Positions 1 to 62,000 of a DNA stretch of 62,000 nucleotides are shown here, piece by piece; positions within the stretch are counted from its first letter, which is position 1, and each line of letters begins with the position of its first letter. Location of the stretch: the NCBI RefSeq assembly GCF_004010195.1, contig NC_057755.1, positions 9,339,306-9,401,305 on the forward strand, in the 5' to 3' direction. The DNA comes from Chiloscyllium plagiosum (Eukaryota). The notes beneath the pieces were generated by a model. That model saw only the letters and a list, made by a program, of their open reading frames with translations. It ran no database searches and was not told the origin of the DNA. The position numbers were made by a program, and so were the translations under genes.

Positions 1-1205
1 ACAACATCTTTCCGATAGGAAGGAGACGAGAATTGCACGCAATATTCCAACAGTGGCCTAACCATTGTTCTGTAACGCCACAACATGGCGTCCCAACCGC
101 TTTACTCAATACTCTGACCAATCAAAGAAAGCATACCAAACGCCTTCTTCACTATCCTAACTACCTGTGACTCCACATTCAAGGAGCTTCGAACCTGCAC
201 TCCAAGGTCTCTTTGTTCAGGAACACTCCCTAGAACCTTGCCATTACGTGTATACATCCTGCTAAGATTTGCTTTCCCAAAATGCAATACTTCGCATTTA
301 TCAGAATTAAACTCATCTGCCACTTCTCAGCCCATTGGCCCACCTCGTCAAGATCCTGTTGTAATCTGAGGTAACCCTCGTCGCTATCCACTACATCTCT
401 AAGTTTGGTGTAAACTGCAAATTTACTAACTGTACCGCTTATGCTCCAAATCATTTATGTAAATGACAAAAAGTAGAGGGCCCAGCACCGATCGTTGTGG
501 CACTCCACTGGTTACAGACCACCAGTCTGAAATACTCTCCAACATCAACCTCTGTCTTCAACCTTTGAGCCAGTTCTGTATCCAAATGGCTAGTTCTCCG
601 TGAATTACGTGATATCTAACCTTGCCAATCAGTCTCCTATGAGGAACCTTGTCGAACGCCTTACTGAAGTCCATATAGATCACATCGACCACTTTGCCCT
701 CATCAATTCTCTTTGTTACTTCCTCGAAAAACTCAATCAAGTTTGTGAAATATGATTTCCCACTCACAAAGCCATGTTGAATATCCCTAATCAGTCCTTT
801 CCTTTCCAAATAAATGTACATTCTGTACCTCAGGATTCCCTCCCACAACTTGCCTACCACCGACGTTAGGCTCACTGATCTACTTTCCCTGACTTGTCTT
901 TATCAACCTTCCTTAACAGTGGCACCACGTTAGCCAACCTACAATCTTCCAGGACCTCACCTGTAACTATCGATGACACAAATATCTCAGCAAGAGGCAC
1001 AACAATCACTTCTCTCGCTTCCCACAGAGTTCTCGGTTACACCTGATCTGGTCCTGAGGATTTATCTACCTATATGTGCTTCAAGACATCCAACACTTCC
1101 TCCTCTGTAAATTGGACAATTTGCAAGATGTCACCTGCGATTTCCCTACAGTCTATATCTTCCATATCCTTTTCTCCAGTAAATATTGAAGCAAAATACT
1201 TTATC
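1..1205 (-). mobile_element. CR1 LINE ORF2 fragment (RT region), decayed, runs off left edge
   Basis: Minus-strand peptides QHGFVSGKSYFTNLIEFFEEV, DVIYMDFSKAFDKVPH, KCEVLHFG and QRDLGVQV are CR1 RT motifs, broken by frameshifts. Confidence 0.93.
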
Positions 1206-1290
1206 AAATTTACAGGTGCATACTCATTACTAGCGAACATGGTACAAAAAAGAAAACGACTGTTTAAAACAAAATAAAGCACATACATGG

Positions 1291-4200
1291 CTCCTTGAAA
1301 ACCGTGTTAGGGAATTGGAGTTGGAACTGGATGAACTACGGATCATTCGGGAGGCTGAGAGGGTAATTGAGAGGAGTGACCGGGAGTTGGTCACTCCTAA
1401 GGCTCAGGACAAGGATAGATGGGTTACAGTTAGAGGGAGAAAGGGGACAGACAGAGAGTGCAGAGATCCCCTGTAGACATTCCCCTCAGCAATAAGTATA
1501 TCGTTTTCGATACTGCTGGGGGAGATGACCTACCAGAGGAAAACCATAGTCGTTAGTTCTCTGGCACTGAGACAAAGAAGGGAAGGGGGCAGAATAGAAA
1601 AGTACCCATGGTAGGGGTCTCGATAGTAAGGGGAATCGACGGGAGATTTGTGGTCAGGATCGGGATTCCTGGAAGGTATGTTGCCTCTCTGGTGCCAGGG
1701 TCCAGGACGTCTGCAATTGCGTGTATAAGGTTCTAAAAGGGGAGGGCGAACAGCCAGAAATAGTGTTACATATTGGCACTAATGATATAGCCATAAAAAG
1801 GACTGAGGATATAAAAAGTGATTTCAGGGAGTTACGATCGAAACTGCAAAGCAGGACGAACAGAGTAGTGTTCTCTAGGTTACTACCGGTGCCACGAGAT
1901 AGCGAGTCGAGGAAGAGGGAGCGGGTGCAGCTTAACACGTGGCTGCGCAGCTGGTGTAGGAGGGAGGGCTACAGATATGTAGATAATTGGGATGCCTTCT
2001 GGGGAAGGTGGGATCTGTACAAGAAGGGCGGATTGCAACTGACCTGGAAGGGGTCCTGGGTGGAAGGTTTGCTCGAGTAGTTCGAGAGGGTTTAAACTAG
2101 TATGGCAGGGGGTGAGAACCTGAGATGTATATCGCAGTTGAGAGTTGATGCAGATGAGGCAATAGCAAGAGGTAGACGCTCTAGTGGGAAGGAATTTCCT
2201 GGGAAGGAACCAAGAGATCAGTTAAAGTGTTTTTGATTTAACGCAAGGAACATCAGGAATAAAAGTGATGAATTTAGAGCGTGGATCAGTACCTGGTTCT
2301 ACGATGTTGTGCCCATAACAGAGACATGGGTTTCTCAGGGGCAGGAATAGCTGCTGGATGTTCCAGGGATTAGAGCATTTATAAAGAATAGGGAGGGTGG
2401 AAAAAGAGGAGGGGGAGTAGCACTACTAATCAGAGAGGGTATTACAGCTACAGGAACTTCCATTGTCGAGGGGGATCTGCCTAGCGAGTCAGTATGGGTG
2501 GAAATTAGGAACATCAAGATAGCAGTTACCTCGTTAGGGGTTTACTACAGGCCCCCTAATAGCAGCAGAGAGATTGAAGAATGCATAGGTCGGCAGATTT
2601 TGGAAAAGTGTGGACGTAGTAGGGTTGTTGTAATGGATGACTTTAACTTTCCCAATATTGATTGGAACCTCCTTCGAGCAGAAGATTTGAATGGAGCTGT
2701 TTTTGTAAGGTGTGTTCAGGAGGGTTTCCTAACTCATTACGTTGACTGGCCGACGAGGGGGGAAGCCATTCTAGACTTTATGCTCGTAAACAAGCCGGGG
2801 CAGGTATCAGATCTTCTGGTAGCAGAGCATTTTGGTGATAGTGACCACAACTGCCTCACATTCTACATAGCTATGGAGAAGGAGAGGATTAGGCAAAACG
2901 GGAGGATATTTAACTGGGGAAGAGGAAACTATGATGCGATTAGACATGAGTTTGGAAGCATGGACTGGGAGCAATTGTTCCATGGTAAAGGCACTATTGA
3001 CATGTGGAGACAGTTTAAGGAACAGTTGTTGCGAGTGATGAATAAATATGTCCCTTTGAGACAGGCAAGAATGGGTAAGATAAAGGAACCTTGGATGACA
3101 AGAGTGGTGGAGCGTCTCGTCAAAAGGAAGAAGGTAGATTACATAAGGTGGAGGAATCTAGGGTCCAGCTCAGCTCTAGACGATTACACACAGACGAGAA
3201 AGGAGTTCAAAGATGGTCTGAGGAGAGCCAGGAGGGGGCACGAGAAAGGCTTGGCAGAACGGATTAGGGAGAACACAAAGGCATTTTACACTTATGCGAG
3301 GAATAAGAGAATGGTCAAAGAAAGAGTAGTGCCGATCAGGGGTAGCATAGGGAACTTGTGTGTGGAGTCTGGGGAGGTCGGGAAGCCCTAAATGAGCTTT
3401 TTGCTTCTGTCTTTACGAAAGGAACAAACTTTGTAGTGAATGAAACCTTTGAAGAGCAGGTGTGCATGCTGGAATGGATAGGGGTACAGGAATCTGATGT
3501 GCTGAAACTTTTGTCAAACATTAAGATTGACAAGTCGCCAGGCTCGGGCCAGATTTGTCCTCGGCTGCTTTGGCAAACAAGAAATGCGATTGCTTCGCCA
3601 CTTGCGATGACCTTTTCATCCTTGCTCTCCACTGGAGTCGTACCTGAGGACTCGGGAGAGGAAAATGTAATTCCTCTCTTCAAGAATGGAAATAGTGAAA
3701 TCCCCGGCAATTACAGACCAGTACGTCTCACGTCTGTCGTCTGAAAGGTGTGAGAAAGGATACTGAGGGAGAGCATTTATGACCATCTGGAAGAGCATAG
3801 CTTGATTAAGAGCACTGAACATGGCTTTGTGAGGGGCAAGTCATGCCTCACAAACCTTATCGAGTTCTTTGAGGATGTGACTAGAAAAGTTGATGAAGGT
3901 CGAGCTGTGGATGTGGTGTATATGGACTTCAGCAAGGCATTTGATAAGGTTCCCTATGGTAGGCTCATTCAGTAGTTCTGGAGAAATGGGCTACAGGGGA
4001 CCTTAGCTGTCTGGATACAGAATTGGCTGGCCAATAGAAGACAGCGTGTGAAAGTAGAAGGAAAATATTCTGCCTGGAAGTCAGTGGTGAGTGGTGTTCC
4101 ACAGGGCTCTGTCCTTGGGCCTCTACTGTTTGTAATTTTTATTAATGACTTGGATGAGGGGATTGAAGGATGGGTCAGCAAGTTTGCAGACGACACAAAG

Positions 4201-5048
4201 GTTGGACGTGTCGTTGACAGTATAAAGGGCTGTTGTAGGCTGCAGCGGGACATTGACAGGATGCAGAGATGGGCTGAGAGGTGGCAGATGGAGTTCAAAC
4301 TGGAAAAATGCGAGGTGATGCATTTTGGTAGGTCGAATTTGAAAACTGAGTACAGGATTAAGGATAGGATTCTTGGCAGTGTGGAGGAACAGAGGCATCT
4401 TGGTGTGCAGCTACATAGATCCCTTAAAATGGCCACCCAAGTGGACAGGGTTGTTAAGAAAGCATATGGTGTTTTGGCTTTCATTAACAGGGGGATTGAG
4501 TTTAAGAGTCGTGAGATCTTGTTGCAGCTCTATAAAACTTTGGTTAGACCGCACTTGGAATACTGCATCCAGTTTTGGAGAGGGTTCAGAGGAGGTTACC
4601 AGGATGCTGCCTGGACTGGAGGGCTTATCTTATGAAGACAGGTTGACTGACCTCGGACTTTTTTCATTGGAGAAAAGGAGGAGGGAGGGGGGACCTAACT
4701 GAGGTATGCAAGATAAGGAGAGGCATAGATAGAGTCGATAGCCAGAGACTATTTCCCAGGACAGAAATGTCTAACACGAGGAGTCATAGTTTTAAGCTTG
4801 TTGTAGGAAAGTATATAGGGGATGTCAGAGACGGGTTCTTTACACAGAGAGTTGTGAGAGCATTGAATGCGTTGCCAGCAGCAGTTGTGGAAGCAAGGTC
4901 ATTGGGGACATTTAAGAGACTGCTGGACATGCATATGGTCACAGAAATTTGAGGGTGCATACATGAAAATCAATGGTCGGCACAACATCGTGGGCTGACG
5001 CGCCTGTCCTGTGCTGTACTGTTCTATGATCTATATTCTATGTTCTAT
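1291..5048 (+). mobile_element. Near full-length CR1 LINE (5'-truncated ORF1 with coiled coil and SGNH esterase; ORF2 APE endonuclease and RT; 3' UTR and tail), inactivated
   Basis: LLENRVRELELELDELRIIRE zipper at 1291; HIGTNDI esterase block; ORF2 from about 2222 (FNARNIRNK, AITETW-like, GVYYRPPN, DFNFPNIDW, GDSDH); RT motifs SGVPQGSVLGPLLF and SKFADDTK; TTCTATG-type tail at 5020-5048. Several stops and frameshifts. Confidence 0.95.
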
Positions 5049-5520
5049 TGCATTCGATTTAACTTTTGAATGAACGGCACAATGACAAAGGATTGTGGAA
5101 AATGTGCAATCTTCAAACCGTACTCTATATGCTCTGTTCAGTGTGCTTACTTCGGAAGAAATGTCACTGCATTGAAAATGCGAAATGTGTTTCCTTTCCA
5201 CGGATCCTACCAGACCTGATGAGTTCCTCCAATAAATTCTGCTTCGTGCTTGCTGTATCCAATTTGTAGTGAAAATCGCTGAACATAACAGTGAATTGAC
5301 ACAGCTTCTGCAGTATGCCAAAATTTGGATGTGGCTGACTGCCTGTCTGGCTTAATAATTAGACAACACATTCAGATCCCAATTGACAAACACTTTGATG
5401 AGATTAAATTCATGTTTACTACTGCAAGTATCAATGAAAATCATAAATTCAAAGAGGATTACTTCAGAGAAAAAAAGGTCCTTTAGCACATCAAGTCCAC
5501 GCCAGAAGAATATTTAACTT

Positions 5521-5831
5521 TTCATAATAGACCTTGCCAATTCCTTTGAGGGATGACGTGTAGTTAAAGAGAACATGTGACCTCTGATACCTTTGTGTAT
5601 TTCTCTGAATCTGTCACGTCAAAATGAATTTGGAGATACTCATAATGCTAAAGTGGATTGACAGAGTAGACTTAGATATGGTGTTTTCGTGCATGAAGAC
5701 AGACTACTTAGATTGTTTTCTTCAGCACTTGAACAGGAGGGATTCAGAGTGAACATGTTTGAAATGTGTAAAATTGTCTTCTCTTTAACTGAACGTCATC
5801 CCTCAACTGAATTGGCAAGGTCTATTATGAA
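5521..5831. repeat. 53-bp inverted repeat pair (5521-5573 / 5779-5831)
   Basis: TTCATAATAGACCTTGCCAATTC...GTTAAAGAGAA and its reverse complement, 4 mismatches by eye, with a spacer of about 205 bp. Confidence 0.9.
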
Positions 5832-6599
5832 TTAAGATTTGATGCAGACTCTTCACAAATAGATACACATACACAATATTTTGATTAATCACACGCAGAT
5901 ACGTCATACAAATTTTTATTAATAAAGTACTGATGAAAATAAGAGTAAAGGTTAGGGTATTAGCCATCTACAATGTGCAACCATTTGAAGGTTCTTGGAG
6001 TCTCCCGTGCCTTTTTATTGGACCATTGCTGATCTAACTCTACTCATGTGCAGTATACAAATAACATAAAATAAGGAGAATATAAGGAGGCCTTAAGAAT
6101 ATAAGGACTCTTTTCAGTCCCGAGAGCCATTTCTGTCATTTATTGAGACCAGTGCTAATCTGTATAATCAAAGCATACTTCTGCCTTTAGCCATTTCCCT
6201 TGAAGATCTTGCTTCACAAACTATATTTAACTCAAATTCAAAATTGATAATTGATCCAAATCGACTTTCGTTAGCACATGGAAGTATTTCAGAGCATCTC
6301 TTCTGAGCGCTGCAGTGGTAATTCTCAGACTATGTCCCCTTGATGTAGCATACATTTATCTTCACAGAAGATAACTGTTAGTATCTTCAAGACATTAAAC
6401 AGATCACCTCTTAAACTGAACTGACTGTATACCACGTTAATGCCATGGAATCTGATATGCAGAAAGCGCCAGCTACATTTCAAGAGCCAGTTAATAAAAT
6501 CATTTTAGGTTTACTCAATAGTGTAGTGTGCATCAATGGTCTGTTGACTTTTATTCAAAGACGGGATGAACATTTGAATCATCTATTGGAATTATTCAA

Positions 6600-7850
6600 T
6601 CGACTTCAGTAGGCAAGTTTGAAGAAAAATGTGGCTCAGAGTAAATTCATAAAGACTCGAGGGAGCTTGGGGCCAAGTTATTGGACGTGGACAGATGCTT
6701 CCATGGAAGTGAGAAGAATGGTTATTGGAGGGTTTCCCCCACATCAATGAAAAGTGGAGTGCTACAGTTCCTCGGGTGGTGTGCTGTTGCTCACAGGTTC
6801 ATTAAAGCTTTTGCAGTGTGGCTGCTTCAATTACTATTTATTGAAGTGAAGAAAATTTCAGTGAACAGAATGTCAGCTGGAAATTGACACCGTGCAAACT
6901 GTGTTTTCCACTTCCATAGAGTTAGACACATCTCGTTATGCAAATGATCTTAACTGTGTGTTGAAGGACGGTATGTGAGTATCAGTGCTGTATTCTTGCC
7001 AGAGGACAATGGGACAATTGAAAGACCTAAAGGTCATTTTTCCACAAGATTGAGTATCCATGAACAGAAATATTCCACATCTGAGAAGGAGATGCTGCAT
7101 TTGGTACATGCGTTGTAACATTTCAACATCTATAGCATTCATAACTGAAGCTAAAAATCTCCTTCAACACCTTAGATATTACGCGTAACGTATCTAAGAA
7201 AAGTGTATATCTTGATCAATATCCCTTTAGTGTTTGGGAAAAAAAAGAATAAACATGCCAGAGTGTGTAGATGTGTATAATTCTTGAATGTGAGATTGAA
7301 AATTATACACATGATAGGAAAGATAATGTAGGCGTGCTTCGAGTCAACATAACGTATACGTATCGTAGTGCATTGACAGCATAAGGCCAAATGCTTTTAA
7401 AAAATGAAGCCATGTGCATATTGATGCTTCATTGCTTTTAGCGGTGGAGTTATGACAATACGATGGCTTTAAGAGATGTTTGCCTTTTTAAAAAAAATTA
7501 ACATAGACTAAGTAAGTAGTCTGGGAAGTCTGCTCTAAACCAATAAACGATTTGAGAGGACATTTTCTTTTCAAGGAAGTGGAACAATACACCCAGCCAG
7601 AATGGTTGAGTTCAATGTAACATATATTTGAGATGTTACATTTTAACTTTCTATTGTTTGCTACGGTCTGGAAGCTAGGTGCCCAAGCTCTTGCTCGTGC
7701 TCTTGTTTCAACTAATCTTAGGTTCTCATGCTGCTGCTAGATCGCATGTTAAACAGTTTATTTTACTGGAATTTTACTTTGCCAAGGGTGCATTTTTGGG
7801 ATGTTACATTATTGGAGCAAATAATTATCAGTCCTTCAAACATGTATGAC
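6600..7850 (+). mobile_element. Decayed Gypsy LTR retrotransposon 3' remnant (RT end, RNase H, PPT, partial LTR)
   Basis: VLQFLGWC..HRFI (RT/connection); HEQKYSTSEKEMLHLVHAL.HF and IIHMIGKDNV (Gypsy RNase H), followed directly by an LTR-like segment from about 7449 that is similar to 48490-49156 and 60908-61527. Confidence 0.75.
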
Positions 7851-8559
7851 TTTTTTTACATATGAAGGAGAAATATCGTTATTCTCTAACAAAGGCAATG
7901 CTAATGAAATGTGGAATAATACAGATATAATATTTTTGCTCAGTGGGCTATGTGCAAGGAACACCGAATTATTTTCTTATCGTTCTGGATCCTTCTGCAG
8001 ATATGACAATAGATTCCCACTGTCATACAAAGTATGAATAAACTTGAATCTTAATGCCAAAAAGGCATTCTCAATTATCTTCCTTTTATTTGTAACCACT
8101 TTGCAATGAATGCACAGGCCAATTTGTAAAAACCAACAAGTTCCGCCGTGACTTTTCTCTGGGCCAATGTGTAATGCACGTGTTGGAATAGCAACTGAAA
8201 CATCTCAGCATGTCTTAAACTTCGACTGCTACATAAGCTTTATTTCCAACATCTCCCTGATAAGTGCATTTTGCCAGTCACGTTATTACAATGGTTTGCA
8301 CCGATTGTCAGCCAAAACAAAACGAAACTTCCTGAAAGAGCACAGAGTAAAACAATAGATTTCATGCGATTATTCACTTCATTTTGGACTGAATCATCCG
8401 TTTTGAAGATTAATCTAATCTGTCCATAAACATATGTATTGGTAATGGATGTTGCAAATGTGGAGTGCATTGGAGTGTTGAGCAGATGGTGCAAATACGT
8501 CAATGCAAAATCAGGACATACGGCTGATTGTAAAGTCTGAAATGCCTTTATTTGGGTAT

Positions 8560-8795
8560 CATTGGTTTACTCAGTTGAGTGAATAGCTGGTTACCAATAT
8601 ATCATTATGTCAGCAGGCGTGCTCAATTCTTTATCAGGCTGTACTCTCCAGTGAACACCCACCTTTCATCCATTTAACTGTTGCTTGTGATGGGGCGACA
8701 CTAAGATATAATCACCAGCACTTATCTCTCTAGCTCTCTCTCTGTAATGCACCAGCAGTCCCATGGCCCAGTATGGCGATAGGAACTTTAAACTT
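8560..8795 (+). mobile_element. Old decayed SINE-like repeat (related copies at about 30085-30275 and 41215-41415)
   Basis: Shared core of the form GATGGTGACACTCAGGTTAAATCACCA(C)CAG..CTCTCT among three places in the window. Confidence 0.5.
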
Positions 8796-9819
8796 ACTGC
8801 ATGAAATATTTTTTTCCATATTCAACTTTTGATTGAGAGCATTATACAAACATTTGCTTCCTCACTGACCACTATAACAATCCCTCTGTAGCCTGTTACA
8901 TTGAGCAATATTGCATGCGTGGATTTCTAAATTCATAATCCAATAAAGTGATCCAAATTCCTTAGAAAGACTGTGCACACCACAAATTCGGGAATAGTGG
9001 AAACATTCCAGAAAGACGTTGAGAGTCATGAAAGCTAAACCAGATTAGTTGGGTAGGATACAGAAGAAGCAGATGAGAAACTGCAGGTAAGGAATGCAGT
9101 ATATTGTATCCAAAGGGACCGTGGTAGGGTATAATTAATGGCATGATGGATTGACATAATTTCATATGTAGCTCGGACTCGGAAATTATGTTTTCATTCG
9201 TGTCATTATGCGCTGACATGATCGAATTTGAACGACAGAAAATGCAGATACAATTAAAGGAGTCCAATAATGATGGAAGTATCAAACTCAATAAAGTCTA
9301 GAATTGGCCTCAACGATTGACTAACTGGTGACGAAACTGCATTAAATGCTGTTGAAGAAACCACAGCGCATTTGCTTTGTACGATGAGATTTGCGATGAG
9401 ACAGGGGGAGAGTTAATCTCTTTATGATGGACCCTGCCACGCTTTTAAGAGGCAGCTCACCACCACCTCCTCAAGAGCATCTCAGATTCGGCAATAAATG
9501 CTGTGCAGCGACGGGCACCCATGTACCACAAGCGAACGAAAAGAAAACAAAAATTTTACATCATGCACAGCATGAAATTTTCGTGCATCGAAAATCAAGG
9601 TCCAAGTTGCTGAACAAAGAGGGCAAGTGTCCATCATACAGAATCGGTAAACCCGAATTCTCCTCTTAACTTCAGAAAGGAAAGTACAAACGGTGAACCG
9701 CAAATTCAAAACAAAATTGTTTCGTCTGTAACAAACTCAAGCATTTTGTTCACAATGCTGAAGTCTGTGAGGAAGAATAATGGGTTTAATGGACTTTGTA
9801 AGCATACCGCTGTAGAGAT

Positions 9820-10096
9820 GGGTGGCATGGTGGTTAGCACTACTGTCTCATAGCGCTAGAGAACCGGGTTCAATCCCCACCTCGGGACATGTCTGTGTGG
9901 AATTTGCACATTCTCTCTGTGTCTGCGTGGGTGTACTCCGGTTTCTTCCCACAGTCCAAAGTTGTGCCGGTTAGGTGAATTGGCCATGCCAAATTGCACG
10001 TGTTAGGTGTAGGGGTCTGGGTTGGTTGCTCTTTGTAGGGTCGGTGTAGACTCGTTGGCCCGAGGGGCCTGTTACCACTCTGTAAGTAATCTAATC
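9820..10096 (+). mobile_element. HE1-like V-SINE (tRNA-derived)
   Basis: tRNA-like head (TGGTTAGCAC A-box region, GGTTCAATCC B box), V-domain TGTGTGGAATTTGCACATTCTC..GTCTGCGTGGG, and AATCTAATC tail. Confidence 0.88.
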
Positions 10097-11364
10097 AGTA
10101 CCATATATGGATAATGTTGCATTTTTATGAACAATTGGGTTACTTGAAGAAAACTTGGCTGCAAGTGCAAACGAGGTTCTGTCTAAATAGTTTTTCACAA
10201 CAATTATACAACCATGACTCATATAACAGAAAAGAGGCTTGTTGGTCCATCAATGCTGCACCAGCAAAACTACAATGCTACGTGTCCTCTTCCTATTTTA
10301 CTGCAATATATCAGTAGCGTTGCATGTTATTACGCTTCAACTGCTCATGTCAGTACTTTCTGAAGGTTGTGAGGTTTCTCATCTCAACAATTCTCCTGAG
10401 CCATGAATTCCAGACCGACAACTTGCATCTGGGTAAAAAGGCTTTTCCATAGAGTCCCTCAAAGCTCTTGCCTTTCACCTTAATATTATGGCCACGGGGT
10501 AGTCTAAAGAATTATCCTGAAAACGATTAATTTTCATTTCCCGCATTTCAATGGAATCCGATGTGTCATTATTCGAGGTATATGGAGAGTTTATCCTTTT
10601 CCAATTGAATAATTTCAAGTTAGATAGTTCAATTGTCTGAACGAATGGTCAAGAAATTATTTTTGGCAGGAATTGGTTTACTCCTGACAGTGATGAAGGA
10701 CGTATCATAATTTGTTATTTTCCATAATTATGAAATATCCAGTTGACCCTCAAATACACAAACCTTGCAGGAATGTTTTTTGGTTGTTAAACAATCCTGT
10801 GTAGTGACTGGAGAAATGGGGAAATAATGTCTACAACCAAAGGACACTCAAACGATAATCAAATGTGAGGGTAGCTGCAAATATATGCGAGACTGAGATT
10901 AATGTTTAATAAGATTTCAAAATCTGTTGAATTAAAGGTACAGATCCAGAGATTTTAAACTAAAGCTGAGACTGAGGGACTCCCATGGTTGTTCTTTTAA
11001 TATTTAGTGTATGTGGGCACCAATGGTTTGGCCAACAGAAATGACTAATCCCACCGTGGTTCGGAGAGGGCAGCAAAATTTCAAACACAATTGTGTGGAG
11101 CTGGAATCACGTGGAGGCAAAAATAGGGAAGTACGGGAATTTTCTCTCCTCAAAAGATGTTCGTCAATCAAATTCGATTAAGACAACCGATAGTCTACAC
11201 ATTTCCGTCAATAGAATCCAGGAGCTTTCTTTCTCTTTGCATTGCTGGTCACCAAGTGGACTACATTAATTCAAAAAGGCAGCTCACCGTTTAATCGTCA
11301 ACGGCACCTAAGTACGGGCAATTAAATGCAGCCCAACGAGAGATGCCCATCTAAAAAAACAAAT

Positions 11365-12905
11365 CTCAGTCATATACCCTAGAACTCTGTGGGAAGCTAG
11401 GGAACTGGTTGCAGGGCCACTTATTGAGATCTTTGCATCATTGATAGTCACAGGTGAGGTGCCAGAAGAATGGAGGTTGGCTAACGTGTTGCCACTGATT
11501 AAGAAACGTGGGAAGGACAAGTCAGGGAACAATAGACCAGTGAGCCTGACGTTCGTGGTGGGCAAGTTGTTGGAGGGAAACCCGAGTGACAGGATGTATA
11601 TGTATTTGGAAAGGCAAGGAATGATGAGGAATGGTCAACATGGCTTTATGCGTGGGAAATCATGTCTCACAAATTTGACTGAGTTTTTTTGAAGAAGTAG
11701 CAAAGAGGATTGATGAGGGCAGGGCAGAAGACGTAATCTATATGGACTTCAGTAAGGCATTTGACAAATTTCCTCATGGGAGACATATGAGCAAGGATTG
11801 ATCTCATGGAATACAAGGAGAGCTAGCCATTTGGAAGCAGGACTGGCTCAAACGTAGAAGGCAGAGATTGGTGATGGAGTGCTGCTTTTCAGACTGAAGG
11901 CCTGTAACCCAGTGGAGCCCCATAAGGATCGGTGCTGGGTCGACTACTTTTCATCATTTACATAAATGATTTGGATGGGAGCATAAGAGGTATAGTTAGT
12001 AAGTTTGCTGTAGACACCAAAATTGGAGATGGGGTGTACAGCGAGGAATGTTACCTCATATTACATGGGAAAATGATCAGATGGGCCAAAGGACTGAGAA
12101 GTTGCAAATGGAGTTTAATTTAGATAAATGTGAGGTGCTGCATTTTGGGAAAGCAAATCTTAGCAGGATTTAACAGGTAGTGTTGCTGAACAAAGAGACC
12201 TTGCAGGGCAGGATCATAGTTCCTTGCATGTGTAGTCGCAGGTAGATAGGATAGTTAAGAAGGCGTTTAACATGCTTTCCTTTATTGCTTAGAGTTTTGA
12301 GTACAGGCGTTGGGACTTACTTCATGTGGCGGCTGTACAGGGCATGGGTTAGGCCACTGTTGGAAAGTGCGTGCAATTGTTCTCCCTTCCTCTTGGAAGA
12401 ATGTTGTGAAAGCTGTAAGGGTTCAGAAAATAATTGCATGGAGATTGTCACTGTTGGAGGATTTCAGGTATAGGGAGAGGTTACATTATCTAGAGCTATT
12501 TTCCCTGGAGCGCCCGAGGATGAGGGGTGACATTATAATGGTTTATAAAATCATGAGGGGCATGGATAGGATAAATAGTCAAAGTCTTTTCCCTGGATTC
12601 GGGGAGTCCATAAATAGAGGGTGCAGGTTTAGGGTGAGACAGAAAGGTATAAATACACCTAAGATGCAACTTTTTAACTCAGAGGGTGATACGTGTATGG
12701 AATGAGCTGCCAGGGGAAGTGGTGGAGGATAGTACAATTGCAACATTTAAAAGGCACATGGATGGTTATATGAATAGGAAGGATTTGGAGGGATGTGGGC
12801 CAGATTCTGGCAGGTGGGAATAGATTGTTTTTGGATAGCTGGTCGGCACGGACACGTTGGACTGAAGGGTCTGTTTCCTAGCTGTACATCTCTATGAATC
12901 TATAT
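11365..12905 (+). mobile_element. 5'-truncated CR1 LINE (RT and 3' UTR)
   Basis: VPEEWRLANV, QHGFMRGKSCLTNL and SKFAVDTK; tail TCTATGAATCTAT. Absent from the paralogous segment near 38240. Confidence 0.92.
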
Positions 12906-13489
12906 CCCTAAAGCTTCAAAATCTGCGACAATAAGATGTAAACATGTGTGGCTAGATGTGTTATCCTCGAATGCTGGATTACCAACCAAGTAAAATGCTA
13001 GAACACCAGCACCTCCTGCCTCATTTCCGTTGTCATCTCGATAGAAAATAGCGACACTATTTTAAAACATTGCTACATTTAGAAACTTTCATGTCAAGGA
13101 AGATCCATCTGTGTCTCTTACCAGGCTAATAACTATAAACTGTGGTAGAACAAATGAATCAAACTAATCTGACTGGCCCGTGTACTTTTGGATTCCCCGT
13201 GAAATGCTAAGAATAGCAAAGGAACGCAGTGGGGCAATTATGGAGTATGAGTGACGTTGCTTAGATTGAAATCTGTTGTTAATCGTGCAATTTTAAGCAG
13301 AGTTATTAATGGACTTAACTTTGTTTAAAAAGGAAAATTGATGGAACACCAGGAAGTGCTGTTATAGGCAGGTATTTTTATAATAAAATAACCGATGAGG
13401 TGAGAATAGTGCTCAACTCTATAATTTTATCGAGGTGGAAGTGACGAATATTTGCGATGGCATTGTGAAATGTTTGGAGTCATTAATGA

Positions 13490-13612
13490 GGAGATGCCAA
13501 TGTTGGACTATGGTGGACAAAGTAAAAAATCATAACGATACTGTGTGAAAGTCCAGAAGATGTATGTAATATCATAAGTTTTCGAAGCACTGCTTCCTGG
13601 TCAGGTGATGGG
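13490..13612 (-). mobile_element. Penelope-like terminal-repeat fragment with decayed hammerhead motif
   Basis: Reverse complement reads ATCAC-CTGACCA-G-GAAGC-AGT-GCTTC-GAAA; flanks resemble the repeat at 40300-40430 and 47860-47987. Confidence 0.6.
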
Positions 13613-14630
13613 GACGGTGGCGCACAGGGACAGAATATAAAAATGGAGTGAGATTTTATATCACTTTTGACTTAGTCCTATATGATACTAATATCGCTGA
13701 CTCATGCTGTGGAGGTGGATACATTGCCGAATATGGCATGCATTTATCAGTTTTGCTGAGGGGAAAATACTCAGATTCAGAAGTGTTTGGCACTTATCTC
13801 TGTATTGCTACCCATAATGCCATTAGGGGTAGGCAGGAAAATGTCTAACGATAACTTTCTGATCCATATCTTGCAATTGTTTCGTTCTCTGCGCTTCTTT
13901 TGCTACCCTTTATCTCTCTATAAAGATAAAGAACGGCGCAAACTACGATGGAAGTTGAACCGAGGTCCACCAGAACATTACTTGGGTGTTTGGTTAATAA
14001 TTTATCAATCGTGATATTGGGCCATCGCTTCCTTCTTAGAAAACCTGCTGATCTATTGTTATGTCTGCATGATTCATGCATTACCGTGGAGAAAGCAAAT
14101 ATAAATTAATGCGCCATACTCTTTTGGAATCACCACAATAATTGAAGTTTGGACGTCTTCAATGTTCTTGTCGAATCAATGTCCATGATTCCACTTAATC
14201 AGTTACATTGGAACTTCGGACAGTAATCTGAATTGAATTGTTCGTGTAATTCAGGGAATTGGATTTTGAGAGGCGTCCTGAGAGGCACAATAACAGAACA
14301 GCTTCTTTATCTTTACCACTTACTTCAGAAGCTGTAACAATACCCACGCACATAGCCAAGGAATGTACCATTCTGTGAGTTTTCAGATTTTGTGATTGTT
14401 ATCTTTCGATTTCCATTAACTGAGAAGTTTGTGCTCTGTGCATTCACTTATTCACAAAACATCACCATGACGTTTTCTCTCAACTGGAGAACATCATCAC
14501 TGTTCGTTCTCTGAATTTGGAAAATATGTGCTCTCTGAAGGCTAATGTAAAATTATTTGAAGAGGCATACAACAGCCCATTCGGTCCATACATTCGGTAG
14601 CTACTATGTTTCCAAACTAAACTCGCTCCA

Positions 14631-14952
14631 CTTAGAATCATAGAATCTGAGAATCCCAACAATGTGAAACAGGCGATTTGGTGGAGGAAGTGAACATTGA
14701 CCATCCGAAGAATATATCACCTAGATGCTTTCCCGACTTTATTACTTTACATTTCTCCTCACTCGTGCATCTAGCCTACACATCCCTGAACATTATGGAC
14801 AATTTAGCATGGCCAATTCACTTATCCTACATATATTTTTACTGTTTGAGGAAACTGGAGCACCCAGATGAAACCCATGCAGACAGGAGGAGAATGTGAA
14901 AAGTACACACAGCCAATCGCCCGAAGGAGCAACCAAACCCGGGTTTCTGGCT
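14631..14952 (-). mobile_element. V-SINE (HE1-like), decayed
   Basis: Reverse-complement V-domain (GGAAACTGGAGCACCC..GAAACCCATGCAGACAGG.GAGAATGTG) and AGAATC-type tail. Confidence 0.75.
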
Positions 14953-16275
14953 CTTGTCTGCACTTGACCCATATCCCTTCAAACATTTTAACTTCTTCAA
15001 AGAACAAATGCTTCAAGCATTTATTCTGGCAGTTCCTTCTGCATATGAACCATTCATGAACAACTCTGTGCATCAGTGAACCCGGGTTCCTGTGCACCCC
15101 CGGCCTCAGGATTTTGAGGATTGCGTCTTTTCCTGCAGATTTCCCTCTGTCACCTAATTACTCAGTGACAGTTGTGGCTGAAGCGAACTGGGCCAATTGC
15201 CTTGGAAGCTTATTACTCCCACTCGCTGTCACTCAGTGCTGCTTTTCTGGAAATTCTATTGACATGTTATAATTGAACATTATGAAAGGTAACTATCATC
15301 CATAACCGTTGAAATGCCTCTGCACCAGTCTATTTCGAGTAATTTGGAAAGCAATATATTATCAGCATTCTGTTTTGTTCTTCAACGCAAGTCTTTTGTT
15401 ATGAAATATTATTTAAAACTCTAATATGCATGCTAAATCTTTAATGACATTTCTCACTCAGCATCCAATATCAAATTTTAGCATAAAATGCATGGACTGC
15501 CTCATGTGCATGCGTCACGCCTTTATCTGTGTGGAGAACCCTACCCCATGGAGTATGGCAGGGAATTCTAATAAAGTGAATGCATGCCCCACCTGCCAAT
15601 CAAACGTCTTTGGTTTATTGGTGTAGAATCTTTCACGTGCAGGTCTTGATGATTTGAATGCGACAAAACAATCAAATAAATGCTTTATTTTGTTTGATAT
15701 AAGTAGGTCATTTAACATTTTTCGTGATACATAGGACATAACTGAATAATTGTCATTATTCTTTTAAGAAGTGGTCTGATTTCATTCTTTTATTCTTTCA
15801 AAGAATATGTACATGACTGGCCAGGCAAACAATTATGAATCATTCCAAATTGTCAAGATAGCAATTAAGTGTCTAACACATAGCTCTGTGTCTGGAGTCA
15901 CATGAAGCCAGACCAGCCACCGTGAGCATTTCCATTTCCTAAAAGATGTTAGAGGACGATGTGTTTTTATTTTCTGATGATCGATTATAGTATTCTGGTT
16001 TATATTTGTGAATACAAATTCCAGAATATTAATTGGCTGGATACGCACCAGGATACCCAGAAAATCCGACGAATTCATATTGGGGCAATAATGCTCAATT
16101 ATTGCTAGAATATGAATTCGTCCAATGTTTTGGGTACCAAGGTTGGAATCCAGCTATGGAATGCTATCAAACGCCTCTCGTCGTTAAACAAAAAGGAGAA
16201 AATAAATTTCAACAGAATTAGTTTGCTAGATATAAACTTTCTGAGGCAGTAGGAAGCATGGAGACAGTTTTTTTT

Positions 16276-17189
16276 TCACTTTTCCTTTCGATTAACCAAT
16301 ATCAGAAGATATGACCAAGGAAATGTCAACACTTCCTTCAACTCATGTCTGAATTTACTTTGTGTCGCTGCATAAATGCACACATTTGTGCATGAACTCA
16401 AATACATTAGCATGTAGCCAGCTTCAGTGGCAATGTAAGCTGGAGCTGCAAAATCGCCTCGATAATGTGAGATGTTTGTTATCCTAGTAGATAAAAAGCT
16501 GACAGCTGCTGTCAGCCAAAGAAGAATAAAACTGCTTGATATTGTGAAGAGTAGAATTATGGATTTCCTTCGACTCTCCACCTCTTCGTCTCTTTGACAC
16601 TCAATATTCCGACCTCTAATTGCCCTGCGAATTTTATTGGCGAATAAAATACGTCTAATGGTCAAACAATTGAATAAGAGCATCAAAGAAAATGGAATCC
16701 AAGGAACGAAAATACTGTGCAACCAGGAAAATGCAACACCTAGTGGTGAAGTGAAAAAAATCAGCTTGGTGCGACAACCCCACTGTAAATTATCAATGAT
16801 TTTCTCAGGTTCATATGCAAACAAAAACGGTATGCTCTCTAGGCATACCAAAGCAGTGATACTCATTAAAACTGCAGCCGCTGTCTTCACTGTGCAATAC
16901 TTTGTTTTCAGCCTCTCACAACATATAGCCACATATCTATCAAATGTGAACATTACAGTGAACCACACTGCCATTAACAAGCTGATTGAGTTCATGTATT
17001 TAAATAACATACAAACTCCAGTGTAGGAGAAGAAGGAATGCGTAAAGTGATAACCGAATACGTGATGTACAGTTACATTGAAGATCAAGATCATAAGAGC
17101 TGCTATTGCCATGGCCACCATGTAGGTGCAAGTACATTCAGACAGGCCGCAGTTTCTTCTGGAAAGAATTACCATTGTCATCAAGTTCG
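16276..17189 (-). CDS. Exon 2 of an intact GPR139-like class A GPCR (locus A; end of TM1 to C-terminus)
   Basis: Open frame with hydrophobic helices, NLMTMVILSRRNCGLS, WFTVMFTFDRYVAIC (DRY), ECL2 WGC and YLSSCTNVCIY. Acceptor TTCATTTGCAG|CG at 17190/17189 (phase 1); stop at 16276-16278. Confidence 0.92.
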
Positions 17190-17964
17190 CTGCAAATGAA
17201 ATGAACAATCGTTTTAAAGTGAGATCTCTTACAAAACCAAAATAATCTGAAAAAAATGATGATGTTAAATTGAAAGGTTTTGCCGCTGACACTTGTGTGC
17301 ATTGATATTTTTAATATCATATATGTCAAAGTGTTGGAACTTGCATTATAGAATAACAAAGCACTGAATACTCAAAACAGAGGGACTGAACTTTGACTTG
17401 TTTCCAGAATCGTCTAGTTAAGTGATTTAAACGATTACATGGATTAAAATGTTCAAGAGCAGTTGTTTTCTGAGTACATTGTGAACTGGAGACTGATGAT
17501 CTAATCATGAAGTCACAATGCAATCCAATTAATATACACAATGGCTATTACACTTTATTCAATTGGTAACTAAATGGACTTTTAAAATACCCAGTGCCAG
17601 CTGTCATGAGTAACTGAGTTCAGGTTCTGGTTTTAAATATCAAAGAAATGATTTGGCAAACTCTTAGAACAGTAATCATATGATAGCCACGCTAAAGAAT
17701 AAGCTGCACTATCTAAGACCTATGACTTTACTCGATCCTCTTCAAGTCTCACCACATCTCTCAGCCAAAGGTAGAAAGGCACATTAAAGCAGTTAAGCAA
17801 TAACTTATGAGGACAAATAGATATGATGGTCCACAGGATCACAGGCACATGGACCTCTATCCGGGTTTGTTTCTGATGACACTGGTGCTTGCAGCTCGGC
17901 TCGAAGAAATATAAATTTGAGTCCAAAACTGACGTTATATTCTCTGAGCTTTTAACATATCAAT

Positions 17965-18170
17965 CTTAAGAAGGCAAGTCGGAAGTGTTAGAAGCTGGTA
18001 AAATGCCTACATTTAAAAGATATCTGGATTGGTATATGAACAGGAAGCGTTTACTGGGATAGGGAACAATGCGTGCAAATGGGGAACGCTTAGTTTTGGA
18101 GATCTGGTCGGCATGGACGAGTTGGGATAGAAGGATTTTTTTCTGGTTTGTAATTCTCCATGATTGTCTA
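17965..18170 (+). mobile_element. CR1 3'-end fragment
   Basis: ACATTTAAAAGATATCTGGAT..TATATGAACAGGAAG...GGTCGGCATGGACGAGTTGG matches the 3' UTR of the CR1 at 12700-12900. Confidence 0.7.
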
Positions 18171-21100
18171 ACCATTAACCTCTGGCCTGACGATTTCCAC
18201 CACAGAGCCCAATAACAAGATGAAACTCTCATCTCTCCCTGCCAGACTGACCGTCTTTACACGTGACCACAGTTTTCATTCAACTTCTGCTTTCAGCTTG
18301 AGCGCACGTTTCATCTGCAGTCGATACATCAAAAGAACACTTCCCATAAAAATATATCATGCAAGTAACGTTCATATTTGGCCTCAACAACTAATAGAAC
18401 CTACTTTTTTTTTCTCTTCTCCTTTCAAATAAACGAATTGCTACTCAAATCGCAAAGGACACCTTTCAACTCTCATCTTGCAGTTCGTACCTTCAAACCA
18501 AAATAATAAAAACGAATAAAACGAGATAATGAAAAAATCAGCAAGGTTTCTAACAACAGTTTCTCACATAACAGTTGAAAGCTCTGAAATGTATTCATTC
18601 TGAAACGATAATAATTGTGAGATGACAAATGCTGAGCATTTACCTTCAGGATTTGTGCATTCGCACCCGTCATCAATTGTGCCTGAGAAGGATGGTGATC
18701 ACCTTCTTAATAAACATCTACCAGAATATATGAAAGAGAGCTTGTTTACTAACCACAACATGTCTGCATAAGGTCATTGCAAGTTTGAGGAACAAGACCT
18801 CATTTTCTGACCAAATTCTGTCCAAGCTACAAAAGAACATTGCATTTTGCTGAGGCACCTTACCGCATTCACGTCTCAACACTGATTTCAACAGATTCAG
18901 AGCATATCCTTTGTTTCTAATTTCTTCAATAGACATTAAGTATTCCACATCGACACAAAGATATGTGCAATTTGTGAAGTGTTTGTTTGTGAACTTCAAA
19001 ACTCTCATTCTCATGCCGATATTGCCATAATCTTGTCAGGACCATAGAATTCCGGTACTGTGGGACGTTATTCAGCCCATCATGTTGACACCGTTTCATT
19101 AGATGAGCCTCATTTTCCACTATAGCAGATAACCTTGTACCTTTCCTCACTCCCCACAAACTCCAACTCCAAAATGTATTTATTGCCATCGTTAAGGCCT
19201 CCATTGGAATTGCCTCCAAAATAATTTCAAGGAAAAGAAATGCTATGAGAACTCAGACACAAATGTTTTGTTCCTCATTTCATCCTTGCTTATTTCACAG
19301 GTCACTGTTAATCTCTGCACTCTTGTTCTTGTTTCGTTTAACAATGGGAACAATTTCTTCCCATCTACATTTTGAAGACCATTCCCGATTTTGAAAAGAA
19401 CTATCTGCTCACTAAAAACATTTTGCTCACTCATATTTTCACCAAGAAGAACAGTCTTAGCTTATTCAATCGTTTGTCATCACTGAAATTCCTCATCCCA
19501 GGCATCATTTCTGTCAATTGTTTCTTCGGTTTTCCCTCACGCCTTCACATGTTTCCCATTATGTGGAAAACATAACTGTGTACAATGTTAAACAAATGTT
19601 TTGCACAAGTTCGAACTTGAGTCATTAGTGATGCACTTTGTGTTCTTTTCATGAAGGTAGGAATTCTGCATACTTTATTTTTCATTGCTGAGAAGTCTTA
19701 TCACTTTCAATAATCTGTGCACATGTGCACCCAGATCGCTCTGCTCCTGCAATCTCTTTTGAGTTTAATGTCTCTCAAGACCTGGATAAATTGGCGTCTC
19801 TCCTTTCGGACCATTAGTACCAAAAAGCAGGAGACATTCAAATGGGACTCCCATTGCAGAATTCGTTCGCGCCAGCCATCAATTTATGTCCTTTGTTTGT
19901 GTCTTCAAACTTTTGAAAAAATTTTACATGTACTCACATGGTAACGGAGGAGACAATTACCAGACTGGGGTCATTGCGGTGAACCAGCTCTCAGATTGGA
20001 AGGCAGTGGTAGGGAGGAGAGTCCCTTTGTGGAAACCTTCACGAGGAATGAAATCTCAGACTCCAGAACTGCTAGGGTGTGGGGAGCGGTGTGTGGTTAA
20101 TTCCCGCCGTAGAGCAGTGTCATGGGGAATTGACTCTCCGAAAGGAGACTGAATCTGGGAGATGTTTCCCAAAATGCAGGGCTTTCACGGGGAGTCGAGT
20201 CACAGACTGCAGGACTGTCGCGGGGAACAGAGTGTTGGAGTTGGGACCCGTGCGGGGAAATGACTCTCGGACTGGAAGATTGTCATGGTGATCCGAATTC
20301 CGGAGTGGCAACTGGACTGAGATGCGACCTTTCGACTGGAGACAGAGTGTGAAGGTGACTACCTGACTGGACACTGGAGCCGGGAGACGTGTCCCTGTCA
20401 GGAAGTTGTCGTGGAAAGACACCAGGAAAGAAGAGCGCAGTGGGGATGTAATTCATTGACTGGAGACTGCAGCGGGGACATGAGTGCTAAATTGTAGGTC
20501 TCTCATGCAGAGGTGAGTCTCAGACTGGAATCGGTCATGATAAGGCGAGGTTCACAGTGGACTGGAGGAGAGCCCTCAAAGTTTGAAGACCAGCCTGGTC
20601 TGGAGACTTGTTCCAGTGCGGTCGGAAGCTTAAATATATCGAACATTGGGGTGTAATTCTGTTAATTGAGAACAATTTCTTTTTATGTTTGCTATTGCTT
20701 CGTGTCCTGGACATTTCTTTTGCTTTTTTTTTCAATTTTATTACATATCTTTACATGTCTATGCGCATGGAAACGAAGATATGCTGCAAATGGTGGCATT
20801 CCAAACGTTTCATTCAAGAGCACATGATAATAAAGAACATTCAAAACAGAGACACACTTGTGAGGCTGTACAATTCTCTAGTCAGGCCATATTTGGAAGA
20901 TTGTGAGCAGTTTGTTTCTGCAAGTCATAACAGCTGTTTTGGGCTTGGCCGGATCAACAGAAGGTATACAAAAATAATCCTGGGGATGAAGGTCTATCAA
21001 CTTTCCTTGTCATTTTCAAACTGTAAATCATCTAGTTATAATCGGCTATGCACTTAACATTCTTATTTGATCTTAGGTAACTTATGATACTCACTTCATC

Positions 21101-21810
21101 TGCTTCACTGGGTCACAAACCTAGTCCTTTTTGTTCTAAAAGCTGTTCCTTGGCTCAAATATACTCTGTAAGCATGTCTTCCAGTTATACTTTTTTTTAA
21201 GGGAGCTTGCTTATTGAGAACTGTTGCACATATTCAGCATATTGAAGTCGTCTTTGGATAGACTGAGTTCTGACAGGGTTATGTTTTATTCTGTTCTTCG
21301 TGTTTCATTGTGTAATTTTGTGAATAATTTTTGTCAACCTCACTAACTTAATCGAGGTTTAGTTACGGTACACTTACCGAAACAAATTGCGAAGTTATGG
21401 TCTGGGCTCCCTGTTTAAGATTATTTTGAGTGGCCTGGCCTTTTCCATAACAGACTGGGGCCTCCTTATGGAATTTTAAACAGGGAGTGGTAGGGGCCAG
21501 TGTCTTTATTTCGGGCGTTGTTTTGATTGTGTAGACCAAGCTTCGGATAGTAATGGCTCTTTAAGTCGCCAAAAGTTTTCTGGATGTGTATCCCGTGCCT
21601 TTGGAAGTTTTGCAAAAAATGAATAGGACAAAGCTGCAGGAATTAGCAGAGAAGCTGAAATTTGAACGAGCTGCTTTTTTGAGCAAAGGAGAGTTAATTG
21701 CAGCAACTCAGCATTTAAGCTTGTTGGAGAAACCATCCAGAATCTATAGAGATGGCAAGACTTAAATTGAAAATTAAGCAACTTGTGTTAGAGGCGATAC
21801 ATAACGCAAG

Positions 21811-22739
21811 TGTTCTGAAGAGTTGAGTGTATCTTTAGTAGGGTTAACAATCAGCATTACTGCCGGACATAAAAACCAAGTGTTCTCAATAACACAACAA
21901 TCTATGTAACAATAGGTCTAATACTCGAGTAGTTCATTGCCTGGAGACAAAAACAACTTCTAATTTGGCTAATCAACTTGACTTATACTTCTAAAAATGC
22001 CAATTTCCAATCAAGTTTCAAATTAGTATATTGAAAATATTTAAAAAAAATCAATGACACAATCCGATGCTCTGGGGTATAAGGTCAAAAGGAGATTGAA
22101 CCATGGAGAGGAGAAGTGCCAAGTCCTAGCATGTAACAGACCGCTTGAGAAATAAACTCTTTCAAGTACGTTTTTTTTCAATCAGCCTAAATTATACCCC
22201 CCAAAATACCAATTTCTAATCATATCTGAAATGACTATATTGAAAATCTTAAAAGGCACTGACGTGATCCAGTGCTCTGGGGTATAATGTTTGGAAAAAA
22301 ATGAACAGTTGAGAGAGAACTGCCATGTCCGAGCATGTAGTATACTGCTTGAAAAATATATCTCTCTGTCAAGTATTTTTTTTCAATCAGTAACCTGTAA
22401 ATCAGAAATTCTGAACAAGGAGAAAATAAGACACAGGAAAATCCGAAGACAAGAACTTACAGCTACCTGATTTTGAGATAAGAAGTGTTGTTTTATAAGT
22501 CTTAACTGGGAATTTTATCGGACTAGTGCGACAGAAGGGAAGGTAAGAAATAGAATAAAGAAATAAATTGCAAATGCTGGTTACTTAATTATTCTCTGTT
22601 ATACTTCAAGAAGTAAAGTTGTTAATTTTTACTTTGCATAGTTCTTGGTTACACAAAGATTTACAGGTTAAAGCACGGCATAAATATATTGATTTTGCTG
22701 GTTTAAATTAAGCAGGAGAATTTACCCCGTGTCGTAATA
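21811..22739 (+). mobile_element. Solo LTR (second family) inserted into gag of the Gmr1-type element
   Basis: Starts TGTTCTGAAGA and ends GTCGTAATA; homologous to the inverted copy at 26952-27649; gag reading resumes on both sides; near-TSD CAAG/AAAG. Confidence 0.75.
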
Positions 22740-23232
22740 AAAGGGCCAGCCGAAATGAAACCGTTTCAGTTACAACTAAAGTCAGAAGAGAGGGAAACGA
22801 GAGACCAGCAGAAGAGAGGGGAAAAAGAGAGAGCAGAGAAAGAAAAAGAGCGAGCTTTTTTCTTCAAAAACTGACGATCAAAAATGAAAGTCAGCTTAAA
22901 AGACTGGCGACCAAGGCTGAGGGTGGTCTTAGTGAAGAATACAGTGAGGATGAGCAAGACCTGGCAGTCAGAAGCCTTGTGCGAAACTGTTTAAGTATGT
23001 TCAAGCATTGCTTCAATTTGAGGAGATGGATATGGAGGCTTTTTTCATCTCATTTGAAAGGTGGATGAACATATATAGTGACGAGTTCTACTGTGTGTTC
23101 TGTTGATCCAAACGAAACTTGTAGGTAGGGATTGTGAGGTATTCACATCACTTTCAGAGGAGGTAACTGGGGAGAATGAGAAGGTGAAAAATGCTTCTCC
23201 CAGAAGCATTTAGGCAACACGTCACGAATCTA

Positions 23233-23732
23233 NNNNNNNNNNNNNNNNNNNNNNNNNNNNNNNNNNNNNNNNNNNNNNNNNNNNNNNNNNNNNNNNNNNN
23301 NNNNNNNNNNNNNNNNNNNNNNNNNNNNNNNNNNNNNNNNNNNNNNNNNNNNNNNNNNNNNNNNNNNNNNNNNNNNNNNNNNNNNNNNNNNNNNNNNNNN
23401 NNNNNNNNNNNNNNNNNNNNNNNNNNNNNNNNNNNNNNNNNNNNNNNNNNNNNNNNNNNNNNNNNNNNNNNNNNNNNNNNNNNNNNNNNNNNNNNNNNNN
23501 NNNNNNNNNNNNNNNNNNNNNNNNNNNNNNNNNNNNNNNNNNNNNNNNNNNNNNNNNNNNNNNNNNNNNNNNNNNNNNNNNNNNNNNNNNNNNNNNNNNN
23601 NNNNNNNNNNNNNNNNNNNNNNNNNNNNNNNNNNNNNNNNNNNNNNNNNNNNNNNNNNNNNNNNNNNNNNNNNNNNNNNNNNNNNNNNNNNNNNNNNNNN
23701 NNNNNNNNNNNNNNNNNNNNNNNNNNNNNNNN
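23233..23732. other. Assembly gap (500 N)
   Basis: Run of exactly 500 N, probably a fixed-size scaffold join. Confidence 0.99.
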
Positions 23733-26032
23733 TGTTCCCCGTAATATGTTCCCCTGTTTCTGTCTGCAAAAACTCTCAGCTCTGGAATGCAATTTGTACT
23801 TGCAAATTATATAGCTGATTCACTGGTAGGTGTGCTGCCTACCCTAGTTGAGAAGCGAGTGGCGACGCAGGCAACTGAAGACATGAAAAAAGTTTTTTTA
23901 TGTCCAGGAATTTTCACTGATTGTGTGATCACAACATCACAGAGACACAAGCTGAAGCAAGAGTGATCAAAGAGCAGAGATAAGGAAACTGATGTAGTGT
24001 TATCCGATACACTCTTTCATCAGACAAGTGGAACTGAAAAAAAGCTGATTGACTTAAAATAGAAAGATGAGAACTGAGAACAATATATCAAAAGGCATTT
24101 ACATCGAAGGAAACTGAATGCATTCCTCTGTGTTATTACTTAAAAATTGATGTCTTAATGAGGAAATGGAGACCATCACACTTCCAAGCAGATCAGAGGT
24201 GGGCGGAGATTCATCAAATTGTTTTGCCAGTAGGATAAAGAGAGAATTCCAGAGCAACCCCATTATGCAATATCACAGCAAAAAGGTTTGTGGAAGAATT
24301 ACGTTTTTTAACTAGATAAGGGGTTCCAGCAGAGATCCAGTCCGATCAGGAATCAAACTTCACATTGAACATATTCAAAGAAGTTATGGTTAACTTGGGA
24401 GTAAAGCAATTCAAGTCAACTGCCTCGCGCACAGAATCGTAGGGAGCACTAGAGAGATGGAATCCCACACTAAAGACCATGTTGCGGTCTTATGGTCAGG
24501 ATTATCTGGATGATTGTGATAATGGAGTTGCATTTGTACATTTCACGAAAAGCGATGCACCGAATGAGTCGATCTAATTCAGTACACTTTAATTAACTTT
24601 TGGGCATGAAGTAAGAGGAGCATTAAAACTCATTAAGGAGAAATTAATTAGTCAGAATTCAGATACACCCATTTGGATTATGTGTCAAATTTTAGAAAAC
24701 GATTAAATAGAGCTGAAGAGTTGACTATTTAAAAGTATTTAAAAGTATTGCACCATGCAATGGAACAGGAAGCAGATAAGAAATCTCAAATAAGGTATTG
24801 TTGTTACTTCCAGTAGTAGGTGTACTTTTAAAAGCCAGCTTTCGTGGATCTTATGAAATCGAGTGGAAATTGAATGAGGTGAACTATTTGATAAGGATTC
24901 CAGGCAGGAAGAAATCTCGCAGAATGTGACATGAGAATGTGCTCAAAATGTATTTTTATAGAGAAGGAAAGCAAGAGGAGAAGGTGGGAATGATTCAACC
25001 ACAGATGGAAGAGTTCAGAGTCCAAGTTCAGGAGATTCTGAGTTGGATATGTTCAAATCAAATTGGCCAATGAGGAAGTTGTCAAAAAGTTCGATATATT
25101 ATTGAGTTGCCTTCCACAATAAAATCGAAGTGACCTGATAGCGATACGACTATTACATAGGGAGATTTGTGGAAATAAACAGAAGTACTAACCTAATTGT
25201 GCATGACATAGAAATAGGAAATGCTGTTCCGATTAAGCAGCGTCCTTATAGGCTTAACCCTCTAAAGTTGGCACGCGTTCAGAAGGAGATAGAGCGCATG
25301 TTCCACGATGGCATAATCAAAGTGAGTTACAATGACTGGAGGTCACCCATGGCCATGGTACCAAAGCAAATTGGTACCCACTCGTTACGTGTGGACTATC
25401 GCAAAGTCAACGTCATTGCAAAGACTGATGTATATCCAATTCCACGGTTGGAGGACTGTGTCAAATCGTGGGATAATCAACTTACATTTTGATGTTGGAC
25501 ATGCTCAGAGGCTACTGGCAAGTACCTCTGTCAGAGAGAGCAAAGAAGAGCAAAGGTCAGAGAGAGCAAACGCCAAATGGGCTATGTCAGTTCAAAGTCG
25601 TGCCATTTAATATGAAAAACGCTCCAGCCATATTTCAGAGTCAGATTAGTAAAGTCATTGCCTGCTTACCCAACTGTGTGCTGTGTATTAATGACTTGGT
25701 GATATTTAGTCACTCATGGAAGGAACATTTACAGCATTTATCCGATGTGCTCGATCAACTTCAGAAGGCAGGATTGGTGGCAGATCTAGCTAAAAATGAA
25801 TTTTTCAATGCCCATGTCGCCTTCCTGGGCCATGTTATCAGACATGGACAAATGGCCACACTGGATGCAAAAATAAAATTAATTGAGGAATTTTCCACAC
25901 CGTTGACAAAAAATAGGCAGCACTACTGTTCCTGAGATTGACTGGATTTTACAGATAATTTGTATCGAACTTCAGCAGTTTGGCTCCTCCATTCACCGAA
26001 TTGTTATAAAAGGACAAGAAGCTTCAGTGGAC

Positions 26033-26202
26033 TTCAACAGTGAGATTTGTGGAAACTCTTTCTTTCCTTCCAACTTCAACCTGTTACCATGTGGTCCATT
26101 TGTACTAGTTTTTAAAGTTCAACAGTGAGATTTGTGGAAACTGTTTCTTTCCTTCTAACTTCAACCTGTTAGCATGTGGTCCATTTATACCAGTTTTTAA
26201 AA
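26033..26202 (+). repeat. 85-bp tandem duplication at the RT/3' LTR deletion junction
   Basis: TTCAACAGTGAGATTTGTGGAAACT... starts at both 26033 and 26118. Confidence 0.9.
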
Positions 26203-26951
26203 CTTATTGGCACTGTTGTGTGTATTCGGAGCAGCATTGTTAAGTCCAGTTTGGATAGACTGACTTCTGTTAAGGTTCCTTATTCCATTCTTCGTGTTTG
26301 TTTGCGTAATTTTGTGATTTTTTTGTCAATTTTAAAACTGTAGTCAACCTCACTAGCTTAATCCGGCTAACTTTTACTGGACACTTACGAAAAAATTGCA
26401 AATTTATGGTCTGTGCTGCCTACTTTACAATGCTTTGAGTCGTCTTGCCTCGTCCATAACAACTGGGCAAAACTCATGCTCAGACCTAATGAATAATTGG
26501 TGAGGCAAGACCATTACATCTTTTTTTCCCTCTATGTTCACTATCAACGCTAATTTTCATATTAGCTTTCTGAATCATAGTCTCAAATCATCCTCGCAAA
26601 TTCAAGATTTTTGAACATATCTCTTCGAGTCCCTTTGCTTTACATCCCAGAAAGACCATCTGATTTTGATTCCACGTCAATTCCAAGCTATTTAACTCAA
26701 AGCATATCTGTTAACCTATACCAGCAGAATATCTATTGATTTGGTGTGTGGTATTCTCAAATTCAACCTGGCAGTGAAGAAAGTTAAAAAAAAGAAAATG
26801 ATTAATTTGAAACAAAGACAGCCATGCTTTAAGAATGCTTTGTCATGGAATGCCTACGAAGTGCAAGTTGGGCGGATGTATCACTGCAGCGGGAATAGGA
26901 TACTCTGAGAGACTGATTAATAACTCAGATTTATCCTTGGCCACTTGCTAT

Positions 26952-27649
26952 TTTTACGACATGGAGTAAGCCCTCCTGCTTAATTCAGACCAGCAACACA
27001 GAAAATATTTCTCCCATTCAGTAATCTGTGAAAATTCGAGAGTCCAAGAACTATTAAAAGTAAAAATTAAAAACTTTTTTCTTAAAGTGTGACAGAGAAT
27101 AATAAACTAACAACTATTTACAACTCCTTCCTCGAGTATATCATTTACCTTCCCTTCTATAATACTAGTCTGATAAAGCTCCGCAATTAAGATTTTCCAA
27201 AAATTCACGTTTTCAAAACCAACTAGCTGTCAAGTCTTCTATTAGGATTCCTTTGTCTTCTTTTCTTCTTCTTTGCGATTATGATTCACAGGTCACGGAT
27301 CGAAGAGGGTACCTTTAAGAGATTGGTGGATGCCATTGGCTTGGCAGTTCTTCTTCCAACTATTCAATTTCCCCCAGTCTTGCACTCACAAAGCATCGTT
27401 TGTGCCATTGGTTTTTAAGATTGTCAATACACTAAATTCATACATGATTTGGAGTATAGTAATTTTAGGGCTATAATTTAAACTGATTGGTCTACTTCAA
27501 AACTGTTTTGTCATTCCCAGACAACCCAGCTAATCCACCTTCTGACCAAGTGTTACATTGTTACCTTATTCAGAACATTGTTGCTGTCAGGTATTCTGCG
27601 GGCTTTTTAAATTTTCTTAAAGTTATAGTGCACCCACATCTTCATAACA
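26952..27649 (-). mobile_element. Solo LTR (same family as 21811-22739) nested in an old CR1 fragment
   Basis: Minus strand begins TGTTATGAAGATG; the other end matches 22500-22739. The CR1 peptide DIESKSK...QLEYCTQ continues after 27650; near-TSD CTAT/CTCT. Confidence 0.75.
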
Positions 27650-28842
27650 CTCTAGACATAGAGTCCAAGAGCAAACCGTTTCTGTTCAACTTCTGGAAGG
27701 AACTAGTTCTCTCTCAGCTGGAATATTGTACTCAGTTAGAGGAACCATATTCTCAGAAGGATATGTAGCTACTGAACAGATTAGAACACAGAACGTAAGA
27801 ATTTGGAAGAAGAGGAGGCCATTCAGTGCCACAAGCCAGCTCTGCCATGCATAAAACGATGGCTGATCTCATTCTGGCCTGCACTCCAGTTTCCTGGACG
27901 ATACTTAACACTTGAATTCACTTCTTATGAAAGATTTGCATTAAAGGTTACAAATTCTGTCTGAATCTGTAACCTTTCATTTCAGACTACCCCACACACG
28001 GAGACATCGTCTCAACATCTTCTTCATAAATTCCTGGGAGCAGCATGCATCCATCAGTAAGAGCACCTCTTATTCCATCAAACGCCATAGAATGTAAGCT
28101 AAAATCCTCACTCTTTCTTATTAAGGCACATGCAATTTCTCTGGAAATTAATCTCTTGATATTCCATTGAACAATGTCCAGTGTCCTCACTCTGTAAGTA
28201 AGGGGGAAAAAGCAGTAAGGAATAGTCCAGGTTTGTTATGTTTGTTCTCACTAACATCGTGCACAGTTGCAACAAATCATCCCAATTTTTATACTCTATT
28301 CCTTGAGCAAAACATGCCGATATTCAATTTGCCTTCTTTATTACCTGCTATACCTGCAATCTCCTTCACGAAAATTCAGCCATGATGTCACGTCCCTCGA
28401 CATGAAAGCAAAATTACGACATAGATTCAAACACTCAAGAAAGAAGAAAGTGCTTGATAACTGCAGTGGCCAGAACAAATTGGCACAGTCGAAAAATACT
28501 GCACAGGATTGAAATGAGGAGGCATTTCTTTGCCCAGAGTGTGGTGAAGGTTTGAAATTCTTTGTAACTGAAAGTAGTTAATGGCAAAACGTTGAGTGTT
28601 TGAAAAAATGCAATTCAGATGGTTCTTAATACTTAGCGGATCAATGGTTGTGAAGAGAAAGTGGAAGCAGGATAGTAATTTGCACGACCAGCCTGAATAT
28701 GTTGAATATTGCTGAAATATTCATGGGTTGAATGGCTCCTCACGTTCGTCTTTTGCAACTTTCTATGGAATACATACCTCTTCAGTGACTGTATTGTCAG
28801 AATTTGTTGACTGTGTGAAATATTCGGATATTCTTGTCTTAC

Positions 28843-28912
28843 CAAGAATGCCAATGGCTGCAAGGATCGGGTAGTATATTATCTTCATCTGTAGAATCAC
28901 TGGCTGTGCCAT
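28843..28912 (-). CDS. Exon 1 of GPCR locus A (MAQPVILQMKIIYYPILAAIGIL plus 1 nt)
   Basis: 70-nt exon with strong Kozak context (AGAATGG), N-terminus/TM1 motif IYYPILAAIG, and donor G|GTAAG at 28843/28842. Phase 1 fits the exon 2 acceptor, giving 984 nt / 327 aa. Confidence 0.88.
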
Positions 28913-28964
28913 TCTCAGACGAATATCTGCAATGTATCCAGATAGAAGACTTCACTTGCAATGC

Positions 28965-28995
28965 AACTGAGGACTGGGAATATTCTCTATTTATA
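28965..28995 (-). promoter_or_regulatory. Candidate core promoter of GPCR A: TATA box and Inr
   Basis: TATAAATA at 28995-28988 and TCAGTT at 28970-28965 (+1 near 28968), followed by a 56-nt ATG-free leader. Confidence 0.55.
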
Positions 28996-31436
28996 GAAGA
29001 ATCTGTCCCTGGTTGTGGCGGTTTGAACATTGTCAGAGTTTGTTATGATCATTGATGAGATTTTTGCCGCATGATTTAATCCATGAGGAAATGACATGTC
29101 TTCTTAACATATGCACCTTTTACGAAAATAAACATAATGAAAATCGTGAAAAAACTACTGTGATTGGTACAGTTCCAAGAAACAGAAATAAGGCATTGAA
29201 CCATGTCATTTTGTTGGCTCCCATTTAGTTCTGGTGAACACGCTAAATTAATTTATACAGTAATTCGAAAGTTTTAGGCACAGCTTTGAATTTTCCCAGG
29301 CATTATCATTTATTAGAGTAATTTATCATTCATCCTGATGAACATCCTTTAAAACCAGTAGTGGAAGCATGTCATAGAATTTCTGATAGACATTAGTGAC
29401 TGCGGGTCAGGTAGAGCTGTGTAGGCTGAGATTCAACGATTCTTAATCAGGAGGGGATTCATGGTTGTGGGAAAAGAGTAGGAAAGTGGACTTAGGATGT
29501 TTCATCAGCTACGATCCTCTTGGATCAAGGGGCCGAATAGCTTATTACAATTCCCATTTAAAATGAGTTTTTAAAATGGAACATTGTTGAAGTTTTTAAA
29601 TGAAATCAAAATAAGCAAGAAGAAAAAGTGTAAACAGCACCACAAGAATCTAAGCAATGACTTTTCAAGATTAAATTCGAATATTGTTTCGCATGAACAA
29701 AACAGAAATCCTGCATGACGTGCTTACTTGAATATTTACCAGATAGAAGGTTTTGATGTGTCTAATACTGGGGACGTGAATGTAAAATGAGGGTAAAAAT
29801 GTTCAAAGGAGATGTGATCAGCAGGTCATTTAAAACAGAGAGTGGTATGGTTCTGGAACCCGCTGCCTGGATTGATAAAGGAGGCAGATACGGCAAGGGC
29901 ATTTAAGGTACTTTTAGATCAGCATATGATCTAACAATGGAGAGATATGGACTAAGGATAGGCAGAATGGATTAGTTTGGTATGGCGTCACAAGACCTTG
30001 AGACACAGGGCCAGATCCTGCACTGTCCAATTCTATCATCTATGTAGATATCGATTTAATGTCAAAGGCCTGAGCAAAGTTGCAACTTGGTCTCAATTGA
30101 CTGGATGGTTAGTTTGCAATGCTGAATAAAGCGAAAAGGTCGTTTCCTTAGTGCTGCTGCCATGAAGATTCAACATTGCTTCTTTCCTGAGATGGTGGCA
30201 CTCCAGTTAAGCCACCACCAGTTGTTTCTCTCTCATGAGAATTCAAGAACATAACAGCATTATATTTATGTAACCTTGCAACCAAAATCCTATTCTATCT
30301 ATGCATGCAAGCTGTTCGGGTGATTATAGCTCTCGGTGCAAAACAAATAAATTTCCTGGTATTTGGTCATTTCTAGAAAACATGATGCAAAGCAAATGAA
30401 AATAAAAGATTGTCCAAATTTAAAGAAAACGCATAAAGCCATTCGATTTAAAGTTTGAATGTGTGGAGCAATGAAGACGTGTTATGGAGAACGTCTAATT
30501 TTCATTTGGACACTGTATTCTCATTTGGAAGTGCTTATTTTCGAAGGAAGAACACTTGTTTTGAAACAGGAATTCTGTTTTCTTTCCACATATTCTGCCA
30601 GGCCTGCTGACACTTTACAGCAATTCCTGTTGTTTGCGACAGTACTTGCTGTGTTCAAATTGCAATGAATACACTGAAAGTAGCAGTGAAATGAGACAGC
30701 TTCTGCAGTGTAACTGTGAGGTGACGGAAGTAGAAATTTAGCAAATTATGATTCTTATGCTATTGGATAAAGTGATCCTCAAGATTTATGTCAGCTACTA
30801 ACAGCATGGGCAGAAATAAATGCTACTTCTAATCTGGTAAAATTGGGGAATGAGAGGACATTTGTCAAACGGTACCACTTGTGATATTATGTAGCTCTCA
30901 GTCCATTGCTCTGCATTGTATATATCCCAACAATGCCATCTTGAAAAGGGAAATGACAAGCAACTGACAGCTGGAATCATCCTTTGTATGTTGTTAGGCT
31001 TCACGGTCTGACATTAACACTGAAATATGTTTCTTTGGGTTATCACGAGTTTTAAACTGTTGCTTCCTTCATTAATTATCATATTTTTGTAGATTCCTGT
31101 GACTAATCTCTAAGTCTAAAGCATTTTTTAAAAATTGTAGAATATTTGTAAGCAGTTTTAGATGAATGTAGAAATTTAGTGAAACGTTATCAAAGAAAGA
31201 CATTTTTTGTTAAAAAAACAGACTGATGTCGGGTCAAATCATGGCTGTGATTCCTGCAGGAACTGTGACATCAACATTTATTAACTACTATTGAAGTTGA
31301 AACAATCTAGGATGGGGGACACGGATATTATTTTCTTCTCTTCATTTATCTACATTATGCAAACACGCCAGAGAATCTTAGTTTCACATAAAATACGAGT
31401 GAAATTCTATGCTTACCTGCTAATAGGAATTCTCAA

Positions 31437-32315
31437 TCATCTCCTTTTCATATTTAATAACTTTACAACGAACGCACAGGATTTCAGAAGATTCAAAAGC
31501 TCTCTTCTGAATTTCTTCTGGACCACTACATAAATGCATGTGTTTGAATAGGATATCAAATGCGTTAGCGTGGCTTCAGTTTGGTATGCCCTAGACTTTG
31601 GACTTGCAATATCTCCTTGGTCGTAAGAGGGATCTGTCAGTCTGGTAATTACAAGGTATATCACAGCTGACATCCATGACAGAAAGAAACTTCCCAACAC
31701 TACACACAGTAAAGCAAGTTTTTTGTTTGATGCATTAAAGTAAGATCACGTTGATTGCCAATTCTGTGACTTCGAAGTACTCTGCGTGCTTTTTTTTGCC
31801 ATTATATGTCTGATTATGAATGAATTAATCAAGGAAATTTGAATGAAAGGATACCAAACTAAGTAGATGTCGTAAAACTAGATGTACACTACTCCTGCAA
31901 TTTAGGGAAGGAATATTATCATTTCACCCCGTTAATAAGTTGGCCACATTCATATGGAAGGAAAATGGCGATATTCTTAATAAGCATGATGGCATAGATC
32001 ACGGTTATAATTTCCATGATACAGTCCCTTGATTGAAATTTCGGTCAGCGATAACCACAAAGCCATCAAAAGTGAAGGCGACTGTGAACCAAATTGATAA
32101 ATTGAACATAACAATAGCCAGGTAGACAGTCAACTTGCAAATATGCTAATGAGACCAAAACGACACTGGAAAGTGATACACAAGAATACGATTAACTATG
32201 AAAATACTGATTATAACCTGCAGCTCTGCTGTTGCCATAGCAAGCATGTATTTACAGATGCACTTCGAGAGTCCACATTTTCCACGCACGGGAATTAAAA
32301 TCATCATCATGGTCG
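31437..32315 (-). pseudogene. GPR139-like GPCR exon-2 pseudogene (locus B)
   Basis: RGKCGLSKCICKYMLAMATAEL, WFTVAFTFDGF and LISYSNTCIYVVVQKKFRREL; stop at 32146, frameshifts, acceptor reads CAA instead of CAG. Confidence 0.9.
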
Positions 32316-33228
32316 TTGTAAAAAAGACACGGAAGAGGAATATTGACTCAAACATTTTTTTTCCTTTCCAGAATAGAAACATAGAAATGAAACATTAATT
32401 GTAACTCAAGTGACTATACAGGATTAAAAACAAAAATGTGGAAGCTCCTGACTGCCTGCCATAGTAATTAGTAAGCGCAATCTGCCTCAAATCACAAACA
32501 TATTGATGAGCATAACTTCGTTTTGTTGTCACGAAAGCGTTTGTGGAAATCATAGAGGCAAAGAGGATTACAGCAGTGTAAAGGAACCTTTCGCATATCA
32601 ATTCTTCACCAGTCAAGAACAACTAAGTAAGTATTCTAATCCCAATTTTCAGCACGTGCACCACAAACCTGGTATGTACTGGCATTTTAAAGCTAATCTG
32701 AATTTTTTTAAGAGTATGAGGGGTTCAGACCCTTACACTCTCAGAAGTATTGACTTCCAGATTTCCATCACTATTTTAATGAAAATACTTTTTCATTTCA
32801 TTTCCTCCAACACTTCAGCCCTTAACTTACATCGAGGTCACATGGTAATTAATACTTCTAATAATGGAAACAATTTCTCCTGGCCTACTTGGTTATGCCT
32901 CTCATAAGTGTACACTTTTGATGCATGTCCCCATCTAATCTCTTCTGCTGTAACGATCTGACTAATCTCTTTTCATGAGCGACTCTGACGAGCCCAGGCA
33001 TCATTCTTGCAAATCTCTTTGAATCCTCTCCATTGCAATTATATTCCTCTAATTATGCACACTCTGGAACGACATACCACTGAAAATTTCCAATGTTAGT
33101 TTGCCCATTTCATTCTCGGATTTAGCTTAGCGACAGGAAAGTTCTGTCAAAAATATCCTTCCACAATGAAGACTGAATTTCTCTTTTTGCTATTCTAATG
33201 ACCATTCAATAAGAAATGACCCAAAATT

Positions 33229-33512
33229 GGGCTGCACGGAGGCACAGTGGTTAGCACTGCCCCTCAACAGCGCCAGGGACCCCGGTTCAATTCATGCCTC
33301 GGGCAACTGTCTGTGTGGAATTTGCACATTCTCCCCGTGTCTGCGTGGGTTTCCTCCCACAGTCCAAAGATGTGCAGGTTAGGTGAAATAGCCAAGCTAA
33401 ATTGTCCGTAGTGTTAGGTGAAGGGGTAAAGGTAGGGGAATGGGTTTGGTTGGGTTGCTCTTCTGAGGGATGGTGTGGACTTGTTTCCACACTGTAAGTA
33501 ATCTAATCTAAT
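33229..33512 (+). mobile_element. HE1-like V-SINE
   Basis: GGCACAGTGGTTAGCACTGC, GGTTCAATTC, V-domain, AATCTAATCTAAT tail. Confidence 0.9.
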
Positions 33513-33802
33513 TTAGCTTCGACATAATTATTCTGGATTCGTGATTTAGATTACATACAGATGGAGAAGTCATAAATCACCAAGCAATTGGATAAATTTA
33601 AAAATCTGTGATGTAGTCTTGTCGGAATGATTCGTCCTCCACAACGTTGCCAAGCCTTGTGCCATTGTGTGCAGACAACAAGAAAACAATTGTTCACAGA
33701 TATGAAGAAATTTAGTTACCATGTGAAGTTGGAACTAATAGTGTCACTATTTGTGGAACAAAGGAAACTGGGGAGATATTAAGCTGATATGTTAGAAAAT
33801 AA

Positions 33803-34995
33803 AACATAGAACAATACAGTGCAGAACAGGCCCTAAGGCCCTTGATGTTGCGCCGACCTGTGAACTATACTCAGCTCGTCCCCCTACACTATCCTATCAT
33901 CATCCATGTGCTTATCTAAGGATTGTTTAAATCTTCTTAATGTGGCTCAGTTAACTACATTAGCAGATAGGGCATTCCATGCCCTTATCACTCTCTGAGT
34001 AAAGAGCCTGCCTCTGTCATCTGTCTTAAATCTATCACCCCTCAATTTGTAGTTATGCCCCCTCGTACAAGCTGATGTCATCGTCCCGGGGTAAAAAGGA
34101 CTTTCATTGTCTACCCTAGCTAATCCTCTGATCATCTTGTGTATCCTTATCAAATCCACTCTTAGCCTTCTTCTTTCCAATGAGTACAGACCCAAGTCTC
34201 CCAGCCTTTCCTCATAAGACCTTCCCTCCAGACCAGGCAACATCCTGGTCAATCTCCTCTGCACCTTTTCCAATGCTTCTACATCCTTCCTGAAATATGG
34301 CGACCAGAACTGTACACAATATTCCAAGTGTGGCCACATTAGTGTTTTGTGTAGTTCCAGCATGATATTGCGGCTCCAGAACTCAATCCCTCGACGAATG
34401 AAACCTAACGCACGGTATGCCTTCTTAACAACACTATTAACCTGGCTGGCAACTTTCAGGGATCTATGTACGTGGACTCCAAGATCCCTCTGCACATCCA
34501 CACTACCAATAAACTTTACATTGACCCAGTACTCAGCCTTCCTTTTATTCTTTCCGAAGTGCCTCATCTCACATTTAGCTGCATTGAACTCCATTTGCCA
34601 TCTCTCAGCTGTATTCTGCAGTTTATTCAAGTCTCTCTGCAACCTCTAACATTCTTCCCAACTGTCCACTACTTCACCGACTTTTGTGTCATCTGCAAAT
34701 ATACTAATCCACCCACATATGCCTGCAACTAAGTAATATATAAAAATGACAAAACAGATCCTTATGGCACACCACCCGTAACCAGACTCCAGGTGAATAT
34801 TTTCCATCAACCACGCCTCGCTGCCTTCTTTCAGCAGCCTTCCATGTGGAAACTTTTCAAAGGCTTTACTGAAGTCTATGTATACCATGTCTACTGCCCT
34901 ACCGTCATCTACATGCTGGGTCACCTTCTCAAAAAACTGAATGAGGTTTGTGAGACACGACCTGCCCAGGACAAAATCATGTTGATTATCTGAAA
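33803..34995 (-). mobile_element. 5'-truncated CR1 LINE
   Basis: IFADDTKVG, ERWQMEFNAAKC, PHLEYCVQFWSP and FTQRVIRAWNAL; tail reverse complement ACATAGAACAATACAG at about 33805. Confidence 0.93.
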
Positions 34996-35290
34996 TCACA
35001 CAAGACCACAAGACCACGGGCGAAAGTTTAACCTTCAGGTAATATCCACATGCAGCGAAATGTGTCAAATTTGCTACTGGACATATCTGGGTGGTATGGC
35101 CAGGGCTAACTCTAACATTACGTCGAAGCTCAGACCTGTCTTATTTTTAAACCATCCAAAAGAAACATTGTTAAATCTGGATAGATGTTTCTTGAGTAAG
35201 AGATATAAATATTTAGGAAATAAGGCAGGGCAGGTGATTGAGGTGTCAGTGGGGGAAACACTTTGGGGGCAGCGACCATGATTCTATTCG

Positions 35291-36664
35291 ATTTAAAATA
35301 ATGATGGAAAAGGTTGGACAGATCTAAAAGTTGAAGTTCTAAATTGGAGAAAGGTTAATTTTGACGGTGTTAGGCAAGCACTTTCGAAAGCTGATTGGGG
35401 CAGATGTTCGTAAGTAAATGAACGGCTGGAAAATGGGAAGCCTTCAGAAATGAGATAACGAGAATCCAGATAAAGCATATTCCTGTCAGGGTGAAAGGGA
35501 AGGCTGGTAGGTATAGGGAATGCTGGATGACTAAAGAAATTGAGGGATTGGTTAGGAAAACGAAGAAACCTTATGAAAAGTATAGACAGAATAGATTGAG
35601 TGAATCCTTCGAAGAGTATAAAGGAAGTAGGAATATACGTAAGAGGGAAATCAGGAGGGCAAAAATGGGACATGAGATAGCTTTGGCAAATACAGTGAAG
35701 GAGAATCCAAAGAGTTTTTACAAATAAGGACAAAAGGGTAACTAGGGAGAGAATTGGGCCCCTCAAAGATCAGCAAGGCGCCCTTTGTGTGGAGCTGTAG
35801 AAAATTGGGGAGATACTAAATGAGTATTTTGCATCAGTATTTACTGTGGAAAAGGATATGGAAGATATAGACTGTAGGGAAATGGATGGTGACATCTTGC
35901 AAACGTCCATATTACAGAGGGAGAAGTGTTGTCATGATACGCAAAAAATTGGAAAAATCCCCAGGACCTGATCAGGTGAACCCAAGAATTCTGTGGAAAG
36001 CTAGAAAAGTAATTCCTGGGCCTCTTGCTGAGATATTTGTATCATCGATAGTCACAGTTGAGATGCCGGTACACTGGATGTTGGTGGTGCCACTGTTTAC
36101 GAAGTGTGGTAACGACAAGCCAGGGAACTGTAGACCTACTGTCTGACGTAGGTGGTGGGCAAGTTGTTGGAGGGAATCCTGTAGGACAGGATGTACATGT
36201 ATTTGGAAAGGCAAGGATTAATTAGGGACTGTTAGCACAGCTTTGTGCGTAGGAAATCACGTCTTGCAAACACTGTCTGACGTAGGTGGTGGGCAAGTTG
36301 TTGGAGGGAATCCTGTAGGACAGGATGTACATGTATTTGGAAAGGCAAGGACTAATTAGGGACAGTTAGCACAGCTTTGTGCGTAGGAAATCACGTCTTG
36401 CAAACGTGATTTAGTTTTTGGAACAAGTTACAAAGAGGATTGATGAGAGCAGAGAGGTAGATGTGACCTACATGGACTTCAGTAAGGTGTTCGACCGGTT
36501 CTCCATGGGAGACTGATTAGCAAGGTTAGATCTCATGGAATACAGAGAGAACTAGACATTTGGATAAAGAGCTGGCTCAAAGGTAGAAGACAGAGGGTGG
36601 TGGTGGTGGAAGGTTGTTTTACAGGCTGGAGGCCTGTGACCAGTGGAAAGCCACATGGGTCGGT
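35291..36664 (+). mobile_element. Internal CR1 ORF2 fragment (both ends missing) with a 134-bp tandem duplication
   Basis: WMTKEIEGLV, ENPKSFYK, KSPGPDQVNPRILW and MDFSK; ends abruptly at the GVPQGS-equivalent motif; 36138-36271 is repeated at 36272-36405. Confidence 0.9.
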
Positions 36665-39356
36665 AAATGTAAACGGTTAACGTTGTATTTTTATCTACAA
36701 CTGGGAGACAGGAAGAAAACATGATTGTGATTACAGAAGTAATAAATGATTTTGTTGTTTAAAGATAGTATGATGCGTTTTCCTAACAATTATACAGCCT
36801 GGAATCAAATAACACTGAAATGTCACGACAGGTCATTCTTCAATAATGTGTGTTAATTCAGCATGAATTGACTATAACATAATCGACGAATTGTGGGCAT
36901 GGTTTGGATAACGCAAACTTTCTACTGTCGATCTTCCATAGCGTGCTGTTGCAGAGTAACTCAACTGTCACATTATACAGAACAACCCGCACTAGCAAAA
37001 ATATACTGCTTCCTTCATTTCTCCCTATTTTTTGCACTTGGGCACTAGACTTGAGTTTGATTACAGACGACCTCCTTCGTCTCGTACTTCTAAAGTTTGT
37101 GAGGTTTCTCATCTCAACCACCCTCCGAGGCAATGCATTCCAGAACCCTCACTTCCCTCCTTATTAAAATTTTTCTTTCCATCCCCTCAAAAATACTTTC
37201 ACTTTCAAATTTATGCACTGAGTTAGCAATGCAGCATCCCAGCATAATACATCTGAAACTGATTATACTACATAAGGGAACAGTGGGTTTGAACCGACAC
37301 TGTCATACCCTTCATAACTTTCACCACTCAGGACTTGCGTGATCTGGCCACGAGGTGGTTGAATGAATTATCCTAAGAACGATCAACTTTTCATTCCACG
37401 GAGTTGAATAGAATCCAAAGTGTCGGTCTTTGGGATAAATGGAGACTCTATCCTCATGCCATCGCATAAAATGCAATTGGAGATTCCAATTTTCTGGACA
37501 AGTGGTAGTCGGGATCGTCTCGACATTACGTTTGCCTCGAGTTGATTTATTGCTGGGAATGATGAAGAAGGGGTCAAAGTTAAGCTTTTTTCTAATATCA
37601 TGAAAAGTCCAGTTGACATCAAATAGACAGAAACATTGCAATAATATTTTTCATTTGTTATACAATCATGCATAGTGAGCAGATAAGTGGCGAAATAAGG
37701 TCTATAACCAGCGATCACTCTCAGCACAATTCACATGTGAGGTCTGCTGCAAATCAATACGAGAATGAGAATAACTCAAAATAAAATTTCAGAATTAATT
37801 GAAAAGAGGAAGCAGGCCTAGCGAGATTAAACTAATTCTGAGGCTGAGGGAGCTCCTTGATTTTTATTTATAAATTCACAAGATGTGGGCATCTTTGACT
37901 GGGCCAGCATTACTTGCTCATTCCACTCCTTATTTCCCAGAGGGCACTAAAGTGTCAAGCACATTGCTATTGATCTGGAATCATACGGGGACCTGACGTG
38001 GAAGGTATGACAGTTTTCTTTCCCAAAAAATATTAGTCGATTAAATTATGTTATGACAATATTTGGTGGTCGCAATTCTCTGTGTCATTATCAAGGAATT
38101 CCCTTGATAGCTCAGCATTGTAACTCAGCAAGTGTACTTTAGTAGTTCAAGAAGACAGCTAACCATCACCTTCTCAAGAGAAGCTAAGGGCGGGTAATAA
38201 AACGTAGGCATAGACAACGATGTCCATGTTGAAAAAAAAAGTCCTGACCAGCTTTTTATTTCTGATTTCATCAGAATAAAATTCACCACCTACGATAGTA
38301 TAATAAATACCTGTGTCCCCAGATGTATTATCCTGGCATTACTAAATCAGTAAATCACCAATAAACCAGAACCTCCAAACTCTTCTAGATTCTCTTCTCG
38401 ATGGATCAAGTATTATGATATTATTCTCAAACGTTACAGCTTTAAGAACCGACAGATTGAAGAAGTTACATCCTTGCCTATTTCCAGCTAAACATAATAA
38501 GCTGTGGAAGAACAAATCAGTCAAACTACTCTGAAATGACCTATTATTTTTAGACTCCCTGTGAATGGAAAAGAAATCCAAAAGTGCAGTGGGGAAACTA
38601 TGGAATACAATGTGATGAGGGAAGAGGGAAGAGTGATGAGGGAAGATTTCTGTTTTCAAAAGGAATCACGCAATTTTCAGCAGACAAATTAATTAACCCA
38701 ATTTTTTTGAGAAAGGAAAATTGGAGAAACATCACGACAGTATTGTCTCATTGTGCCATAAATAATGAGAAACTGAAATGAACTCCTCAGGATGCTGTCA
38801 TGGCATATGCCAGATAGTTTACACTTCCTTGTCTAGCATTTCACGAGAGCGGAAAACAATGCCATGTTCTTCGCAACCTGTAACACATTATCAATAATCA
38901 TGAGCACACCTGCCAAGATATTTCCTCCATTTCTCACCTAGAAAAAACCTCTCAACCTTAAACAGAACACTGTTTACACCAAAATGCCGAATTTTCAGGA
39001 AAACATGGACCACAATATAATGCAACCCTGGCCTGACAAATACTGGAAGACGTTTCAGATTGTCAATATAGATAATAACATTAGACTTGGGACACCACCC
39101 ACCATGTGTGCAGCAGGTGCGCATGTGACTCAGTAAATGGTGGCTATAGATTACGGTGCAGGCAAGAAGCCCAGTGGTATGGTACTTTGGTGAACCACGC
39201 AGATGCTAAAATAATGGATGAAAGGAACAATCACGCAACAATCAGCAGACTGGAATGTTCCATCCGAGTTGGGGGACAGTTAATTGATAAAGGATGGTCA
39301 GACTCGGATCTTCGGGTGACCAACCTCCAAGGTAATCTTCGGGATCTGCAACAATG

Positions 39357-39580
39357 CACAATCGGAGAAAGTGAGGACTGCTGATGCTGGAGATCAGAAT
39401 CGAGAGTATGGTGCTGGAAAACGCAGCAGATCGGTCAGCATTCGAGGAGCAGGAGAATCGAGGCTTCAGTCTTAACCACACATCAGGGATGCTGGGGCTG
39501 ATGCCCAAAACATCAATTTACCTGACCTTTGGTTGCTACCTGACCTGCTGTGACTTTCCAGCATCTCACTCTCGACTGTG
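39357..39580. mobile_element. Fold-back non-autonomous PLE-derived insertion nested in the GIY-YIG remnant
   Basis: Imperfect inverted arms at about 39398-39462 and 39511-39577, similar to 47120-47245; flanked by AACAATG at 39350-39356 and 39581-39587. Confidence 0.7.
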
Positions 39581-39685
39581 AACAATGTAGCGTCGCCGTG
39601 CAGAGGCTAACAACAAGTTCGGTATGTCGTGGATGACGTCAAGCGGATTTTAAGTTTGTGTCACACTACAGCTGACCCACTACCC

Positions 39686-39932
39686 TATACACTCTCACAC
39701 ACATACATACACACAAGCACGCATACACACACACTCTTACACATGATTGCACACACACACTCACTTAGACCATCTCTCATGCACACGCTGTCTCTCAAAC
39801 ACACACATGCACACACACACACTCACGTGCACACCCTCTCGCAGTCACGTTCTCCGTCACACTCGTGCATGCACTCTACCAAGGACACAAACACTCGCAC
39901 ACATTCTCTCTCACCCCATCACACGCACATAT
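39686..39932. repeat. Degenerate (CA)n/(CT)n microsatellite
   Basis: Directly visible CACACA/CTCTC tracts. Confidence 0.9.
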
Positions 39933-40434
39933 ATTCTAATTTTGTTCAAAACCCATATAATCTGTAGGCAGTCAGTCCATGTGACATTTAATAAATTCCT
40001 TCTTTGTAAATACAACTAATCTAACTTAAACTGACAATACTGACAGACTTTAACCTCACACCTTTAATGCTTTGTCTAAGATGAAATGTCTCATTTATTT
40101 GAAAAATGTAATAAAACCTTAAGTTATCTCGGAAATGTGCAAGAGCTTCTGGGAATTCATATACCAATGAATTGCAATATGCAGCCCATTCTAAGTGATT
40201 AAGACTTGACAGAAATCTAGTTTTGTTTAATCGATCCCATCAGCTGTATAAGACTTTGATCTTGTACTCTAAATTCTGTGTCCTCTGATCCTAAAACCAT
40301 TAGCTACCTAAAGAAGGAGCAGTGCTCCGAAAGCCTGTACTTCCAGATAAACCTGTTGGACTCTCACCTGGTGTTGAATGATTTGCTAACTTTGTGCACT
40401 CAAGTTCAACACCAACAGTTCCACAGCATCAATT

Positions 40435-40905
40435 TTCGTTTCAGCCTCTGCCCCTCCAAGAAACAGCACACTAGATTTTCTAGTCTGCTCTCATATCTCA
40501 TATCCTCTATCCAGGCAGCATCTGATAAAACTCTTCTAAACTCTCCCCACAGCTTCGATATCCTTCTTGCAATGTGGTGACCAGAGTGAACGCACTCCTC
40601 TCAGAATGGAGGAACCAAAGTTATACAAAGCTGCAACATGACACCCTGGCCCCTCTACTCAATTCCCCAAACAATAAAGACAGGAATGCAATATGCCATT
40701 GTCGTTACCTTATCACTTGCATGGCGACTGTGAAGGAGCTGTGGGCTCGAACTACAAGATTACTTTGGACATCAATGTTGTTCAGCGTCCTGCCATTAAC
40801 TGCATGCATTACCTTAACATTTCATCTCCTAAAGTGCAACGCCTCACACTTACCAGATTAAAATCCATATAATATTTCTCTGCCCATACTTGCAACAGAT
40901 CCATA
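40435..40905 (-). mobile_element. Decayed CR1 RT C-terminal fragment
   Basis: Reverse complement resembles CR1 KCEVLHFG/LE.C.QFWSP-region nucleotides (CCTAAAGTGCAACGCCTCACACTT, GTGACCAGAGTGAACGCA). Confidence 0.7.
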
Positions 40906-43413
40906 TCCTTTCAAATACAAAGGGGAGTGCAGTTAAAGTCAGAGAAGAGTGAATTCAGGTGAGATGAAAGAATCACGTTTTTTGCATAGAGAGTCGCAGG
41001 ATCTTGGGATGTGCAGCCAAGGATGGTGATGAGGCCAATATCATAGATGGGTGGGAAGGAGTTTTGGATAAGAACATGATCATGCAAAGCATATAGGAAT
41101 ATGGACCAAGGATACGCAGAAGAGATTAGCTTAATTTGGCATCATTTCTATGCTGCACTACTCTATGTTCTATGTCGGCTGTCAACTTATTATCAATGGC
41201 GTTAGCAAATTTGCAACTTTATCTCAATTGGCAGAATCACTAGCTCGCATTGTTGAGTAATGCAAAGCGAATAAGTTCAATTGGTGTTCTAGCTATATTT
41301 ACCATGACAATTTATCCTTGCCTCTGTCCTATGATGGTGACACTCAGGTTAAATCACCATCAGGTGCCTCTCTGTCATGAGAGTACAAAACTAGAGCAAC
41401 ATTATATTTGTATAACTTTGCAGCCAAGATAATGTTCTGTATGTAGATGTGTTTATTCATAATCTTCTGGACCACGCAAAGGTTTCATTAACATCTATAT
41501 TTTAGCTTAGCTGGAAGGAGATCCGGAGTCAACACCAATGGACTCTTTTGGAACCACTATGTATAGCATAAAATCTTGGCACCCTCTATCTCCTGTTCTC
41601 TTTTCTCAGCTTCTGTTTTCTCATTCACACTCAGCTTTTAACATCTCCCAGATTATGGGAATTTCATTCGCTGTGCATACTTTTATCCCTCTTTCACGTG
41701 CATTATTCCTTCAACTGACCGATATCATTCCATTTGCAATTGGCTTTTCCTTCCAATCTTTAATTAATGATTTTCACTTTTTTCCCACAGTTTTTCTCTC
41801 AAGCTAGATTTATTGCCTATTCCCAAGAGGACATATTGGAGGGCCACCCCTTAGACCAAGCTTCCCCCAATTCTTTTGTTAACTGCAGCACTTAATTTCC
41901 ATAAATCACTCTCCTGGTCAGGTCTTCTCTCACGCATAAGCTGAAAGGGAATTCCTTTACCAGCTACATCGAGTGATTCTGCCATTATACTTAATTTTTT
42001 CGCAGAAACAAATTTCAACTTTTCGTATCAATACTACAGAGTGAGAAATTTACCGAGGCTGCCTTGTTTTTTAAATTATCGCACAATTTCAACCAGCCCT
42101 ATCTGAAGGGTACTGGCGTATACCTGCCTGATCTAGATCACCTTTCCTGCCGCTTTATCTCCAGAACAATGCAGAATAGACCATGTCACCCAGCAGCAAT
42201 GGACAGCAATCTCATAATCATAAAAAATCTTACGTTATAGTGCTTGTCCACGTGGTTCATTTGATCCCATCAAATTACCAGACTCACTGGGCGAGGATTA
42301 GATAATCTGGCCGAACACAAAGTGTGGGCTGAAATATAAGTATTCGGCCTCTCTACCACTCCATTATGCTAGATTCAAACCCTCTGTCGCATATTCCGCA
42401 CATAGAAATGTTCCCTTTGTTAGGGTCTTAGTCACATCACAGAATTGTTGGCTTAATTAATACCTGACCACACAATAGTTTCGTGAACCTCTTTATTTTC
42501 GCTTAGCTGGCTAGAAGTCCGGAGTCAAAACGAGAGTAACGGTCAAGTTCTCACCTGAGGTACTGTCGACGGACCTCTGTCTGTGACTAAAACAGACCGC
42601 AAATCTCTCAACCCATGCGTTTTCCATGAGTCATAAACAGTTAAGCAGTGCAGTTAGCAACGTTCTGTTGAATAGAGGAAACAACACAAGCTCCAGCTGC
42701 ACAATTCAGTTTGTACAGCCAGAAACAGATTTTAAAATTGATGTTACATCGTTGTTTAAGCAAATCTTTTAATTATTGCTTCCCCAATAATGAATCACCT
42801 GCGCTCTGTTTGTTTGATTCTACCTCTGGGCGCAAACCGACGATGTTATCAAATTTACAGGTATGTGTTCATGACTAGAGAACATGGTGAAAAGTGAAAA
42901 ACGACTGTCCAAAATGAAATGAAGCACACAAATTCAATTCTATTTAAATTTAGAATGAAAGGTACAATGAAATTGTGCGTTGAAAATGCGTAATTTTCAA
43001 ACTGGCAGAATGTTCTTTGTTCAGGGTGCTTATTTCTGAAGAAATTAAACTGGATTTGAAACACAAAATGTGTTTTCTTTCCACGATCCTGCCAGATATG
43101 CTGATTTCCTTCAACATTTCTACTTTGTACTTGCTGTGTTCAATTTTTAGTGAAAAACGCTGAACGTTTTCATGAAACGAAACTGCTTCTGTAGTTTGGC
43201 TGTGATGTGAAGGTAATTAGAAATTACATGAACTTTAAATCATAACCTGGACGATAAAATATTCCTTAAGAATCATCCAAGCATACGATAACTCTGGCAG
43301 AATTGAAAACTGCCAAGTTATTTTGTAAACTTTATGGGCTGAGAGGAATTCGCCAAAACGCTAACCACACTGGTGTCAAATATCTCTCAGTCTATTGCTC
43401 TAGACTTTCAATA

Positions 43414-43765
43414 TCACAGAATAGAATCACAGAATCCCTACAGTGTGGAAACAGACCATTTTGGCCCACCAAGCCCACACCGATCTTCTGAAGAGCCTCT
43501 ACTCAGATCCATTCTCTGAACCTATTACTTTACAGTTCCCCTGACGAACGCATCTGATCTACATACCCCAGAACACGATCTACAATTTGTAAAGGAAAAT
43601 TCACTTAACCTGCACATGTTTGGATTGTGGGAGGAATCGGAAACATCGTAGGAAACCCATGCAGACAAGGGGAGAATGGGCAAACTCCACACAGACAGTC
43701 GCCCAGGCTGGAATCGTACTTGGTTTCTTGGTGTTCTGAGGCAGCAGTGATAACCACTGGGCCAC
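43414..43765 (-). mobile_element. V-SINE (HE1-like)
   Basis: Reverse-complement head (CAGTGATAACCACTGGGCCAC), V-domain and AGAATC tail. Confidence 0.82.
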
Positions 43766-44308
43766 AATCCAATCAGGGATGGCAAGTGACGTATAATTGA
43801 CTGCAGAAAAATAAATCACATGCATATTATTTGGTTTAAGCAATTGTCGGTTGCAATCAAATTAGTTTCGTTCAGGTTTCACGAGTTTTAAAATATTGCT
43901 TTATTCCATAATTTATCACATTGTTGCTGATTCGTGTGAACAACAATCCTCCTTTCTCTAATACTTGCTCGTCAACATATAACACATTTTAATTTCAATT
44001 TTGTTGAATACTTACAAACAGTTTTGATTCATGAATATGCTTGAGGAAACATCATCAGAGAAACAAATTCTGTCTGTACATTTAAGAAAAACGTTTGTCG
44101 CATGGTTAAATCACAACTGCAATTTTCACCTGGACTGTGACATCAGAGCTGCTTTCATAACGATTTGACGTAAAAACAATCAAGAATGAGGGACAGTAGT
44201 TTTATTTTCTCCCCATTCATCATCTTTATCCAGACATAATAAATTATCCTGGCATCATACAAGGGACGAGAAAAGAATCTATTTCTATCAGCTAACAGGT
44301 ATTCTTAA

Positions 44309-45213
44309 TCATCATCCTTTCATACCTAATAACTTTAAAATGTACGTTCAGGATGATTTGACAATATATACCAGGTCTTCTCTGCATTTCATCTGGGTCC
44401 CTGCACAAGTGCACGTTTTTGAACAGGGTCTCAAATACTTCAGCATGCCTCCAGCTTCGGCTGCAATATCTGTTGGATTTGTAATGTATCTTTGGTATTC
44501 ATTGATGCTTGTGATTCTGGTCATTGCAGAGGTTATCTCATTTGTCATCACAGTAGAATGAAACGTCCCGATACACCAAAGAGCAAAAACGATAGATTTC
44601 ATTACAATCTTTATCTCTGAATCATAAAGATTGTCAATTGCGTCGATCTGGATTGCTCTGCGTGTTTTCCTGTTCACGAGTAAATGTCTGTTTATCAATC
44701 TATTAATGAAGGCAATCAATATAAAAGGAAAACAGACACTCTAAAACCAGATGTACACCACTTCTGCAATTGAAGAAAGTAATGCCACACTTAGTTGGAA
44801 GTTCAATTTCACCTTGTTTAATAACTGTACAATTTCAGATGTAATGACAAATGGGGATATCCTTAATGAGCATGAAGTTACAGCTCACGATTATAACTGT
44901 GCGTGCACCTCGTATGGTACAAAACATTGTCTTAAACTTTGGACAGTAGATGATGACAATACAATCAAAAGTGAAGGGGACTGTGAATCAGACAAATGGA
45001 TTGAGCACAAGAAAAACCATGTTGCAATCAAATTTGTAATTTTGCTTATGAGACAGGAAAATAATGGAAAGTGATACGTAAAAATGTTATTAACTATTAT
45101 ATTATTGATTATAATCAGTAGGTCTGTTGTTGCCGTGGCAAGTATAAAGATAGAGGAGCACTTCAACAGGCCACAGTTTCTCTGCACAAGAATGACAATT
45201 GTCTTCAAGTTCG
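44309..45213 (-). pseudogene. GPR139-like GPCR exon-2 pseudogene (locus C)
   Basis: ANLKTIVILVQRNCGLLKCSSIFILATATTDLL; V*FTVPFTFDCIV (W to stop, DRY lost); IAAEAGGMLKYLRPCSKTC; frameshifts; acceptor reads GG. Confidence 0.9.
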
Positions 45214-46679
45214 CCCTAAGCACTACACAGGATTGGAACATTGACTCAATATTCGTTTTACTTGAATAAGAATACAGAAATCAGAATTCAATTGTAAACC
45301 ATGGGGCTCAACAAGCGGAAAAACCAAAATGTGGAATTTCCTGACTGCCTATAATGGCTTAGTTATTGGTAACTGAAATCTCGTCCAAATGTCAGACACA
45401 TTGACGAGTTGAGTTTCAGTTTGGGGACATGACAGTGTCAGTGTAATTGATAAGTTTAAAGAGGATTACATTAGGAAAGAAGTACCTGAAGTACATCAAT
45501 TGATGGACAAATTTAAAAATCTGTGCTGCAGTCCTATTGGAATATTTCGTTCTTCACAACTTTACAAAGCTGTATTGGTCCCGTTGGTGTGCAGAGAACA
45601 AGAAATAATTAGATACCAGATATGAAAAAAATTAGTCACCATGTTAATTGGAAGCAAATTGCATCATTATTTGTTGGGCGAAGTGATTTAGGAGACATGA
45701 AGTCAATATTTTGAGACCGTGAGACCATGGGTGAAAGTTCCATTATCAGGTTAGGTTCACGTTTAGCAAATTGTGTTAAATTTGATGCTGTACGTATCCC
45801 GTTGAGAGGACGAAGGCTAACCCTGACTTTGACTCTGATCCCAATCCTGTTTTATTTTAAGACATAAAAATGAAAGTCTATTAAATTAATTTGAAGAGAT
45901 GGTTGTTGAGTAAGAAATCAAAGTAATCTTTATAAAATGAAGAAGTAGGAGAAGGAGTTGATCGGTCAGGGCCTTCACCCTGTTCTGCTATCCATTACAA
46001 TCATAACTGCTGTCATCTTGGCCTCAATCCCGTCTTCCTGCAAATTCTCCTTAGCCCTTTGCCCCATTACTAATAGGATCGTGTCCATTTCCAGATTATG
46101 CTTATTCAATTTGGTCCCGATTTCCACCACACTCTGGGGGCATTGATTTTCATACATTTACAATCCTTTGAGATAAGTAACTTTTTCACGTCTATGCTGA
46201 ACCTCATCTTAAAAGGATGACTACTCGACCCAGTCGAGCCTATATGTGGAAACATCCTCTCCATAACTACTCATTCAATCCCCTTCAGCAATCCCCTTTG
46301 CATAACTCAGAATGACGGTGACTGCAGAAAGATTATTACTTCGGTGAGACAAGGACATTGTGGATAAATGCTTGACACCTGTGTAGTTGGACAATCTGCC
46401 AATGCATCGCGGAAATCTGTGAAACATTATCGCTTACCCAGAAGAGTGTTGGCACCCCGAGGGAATTCATGCAAATTCACAACAAACAATTAAACAGAAC
46501 TCAACAGGGAAGCCAACGATTGCAAGAATTGGATGATATATCTCCTGTGTCAGTGGAATGATCATTTGTTCCATCCTTCTGAGGTTATGTGTGTCGTGAC
46601 CGACTCAGCCAAGTGCACAAGGCCGAAGACCTACATGTATTTGATGGATTTGGGTGGTAGTGGGGGTAGGTTGGAGTTG

Positions 46680-47245
46680 AAGTGTACCACCACGGGTCGG
46701 TGGGTTATCGTGGTCTCTGTGAACACCCACCCGGACGTTTCACTTTTACCACCAGCATGGCTGAAAAATTCAAAAAGCCTCCCACAACAACAAGGACATG
46801 CAGATCATGGGCTTCCTCCACCGCCAAACCATTACCATCCAAACCATGGAGGAGAAACGCCTCATATTCCGCTTTTGGTCCCTGAAAACACACGGGATAA
46901 ATGTGGATTTCAACATCTTCCTCATTTCCCTTCCTCCCACATTATTCTAGTCCCAAGCCTCCAACTCGGCATCGCCCGCCTGACCTGTCCATCTCTGCCC
47001 CCTCGGATGTATCACCTTCACTCTCACCTTTATCCTCCTATTGCTTTCTCAGCTACCTTCCCCCTCAAGCCCACACCCTCTCCTTTATATGTCTCATTCC
47101 CTGGCCCACAAGCCCCACTCCTGATAAAGGGCTTATGCCCAAAACATCGATTCTCCTGCTCTTCGGATTCTGCCTGACCTGTTCTGCTTTCCCAGCAACA
47201 CAGTCTAGACTTTGTGATCCAGCATTTGCTATCCTCACTTTCTCC
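46680..47245 (+). mobile_element. Penelope-like element 3' end (GIY-YIG C-terminus and terminal repeat with decayed hammerhead)
   Basis: KDMQIMGFLHRQ...EEKRLIFRFWSLKTHGINVDFNIF resembles a PLE endonuclease C-terminus; CTGATAAAGGGCTTATGCCCAAAAC at 47121. Confidence 0.8.
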
Positions 47246-47810
47246 GTATGTAACCATATGTAGGCTGTTCGGTTCCTTGAGCCCTCGGCTCCTGGACCAT
47301 TGCGAATATAACTCTACTCATGTCTGCTATTCTAGCAACAGAGGAACTTAAGAACAAGAGTAGTCCTTTCAGCCCCACGAGCCTGTTGCATCTTTTATTG
47401 ATATCAGTACACGTCAGTGGACTCACTCCATATTTCTGCCTTTAACCCATTTCGCTTCCTATCTTTGCTCCACAATCAACAGTGAACTCAGAGTGAAAAT
47501 TAACATTTGAAACAACATCCGCTTTAATTTATGTACAGAAGCGTTTCTTAACATCTCTCCTGAATGCTGTGGCAATAATTCTCAGACTTTGCCCCTCGTC
47601 CTCGAAGCTGTGATCAGTGGAAGTACGGTTTCTATACCAAAACTATCTTCATATGTTGGTGTGTTCACGACTTTAATAAGATCACCTCTTAACTTTCTAA
47701 ACCATTGAGGTAACAGTCTTAATTTGTTAACCCCGTGTTATAATCCATGCACTTCAGTCATCATTCTACATTGTTCTGACGCCCAGATGAAGAGAGTCTA
47801 GTTTAGGCAT

Positions 47811-47987
47811 TAAGTTAAAAATCACACAACACCAGGTTATAGTCCAACAGTTTTAATTGCATCACCTGATGAAGGAACGTCGCTCCGAACGCTCGTGTGC
47901 TTCCAATTAAATCTGTTGAACTATAACCTGGTGTTGTGTGATTTTTAACTTTGTACACCCCAGTCCAACACCAGTATCTCCCAATCA
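47811..47987 (+). mobile_element. 177-bp hairpin PLE-derived element carrying a hammerhead core, with 12-bp TSD
   Basis: 46-bp inverted arms 47814-47859 / 47904-47949 (2 mismatches) enclose CAC-CTGATGA-AGGA..TCC-GAAC-GCTC-GTG; TSD TAGTTTAGG(C/T)AT at 47799-47810 and 47988-47999. Confidence 0.85.
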
Positions 47988-48489
47988 TAGTTTAGGTATG
48001 ATATCCACAGGTGGTCTGTACTTTAAGTTACGTATAACCAGGATTTTCCATTACTGTTAGATGACTCCAGTCTTCTTAAACACCAGCTGTCTCGCGATGA
48101 AGGGCGGAATTTCATGAGCCAGATTTTTTCTGTACCTGTTAGTCCCTTTTTAAAAATATAATATATAGCTGAACTCCAACTCTCATAATTATTTGCCAAA
48201 TTAATGAAAAAAAAGTTTAGAGTAAGTTTACTTTAGAAGCCGTTCAGTTTGATAATTGTACATTTGACAAGACAAGAGGAGAGACTGGCAGAAGTAACAT
48301 TGTGACTTTCATGGAGGAAGGCAGAGGCGTTTGGTGATGCGAGACAATGAACTGAATGGACTTTGTACTGATTTTTTTTCACGCACGAGTACTATATATA
48401 TAGTTGTGTATTAATAAAATTAGGCTTTTTTGTTTTAAAATCATAGGTATCTAGGCATATTGGTTGTTTACCTTTTTCAGCAAGGAGGC

Positions 48490-49156
48490 GTGATGATATC
48501 ATGACTTACAAAGATATATTTTGTCCTTTTTCATGAAGAAAGCTTCAGACAGAGGCGTGAAGGGCCTTTCCAATACCAGTAAAATAAATCGTTTTGCGAG
48601 GGCTTATTTTACCTCGGTTGGAATAAGAGAAGCTGCGTGAGTAGCTGGGATCAAGCTCTCATAGAAACCGGAATAATAAGTTTGGCTTTCTGCTGTTTTG
48701 GGGATCCTGAAGCTACTACTCTTTTGTCTGTTGCAGCTAAAATCTGGGTTTCTCATCCTGTTGCTAGAATTACGTGCAAGAGAATCTTTTTTAATAAATT
48801 TGCCTTTGCCACATATGTGTCAAAGAAAGTTTTGATAATGGAACAATTACTATGCCGTTATTATTTAGTTATGTATATTTTTCTTATATATATTGTATGT
48901 ACGCACTTCCATACAAGCATATATATTATATTTTGACTAAATATTCCGATGGAAGTAGAGTTATGACAATTTTATTCTGTTTTTTTTTCATTTAATTTGC
49001 ATGTCAACTGTAGTGTAAAAAGAAACCATATTTTTCCCCAGCAGTTTTAACAGTCAACTTTCGTTTGAAAAGAAATGCAGCACACTTGCGTTTAAAGCAA
49101 AAAACAGCTTTGGGAATGCATGATTGTCTTAATATATTTTAGTTCTGTTCATAACA
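48490..49156 (+). mobile_element. Decayed Gypsy-type LTR
   Basis: Follows purine-rich AGCAAGGAGG and ends CATAACA; paralogous to 60908-61527 and 7449-7850. Confidence 0.65.
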
Positions 49157-49391
49157 GATGGAACATTTTTGTATGAAGAGAAATATCATGAACTGCCAGC
49201 CATGACTAGACCAATGTGAAAATGTGGAAGAACATAGATGTCACATTCGTGGTCAAGACATTAAAGAATGGTGAACACTTCTTTTTTCTCACTCTACGTT
49301 ATACATTTATAGGAAGGCATCGTAAGAATATGTCAGTATCATTGAACGCATGCATGAGCTTGCATTTCATTCTGTCAACAGGCATTCTTAA

Positions 49392-50240
49392 TCATCTTCC
49401 TTTCGTATTTAACAACATAACAACGCCAACACAGGATACTTTGAGAATTTTAATTATCTTTTCTCTGAATTTCTTCTTTGTCACCATGCAAATGCGCGTG
49501 TTTGAACAGGAACTCAAAAACCTCAGCACAGCTCCAGCTTCATCTGCATAGAGGCTAGATTTCCAAAGTCTCTTCGGGAATACCAGAGGTTTATGAATCT
49601 GGTTGTCAGATTGGTCGTTGCAGTTCGATTCTTCACCTCGGGATCACATTTATTGTCAATTATGTGACTGCAATGTCCTCTCGGGGTTTTACCTTTTATT
49701 ATTATATGTTTTATTTTCAATGCATTAAATAAAGCAATTAAAATGAAAGGAAAACAAACTAAACAGATGCTTTAAAAACATGTACAATATTCCTGAAATT
49801 GAGGGAAAGTGTTTCACACTTGCCTGGCAATTCTATTTCATTTGTTAGTAATGCGTTCATGTTTGCATGGAATGATAATGGAGATATCCTTAATAAGCAG
49901 GAAGGTGCAGCTCATACCAGCAACCACGTCTGCAAATCGCACCGTGCTATAACTTGTTTTATTCTTTGGACAGCCGATGAAGACAAAACAAAGAAAAGTT
50001 AATGTGATAGTGAGCCAGTCTGAAAAAATCGAGCACAAGACACGACATCTAGAAGTTAAACTTTAAAATGTGCGTATGGGACAGAAACGTCGACAGAATA
50101 TGACACGTAAAAATTCTACAAACTATGCCATTGTTAATTCTGACGAGCAGGTCTGCTGCTACCACAGCAAGCATATAGGTAGAGATGGAGTTCGAGAGGC
50201 CAAACTTTCCGAGCAAAACATTCAGTCTTCATCATGTTCG
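49392..50240 (-). pseudogene. GPR139-like GPCR exon-2 pseudogene (locus D), TM6 region deleted
   Basis: YMLAVVAADLL, DWLTITLT, DPEVKNRT joined directly to ECL3, LRFLSSCSNTRICMVTKKKFRE; frameshifts; acceptor CAA. Confidence 0.88.
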
Positions 50241-50374
50241 TTGGGAACAAGACACAGGAGAGAAATATTGACTGAATTTTTTTTTTCTCTCTCGAATAAC
50301 AACACTGGAATGAAATTTGAATTGTTAACCAAGTGCATTTGTCAGGCTTAATTTGATCTGTCGTGGCAGAGCAA

Positions 50375-52000
50375 TCAGAACATGCATTACAGTGATGAAC
50401 AGGCTCTTCGGCACTTGATGTTGCGCCAACCTGAATAAAAAATCTGAAACTCATCTCTCCTCCACTGTTCCATGTTCATACATATGTTCATCCAGTAAGA
50501 ATTTAAATACCCTGAAGGTTGGCGTGTCTACTACTGGTGCAGGCAGTACCTTTGCGACCATATTACTTACTGAGTAAATTGACTACCACCCCTCAATTTA
50601 AAGCTACGTCCCCTTGACCAAGCCATCTCTGCCTCAGGGAAAGCACTCGCACTGACCCTCTTATCTAAAACTCTGATTATCTTATGTGTCTCAACTATGG
50701 CACCTCTCAACCTTCCTCTCAGTAACAAAAACAGCCTCAAGTCCCTCAGCCCCTCCTATATCATGCAATTTCCTCATAAATGTCATCTGAACAAGTTCCA
50801 AAGCTTCTGCATCCTTCGTATCATGTGGTGAGCAGAACTGCATGCAACACTCCAAGTGGAGCTGCACCAGAGTTTTGTACAGTCACAACGTGACCTCGTG
50901 CATCCAAAACTCAAACTATCTATTAATAATAGCTAACATACTGTATACCTTCTTAACAACCCTATCAACCTTGGTGTCAACTTTCAGGCGTCTATGTGCA
51001 CAGACACCGACATTTCTCTGCTCATTTACACGACGAAGAACCTTACCATTAGCTCAATACTCTTTATTCCTGTTGCTCCAGATAAAACGAATTCCCTCAC
51101 GCTTTTATGCATCACACTCCATTTGCCATCTCTCATCCCAGCTCTGCAGTTTATCCATCACCCTCTGTAACCTGCAACATCCTTCACCGCTATCCAGAAA
51201 TCCATCACCCTTGGGGTCATCCGCAAATTTACTAACCCATCCTTCTACTCCATCATCGAGTTCATTTGTAAAACAAATGCCAATCAGCAGTCGACCGAAA
51301 ACAGATCCTTGTGTTACACCTGTAGTAACTGAACTCCAGGATGAATATTTCCCATCAAACACCGCTCTGTCTTCTTGCATCTAACGAATATCTGATCCAA
51401 ATTGGTAAATAACCATCAATCTCATGCCTCCATATTTTGTGCACTCTCCTACCGTGGGGAAACTTATCAAACGCCTTAGCGAAATCCATATACACTACAC
51501 CAACCACGAAATCCTTATGCATCTGCTTGGGCACTATCTGCTTGGCACAGTGGTTAGCACTGCTGACACACATTGCCAGGGACCCAGGATTGATTCCTGC
51601 CTCGGGCGACTTCTGTGTACAATTTGCACATTCTCCCTGTGTCTGCGTGGGCTTCCTCCCAAGATGCAAAAATATGCAAGCCATGTGAATTGACCATGAT
51701 AAGTTGCCTGCACTGCTAGGTACATTAGGCAGAGGAAATGTTAGGCAGGGGACATTTACATTTTCCATAATTACTAACAACTCTTCCTTCTGAACCTCAA
51801 TCCCGTCCAATCTACTCACCAGTTTCTCAATATTCTCTTCGACAAGAACTTTTTTTTTTACTTGCGTGAATACTGACGAAAAATATTCATTTCACGCTTC
51901 CCCATCTTCTCTGACTCCATGTAGAACTTCACACTACTATCTTTGATTGGGCCTAATCTCTCTCTTGTCATTATTTTAGTCCTGATACACATATACATAG
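50375..52000 (-). mobile_element. CR1 fragment with inserted V-SINE (about 51543-51750, +); copy 1 of a local triplication
   Basis: VTTGVTQGSV, SKFADDPK and YMDFAKAFDKFPH; 50321-50876 identical to 52001-52556. Confidence 0.88.
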
Positions 52001-52054
52001 ATTGTTAACCAAGTGCATTTGTCAGGCTTAATTTGATCTGTCGTGGCAGAGCAA

Positions 52055-53225
52055 TCAGAACATGCATTACAGTGATGAACAGGCTCTTCGGCACTTGATG
52101 TTGCGCCAACCTGAATAAAAAATCTGAAACTCATCTCTCCTCCACTGTTCCATGTTCATACATATGTTCATCCAGTAAGAATTTAAATACCCTGAAGGTT
52201 GGCGTGTCTACTACTGGTGCAGGCAGTACCTTTGCGACCATATTACTTACTGAGTAAATTGACTACCACCCCTCAATTTAAAGCTACGTCCCCTTGACCA
52301 AGCCATCTCTGCCTCAGGGAAAGCACTCGCACTGACCCTCTTATCTAAAACTCTGATTATCTTATGTGTCTCAACTATGGCACCTCTCAACCTTCCTCTC
52401 AGTAACAAAAACAGCCTCAAGTCCCTCAGCCCCTCCTATATCATGCAATTTCCTCATAAATGTCATCTGAACAAGTTCCAAAGCTTCTGCATCCTTCGTA
52501 TCATGTGGTGAGCAGAACTGCATGCAACACTCCAAGTGGAGCTGCACCAGAGTTTTCTACAGTCACAGCGTGACCTCGTGCATCCAAAACTCAAACTATC
52601 TATTAAGATTAGCTAACATACTGTATACCTTATTAACAACCCTATCAACCTTGGTGTCAACTTTCAGGCATCTATGTGTACAGACACCGACATTTCTCTG
52701 CTCATTTACACGACGAAGAACCTTACCATTAGCTCAATACTCTTTATTCCTGTTGCTCCAGATAAAATGAATTACCTCACGCTTTTATGCATCACACTCC
52801 ATTTGCCATCTCTCATCCCAGCTCTGCAGTTTATCCATGCCCCTCTGTAACCTGAAGCATCCTTCAGCACTATCCAGAACACCATCAACCTTAGTGTCAT
52901 CCGCACACTTACTAACCCATCCTTCTACGCCATCGTCTCGTTCATTTATAGAAAAAAATGCCAAACAATAATGGCCTCAAAACAGATCCTTCCGGTACTC
53001 CTGTAGTAACTGAACTCCAGGATGAACATTTCCCATCAAACACCGCTCTGTCTTTTTGCAGCTAACCAATATCTGATCTAAATTGGTAAATGACCATCAA
53101 TCTCATGCGTCCGTATAGTGTGCACTATCCTACCGTGGGGAAACTTATCTAACACCTCAGTGAAATCCATACACACTACATCAACCATTATATCCTCATC
53201 CACCTACTTGGTCAACATCACAAAT
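52055..53225 (-). mobile_element. CR1 fragment, copy 2 of the triplication
   Basis: 1680-bp offset repeat of copy 1. Confidence 0.88.
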
Positions 53226-53230
53226 AACAA

Positions 53231-53535
53231 TGGGCGTCACGGTGGCTCAGTGGTTAGCACTGCTGCCTCACATTGCCAGGGACCCGGGATTGTTTTCTGC
53301 CTTGGGAACTGTCTGTGTAGAGTTTGCACATTCTCCCTGTGTCTGCGTGGGTTTCCTCCCACAATTCAAAAATGTGCAGGTCAGGTGAATTGGCCATGTC
53401 AAGTTGCCCGCACTGCTCAGTACATTAGATAGGGGCAAATTTAGGGTAGAGGAACGGGTTTGATTGGGTTACCCTTCAGTGGGTTTCTTTTGGACTTGTT
53501 GGGTGGAAGTGCTTGTTTTCATACCTTCGCGACCC
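53231..53535 (+). mobile_element. HE1-like V-SINE
   Basis: GGTGGCTCAGTGGTTAGCACTGCTGCCTCAC head and V-domain. Confidence 0.85.
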
Positions 53536-53609
53536 TACTCATCGAATCTAACACAATATGTTTTGTGCGGCAAGACCAACGATTCACAAAACCGTGTTAT
53601 CTGTTATGA

Positions 53610-54152
53610 ATATATGTTTTGTTTTCAATGCATTAAATAAGGTAATTAAAATGAAAGGAACCCTAACTAAACAGATGCTGTAAAACTACACGTACAATAT
53701 TTCTGAAATTGAGGAAACAAATTATTACACTTGTCTGGCAGTTCCATTTCATCTGTTATTAATGTGTTCATGTTTGGATGGAATGATAATAGTGATATCC
53801 TTAATAAGCATGAACGTGCAGCTTATACTTGTAACCATGCCTGCAAATCGCTCCGTACTATAACTTGTTTTAATCTTTGGACAGCAGATGAAGACAAAAC
53901 AAACAAAAGCGAATGTGACAGTGAGCCAGTCTGAAAAATGGAGCAAAAGACAAGCCATCAAGAAATGAAACTTAAAAATGTGTGTATGGGACACAAACGT
54001 AAACAGAATGTGATACATAGGAATTCTATAAACTATGACATTAGTAATTATGACCAGCAGGTCTGCTTCTGCCACAGCAAGCATATAGGTAGAAATGCAG
54101 TTCGAGAGGTCAAACTATCCGAGCAAAAGATTCACAATCTTCATCATGTTCA
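53610..54152 (-). pseudogene. GPR139-like GPCR pseudogene, TM1-TM5 only (locus E; close paralogue of D)
   Basis: MLAVAEADLLVIITNVIVYRI, DWLTVTFAF and ICCPKIKTSYST; nucleotide match to 49706-50320; acceptor CAA; no TM6/TM7. Confidence 0.87.
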
Positions 54153-54305
54153 TTGTAAGCAAGACACATGAGAAGAATATTGACTCAATATTTTTTCTCT
54201 CTCGAATAACAACACTGAAATGAAATTTCAATTGTAAACCAAGTTCATTTGCCTGGGGAGAAAAAAGGAATTTCCTGACTGTCTGTCATAGCATAACAAT
54301 TAGTA

Positions 54306-56600
54306 CATGCGTAGGACACAAAACATTACAGTGATGAACAGGCCCTTCGGCACTCGATGTTGCGCCAACCTGTGGAAACAATCTGAAGCCTATTTATCCT
54401 CCACTATTTTATATTTTCATATATATGTTCATCCAATTATTATGCAAATACCCTGAAAGTTGGCGGGTCTACTACTGGTGCAGGTAGTACCTTCCGAGCC
54501 CATATTACTCTGAGTAAATAAACTACCTCTGACATTTGAGCGATACCTAGCACCACTCAATTTAAAGCTATGTCTCCTTGTCGTAGACATCACTGCCTGA
54601 GAGAAAGGACTTGCACTGGCCACCTTATCTAAAACTCTGATTATCTTATATGTCGCAATTATGGCACCTCTCAACCTTCTTCTCTGTAACAAAAGCAGCG
54701 TGAAGTCCCTCCACCTTTCCTCATAAAAGGTTCCCTCTGTACCATGCAATTTCCTCGTAAATGTCATCTGAACCGTTTGCAAAGCTTCCACAGCCTTCGT
54801 ATCATGCGGTGAGCAGAACTGCACGCAACACTCCAAGTGGAGCTGCACCAGAGTTTTGTACAGCTACAGTGTGACCTCGTTGATCCAAAACTCAAACTCT
54901 CGAATAATAATAGCTAACAAACTGTATGCCTTCTTAACAATCCCATCAAACTTGTTGTCAACTTTCGGGCATCTATGTGCACAGACACCGACATTTCTCT
55001 GCTCATCCACTCGAGCAAGAGCCTTACCATTAGTCCAATACTCTTTATTCCTGTTGCTCCAGATAAAGTGAATTACCTCACGCTATTCCACATCACACTC
55101 CATTTGCCACCTCTCAGCCCAGCTCTGCAGTTTATCCATCCCCCTCTGTAACCTGCAACATCCTTCAGCGCTCTCCAGAAATCCATCACCCTTGGGGTCA
55201 TCCGCAAATTTACTAACCCATCCTTCTACTCCATCACCGAGTTCATTTGTAAAACACATGCCAATCAGCAGTCGACCGAAAACAGATCCTTGTGGTACAC
55301 CTGAAGTGACTGAACTCCAGGATGAACATTTCCAATCAAACACCGCTCTGTCTTCTTGCATCTAACCAATATCTGATCGAAATTGGTAAATTACCATCAA
55401 TCTCATGCCTCCATATTTTGTGCACTGTCCTACCGTGGGGAAACTTATCAAACGCCTTAGCGAAATTCATATACAATACATCAACCACTATCTCCTTATC
55501 CATCTGCTTGGTCACTATCTGTTTGGCACAGTGGTTAGCACTGCTGGCACACATTGCCAGGGACCCAGGATTGATTCCTGCCTCGGGCGACTGTCTGCGT
55601 ACAGTTTGCACATTCTCCCTGTGTCTACGTGGGCTTCCTCCCAAGATGCAAAAATATGCAAGCCATGTGAATTGACCATGATAAGTTGCTTGCACTGCTA
55701 GGTATATTAGGCAGAGGAAATGTTAGGCAGGGGACATTTACATTTTCCATAATGACTAACACCTCTTCCTTCTGAACCTCAATCCCGTCCAATCTACTCA
55801 CCAGTTTCTCAATATTCTCATCGACAAGAATTTTTTTTTTTAACTTGTGTGAAGACTGACGAAAAATATTCATTTAGCGCTTCCCCATCTTCTCGGACTC
55901 CATGTAGAACTTTATACTACTATCTTTGATTGGCCGTAATCACTCTCTTGTCATTATTTTAGTCCTGATACACATATACATAGCTTTAGGGTTTTCTTTG
56001 ATTCTATCTACCAACGATTTCTCCTGTCAACTTCTGGCCTTTTTAGTTCTCTCTTTAGTCTTTCGTGGGTAACTTGTAACTTTCAAGCGCCCTAATTGAG
56101 CCTTCATGTCTCAGCCTAACATATGCCTTCTTGTCCTCTTGACATGAGATTCAACTTATTTTGTTAACCAAGGCTTTCTCGCTCGACCACTTCACCCCTG
56201 CCTGACAGGTGCATATTTATCATGACATGAAGTATCGCTTCCTTGAATAACCTCTGCATTTCAATTGTGTCCATCCTTTGCAGTTGCCGTCCCCATCACC
56301 TGCATTCCAAATCTTGCCTTGCCACAGCAATATTTCTTGTCTTATGAAATGTACCTCTGCCTTTCCATCGCTAAACTAAACATATCCGAATTGTGGCCAT
56401 TGTCACCAAAATGCGCACCTGGCTAGGTTCATTACTCGTTACCACACCAATGCGGCCTTGTCTCTTGTTGGCTTGCCTACGCACTACCTCAGACAACCAT
56501 CACATTGTAAAAAAAAACCTCACTCACATAAAGTGCTCTAACTATAGTATTTCCAGACAATCTTTGGAAACTTAAAGATCCCATAACAACGACCCTGTTC
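54306..56600 (-). mobile_element. CR1 LINE with inserted V-SINE (about 55525-55735, +) splitting the intron-side flank of locus E; copy 3
   Basis: HLECCVQFCSP, SGVPQGSVFG and SKFADDPK. The flank homologous to 32450-32590 resumes at 56601; possible TSD ATTAGTA (54299-54305) / ATTTGTA (56601-56607). Confidence 0.88.
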
Positions 56601-57164
56601 ATTTGTAATCACAATCTTCCCCAAATGACACACATTTTGATAAACAATTTTAATGTTGCGGTCATGAATGTGTGGGAAAATCATAGATTCAAAGAGAAAT
56701 ACAGCAGAGAAAATGGACCAGTAGTACATCAAGACTTCAGTAGTCTAAAACAGCCACCGAAGTATTCTACTACCATTTTCCAGCACATGTGTCAGAAGCC
56801 TTGCATGCATTGGCTTTGTAAAAACACATTTAAGTATTTTTCAAATGAAAAAGTGGCTTCGCCTCTGACAGTCTTAGTTACTGAGTTCGAAATTTCCATC
56901 ACCCTCAGAATTAAAATATGTTCGTCTAATTTTCAAACTTTGTTTGCCATTAACTTACGTCTTGGACCCATGGTCACTGATACTTCTGATAATGGGAAGA
57001 ATGTCTTCCGGTCTACCTACCAATGTCAATGAAACTTCTATGCCTTTCAAACTTGTCTACTCCCAACCTCGTCCACTCCAATGCTTGCGCTACCAATCAA
57101 ACCACCTACCTCTCTGCATAAGTCATTGTGTCGAGCTCAGGCAACATTCTGTTAAATCTCTTCG

Positions 57165-58887
57165 GGATCAATCATGTTTCAAAATCTTGATTGAGTTTTT
57201 TTTGAAGAAGTAACAAAGAGTATTGATGAGGACAGAACAGTAGATGTGATCTATGTGGACTTCAGTAAGGCGTTCGACAAGATTCCACATGGGAGACTGA
57301 TTAGCAAGACTAGATCTCATGGAATACAGGGAGAACTAGCCATTTGGATACAAAACTGGCTCTAAGGTAGAAGACAGAGGGTGATGGTAGAGGTTTGTTT
57401 TCCAGACTGGAGACGTGTGACCAGTGGAGTGCCACAAGGAACAGTGCTGGTTCCTCAACTTGTTGTCATTTACATAAGCGATTCGTATGCGAGCGTAAGA
57501 GGTACAGTTAGTAAGTTTGCAGATAACACCAAAATTGGAGGTGTTGTGGGCAGCGAAGAATGTTACCTCAGATTAACAGGATCTTGACCAGATGGGCCAA
57601 TGGACTGAGAAGTGGCAGATGGCGTGGTGCTGAACAAAGAGACCCTGAAGTGCAGGTTCATAACTCCTTGAAAGTGGAGTCACAGGTAAATAGGATAGTG
57701 AAGAAGGCGGATGGTATGCTTTCCTTTATTGGGCAGAGTATTGAGTACATGAGTCGGGAGGTCATGTTGCGGCTGTACAGGACATTGAGTAGGCCCTGTT
57801 GGAATATTGCGTGCAATTCTGGTCTCGTTTCGATTGGAAAGAGGTTGTGAAACTTAAAAGGCATCAGAAAAGATTTACAAGGATGTTGCCAGGGTTGGAG
57901 GATTTGAGGTAGAGGGAGAGGCTGAAAAGGCTCGAGCTGCCTTCCCTGGAGGGTCGGAGACTGAGGGGTGACCTTATAGACCTTTACAAAAGTATGAGGG
58001 GCATAGGACATAGAACAATACAGCATAGAACAGGCCCTTCGGCCCACGATGTTGTGCCGAACATTTGTCCTAGCTTACACACCCATCAATGTACCTATCC
58101 AATTGCCGCTTAAAGGTCGCCAATGATTCTGACTCTGCCACTCCCACAGGCAGCGCATTCCATGCCCCCACCGCTCTCTGGGCAAAGAACCTACCCCTGA
58201 CATCCTGATCATCATATTAACCTCTATCAAGTCACCGCTCATCCTTCGCCATTCCAATGAGAAAAGCCTAGCGCTCTCAACCTATCCTCGTATGACCTAT
58301 TCTCCATTCCAGGCAACATCGTGGTAAATCTTCTCTGCACCCTCTCCAAAATTCCACACCTTTCCTAAAGTGAGGCGACCAGAACTGCACACAGTACTCC
58401 AAATGTGGCCTAACCAAGGTCCTGTACAGATGCAACATTACTTCACGACTCTTGAATTCAATCCCTCTGGTAATGAACGCTAATACACCATAGGCCTTCT
58501 TACAAGCTCTTACAAGCTCTATCGACCTGAATGGCAACTTGCAAAGATGGGCATGGATAGGATAAATAGGCAAAATCTTTTCCCTGGGATCGGGTAATCC
58601 ACATCTAGAGGGCATAGGTTTAGGTTGAGAGGGGCGTCCTAAGGGGCAACTTTTTCACGCAGAGGGTCGTCCGTGTCTGGATTGAGCTGCCAGAGGAAGT
58701 GGTGGAGGCTGGTAAAATTGCAACATTTAAGAGTCATTTAGATGGGTATATGAATAGGAAGGGTTTGGAGGGATATGTGCCGGGTGCTGGCATGTGGGAC
58801 TAATTGGGTTGGGATATCTGGTTGGCATGGACGGTTTTGACCGAAGGATCTGTTTCCATGCTGTACATCTCTACGACTCTGACTCTA
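57165..58887 (+). mobile_element. 5'-truncated CR1 LINE with an internal deletion and a nested inverted CR1
   Basis: SGVPQGTVL and SKFADNTK; 3' UTR and CTCTACGACTCTGACTCT tail. Confidence 0.9.
58005..58548 (-). mobile_element. Nested CR1 3' fragment
   Basis: KKAYGVLAFITRGIEFKSREVMLHLYRTLVRPHLEYCVQFWSP; TSD GGGCAT at 57999-58004 and 58549-58554. Confidence 0.9.
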
Positions 58888-59146
58888 ATTCTGGGGATTC
58901 TACAACTGCGCACTGTACAAAGTTTCCAAACGTAGTTTGTCTATTTCAGTCGCACGTTTACTTTAGTGACATTAAAAATCCACCAACAGTTTTTGTTTCA
59001 CAATACTGATGTGGTCTGTTTGCCCATTTGAAAGAACATTGAATTTAAAAAGTGCCAGCATTATCTCCCTGATTGAGCTTTGACTTCATTATTCTGTGCC
59101 TGTGATTGAGATTACACCAAAAAGGAGATATGATGTGGGAGTGCCG

Positions 59147-59246
59147 GTTTGAACAGGAACTCAAAAACCTCAGCATGTCTCCGGCTTCATCTGCAAGAGA
59201 GGCTGGATTTCCAAAGACTCCTCGATAATAATTCAGATTTACGAAT
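59147..59246 (-). pseudogene. Isolated ECL3-TM7 fragment of a GPR139-like GPCR (locus F)
   Basis: Reads FVNLNYYRGVFGNPASLADEAGDMLRFLSSCSN, matching loci D and G. Confidence 0.8.
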
Positions 59247-60122
59247 ATAATTTATTCAAATTGATGTGAATGAAATCATGAAATTCATCGAAGTATAATT
59301 GAAATTATAAACAATAAATCATGATTACTCATATGTCGGCTGTTTAGCATCTCGAACCTGCTGTTTCTTTTTATTGGAACATTGCTGATCTGACTCTACC
59401 CATATCCACTAAGCAAGTAATACAGAACTTAGGAACAGGTGGAAGTCTGTTCACTCATTTAAAATCTGAAAGGAAACACAGGGCACGCTTATCAAACAGA
59501 GGATGGTGTATGAATGGAATGACCTGACAGTGGATGTGATGGAGGCTGGTAAATTACAACATTTGTAATGCAACTGGGTAGCATATGAAAAGAAGTGCTT
59601 CAATGGATATGGGAACAAGTTTTGGCAAATGATTGGCCTATCTGAGTGGCATGAGTGACTTGGACTAAGGTGTCTATTTCCTTGCTGTAGATCTCTATGA
59701 ATCTGTTCCTCTACTGACATCGGGTTTGACCTGTGGACTTATTCCATACTTCAGCCTTTGGTCCATCTCCATTCATGCATTTGCTTTACAAACAATATTG
59801 AACTCAGGTGTAAAATTACCGTTCGCTCAAATATCCACTTTCATTTATAGTTGGAAACGCGCCCTAACAACTTTCCTGAACGGTATGACAGCAAATCTCA
59901 TACTATGCCCTTCTATCTAGAATCTGCAACCAGTGGAAATGCTGTACCTTTATCAAACCTATTTTCACTAATTGTATCCGTCAAGACTTGAATCAGATTA
60001 CCTCTTAACTCCCCTAAGAAACCAGACTTACGTTGTAAATTTCGACTCATAATCCCTAAACCTCAGTGACCAGAATTGCAAACATACGTAGTATTCAGGC
60101 CAAGGCAAACATGTTCTTGTTA

Positions 60123-60420
60123 AGGGCAGTACTCAGTGGTTAGCACTGCTGCATCACAGCGCCAGGAACCTGAGTTCGTTTTTTGCCTTGGGTGACTGCC
60201 TGTGTGGAGTTTGCACATTCTCCCCGCGTCTGTTCTGCAGTTTTCTACCACAATTCAAAGATGTGCAGGTCAGATGAATTGGTTATGCTAAATGGACCAT
60301 AGTGTCAGGTGCATTAATAAGGGGTAAATATAAGGTAGGAGAATAGTTTTGGGTGGGTTAGTCTTCGCTGGGTTTGTGTGGCCTGTTGGGACAAATGGCT
60401 TGTTCCATACTGTAGAGAAG
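60123..60420 (+). mobile_element. HE1-like V-SINE
   Basis: CAGTGGTTAGCACTGCTGCATCACAGCGCCAGG head and V-domain TGTGTGGAGTTTGCACATTCTCCCC. Confidence 0.85.
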
Positions 60421-60907
60421 ATAATTTAAAACTTGATGCCCTGGTGAGGGATAACTGTAGAATGACTTAACCCCTCGTAAACCCTATCCCTCTCGCAATA
60501 AAGGGCAAAGTTACATTAGTCGGATTATTTTCTGCACCTATTTGTGACACTAAAACATAAACACTTAGACTCGATGTCTTATAATTGCTCGCCACATTAA
60601 TGAAAAAAAACTGTCTCTTTCGATGTAGCTTATCATTGAAACCATTAAAACTGAAAAGCGTAGACATGTTAGGAAAAGAGGACAGAATGACTGAAATATC
60701 ATCGTGACTTTGAAAGAGGAAGATGGAGGCCCTTGACGGCAAAAGGCAGCCAAGCGAAATATACTGGAGTAGTGAATATAGTGAATAGTGATGAGAGTCA
60801 ATGCATTGTCAGTGTGTGGTAGTGTACTCATAACATAAGGCTAAGGGTTCTTAGAAACCGAGACATCTTTGCATGTTGATGGTTCACTTTTTTTTAAGCA
60901 GGGAGGT

Positions 60908-61527
60908 CAAATGATCCCATCACTTTCAAAGTTGATTTTTGTCCTTTTTTATGAAGGAAGCTTCAGACAGACATGCGAAGTATCTACTCAAAACTAATTA
61001 AAGAAATAGCTCGTGAGGGTTTGATGCATTTTAGTTGGAGCTATGCAAGCAACGTGAATGGTAGGGTCAATCTCCCACAGAATCAAGATTAATACTGATG
61101 TTGGATTCTTCAAGCTGGATGGGGAAGCTGGATGTTCTTTCTCTGTATGTCACAGCTAACTACTGGAGTTCTTTTCCTGCTGCTAAAATTACACGTGAGA
61201 CAATCCTTTTCAATGAATTTGCCTTTGCTAAGGGTGTGTTGATGGGATGCTTTGATATTGGAATAGTTGATTAGTCGACACACATACAATCCTAAATGTT
61301 TTCTGTTTTTATTCAGAACATCCTTATAGAATCACAATTAAGCCAATTCTATTCCATTAGTTTTATTTTGTCTGTATTTCAATTGTAGTCCAACATGGAA
61401 GTGTTTTTTCTATAGTGAGAAATTTAATGAAATTACATCTGAAAAACACTTGCTTTTAAAATAAAAAAAGTTAGGGAAGAACTATTGTCTTAATGTAGTT
61501 TGAGTGGGGTTGTTCCAGTTCATAATA
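60908..61527 (+). mobile_element. Decayed Gypsy-type LTR
   Basis: PPT-like TAAGCAGGGAGG upstream; paralogous to 48490-49156. Confidence 0.65.
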
Positions 61528-61760
61528 TATGAAATGTTTTTCTAAAATGAAGAAATATCATGACCCATCAGTAATGACTAGACAAATGTGAAAATATGGA
61601 AATGAACAGATATCACGTTATTGATGAAGGCAAGAAAGACTGATGAACACTATTTTTTTCTCTCCATTTATGATCTTTATGCAGACATGATAAGAAAACT
61701 TCGGTATCATTGAATTCACGAGTGATCTTGACATTTTTTTGGGCCAATAAACATTCAAAT

Positions 61761-62000
61761 TCACCTTCCTTTCATTTTTAAGCATTTTACAGTGAATGAA
61801 CAGGATAATTTGAGTATATACATCAGCTCTTTTCTGAATTTCCTCTGGGTTACTGCGTAAATACATGTGTTTGAACAGGAACTCAAATACCTCAGCATGG
61901 CTCCAGTTTCGACTGCAATATATCCTGGATTTCCAGGGTCTCCTCGGTAATAATTGGGATTTGTTATTCTGGTCATTACAAGGTTTATCACAGTTGTCAT
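61761..62000 (-). CDS. 3' end (TM6 end, ECL3, TM7, helix 8) of another GPR139-like GPCR (locus G), continuing beyond the window
   Basis: Uninterrupted TRITNPNYYRGDPGNPGYIAVETGAMLRYLSSCSNTCIYAVTQRKFRKEL...*; upstream intactness unknown. Confidence 0.8.
   Translation of the reverse strand: MTTVINLVMTRITNPNYYRGDPGNPGYIAVETGAMLRYLSSCSNTCIYAVTQRKFRKELMYILKLSCSFTVKCLKMKGR

Follow-up and report, generated by a model that had tools for sequence, protein, structure and literature searches.

The tandem array of receptor copies on this Chiloscyllium plagiosum contig raises the question of what kind of receptor system it belongs to: a sensory or immune repertoire, a set of receptors for endogenous ligands, or a product of drift in unstable DNA. 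The window (the whole 62,000-nt stretch analysed here) is vertebrate DNA rich in LINE and SINE elements. A profile built from 119 homologues and run over the whole window detected eight receptor loci, A to H, all on the minus strand, with scores of 20–464 bits; beyond these loci and two exon-1 pieces, no window segment exceeded 5 bits with the same profile. The first-pass annotation listed seven same-strand loci. All seven are present and lie on the minus strand, but the count is eight, locus H (8075..8404) having been missed outside the range given. Six of the eight loci are dead or fragments, A is intact and G is open at the window edge. What the window covers is one end of a tandem cluster, and this locus is mostly a graveyard.

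Gene A, whose features below all read on the minus strand, is an intact two-exon class A GPCR of 324 aa. The coding part of exon 1 (28843..28912) has 70 nt, i.e., 23 codons and one base, followed by a GT donor; it scores 42.9 bits with the exon-1 profile and is near-identical to the N-terminus of zebra shark protein P0004. It sits 11.65 kb upstream of exon 2, and the join between the two exons is inferred from homology. Within the phase-1 intron (17190..28842, 11,653 nt) lie a gap of 500 N and, at 25.1–25.9 kb, the decayed remains of a reverse-transcriptase element. Exon 2 (16276..17189, 914 nt) is open from the second half of TM1 to the stop, with an intact AG acceptor, and the first-pass call of A as intact stands. 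The 3′ UTR occupies 15671..16275, with AATAAA at 15689-15684, and a TATA-like box of putative function lies at 28988..28995, 83 nt upstream of the ATG. Pfam assigns A to 7tm_1 (66.7 bits). The database protein of the locus (P0001, 301 aa) lacks exon 1.

The closest relatives of A among the best 120 of 1162 matches are proteins of whale shark (76% identity) and zebra shark (73%). In a 205-sequence tree, A groups (0.974) with two proteins, one from whale shark and one from zebra shark, and its orthologues in these two other carpet sharks retain 16 and 18 of 22 pocket sites. The conserved Asp 2.50 is replaced by Ala in A and in four of five carpet-shark relatives.

Transcription of A was assessed in runs X1 and X2, both of which are probably RNA on evidence inside the runs: depth reaches 56.8 on exon 2 and the UTR vs mostly 3–18 in the intron, exon 2 is joined by a GT-AG joint (17189/18644) to a 74-nt cryptic exon (18644..18717), and the X1 contig stops at 15671, 13 nt past the AATAAA. 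X1 differs from the window at 3 of 914 coding nt vs 15 of 605 UTR nt (p 3e-4), and three of the four coding differences across X1 and X2 are synonymous. Differences so few and mostly synonymous indicate that the frame of A is under constraint. The 5′ partners listed for exon 2 are the cryptic exon (18717-18644) in X1 and, in X2, a cryptic donor at 32218 in locus B; the loose end of the X2 contig matches 32221-32250 in B at 29 of 30 letters. The cryptic exon placed behind exon 1 would bring a stop in frame, and the listed joins yield at most a 301-aa product without most of TM1. A join of exon 2 to exon 1 is absent among the listed joins; exon 1 lies outside the stretch to which reads were aligned, and further loose ends are unlisted. 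The X1 contig, which begins at 17191, hints that the normal join is rare in that run, and the A transcripts observed look non-productive. Single-cell run X5, of which about 2 parts in 100 were read, gave 10 reads, nine of them partial and mostly on a SINE, with a trace in the intron and zero on exon 2; run X6, read to about 6 parts in 100, gave zero reads on the window.

The remaining loci are in a different state. The first-pass annotation was accurate in calling B, C, D and E pseudogenes, each carrying stops and frameshifts, in numbers that vary with the alignment used. Locus B (31437..32319), an exon 2 copy holding the cryptic donor at 32218, has about one stop and five frameshifts; locus C (44315..45214), also an exon 2 copy, has three stops and four frameshifts; locus D (49392..50243) has two stops, four frameshifts and a deletion of about 20 codons; and locus E (53596..54153), reduced to its 5′ two thirds, has two stops and three frameshifts. 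Its readings of F and G were likewise borne out: F (59147..59246) is an ECL3-TM7 fragment of about 100 nt with 83% identity to D and G, and G (61761..62000) comprises the final 79 codons, stop-free and open at the window edge. Locus H is a pseudogene remnant of TM6-TM7-H8 with two stops and one frameshift that groups with B–G. A decayed exon 1 (46503..46574, minus strand; 26.1 bits with the exon-1 profile) lies upstream of C, with TT instead of GT at the donor; the same profile found no exon 1 for B, D or E in the window.

Flanks were compared over 700 nt with 30 shuffles for each pair. The homology of the intron-side flanks of B, C, D and E, claimed before, holds for all six pairs (scores 50–625, null maxima 26–33), while that claimed for the 3′ flanks of B, C, D and G holds for four of six: B-C (98), D-G (170), C-G (59) and B-G (39), against nulls of 28–29, with B-D and C-D not over null. 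None of nine pairs between the flanks of A and those of any copy exceeded the null. In the 205-sequence tree, B, C, D, E, G and H form a clade separate from A (0.998), to which long branches may add, though the shared flanks concur. A belongs to a subfamily other than that of B–H. An origin of A and B–G in one recent burst was rejected, given about 53% nucleotide identity, saturated dS, no common flanks and distinct clades; a retrogene origin was rejected since the copies retain intron-side flanks.

The lesions add a history to this clade. The acceptor AG is lost in all of B–E, AG>AA being common to B, D and E, and a 1-nt deletion is common to D and E. Cys replaces R3.50 in C, D and E, at a CpG site and so possibly independently. 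dN/dS among B–G is 0.70–1.33 (nine pairs with at least 75 codons). The common AG>AA and the common deletion indicate that copies already dead went on being duplicated, and much of the local duplication came after the loss of function or along with it. D and E lie within a 2.4-kb segment at 86% identity, and the intron-side flank of D is itself tandemly duplicated in 1.68-kb units (50321..53445; 92% over 1.4 kb, the first part identical at 437 of 437 positions), which is either a recent duplication or an assembly artefact. B–H are shown as a separate, mostly dead clade copied with its flanks in segments of 1–2.4 kb. The tandem array and the species bursts of the family described below are borne out, but local turnover is weaker than proposed: orthologues of A occur in two other carpet sharks, and the divergence among B–G is near-neutral, with common lesions.

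The wider family was sampled by a protein search with exon 2 of A, in which 1162 of 1793 candidates (90% clusters) passed; the best 120 of the 1162 were examined. All 119 non-self rows bear shark, ray or skate names, at 53–76% identity, and 112 of them are named ‘probable/putative GPR139’. The other database names in the remaining seven (such as allatostatin-A, vasopressin V2 or GPR15-like) were dismissed, these proteins falling in the same clade as the rest. The 119 clusters contain 283 sequences, among them Heptranchias (100), Pristiophorus (72) and Heterodontus (54) when counted by representative, and members may include isoforms or haplotype duplicates. In three 90% clusters that were opened, all proteins (12 of 12, 13 of 13 and 10 of 10) came from the same species; those of the first cluster are all 323 aa long and distinct. 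These counts support a large family with bursts in single species. Clustering at 50% identity gave 98 clusters with E<=1e-30. Of 14 representatives looked up at no less than 35% identity, 13 belong to cartilaginous fish, including the chimaera Callorhinchus, and one is unnamed; at 24–33% identity, coelacanth, salamander, teleost, bichir, crocodile and amphioxus proteins are found. Intact models number in the hundreds, and glycosylation sequons are absent from the first 14 residues of all 83 short-N-terminus models. Judged on these proteins, the family is a cartilaginous-fish-wide expansion, in which a single species can account for as many as about 100 annotated proteins within the top matches alone.

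How close this family stands to GPR139 was assessed by profile scores. At E<=1e-20 the shark-only profile matches a single solved structure, human GPR139 (83.9 bits); with a mixed family profile this receptor scores 126.8 bits vs 100 for the next one, and it also ranks first for coelacanth P0219 and for the amphioxus profile. A alone matches the human GPR139 chimera at 23.3 bits (E 3e-4), and orexin receptors score higher. The shark profile gives 260 bits for the salamander protein, 211–229 for coelacanth P0219/P0270, 119 for coelacanth P0252 and 126–157 for amphioxus proteins, a comparison with GPR139 that favours these proteins, since they were picked as matches of A. A coelacanth protein labelled GPR139 reaches only 70 bits against human GPR139, and amphioxus queries aimed at true GPR139 and GPR142 gave 11 and 12 proteins, all from amphioxus. 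In a maximum-likelihood tree of 36 sequences with four invertebrate outgroups, true GPR139 and GPR142 not being among them, the genes of cartilaginous fishes come out as one clade (UFBoot 90), whose sister is the salamander protein (UFBoot 88). This clade does not fall within either of the coelacanth groups, and the chordate orphans together with the shark genes stand apart from invertebrate peptide receptors (UFBoot 100).

The binding pocket was compared in 178 sequences taken as the family (198 of 275 candidates passed the coverage filter, and about 46 unnamed ones were assigned by tree). In the available text of PMC5430874, Trp/Phe binding by GPR139 is tied to F3.33, H5.43, W6.48, N7.38/39 and R6.51. 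At 3.33, 5.43, 6.48, 7.39 and 6.51, A carries S, S, W, Y and A, retaining only W6.48. In the 178 sequences, W6.48 is kept in 98% and F3.33 in 8%, and H5.43, N7.39 and R6.51 are outside the six commonest residues; those at 6.51 are A (33%), T (12%), V (8%), S (8%), N (7%) and Y (7%). A basic 6.51 and an aromatic 3.33 are retained in the amphioxus and bony-vertebrate kin and lost in the shark family. As the Trp/Phe pocket is lost, aromatic amino acids are not to be assumed as ligands. The shark family shares W6.48 and N7.49/Y7.53 with GPR139/142 but differs in carrying the C3.25-ECL2 cysteine pair, position 3.25 being Asp in GPR139, in lacking P6.50 along with F3.33, H5.43, N7.39 and R6.51, and in its copy number of tens to about 100 per genome. 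The phase-1 intron just before N1.50 is presumably shared with GPR139 as well. The term GPR139-like is apt in that GPR139 is the best solved-structure match; however, these genes are not GPR139 copies: the shark profile matches GPR139 far more weakly than it matches the salamander and coelacanth orphans, and one of five pocket residues is kept. By sequence, they very probably form a sister lineage that stands closer to orphans of fish, amphibians and amphioxus. The database label is right as to the branch.

Part of this branch has a name. Rinne et al. 2019 (PMC6504862) place GPR210A/B and one further subtype, all of them non-mammalian orphans, beside GPR139/142; no shark occurs in the main text of that paper, which alone among the literature matches listed uses ‘GPR210’ as a receptor name. 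The accessible part of PMC5207463 has an ‘Orphan 139-like’ row. The UniProt accession gap between coelacanth P0219/P0270 and P0252 equals the gap of 3600 between Ensembl identifiers in PMC6504862, so that these proteins are probably two of its entries (ENSLACP00000014196, ...15589, ...19189). The salamander and coelacanth orphans are probably the GPR210 group, which, unlike the shark family, has few copies, R/K/H at 6.51 and Y/F at 3.33. Yun et al. 2015 may treat ‘139-like’ orphans. In the literature searched, with subscription journals and some supplements beyond reach, the shark expansion is undescribed, and the sole match in the supplements of PMC8455134 (24 files, the gene-family rate table lying outside the search) is a GPR142 orthogroup label. 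Public annotation already contains the family proteins, though misleadingly named, and earlier lists include the orphan group from which they derive.

Other receptor systems resemble the family in part. The vertebrate chemoreceptors OR, TAAR, V1R/ORA, V2R/OlfC and T2R share with it tandem clusters, pseudogenes, lineage bursts, a short N-terminus and a variable pocket; the shark family differs in its two coding exons and has no chemoreceptor sequence membership, A and P0005 matching 7tm_1 only and none of the OR, TAAR, V1R, V2R or T2R Pfam families. The available portions of PMC8514136 and PMC12208981 place the FMRFamide, MIP (sex peptide) and proctolin receptors of invertebrates in the same superfamily. 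Srw-bearing clusters are among the Atlas neighbours of the shark family. The nematode srw genes are a chemoreceptor expansion out of the FMRFamide/MIP/proctolin group. Identity between this invertebrate group and the shark family is about 25%, and the expansions are independent; we know of no matching peptide in vertebrates. MRGPRs and formyl-peptide receptors are mammalian expansions with fast birth and death and broad sensing of peptides and cationic ligands; they lie on another class A branch and are unmatched among the top solved structures for the shark family.

Variation across sites was compared within this family alone and in proteins only, with site classes taken from generic numbering. 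Over the 178 sequences, the 22 pocket sites reach an entropy of 2.80 bits, compared with 2.13 for 31 outer lipid-facing ones (p 8e-5) and 0.72 for the 22 that face the G protein. Among 39 independent pairs from the same species, differences occur in 182 of 856 pocket cells (21.3%) vs 191 of 1171 lipid-facing ones (16.3%, p 0.005), with 16.6% for ECL2, 16.2% for ECL3, 11.0% for ECL1 and 13.4% overall. The excess has the same direction, not significantly, in the closest 119 sequences (pocket 1.80, lipid-facing 1.58; p 0.22) and in three clusters at no less than 90% identity (15 of 66 vs 12 of 72, p 0.40), where ECL3 (12 of 39) and ECL2 (17 of 72) are as variable as the pocket or more; it is significant in two of the four sets. 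The variable extracellular loops of the first-pass annotation are real to the extent that ECL2 and ECL3 modestly exceed the average, but the peak lies at pocket-lining helix positions and ECL1 is below average. A repertoire-like pattern of variation is supported. As in sensory repertoires, variation appears to be greatest at pocket sites and smallest on the G-protein face; in these alignments the signalling face is conserved and the pocket scrambled, including the ancestral R6.51 and aromatic 3.33.

These observations are tentatively explained, with confidence not far short of even, by an expansion of cartilaginous-fish orphan class A GPCRs, related to GPR139/GPR142/GPR210, that acts as a repertoire of small-ligand sensors. 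The family identity and anatomy described above are very probably correct, and the repertoire is probably diversified by ligand; a chemosensory site of action is predicted with more reserve, as something we would doubt slightly more readily than accept. Copies would arise through unequal crossing-over in LINE/SINE-rich DNA, survivors keeping the signalling face while drifting to new pocket chemistry, and the paralogues together may sense a range of small ligands through one G-protein pathway. Coupling might be to Gq/11, as in GPR139, or to Go, as in shark olfactory neurons. The ancestry, according to the available text of PMC8514136 and PMC12208981, suggests foreign peptides or amino-acid derivatives as probable ligands, and the receptors would be sited in an epithelium with a sensory or barrier function, in the nose, mouth, skin or gut. 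A bolder form of this explanation is possible but on the unlikely side: an unrecognised cartilaginous-fish chemoreceptor family from the FMRFamide/MIP/GPR139 branch, in some species above the known olfactory repertoire, used one or few per sensory cell and hidden as ‘probable GPR139’. In the part of PMC10116579 at hand, shark OR, TAAR and V1R repertoires are very small, and the catshark has 34 V2Rs, which dominate its olfactory neurons. The small repertoires speak for the explanation. The V2R dominance leaves no obvious gap in the nose and, like the Ala of A at 2.50 and the listed joins of exon 2, counts against it.

A chemosensory role is the likeliest, and its main rival is an immune or barrier surveillance repertoire, in which leukocytes, mast-like cells or skin sensory neurons would sense microbial or host-defence peptides in the manner of MRGPRs and formyl-peptide receptors. 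Tandem bursts and a variable pocket would fit this equally, the bursts are strongly species-specific, and cartilaginous fishes lack MAS1 and its kin (PMC8455134, as far as its text is available), so that another family could fill their role. The ancestry is shared, however, with neuropeptide and amino-acid receptors and not with chemokine or formyl-peptide receptors (PMC8514136, PMC12208981, available portions), and we consider this rival rather unlikely.

Subfunctionalised receptors for endogenous peptides or metabolites in brain, gut or endocrine tissue, with copy number as a by-product, are improbable. The nearest characterised relatives are indeed receptors of the brain and gut that bind Trp/Phe and peptides (PMC12208981, in the text available), and the pocket sites retained in the A orthologues agree with such a role, but dozens of pocket variants per genome match no known endogenous ligand family, and the ancestral R6.51 is swapped for many residues. 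Mostly neutral amplification in unstable repeat-rich DNA, in which copy number and variety would be drift around few conserved functional genes, is just as doubtful. The window itself speaks for drift, with its majority of dead or fragmentary loci, the near-neutral dN/dS and common lesions of B–G and the apparently non-productive transcripts of A. Against it stand the hundreds of intact models and the near-invariance of intracellular and activation sites in 178 sequences from chimaera to sharks, lineages that split more than 400 million years ago.

Cartilaginous fishes are described as having a paucity of GPCRs (PMC8455134) and sharks as having a small olfactory receptor repertoire (PMC10116579), both in the accessible text. 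This GPCR- and OR-poor picture sits oddly with their large olfactory organs. The window is a modest example, one intact gene amid dead copies. If the family is sensory, about 100 annotated proteins among the top matches of one species, vs 34 catshark V2Rs, would change that picture; if it is immune, it would add a new system of innate or barrier receptors. A branch with a single conserved gene in mammals appears to have been turned into a repertoire in sharks.

A contig of sequencing run X2, which is taken to be RNA, joins a cryptic donor within pseudogene B (32218) to the acceptor of the intact receptor gene A (17189) on the minus strand. The join spans 15 kb, with the acceptor lying downstream, and leaves out exon 1 of A; it represents read-through splicing along the receptor array. 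Such splicing may account for the 301-aa database model of A, which lacks exon 1.

At codon 54 of gene A (window position about 17100), Ala replaces the near-invariant Asp 2.50. The same position is occupied by Ala in four of five carpet-shark relatives and by Pro in the remaining one. The sodium site may have been lost in this subclade.

The intron of A contains a 500-N assembly gap (approximately 23236–23735). A 1.68-kb tandem duplication at 50321–53445, the first part of which is identical at 437 of 437 bases, is either very recent or an assembly artefact. Shorter duplications comprise a 134-nt tandem one (36138–36405) and an 85-nt one (26033–26201).

A long LINE copy on the plus strand (1598–4950) carries an SGNH-esterase-like ORF1 remnant, an endonuclease and a reverse transcriptase, and numerous shorter copies are scattered across the window. 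Two decayed reverse-transcriptase ORFs on the plus strand (6454–6648 and 25142–25932) are presumably LTR retrotransposon-like, the type being assigned by motifs; inverted repeats (22509–22690 and 27002–27182) lie on either side of the latter.

The nearest bony-vertebrate kin of the shark expansion is a conserved salamander receptor (proteins P0221, P0271 and P0274). It is possibly a single-copy survivor, in which case it would be a useful lead to the ancestral ligand.

Follow-up and report, generated by a model that had tools for sequence, protein, structure and literature searches.

An intact two-exon class A receptor gene from a large GPR139-related receptor family of sharks and rays

The closest characterized relative of the receptor described here is GPR139. 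According to the parts of the source available, GPR139 has two exons, like the gene described below, is expressed mainly in the brain and is 70% identical between human and zebrafish (PMC7318219). GPR210A and GPR210B are orphans close to GPR139 and GPR142 that occur in coelacanth, gar and fishes and have no human orthologue, and the sections of that survey at hand contain no mention of sharks and no expansion (Rinne et al. 2019; PMC6504862). For cartilaginous fishes, the accessible portions of published accounts describe a GPCR-poor repertoire that lacks MAS1 and its relatives (PMC8455134), only 20 to 62 known olfactory receptor genes (PMC10869828), and a catshark brain-plus-olfactory library with no GPCR among its top 50 genes (PMC11979771). 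Cartilaginous fishes have few olfactory receptor genes despite their large olfactory organs.

The window, by which we mean the whole stretch of 62,000 nucleotides that was analysed, almost certainly contains an intact class A GPCR gene from a carpet-shark-like fish, in two exons, a short exon 1 spliced to one large exon. The gene lies on the minus strand, with its ATG at 28912. The coding part of exon 1 (28843 to 28912, 70 nt) provides 23 residues plus one base, is followed directly by a GTAAG donor and very probably encodes, from the start codon on, some ten extracellular residues and the larger part of TM1. A phase-1 intron (17190 to 28842; 11,653 nt, 500 N counted in), whose 11.7 kb are in all probability swollen by repeats, ends in the acceptor TTTGCAG with its last base at 17190. 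The coding part of exon 2 (16276 to 17189, 914 nt) runs undisrupted from the end of TM1 to the stop codon at 16278-16276, and the phase-1 join yields 327 aa. This structure had been proposed in the first-pass annotation, and its ATG, donor, acceptor, join and product length were all confirmed, as was the claim that the N-terminus of a 338-aa ORF (MSAAKPF) is intronic read-through. The start of that ORF did not hold: the codon there is GTG, which is Val in the eukaryotic code, and exon 2 has its first in-frame ATG at 17181, which gives 301 aa. Similarly, 70 nt is correct as the coding length of exon 1, not as the whole exon, which with a start near 28968 would measure about 126 nt. The public record of this receptor lacks exon 1 and is a 301-aa version without most of TM1, so there is practical value in a correct full-length model; the first exon is also missing from 26 of the 119 public relatives listed.

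The best support for the two-exon model is the zebra-shark protein P0004, which matches 20 of the 23 exon-1 residues (the runner-up among the 101 relatives aligned there matches 16), joins them to an exon 2 that is 72% identical, and in quick trees falls inside the window gene's own subclade. A profile made from the first 23 residues of 78 relatives, the zebra-shark relative included, scored above zero for 2 of the 123,858 six-frame 23-mers of the window; exon 1 of the receptor reached 66.5 bits and a broken first exon at 46574 reached 39.2 bits. First exons of this type are present in 93 of the 119 listed relatives, in 81 of which, as in the window gene, the TM1 Asn is preceded by exactly 24 residues, and the same TM1 junction appears in mis-predicted relatives. 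The very short N-terminus claimed earlier is supported, and a structure model of the zebra-shark relative places the TM1 helix at residues 5-33. In that model there are seven long helices, with matches to class A structures at TM about 0.7-0.8. The only Pfam match of the receptor is 7tm_1 (E 3.3e-18; 66.5 bits, cut-off 30.5). Asn1.50, Cys3.25, DRY, Pro5.50 and Asn7.49/Tyr7.53 are present, and there are deviations at Asp2.50 (Ala54), Pro6.50 (Thr250) and Pro7.50 (Val293). Thr6.50 is family-wide (115 of 119 listed relatives), and the three deviations are best read as variants within class A, with membership unaffected.

Seven more copies of the family are found in the window, all on one strand, and six of them are broken. 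Two are TM6-TM7 fragments on the minus strand, at 8090-8404 (with a frameshift and stops) and at 59144-59317. Two are broken second exons, one at 31440-32322 with stops and frameshifts, for which a first exon was not found, and one at 49395-50260. A broken two-exon paralogue (44318-46574) has its first exon at 46574-46505, with TT instead of GT at the donor, and a disrupted exon 2 at 45226-44318. A broken paralogue truncated at its 3' end (53551-54210) is part of a local duplication in which 49686-52003 and 53594-55986 are 86% alike. The last copy is the 3' end of a further paralogue at 61761-62000, with 79 visible codons open to the stop and the rest beyond the window. As the first-pass annotation claimed, the receptor is the only demonstrably complete one in the window, and it is nearly certain that it sits in a head-to-tail tandem cluster in which most neighbours have decayed. 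A repeated stretch (32467-32888 and 56601-57016) gave no Pfam family match.

A search for relatives gave 1162 matches, and all 119 of the non-self matches listed are from elasmobranchs (sharks and rays); among them, three single species contribute at least 31, 29 and 25 clusters. A chimaera member also exists. The window gene, which has the 24-residue start and the LS and WGC motifs, is nested among shark and ray paralogues. Two quick trees, built without true GPR139 and GPR142, show subfamilies that persist across shark orders and rays, and as sister of the chondrichthyan radiation a single-copy receptor of amphibians and sturgeon (SH-aLRT 99 and 92). Judged by its sequence, the receptor is one of the many copies that make up a very large, GPR139-related receptor family of cartilaginous fishes. 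Most listed relatives carry the automatic name GPR139, and "GPR139-type" had also been the label of the first-pass annotation; the GPR139-related clade is right, but the label is too narrow for a member of a greatly expanded related clade. The receptor family of sharks and rays is apparently undescribed: no description of the chondrichthyan expansion was found in the largely open-access literature searched. The term GPR139 is absent from 24 whale-shark supplements, in which a GPR142 orthogroup comprises 70 proteins from 35 taxa. Taken alone, the gene model is ordinary, a short first exon missed by gene callers; it is the family that carries the interest.

Pocket positions were taken to be the generic class A positions rather than read from a structure of this receptor. 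Among 120 elasmobranch sequences, the site rate is 0.57 in the inner half and 1.17 in the pocket, and the 27 pocket sites do not differ from 50 other sites of the outer half (1.17 versus 1.08, p 0.42). In 20 amphibian orthologues, pocket sites evolve at 0.18 compared with 0.57 at other outer sites (p 1.6e-4). Pocket sites are thus the slowest in the amphibian sister and have no protection among the shark paralogues, and the shark-to-amphibian rate ratio is greater there (p 6.5e-4). The entropy of chemical classes is also higher in the pocket (0.99 versus 0.65, p 0.013). Residue 6.51 is Lys in 20 of 20 amphibians and Arg in GPR139, whereas in the shark set no basic residue ranks among the five commonest there. 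A first pocket test (1.61 versus 0.93 bits, p 1.6e-4) suffered from a confounder, the conserved inner half, and with the proper control p was 0.42; a 16-site "core pocket" (p 0.009) was discounted because its sites were picked after the data had been seen. The structure model of the zebra-shark relative has an ECL2 hairpin, and the window receptor has the TM3-ECL2 cysteines, both of which are typical of peptide receptors. An unprotected pocket is what a repertoire of sensors would lead one to expect; relaxed selection explains it as well.

From the gene model, the family, its expansion and the pattern of conservation we infer a ligand class, a sensory role and a mode of signalling. We give a probability of about 0.4 to the reading that the receptor is one unit of a repertoire for chemical cues from outside. 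A GPR139-related ancestor would have multiplied in cartilaginous fishes but remained, in amphibians and sturgeon, a single copy whose pocket is fixed. The copies would keep the half that faces the G protein and let the pocket vary, and because of this each would bind different ligands, possibly small peptides or amino-acid derivatives held in the transmembrane pocket under the disulfide-tied ECL2 hairpin. It is somewhat more doubtful that the family is a so far unrecognized seventh vertebrate chemosensory family, GPR139-related and present in sharks, rays and chimaeras, with a repertoire that might outnumber the smell and taste receptors known from these fishes combined. If it is, the fixed-pocket copy of amphibians and sturgeon, being ancestor-like, would point the way back to the original ligand. 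A family of this kind, so far hidden, with a free pocket and copies that number dozens or more in each genome, would change the picture of cartilaginous fishes as poor in GPCRs and olfactory receptors, as drawn in the accounts available to us, whether its role lies in smell, skin sensing or immunity. As the sister is a one-copy gene of frog, salamander and sturgeon, the question can be tested in Xenopus.

The diversified repertoire could instead serve barrier or immune sensing, where receptors on leukocytes, mast-like cells or nerve endings of skin and gill would respond to peptides from microbes or from damage, in the style of MRGPRs or formyl-peptide receptors. This reading accounts just as well for tandem birth and death and for a variable pocket, the ECL2 hairpin and the TM3-ECL2 cysteines agree with it, and the reported lack of MAS1 kin in cartilaginous fishes, as far as the consulted sections go, would leave the role vacant (PMC8455134). 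However, GPR139, the nearest characterized relative, is described in the available text as a mainly brain-expressed receptor (PMC7318219), and we regard barrier or immune sensing as rather unlikely. It is also improbable that these are receptors for endogenous ligands (neuropeptides or amino acids, as for GPR139, whose activators include L-Trp, L-Phe and reported peptides) whose copies grew by largely neutral tandem duplication, with the pocket variation reflecting relaxed selection. Among the shark paralogues the pocket evolves at no higher rate than the remaining outer sites, six of the eight copies in the window are broken, and the near-invariant pocket of the single-copy amphibian sister looks like that of a fixed-ligand receptor. 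Against this, subfamilies have lasted across shark orders and rays with a conserved inner half, pocket changes more often cross chemical class, and the basic residue at 6.51 is not among the commonest shark residues.

A further possibility, of slightly lower probability again, concerns only the copy in the window, which could be intact in frame yet silent or non-signalling: a young pseudogene, scavenger or decoy. No exon-exon junction reads were seen in samples of 2% (X5) and 6% (X6) of the reads of two single-cell RNA runs of unspecified tissue. Over 14000-29500, 32 reads of X5 aligned, 31 of them only partly, with an ambiguous depth of 0.44 in the bin overlapping the start of exon 2, and the 6% sample of X6 gave zero aligned reads; run X7 had zero depth on both exon 1 and exon 2. 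Such thin samples speak neither for nor against the expression that the first-pass annotation had called probable. The neighbours are mostly dead. Ala replaces Asp2.50, so the signalling of this receptor may be atypical. However, Ala2.50, which is limited to the window gene and four close relatives (110 of the 119 listed relatives keep Asp), also occurs in whale-shark and zebra-shark relatives that are intact, and all invariant columns of a 35-sequence alignment are kept. A contig of DNA run X3 over exon 2 has 8 differences, and the 3 displayed are two silent changes and one Phe-to-Tyr change. Both splice sites are intact, unlike the donor of the decayed neighbour, and so are the Kozak context (A at -3, G at +4) and the TATA word. 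The sequences taken for a TATA box, an initiator and a strong Kozak context ahead of exon 1 are all there, the first two as a candidate promoter. On the minus strand, TATAAATA occupies 28988-28995, beginning at 28995, and the initiator-like TCAGTT lies at 28965-28970, with its A at 28968, 27 nt downstream of the start of the TATA candidate; this A is the predicted +1 and would give a 5' UTR of about 56 nt. There is no ATG between the TATA candidate and the start codon, and no tandem array was found upstream of the candidate promoter. A TATA-like word occurs 40-120 nt upstream of 67 of the 2616 ATGs of the window. The first AATAAA, a candidate polyadenylation signal on the minus strand (15966-15971), follows about 300 nt past the stop.

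It is very improbable that the two exons come from neighbouring sister genes whose other halves lie inside the assembly gap. This gap (500 N, 23233-23732) is inside the intron and is bridged by no listed contig piece of run X3, and whale shark has several close subclade paralogues without annotated first exons. Around it lies decayed LTR-type retroelement sequence of a high-copy family (21166-26467, plus strand, antisense to the receptor gene), over which contig depth in X3 is very high. Direct repeats at 21166-21459 and 26166-26467, 70% alike, flank the gap. A reverse-transcriptase domain is found at 25477-25932 (Pfam RVT_1, E 9e-15), with a weak integrase C-terminal match upstream of it (Integrase_p58_C, E 0.017, under its cut-off); presumably the pieces left of the gap, which have no Pfam match, are gag-like. 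A further repeat, at 22382-22743, recurs in inverted orientation at 26948-27304 (72%). The first-pass annotation had called the retrotransposon colinear across the gap. The 500-N gap in the intron is real, but two nested repeat families with repeats 70% alike are not a single clean colinear copy, and we rejected colinearity as the main proof that the exons are adjacent. What speaks against a mis-join is that both exons also occur together in the zebra-shark protein, that the sequenced part of the intron has no further first or second exon, and that both exons are at single-copy depth, about 14-15, in X3.

A shark orthologue of GPR139 or GPR142 is ruled out for practical purposes: human GPR139 (PDB 7vug, 9m42) is the best solved-structure match of the family profile (E 6.1e-18; next CCR1, 3.9e-14) and most listed relatives bear its name, but identity is 22-24% (zebra-shark relative), compared with 70% between human and zebrafish GPR139 in the text available (PMC7318219), only 2 of 6 ligand residues are kept, and with a single shark sequence as query CCR1 scores as high as GPR139.

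Among human proteins, GPR139 is nevertheless the best match not only of the family profile but also of the coelacanth and newt relatives. An amphioxus-profile search for true GPR139 returned 11 proteins of amphioxus type and a somatostatin receptor from a fish. The family resembles GPR139 in a TM1 start of YY followed by G-x-P-A-N, in His5x43, Trp6x48, an acidic 7.36 and an NPxxY without Pro. The GPR139 intron may lie at the same place in TM1. In the ligand set E3x32, F3x33, H5x43, W6x48, R6x51 and N7x38, the receptor retains His181 and Trp248, whereas Glu3x32, Phe3x33, Arg6x51 and Asn7x38 correspond, as mapped by eye, to Asn90, Ser91, Ala251 and Tyr282. Pro6.50 of GPR139 is Thr here, all 119 listed relatives have Cys3.25, a position at which GPR139 carries Asp, and GPR139 is one conserved gene whereas the shark family has many copies per genome. 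Coelacanth and teleost proteins answering to the description of GPR210A/B in the available text neighbour the window's clade and have equally short N-termini; likened to GPR210 by description only, they form clades apart from the shark-plus-amphibian clade. In the six sequences checked, the amphibian and sturgeon receptor (for example XP_069092602, auto-named "probable GPR139") has 24-26 residues ahead of the TM1 Asn position. It keeps Pro6.50, Lys6.51 and Asn7.39, has an almost invariant pocket and is about 32% identical to shark members; the 20 amphibian matches give one cluster per species, whereas the shark family is multi-copy. The vertebrate chemosensory families OR, TAAR, V1R, V2R, T1R and T2R and the MRGPR/FPR sensors are marked by tandem clusters, many pseudogenes, a short N-terminus, a variable pocket and a conserved cytoplasmic half. 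The shark family resembles them in these traits, whereas its sequences fall outside all of them, with Srw/FMRFamide-type peptide receptors as the nearest outside look-alikes.

The receptor gene on the minus strand consists of two coding exons. The coding part of exon 1 (28912-28843) begins with the ATG at 28912 and runs for 70 bases to a GTAAG donor. It is followed by a phase-1 intron of 11,653 nt, which includes 500 N at 23233-23732 and whose acceptor ends at 17190, and the join gives 327 residues up to the stop at 16276. The putative TATA box, initiator, and strong Kozak context that the first-pass annotation had placed upstream of exon 1 are present in the window sequence: the TATA-like TATAAATA begins at 28995 on the minus strand, the A of an initiator-like TCAGTT lies 27 nt downstream of its start, the stretch between TATAAATA and the start codon is free of ATG, and the start codon is flanked by A at -3 and G at +4. 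The 338-residue frame that had been described (MSAAKPF...) turned out to open with GTG. The first true ATG of exon 2 gives 301 residues, the form present in the public collection (P0001, the record of this gene's protein). The best 19-residue hydrophobicity mean is 1.44 for the read-through start versus 2.06 for the spliced TM1. This two-exon model is sound. It corrects the truncated public record but is ordinary in itself, and the notable part is the receptor family rather than this model.

The strongest evidence for the exon join is the comparison with relatives. A profile of the first 23 residues of 78 relatives, including the zebra-shark protein P0004, scored above zero at only 2 of 123,858 six-frame window positions, namely, exon 1 and another first exon, at 46574, which is broken. 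P0004 has 20 of the 23 exon-1 residues in common with the window gene (the other 100 aligned relatives have at most 16), is 72% identical to it in exon 2, and falls with it in one small subclade in quick trees. In the P0004 structure model, TM1 covers residues 5 to 33 and spans the junction (mean pLDDT, 75.8). Because the starts among 119 relatives split into the window-gene type (93, of which 81 lie exactly 24 residues ahead of the TM1 Asn), an alien start stopping at about the junction (16), and an internal Met (10), the intron position is family-wide and often mis-predicted. The joining of 28912-28843 to 17189 is thus borne out by the window sequence and the relatives; the first-pass observation is confirmed, and its interpretation is partly supported. 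Both exons have single-copy depth in X3, a DNA run mapped on the window. No piece bridging the gap at 23233-23732 was among the listed contig pieces of X3, and the 2% and 6% read of two single-cell RNA runs with the same species label contained no junction reads, a result that weighs neither way on the proposed expression of the gene.

The intronic retroelement, whose colinearity across the gap had been cited for the join, is a weaker support for it than the relatives. The sequence right of the gap does contain a reverse-transcriptase domain, along with a weak match to an integrase tail, but two repeat families are nested in this region, the direct repeats flanking the gap are 70% alike, and the intronic repeat family is high-copy, based on X3 contig depth. 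At 23733-25935, an integrase-like part (match under the Pfam cut-off) stands upstream of the reverse transcriptase, an order seen in Gmr1-like elements. Repeat sequence also holds two-copy tandem repeats at 26033-26201 (85 nt, 94%) and 36138-36405 (134 nt, 98%), the latter of which could be an assembly duplication.

The minus strand of the window also carries all seven further family copies, of which six are broken and one is edge-cut. The edge-cut copy (61761-62000) is the 3' end of a paralogue with 79 open codons and may be a second intact gene beyond the window. A second family-type first exon (46505-46574), with donor TT rather than GT and no TATA box visible upstream, lies about 1.3 kb upstream of a broken exon 2 at 45226; this copy has the two-exon layout of the window gene with a much shorter intron. 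Receptor-bearing local duplications (49686-52003 versus 53594-55986, 86% identity; 31023-32572 versus 43859-45470, 65%) indicate tandem duplication of different ages.

The window protein belongs to the class A GPCRs (Pfam 7tm_1; fold match) and has 1162 relatives among 1793 candidates. Among the best 120 of these, all 119 non-self proteins are from sharks and rays (16 species), three single species contribute 31, 29, and 25 clusters, and the nearest relatives are from whale shark and zebra shark, which makes a carpet shark the probable source of the window. A chimaera member was also found. Asp2.50 is kept in 110 of the 119 relatives; codon 54 (17099-17101) encodes Ala instead in the window gene, as in four close carpet-shark relatives (P0002, P0003, P0004, and P0016), whereas P0023 has Pro at this position and Asn occupies it in 20 of 20 proteins of the amphibian sister group.

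Among cluster representatives searched with a profile (20 of 150 listed looked up), related receptors turned up in salamanders, a caecilian, coelacanth, teleosts, and amphioxus. A word-based search with a newt protein, covering 1675 candidates, gave 25 matches: 20 from amphibians, one from sturgeon, four from elasmobranchs, and none from amniotes, although a search of this type may miss members. In quick trees, built without true GPR139 and GPR142, the amphibian-sturgeon group and the chondrichthyan radiation are sisters (SH-aLRT, 99 and 92), and the coelacanth and teleost proteins fall outside this grouping. The sister (P0205 and P0277-P0296) is an apparently unnamed single-copy receptor whose pocket hardly varies; its members come from frogs, salamanders, a caecilian, and sturgeon, and it offers a practical handle on the shark family. 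The amphioxus proteins (P0237, P0238, and P0312-P0319) form a small related group with a long third intracellular loop, and several of their genes lie on equally long contigs within one species and are therefore possibly clustered.

Site rates were compared between 27 positions, assigned to the pocket by generic class A numbering, and 50 other outer-half sites. In 20 amphibian orthologues, the pocket is nearly invariant (0.18, with 0.57 for the rest of the outer half; p 1.6e-4). Across 120 elasmobranch sequences, its rate is on a par with that of the rest of the outer half (1.17 versus 1.08; p 0.42) and double the inner-half rate (0.57). The shift in pocket rate between the amphibian and elasmobranch sets is significant (p 6.5e-4) and elasmobranch pocket changes more often cross chemical classes (p 0.013), in statistics where sites are non-independent and elasmobranch paralogues are set against amphibian orthologues. 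This is probably the pattern of a fixed-ligand receptor that became a repertoire, though relaxed selection gives a similar picture. Our first-ranked reading, with a probability of roughly 40%, is that the family senses outside chemical cues: a single fixed-ligand ancestor would have multiplied in cartilaginous fishes into a receptor repertoire for such cues. The ECL2 hairpin in the P0004 model and the peptide and amino acid ligands described for GPR139 (PMC7318219) point to peptides or amino-acid derivatives as ligands. Barrier or immune sensing comes second and is rather unlikely; MAS1-type receptors, according to PMC8455134, are missing in sharks, which would leave such a role open to the family. 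Neutral expansion of a receptor for an endogenous ligand, for which the resemblance to relaxed selection speaks, is ranked third as improbable.

Our literature search found no paper describing a chondrichthyan GPR139-like expansion. In the accessible text, a vertebrate chemoreceptor survey gives 20 to 62 olfactory receptor genes for cartilaginous fishes without mention of GPR139 (PMC10869828), a catshark repertoire paper is restricted to known families (PMC6368271), and the main text of a catshark genome paper makes no mention of such a family (PMC11979771). The names GPR210A/B were given by Rinne et al. to orphan receptors related to GPR139 in coelacanth, gar, and fishes, in a text whose accessible parts leave sharks unmentioned (PMC6504862). 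GPR139 and GPR142 have been linked to invertebrate MIP and FMRFamide receptors (PMC8514136).

The best solved-structure match of the family profile is human GPR139 (E 6e-18), but the designation as GPR139-type is too narrow. Orthology was rejected: identity to GPR139 is only 22-24%, whereas human and zebrafish GPR139 are 70% identical (PMC7318219); 2 of 6 GPR139 ligand residues are kept in the window protein, by our own mapping from alignments; and GPR139 has Asp at 3.25, where the shark family has an invariant Cys. Because of these differences, the automatic GPR139 name reflects kinship and not orthology.
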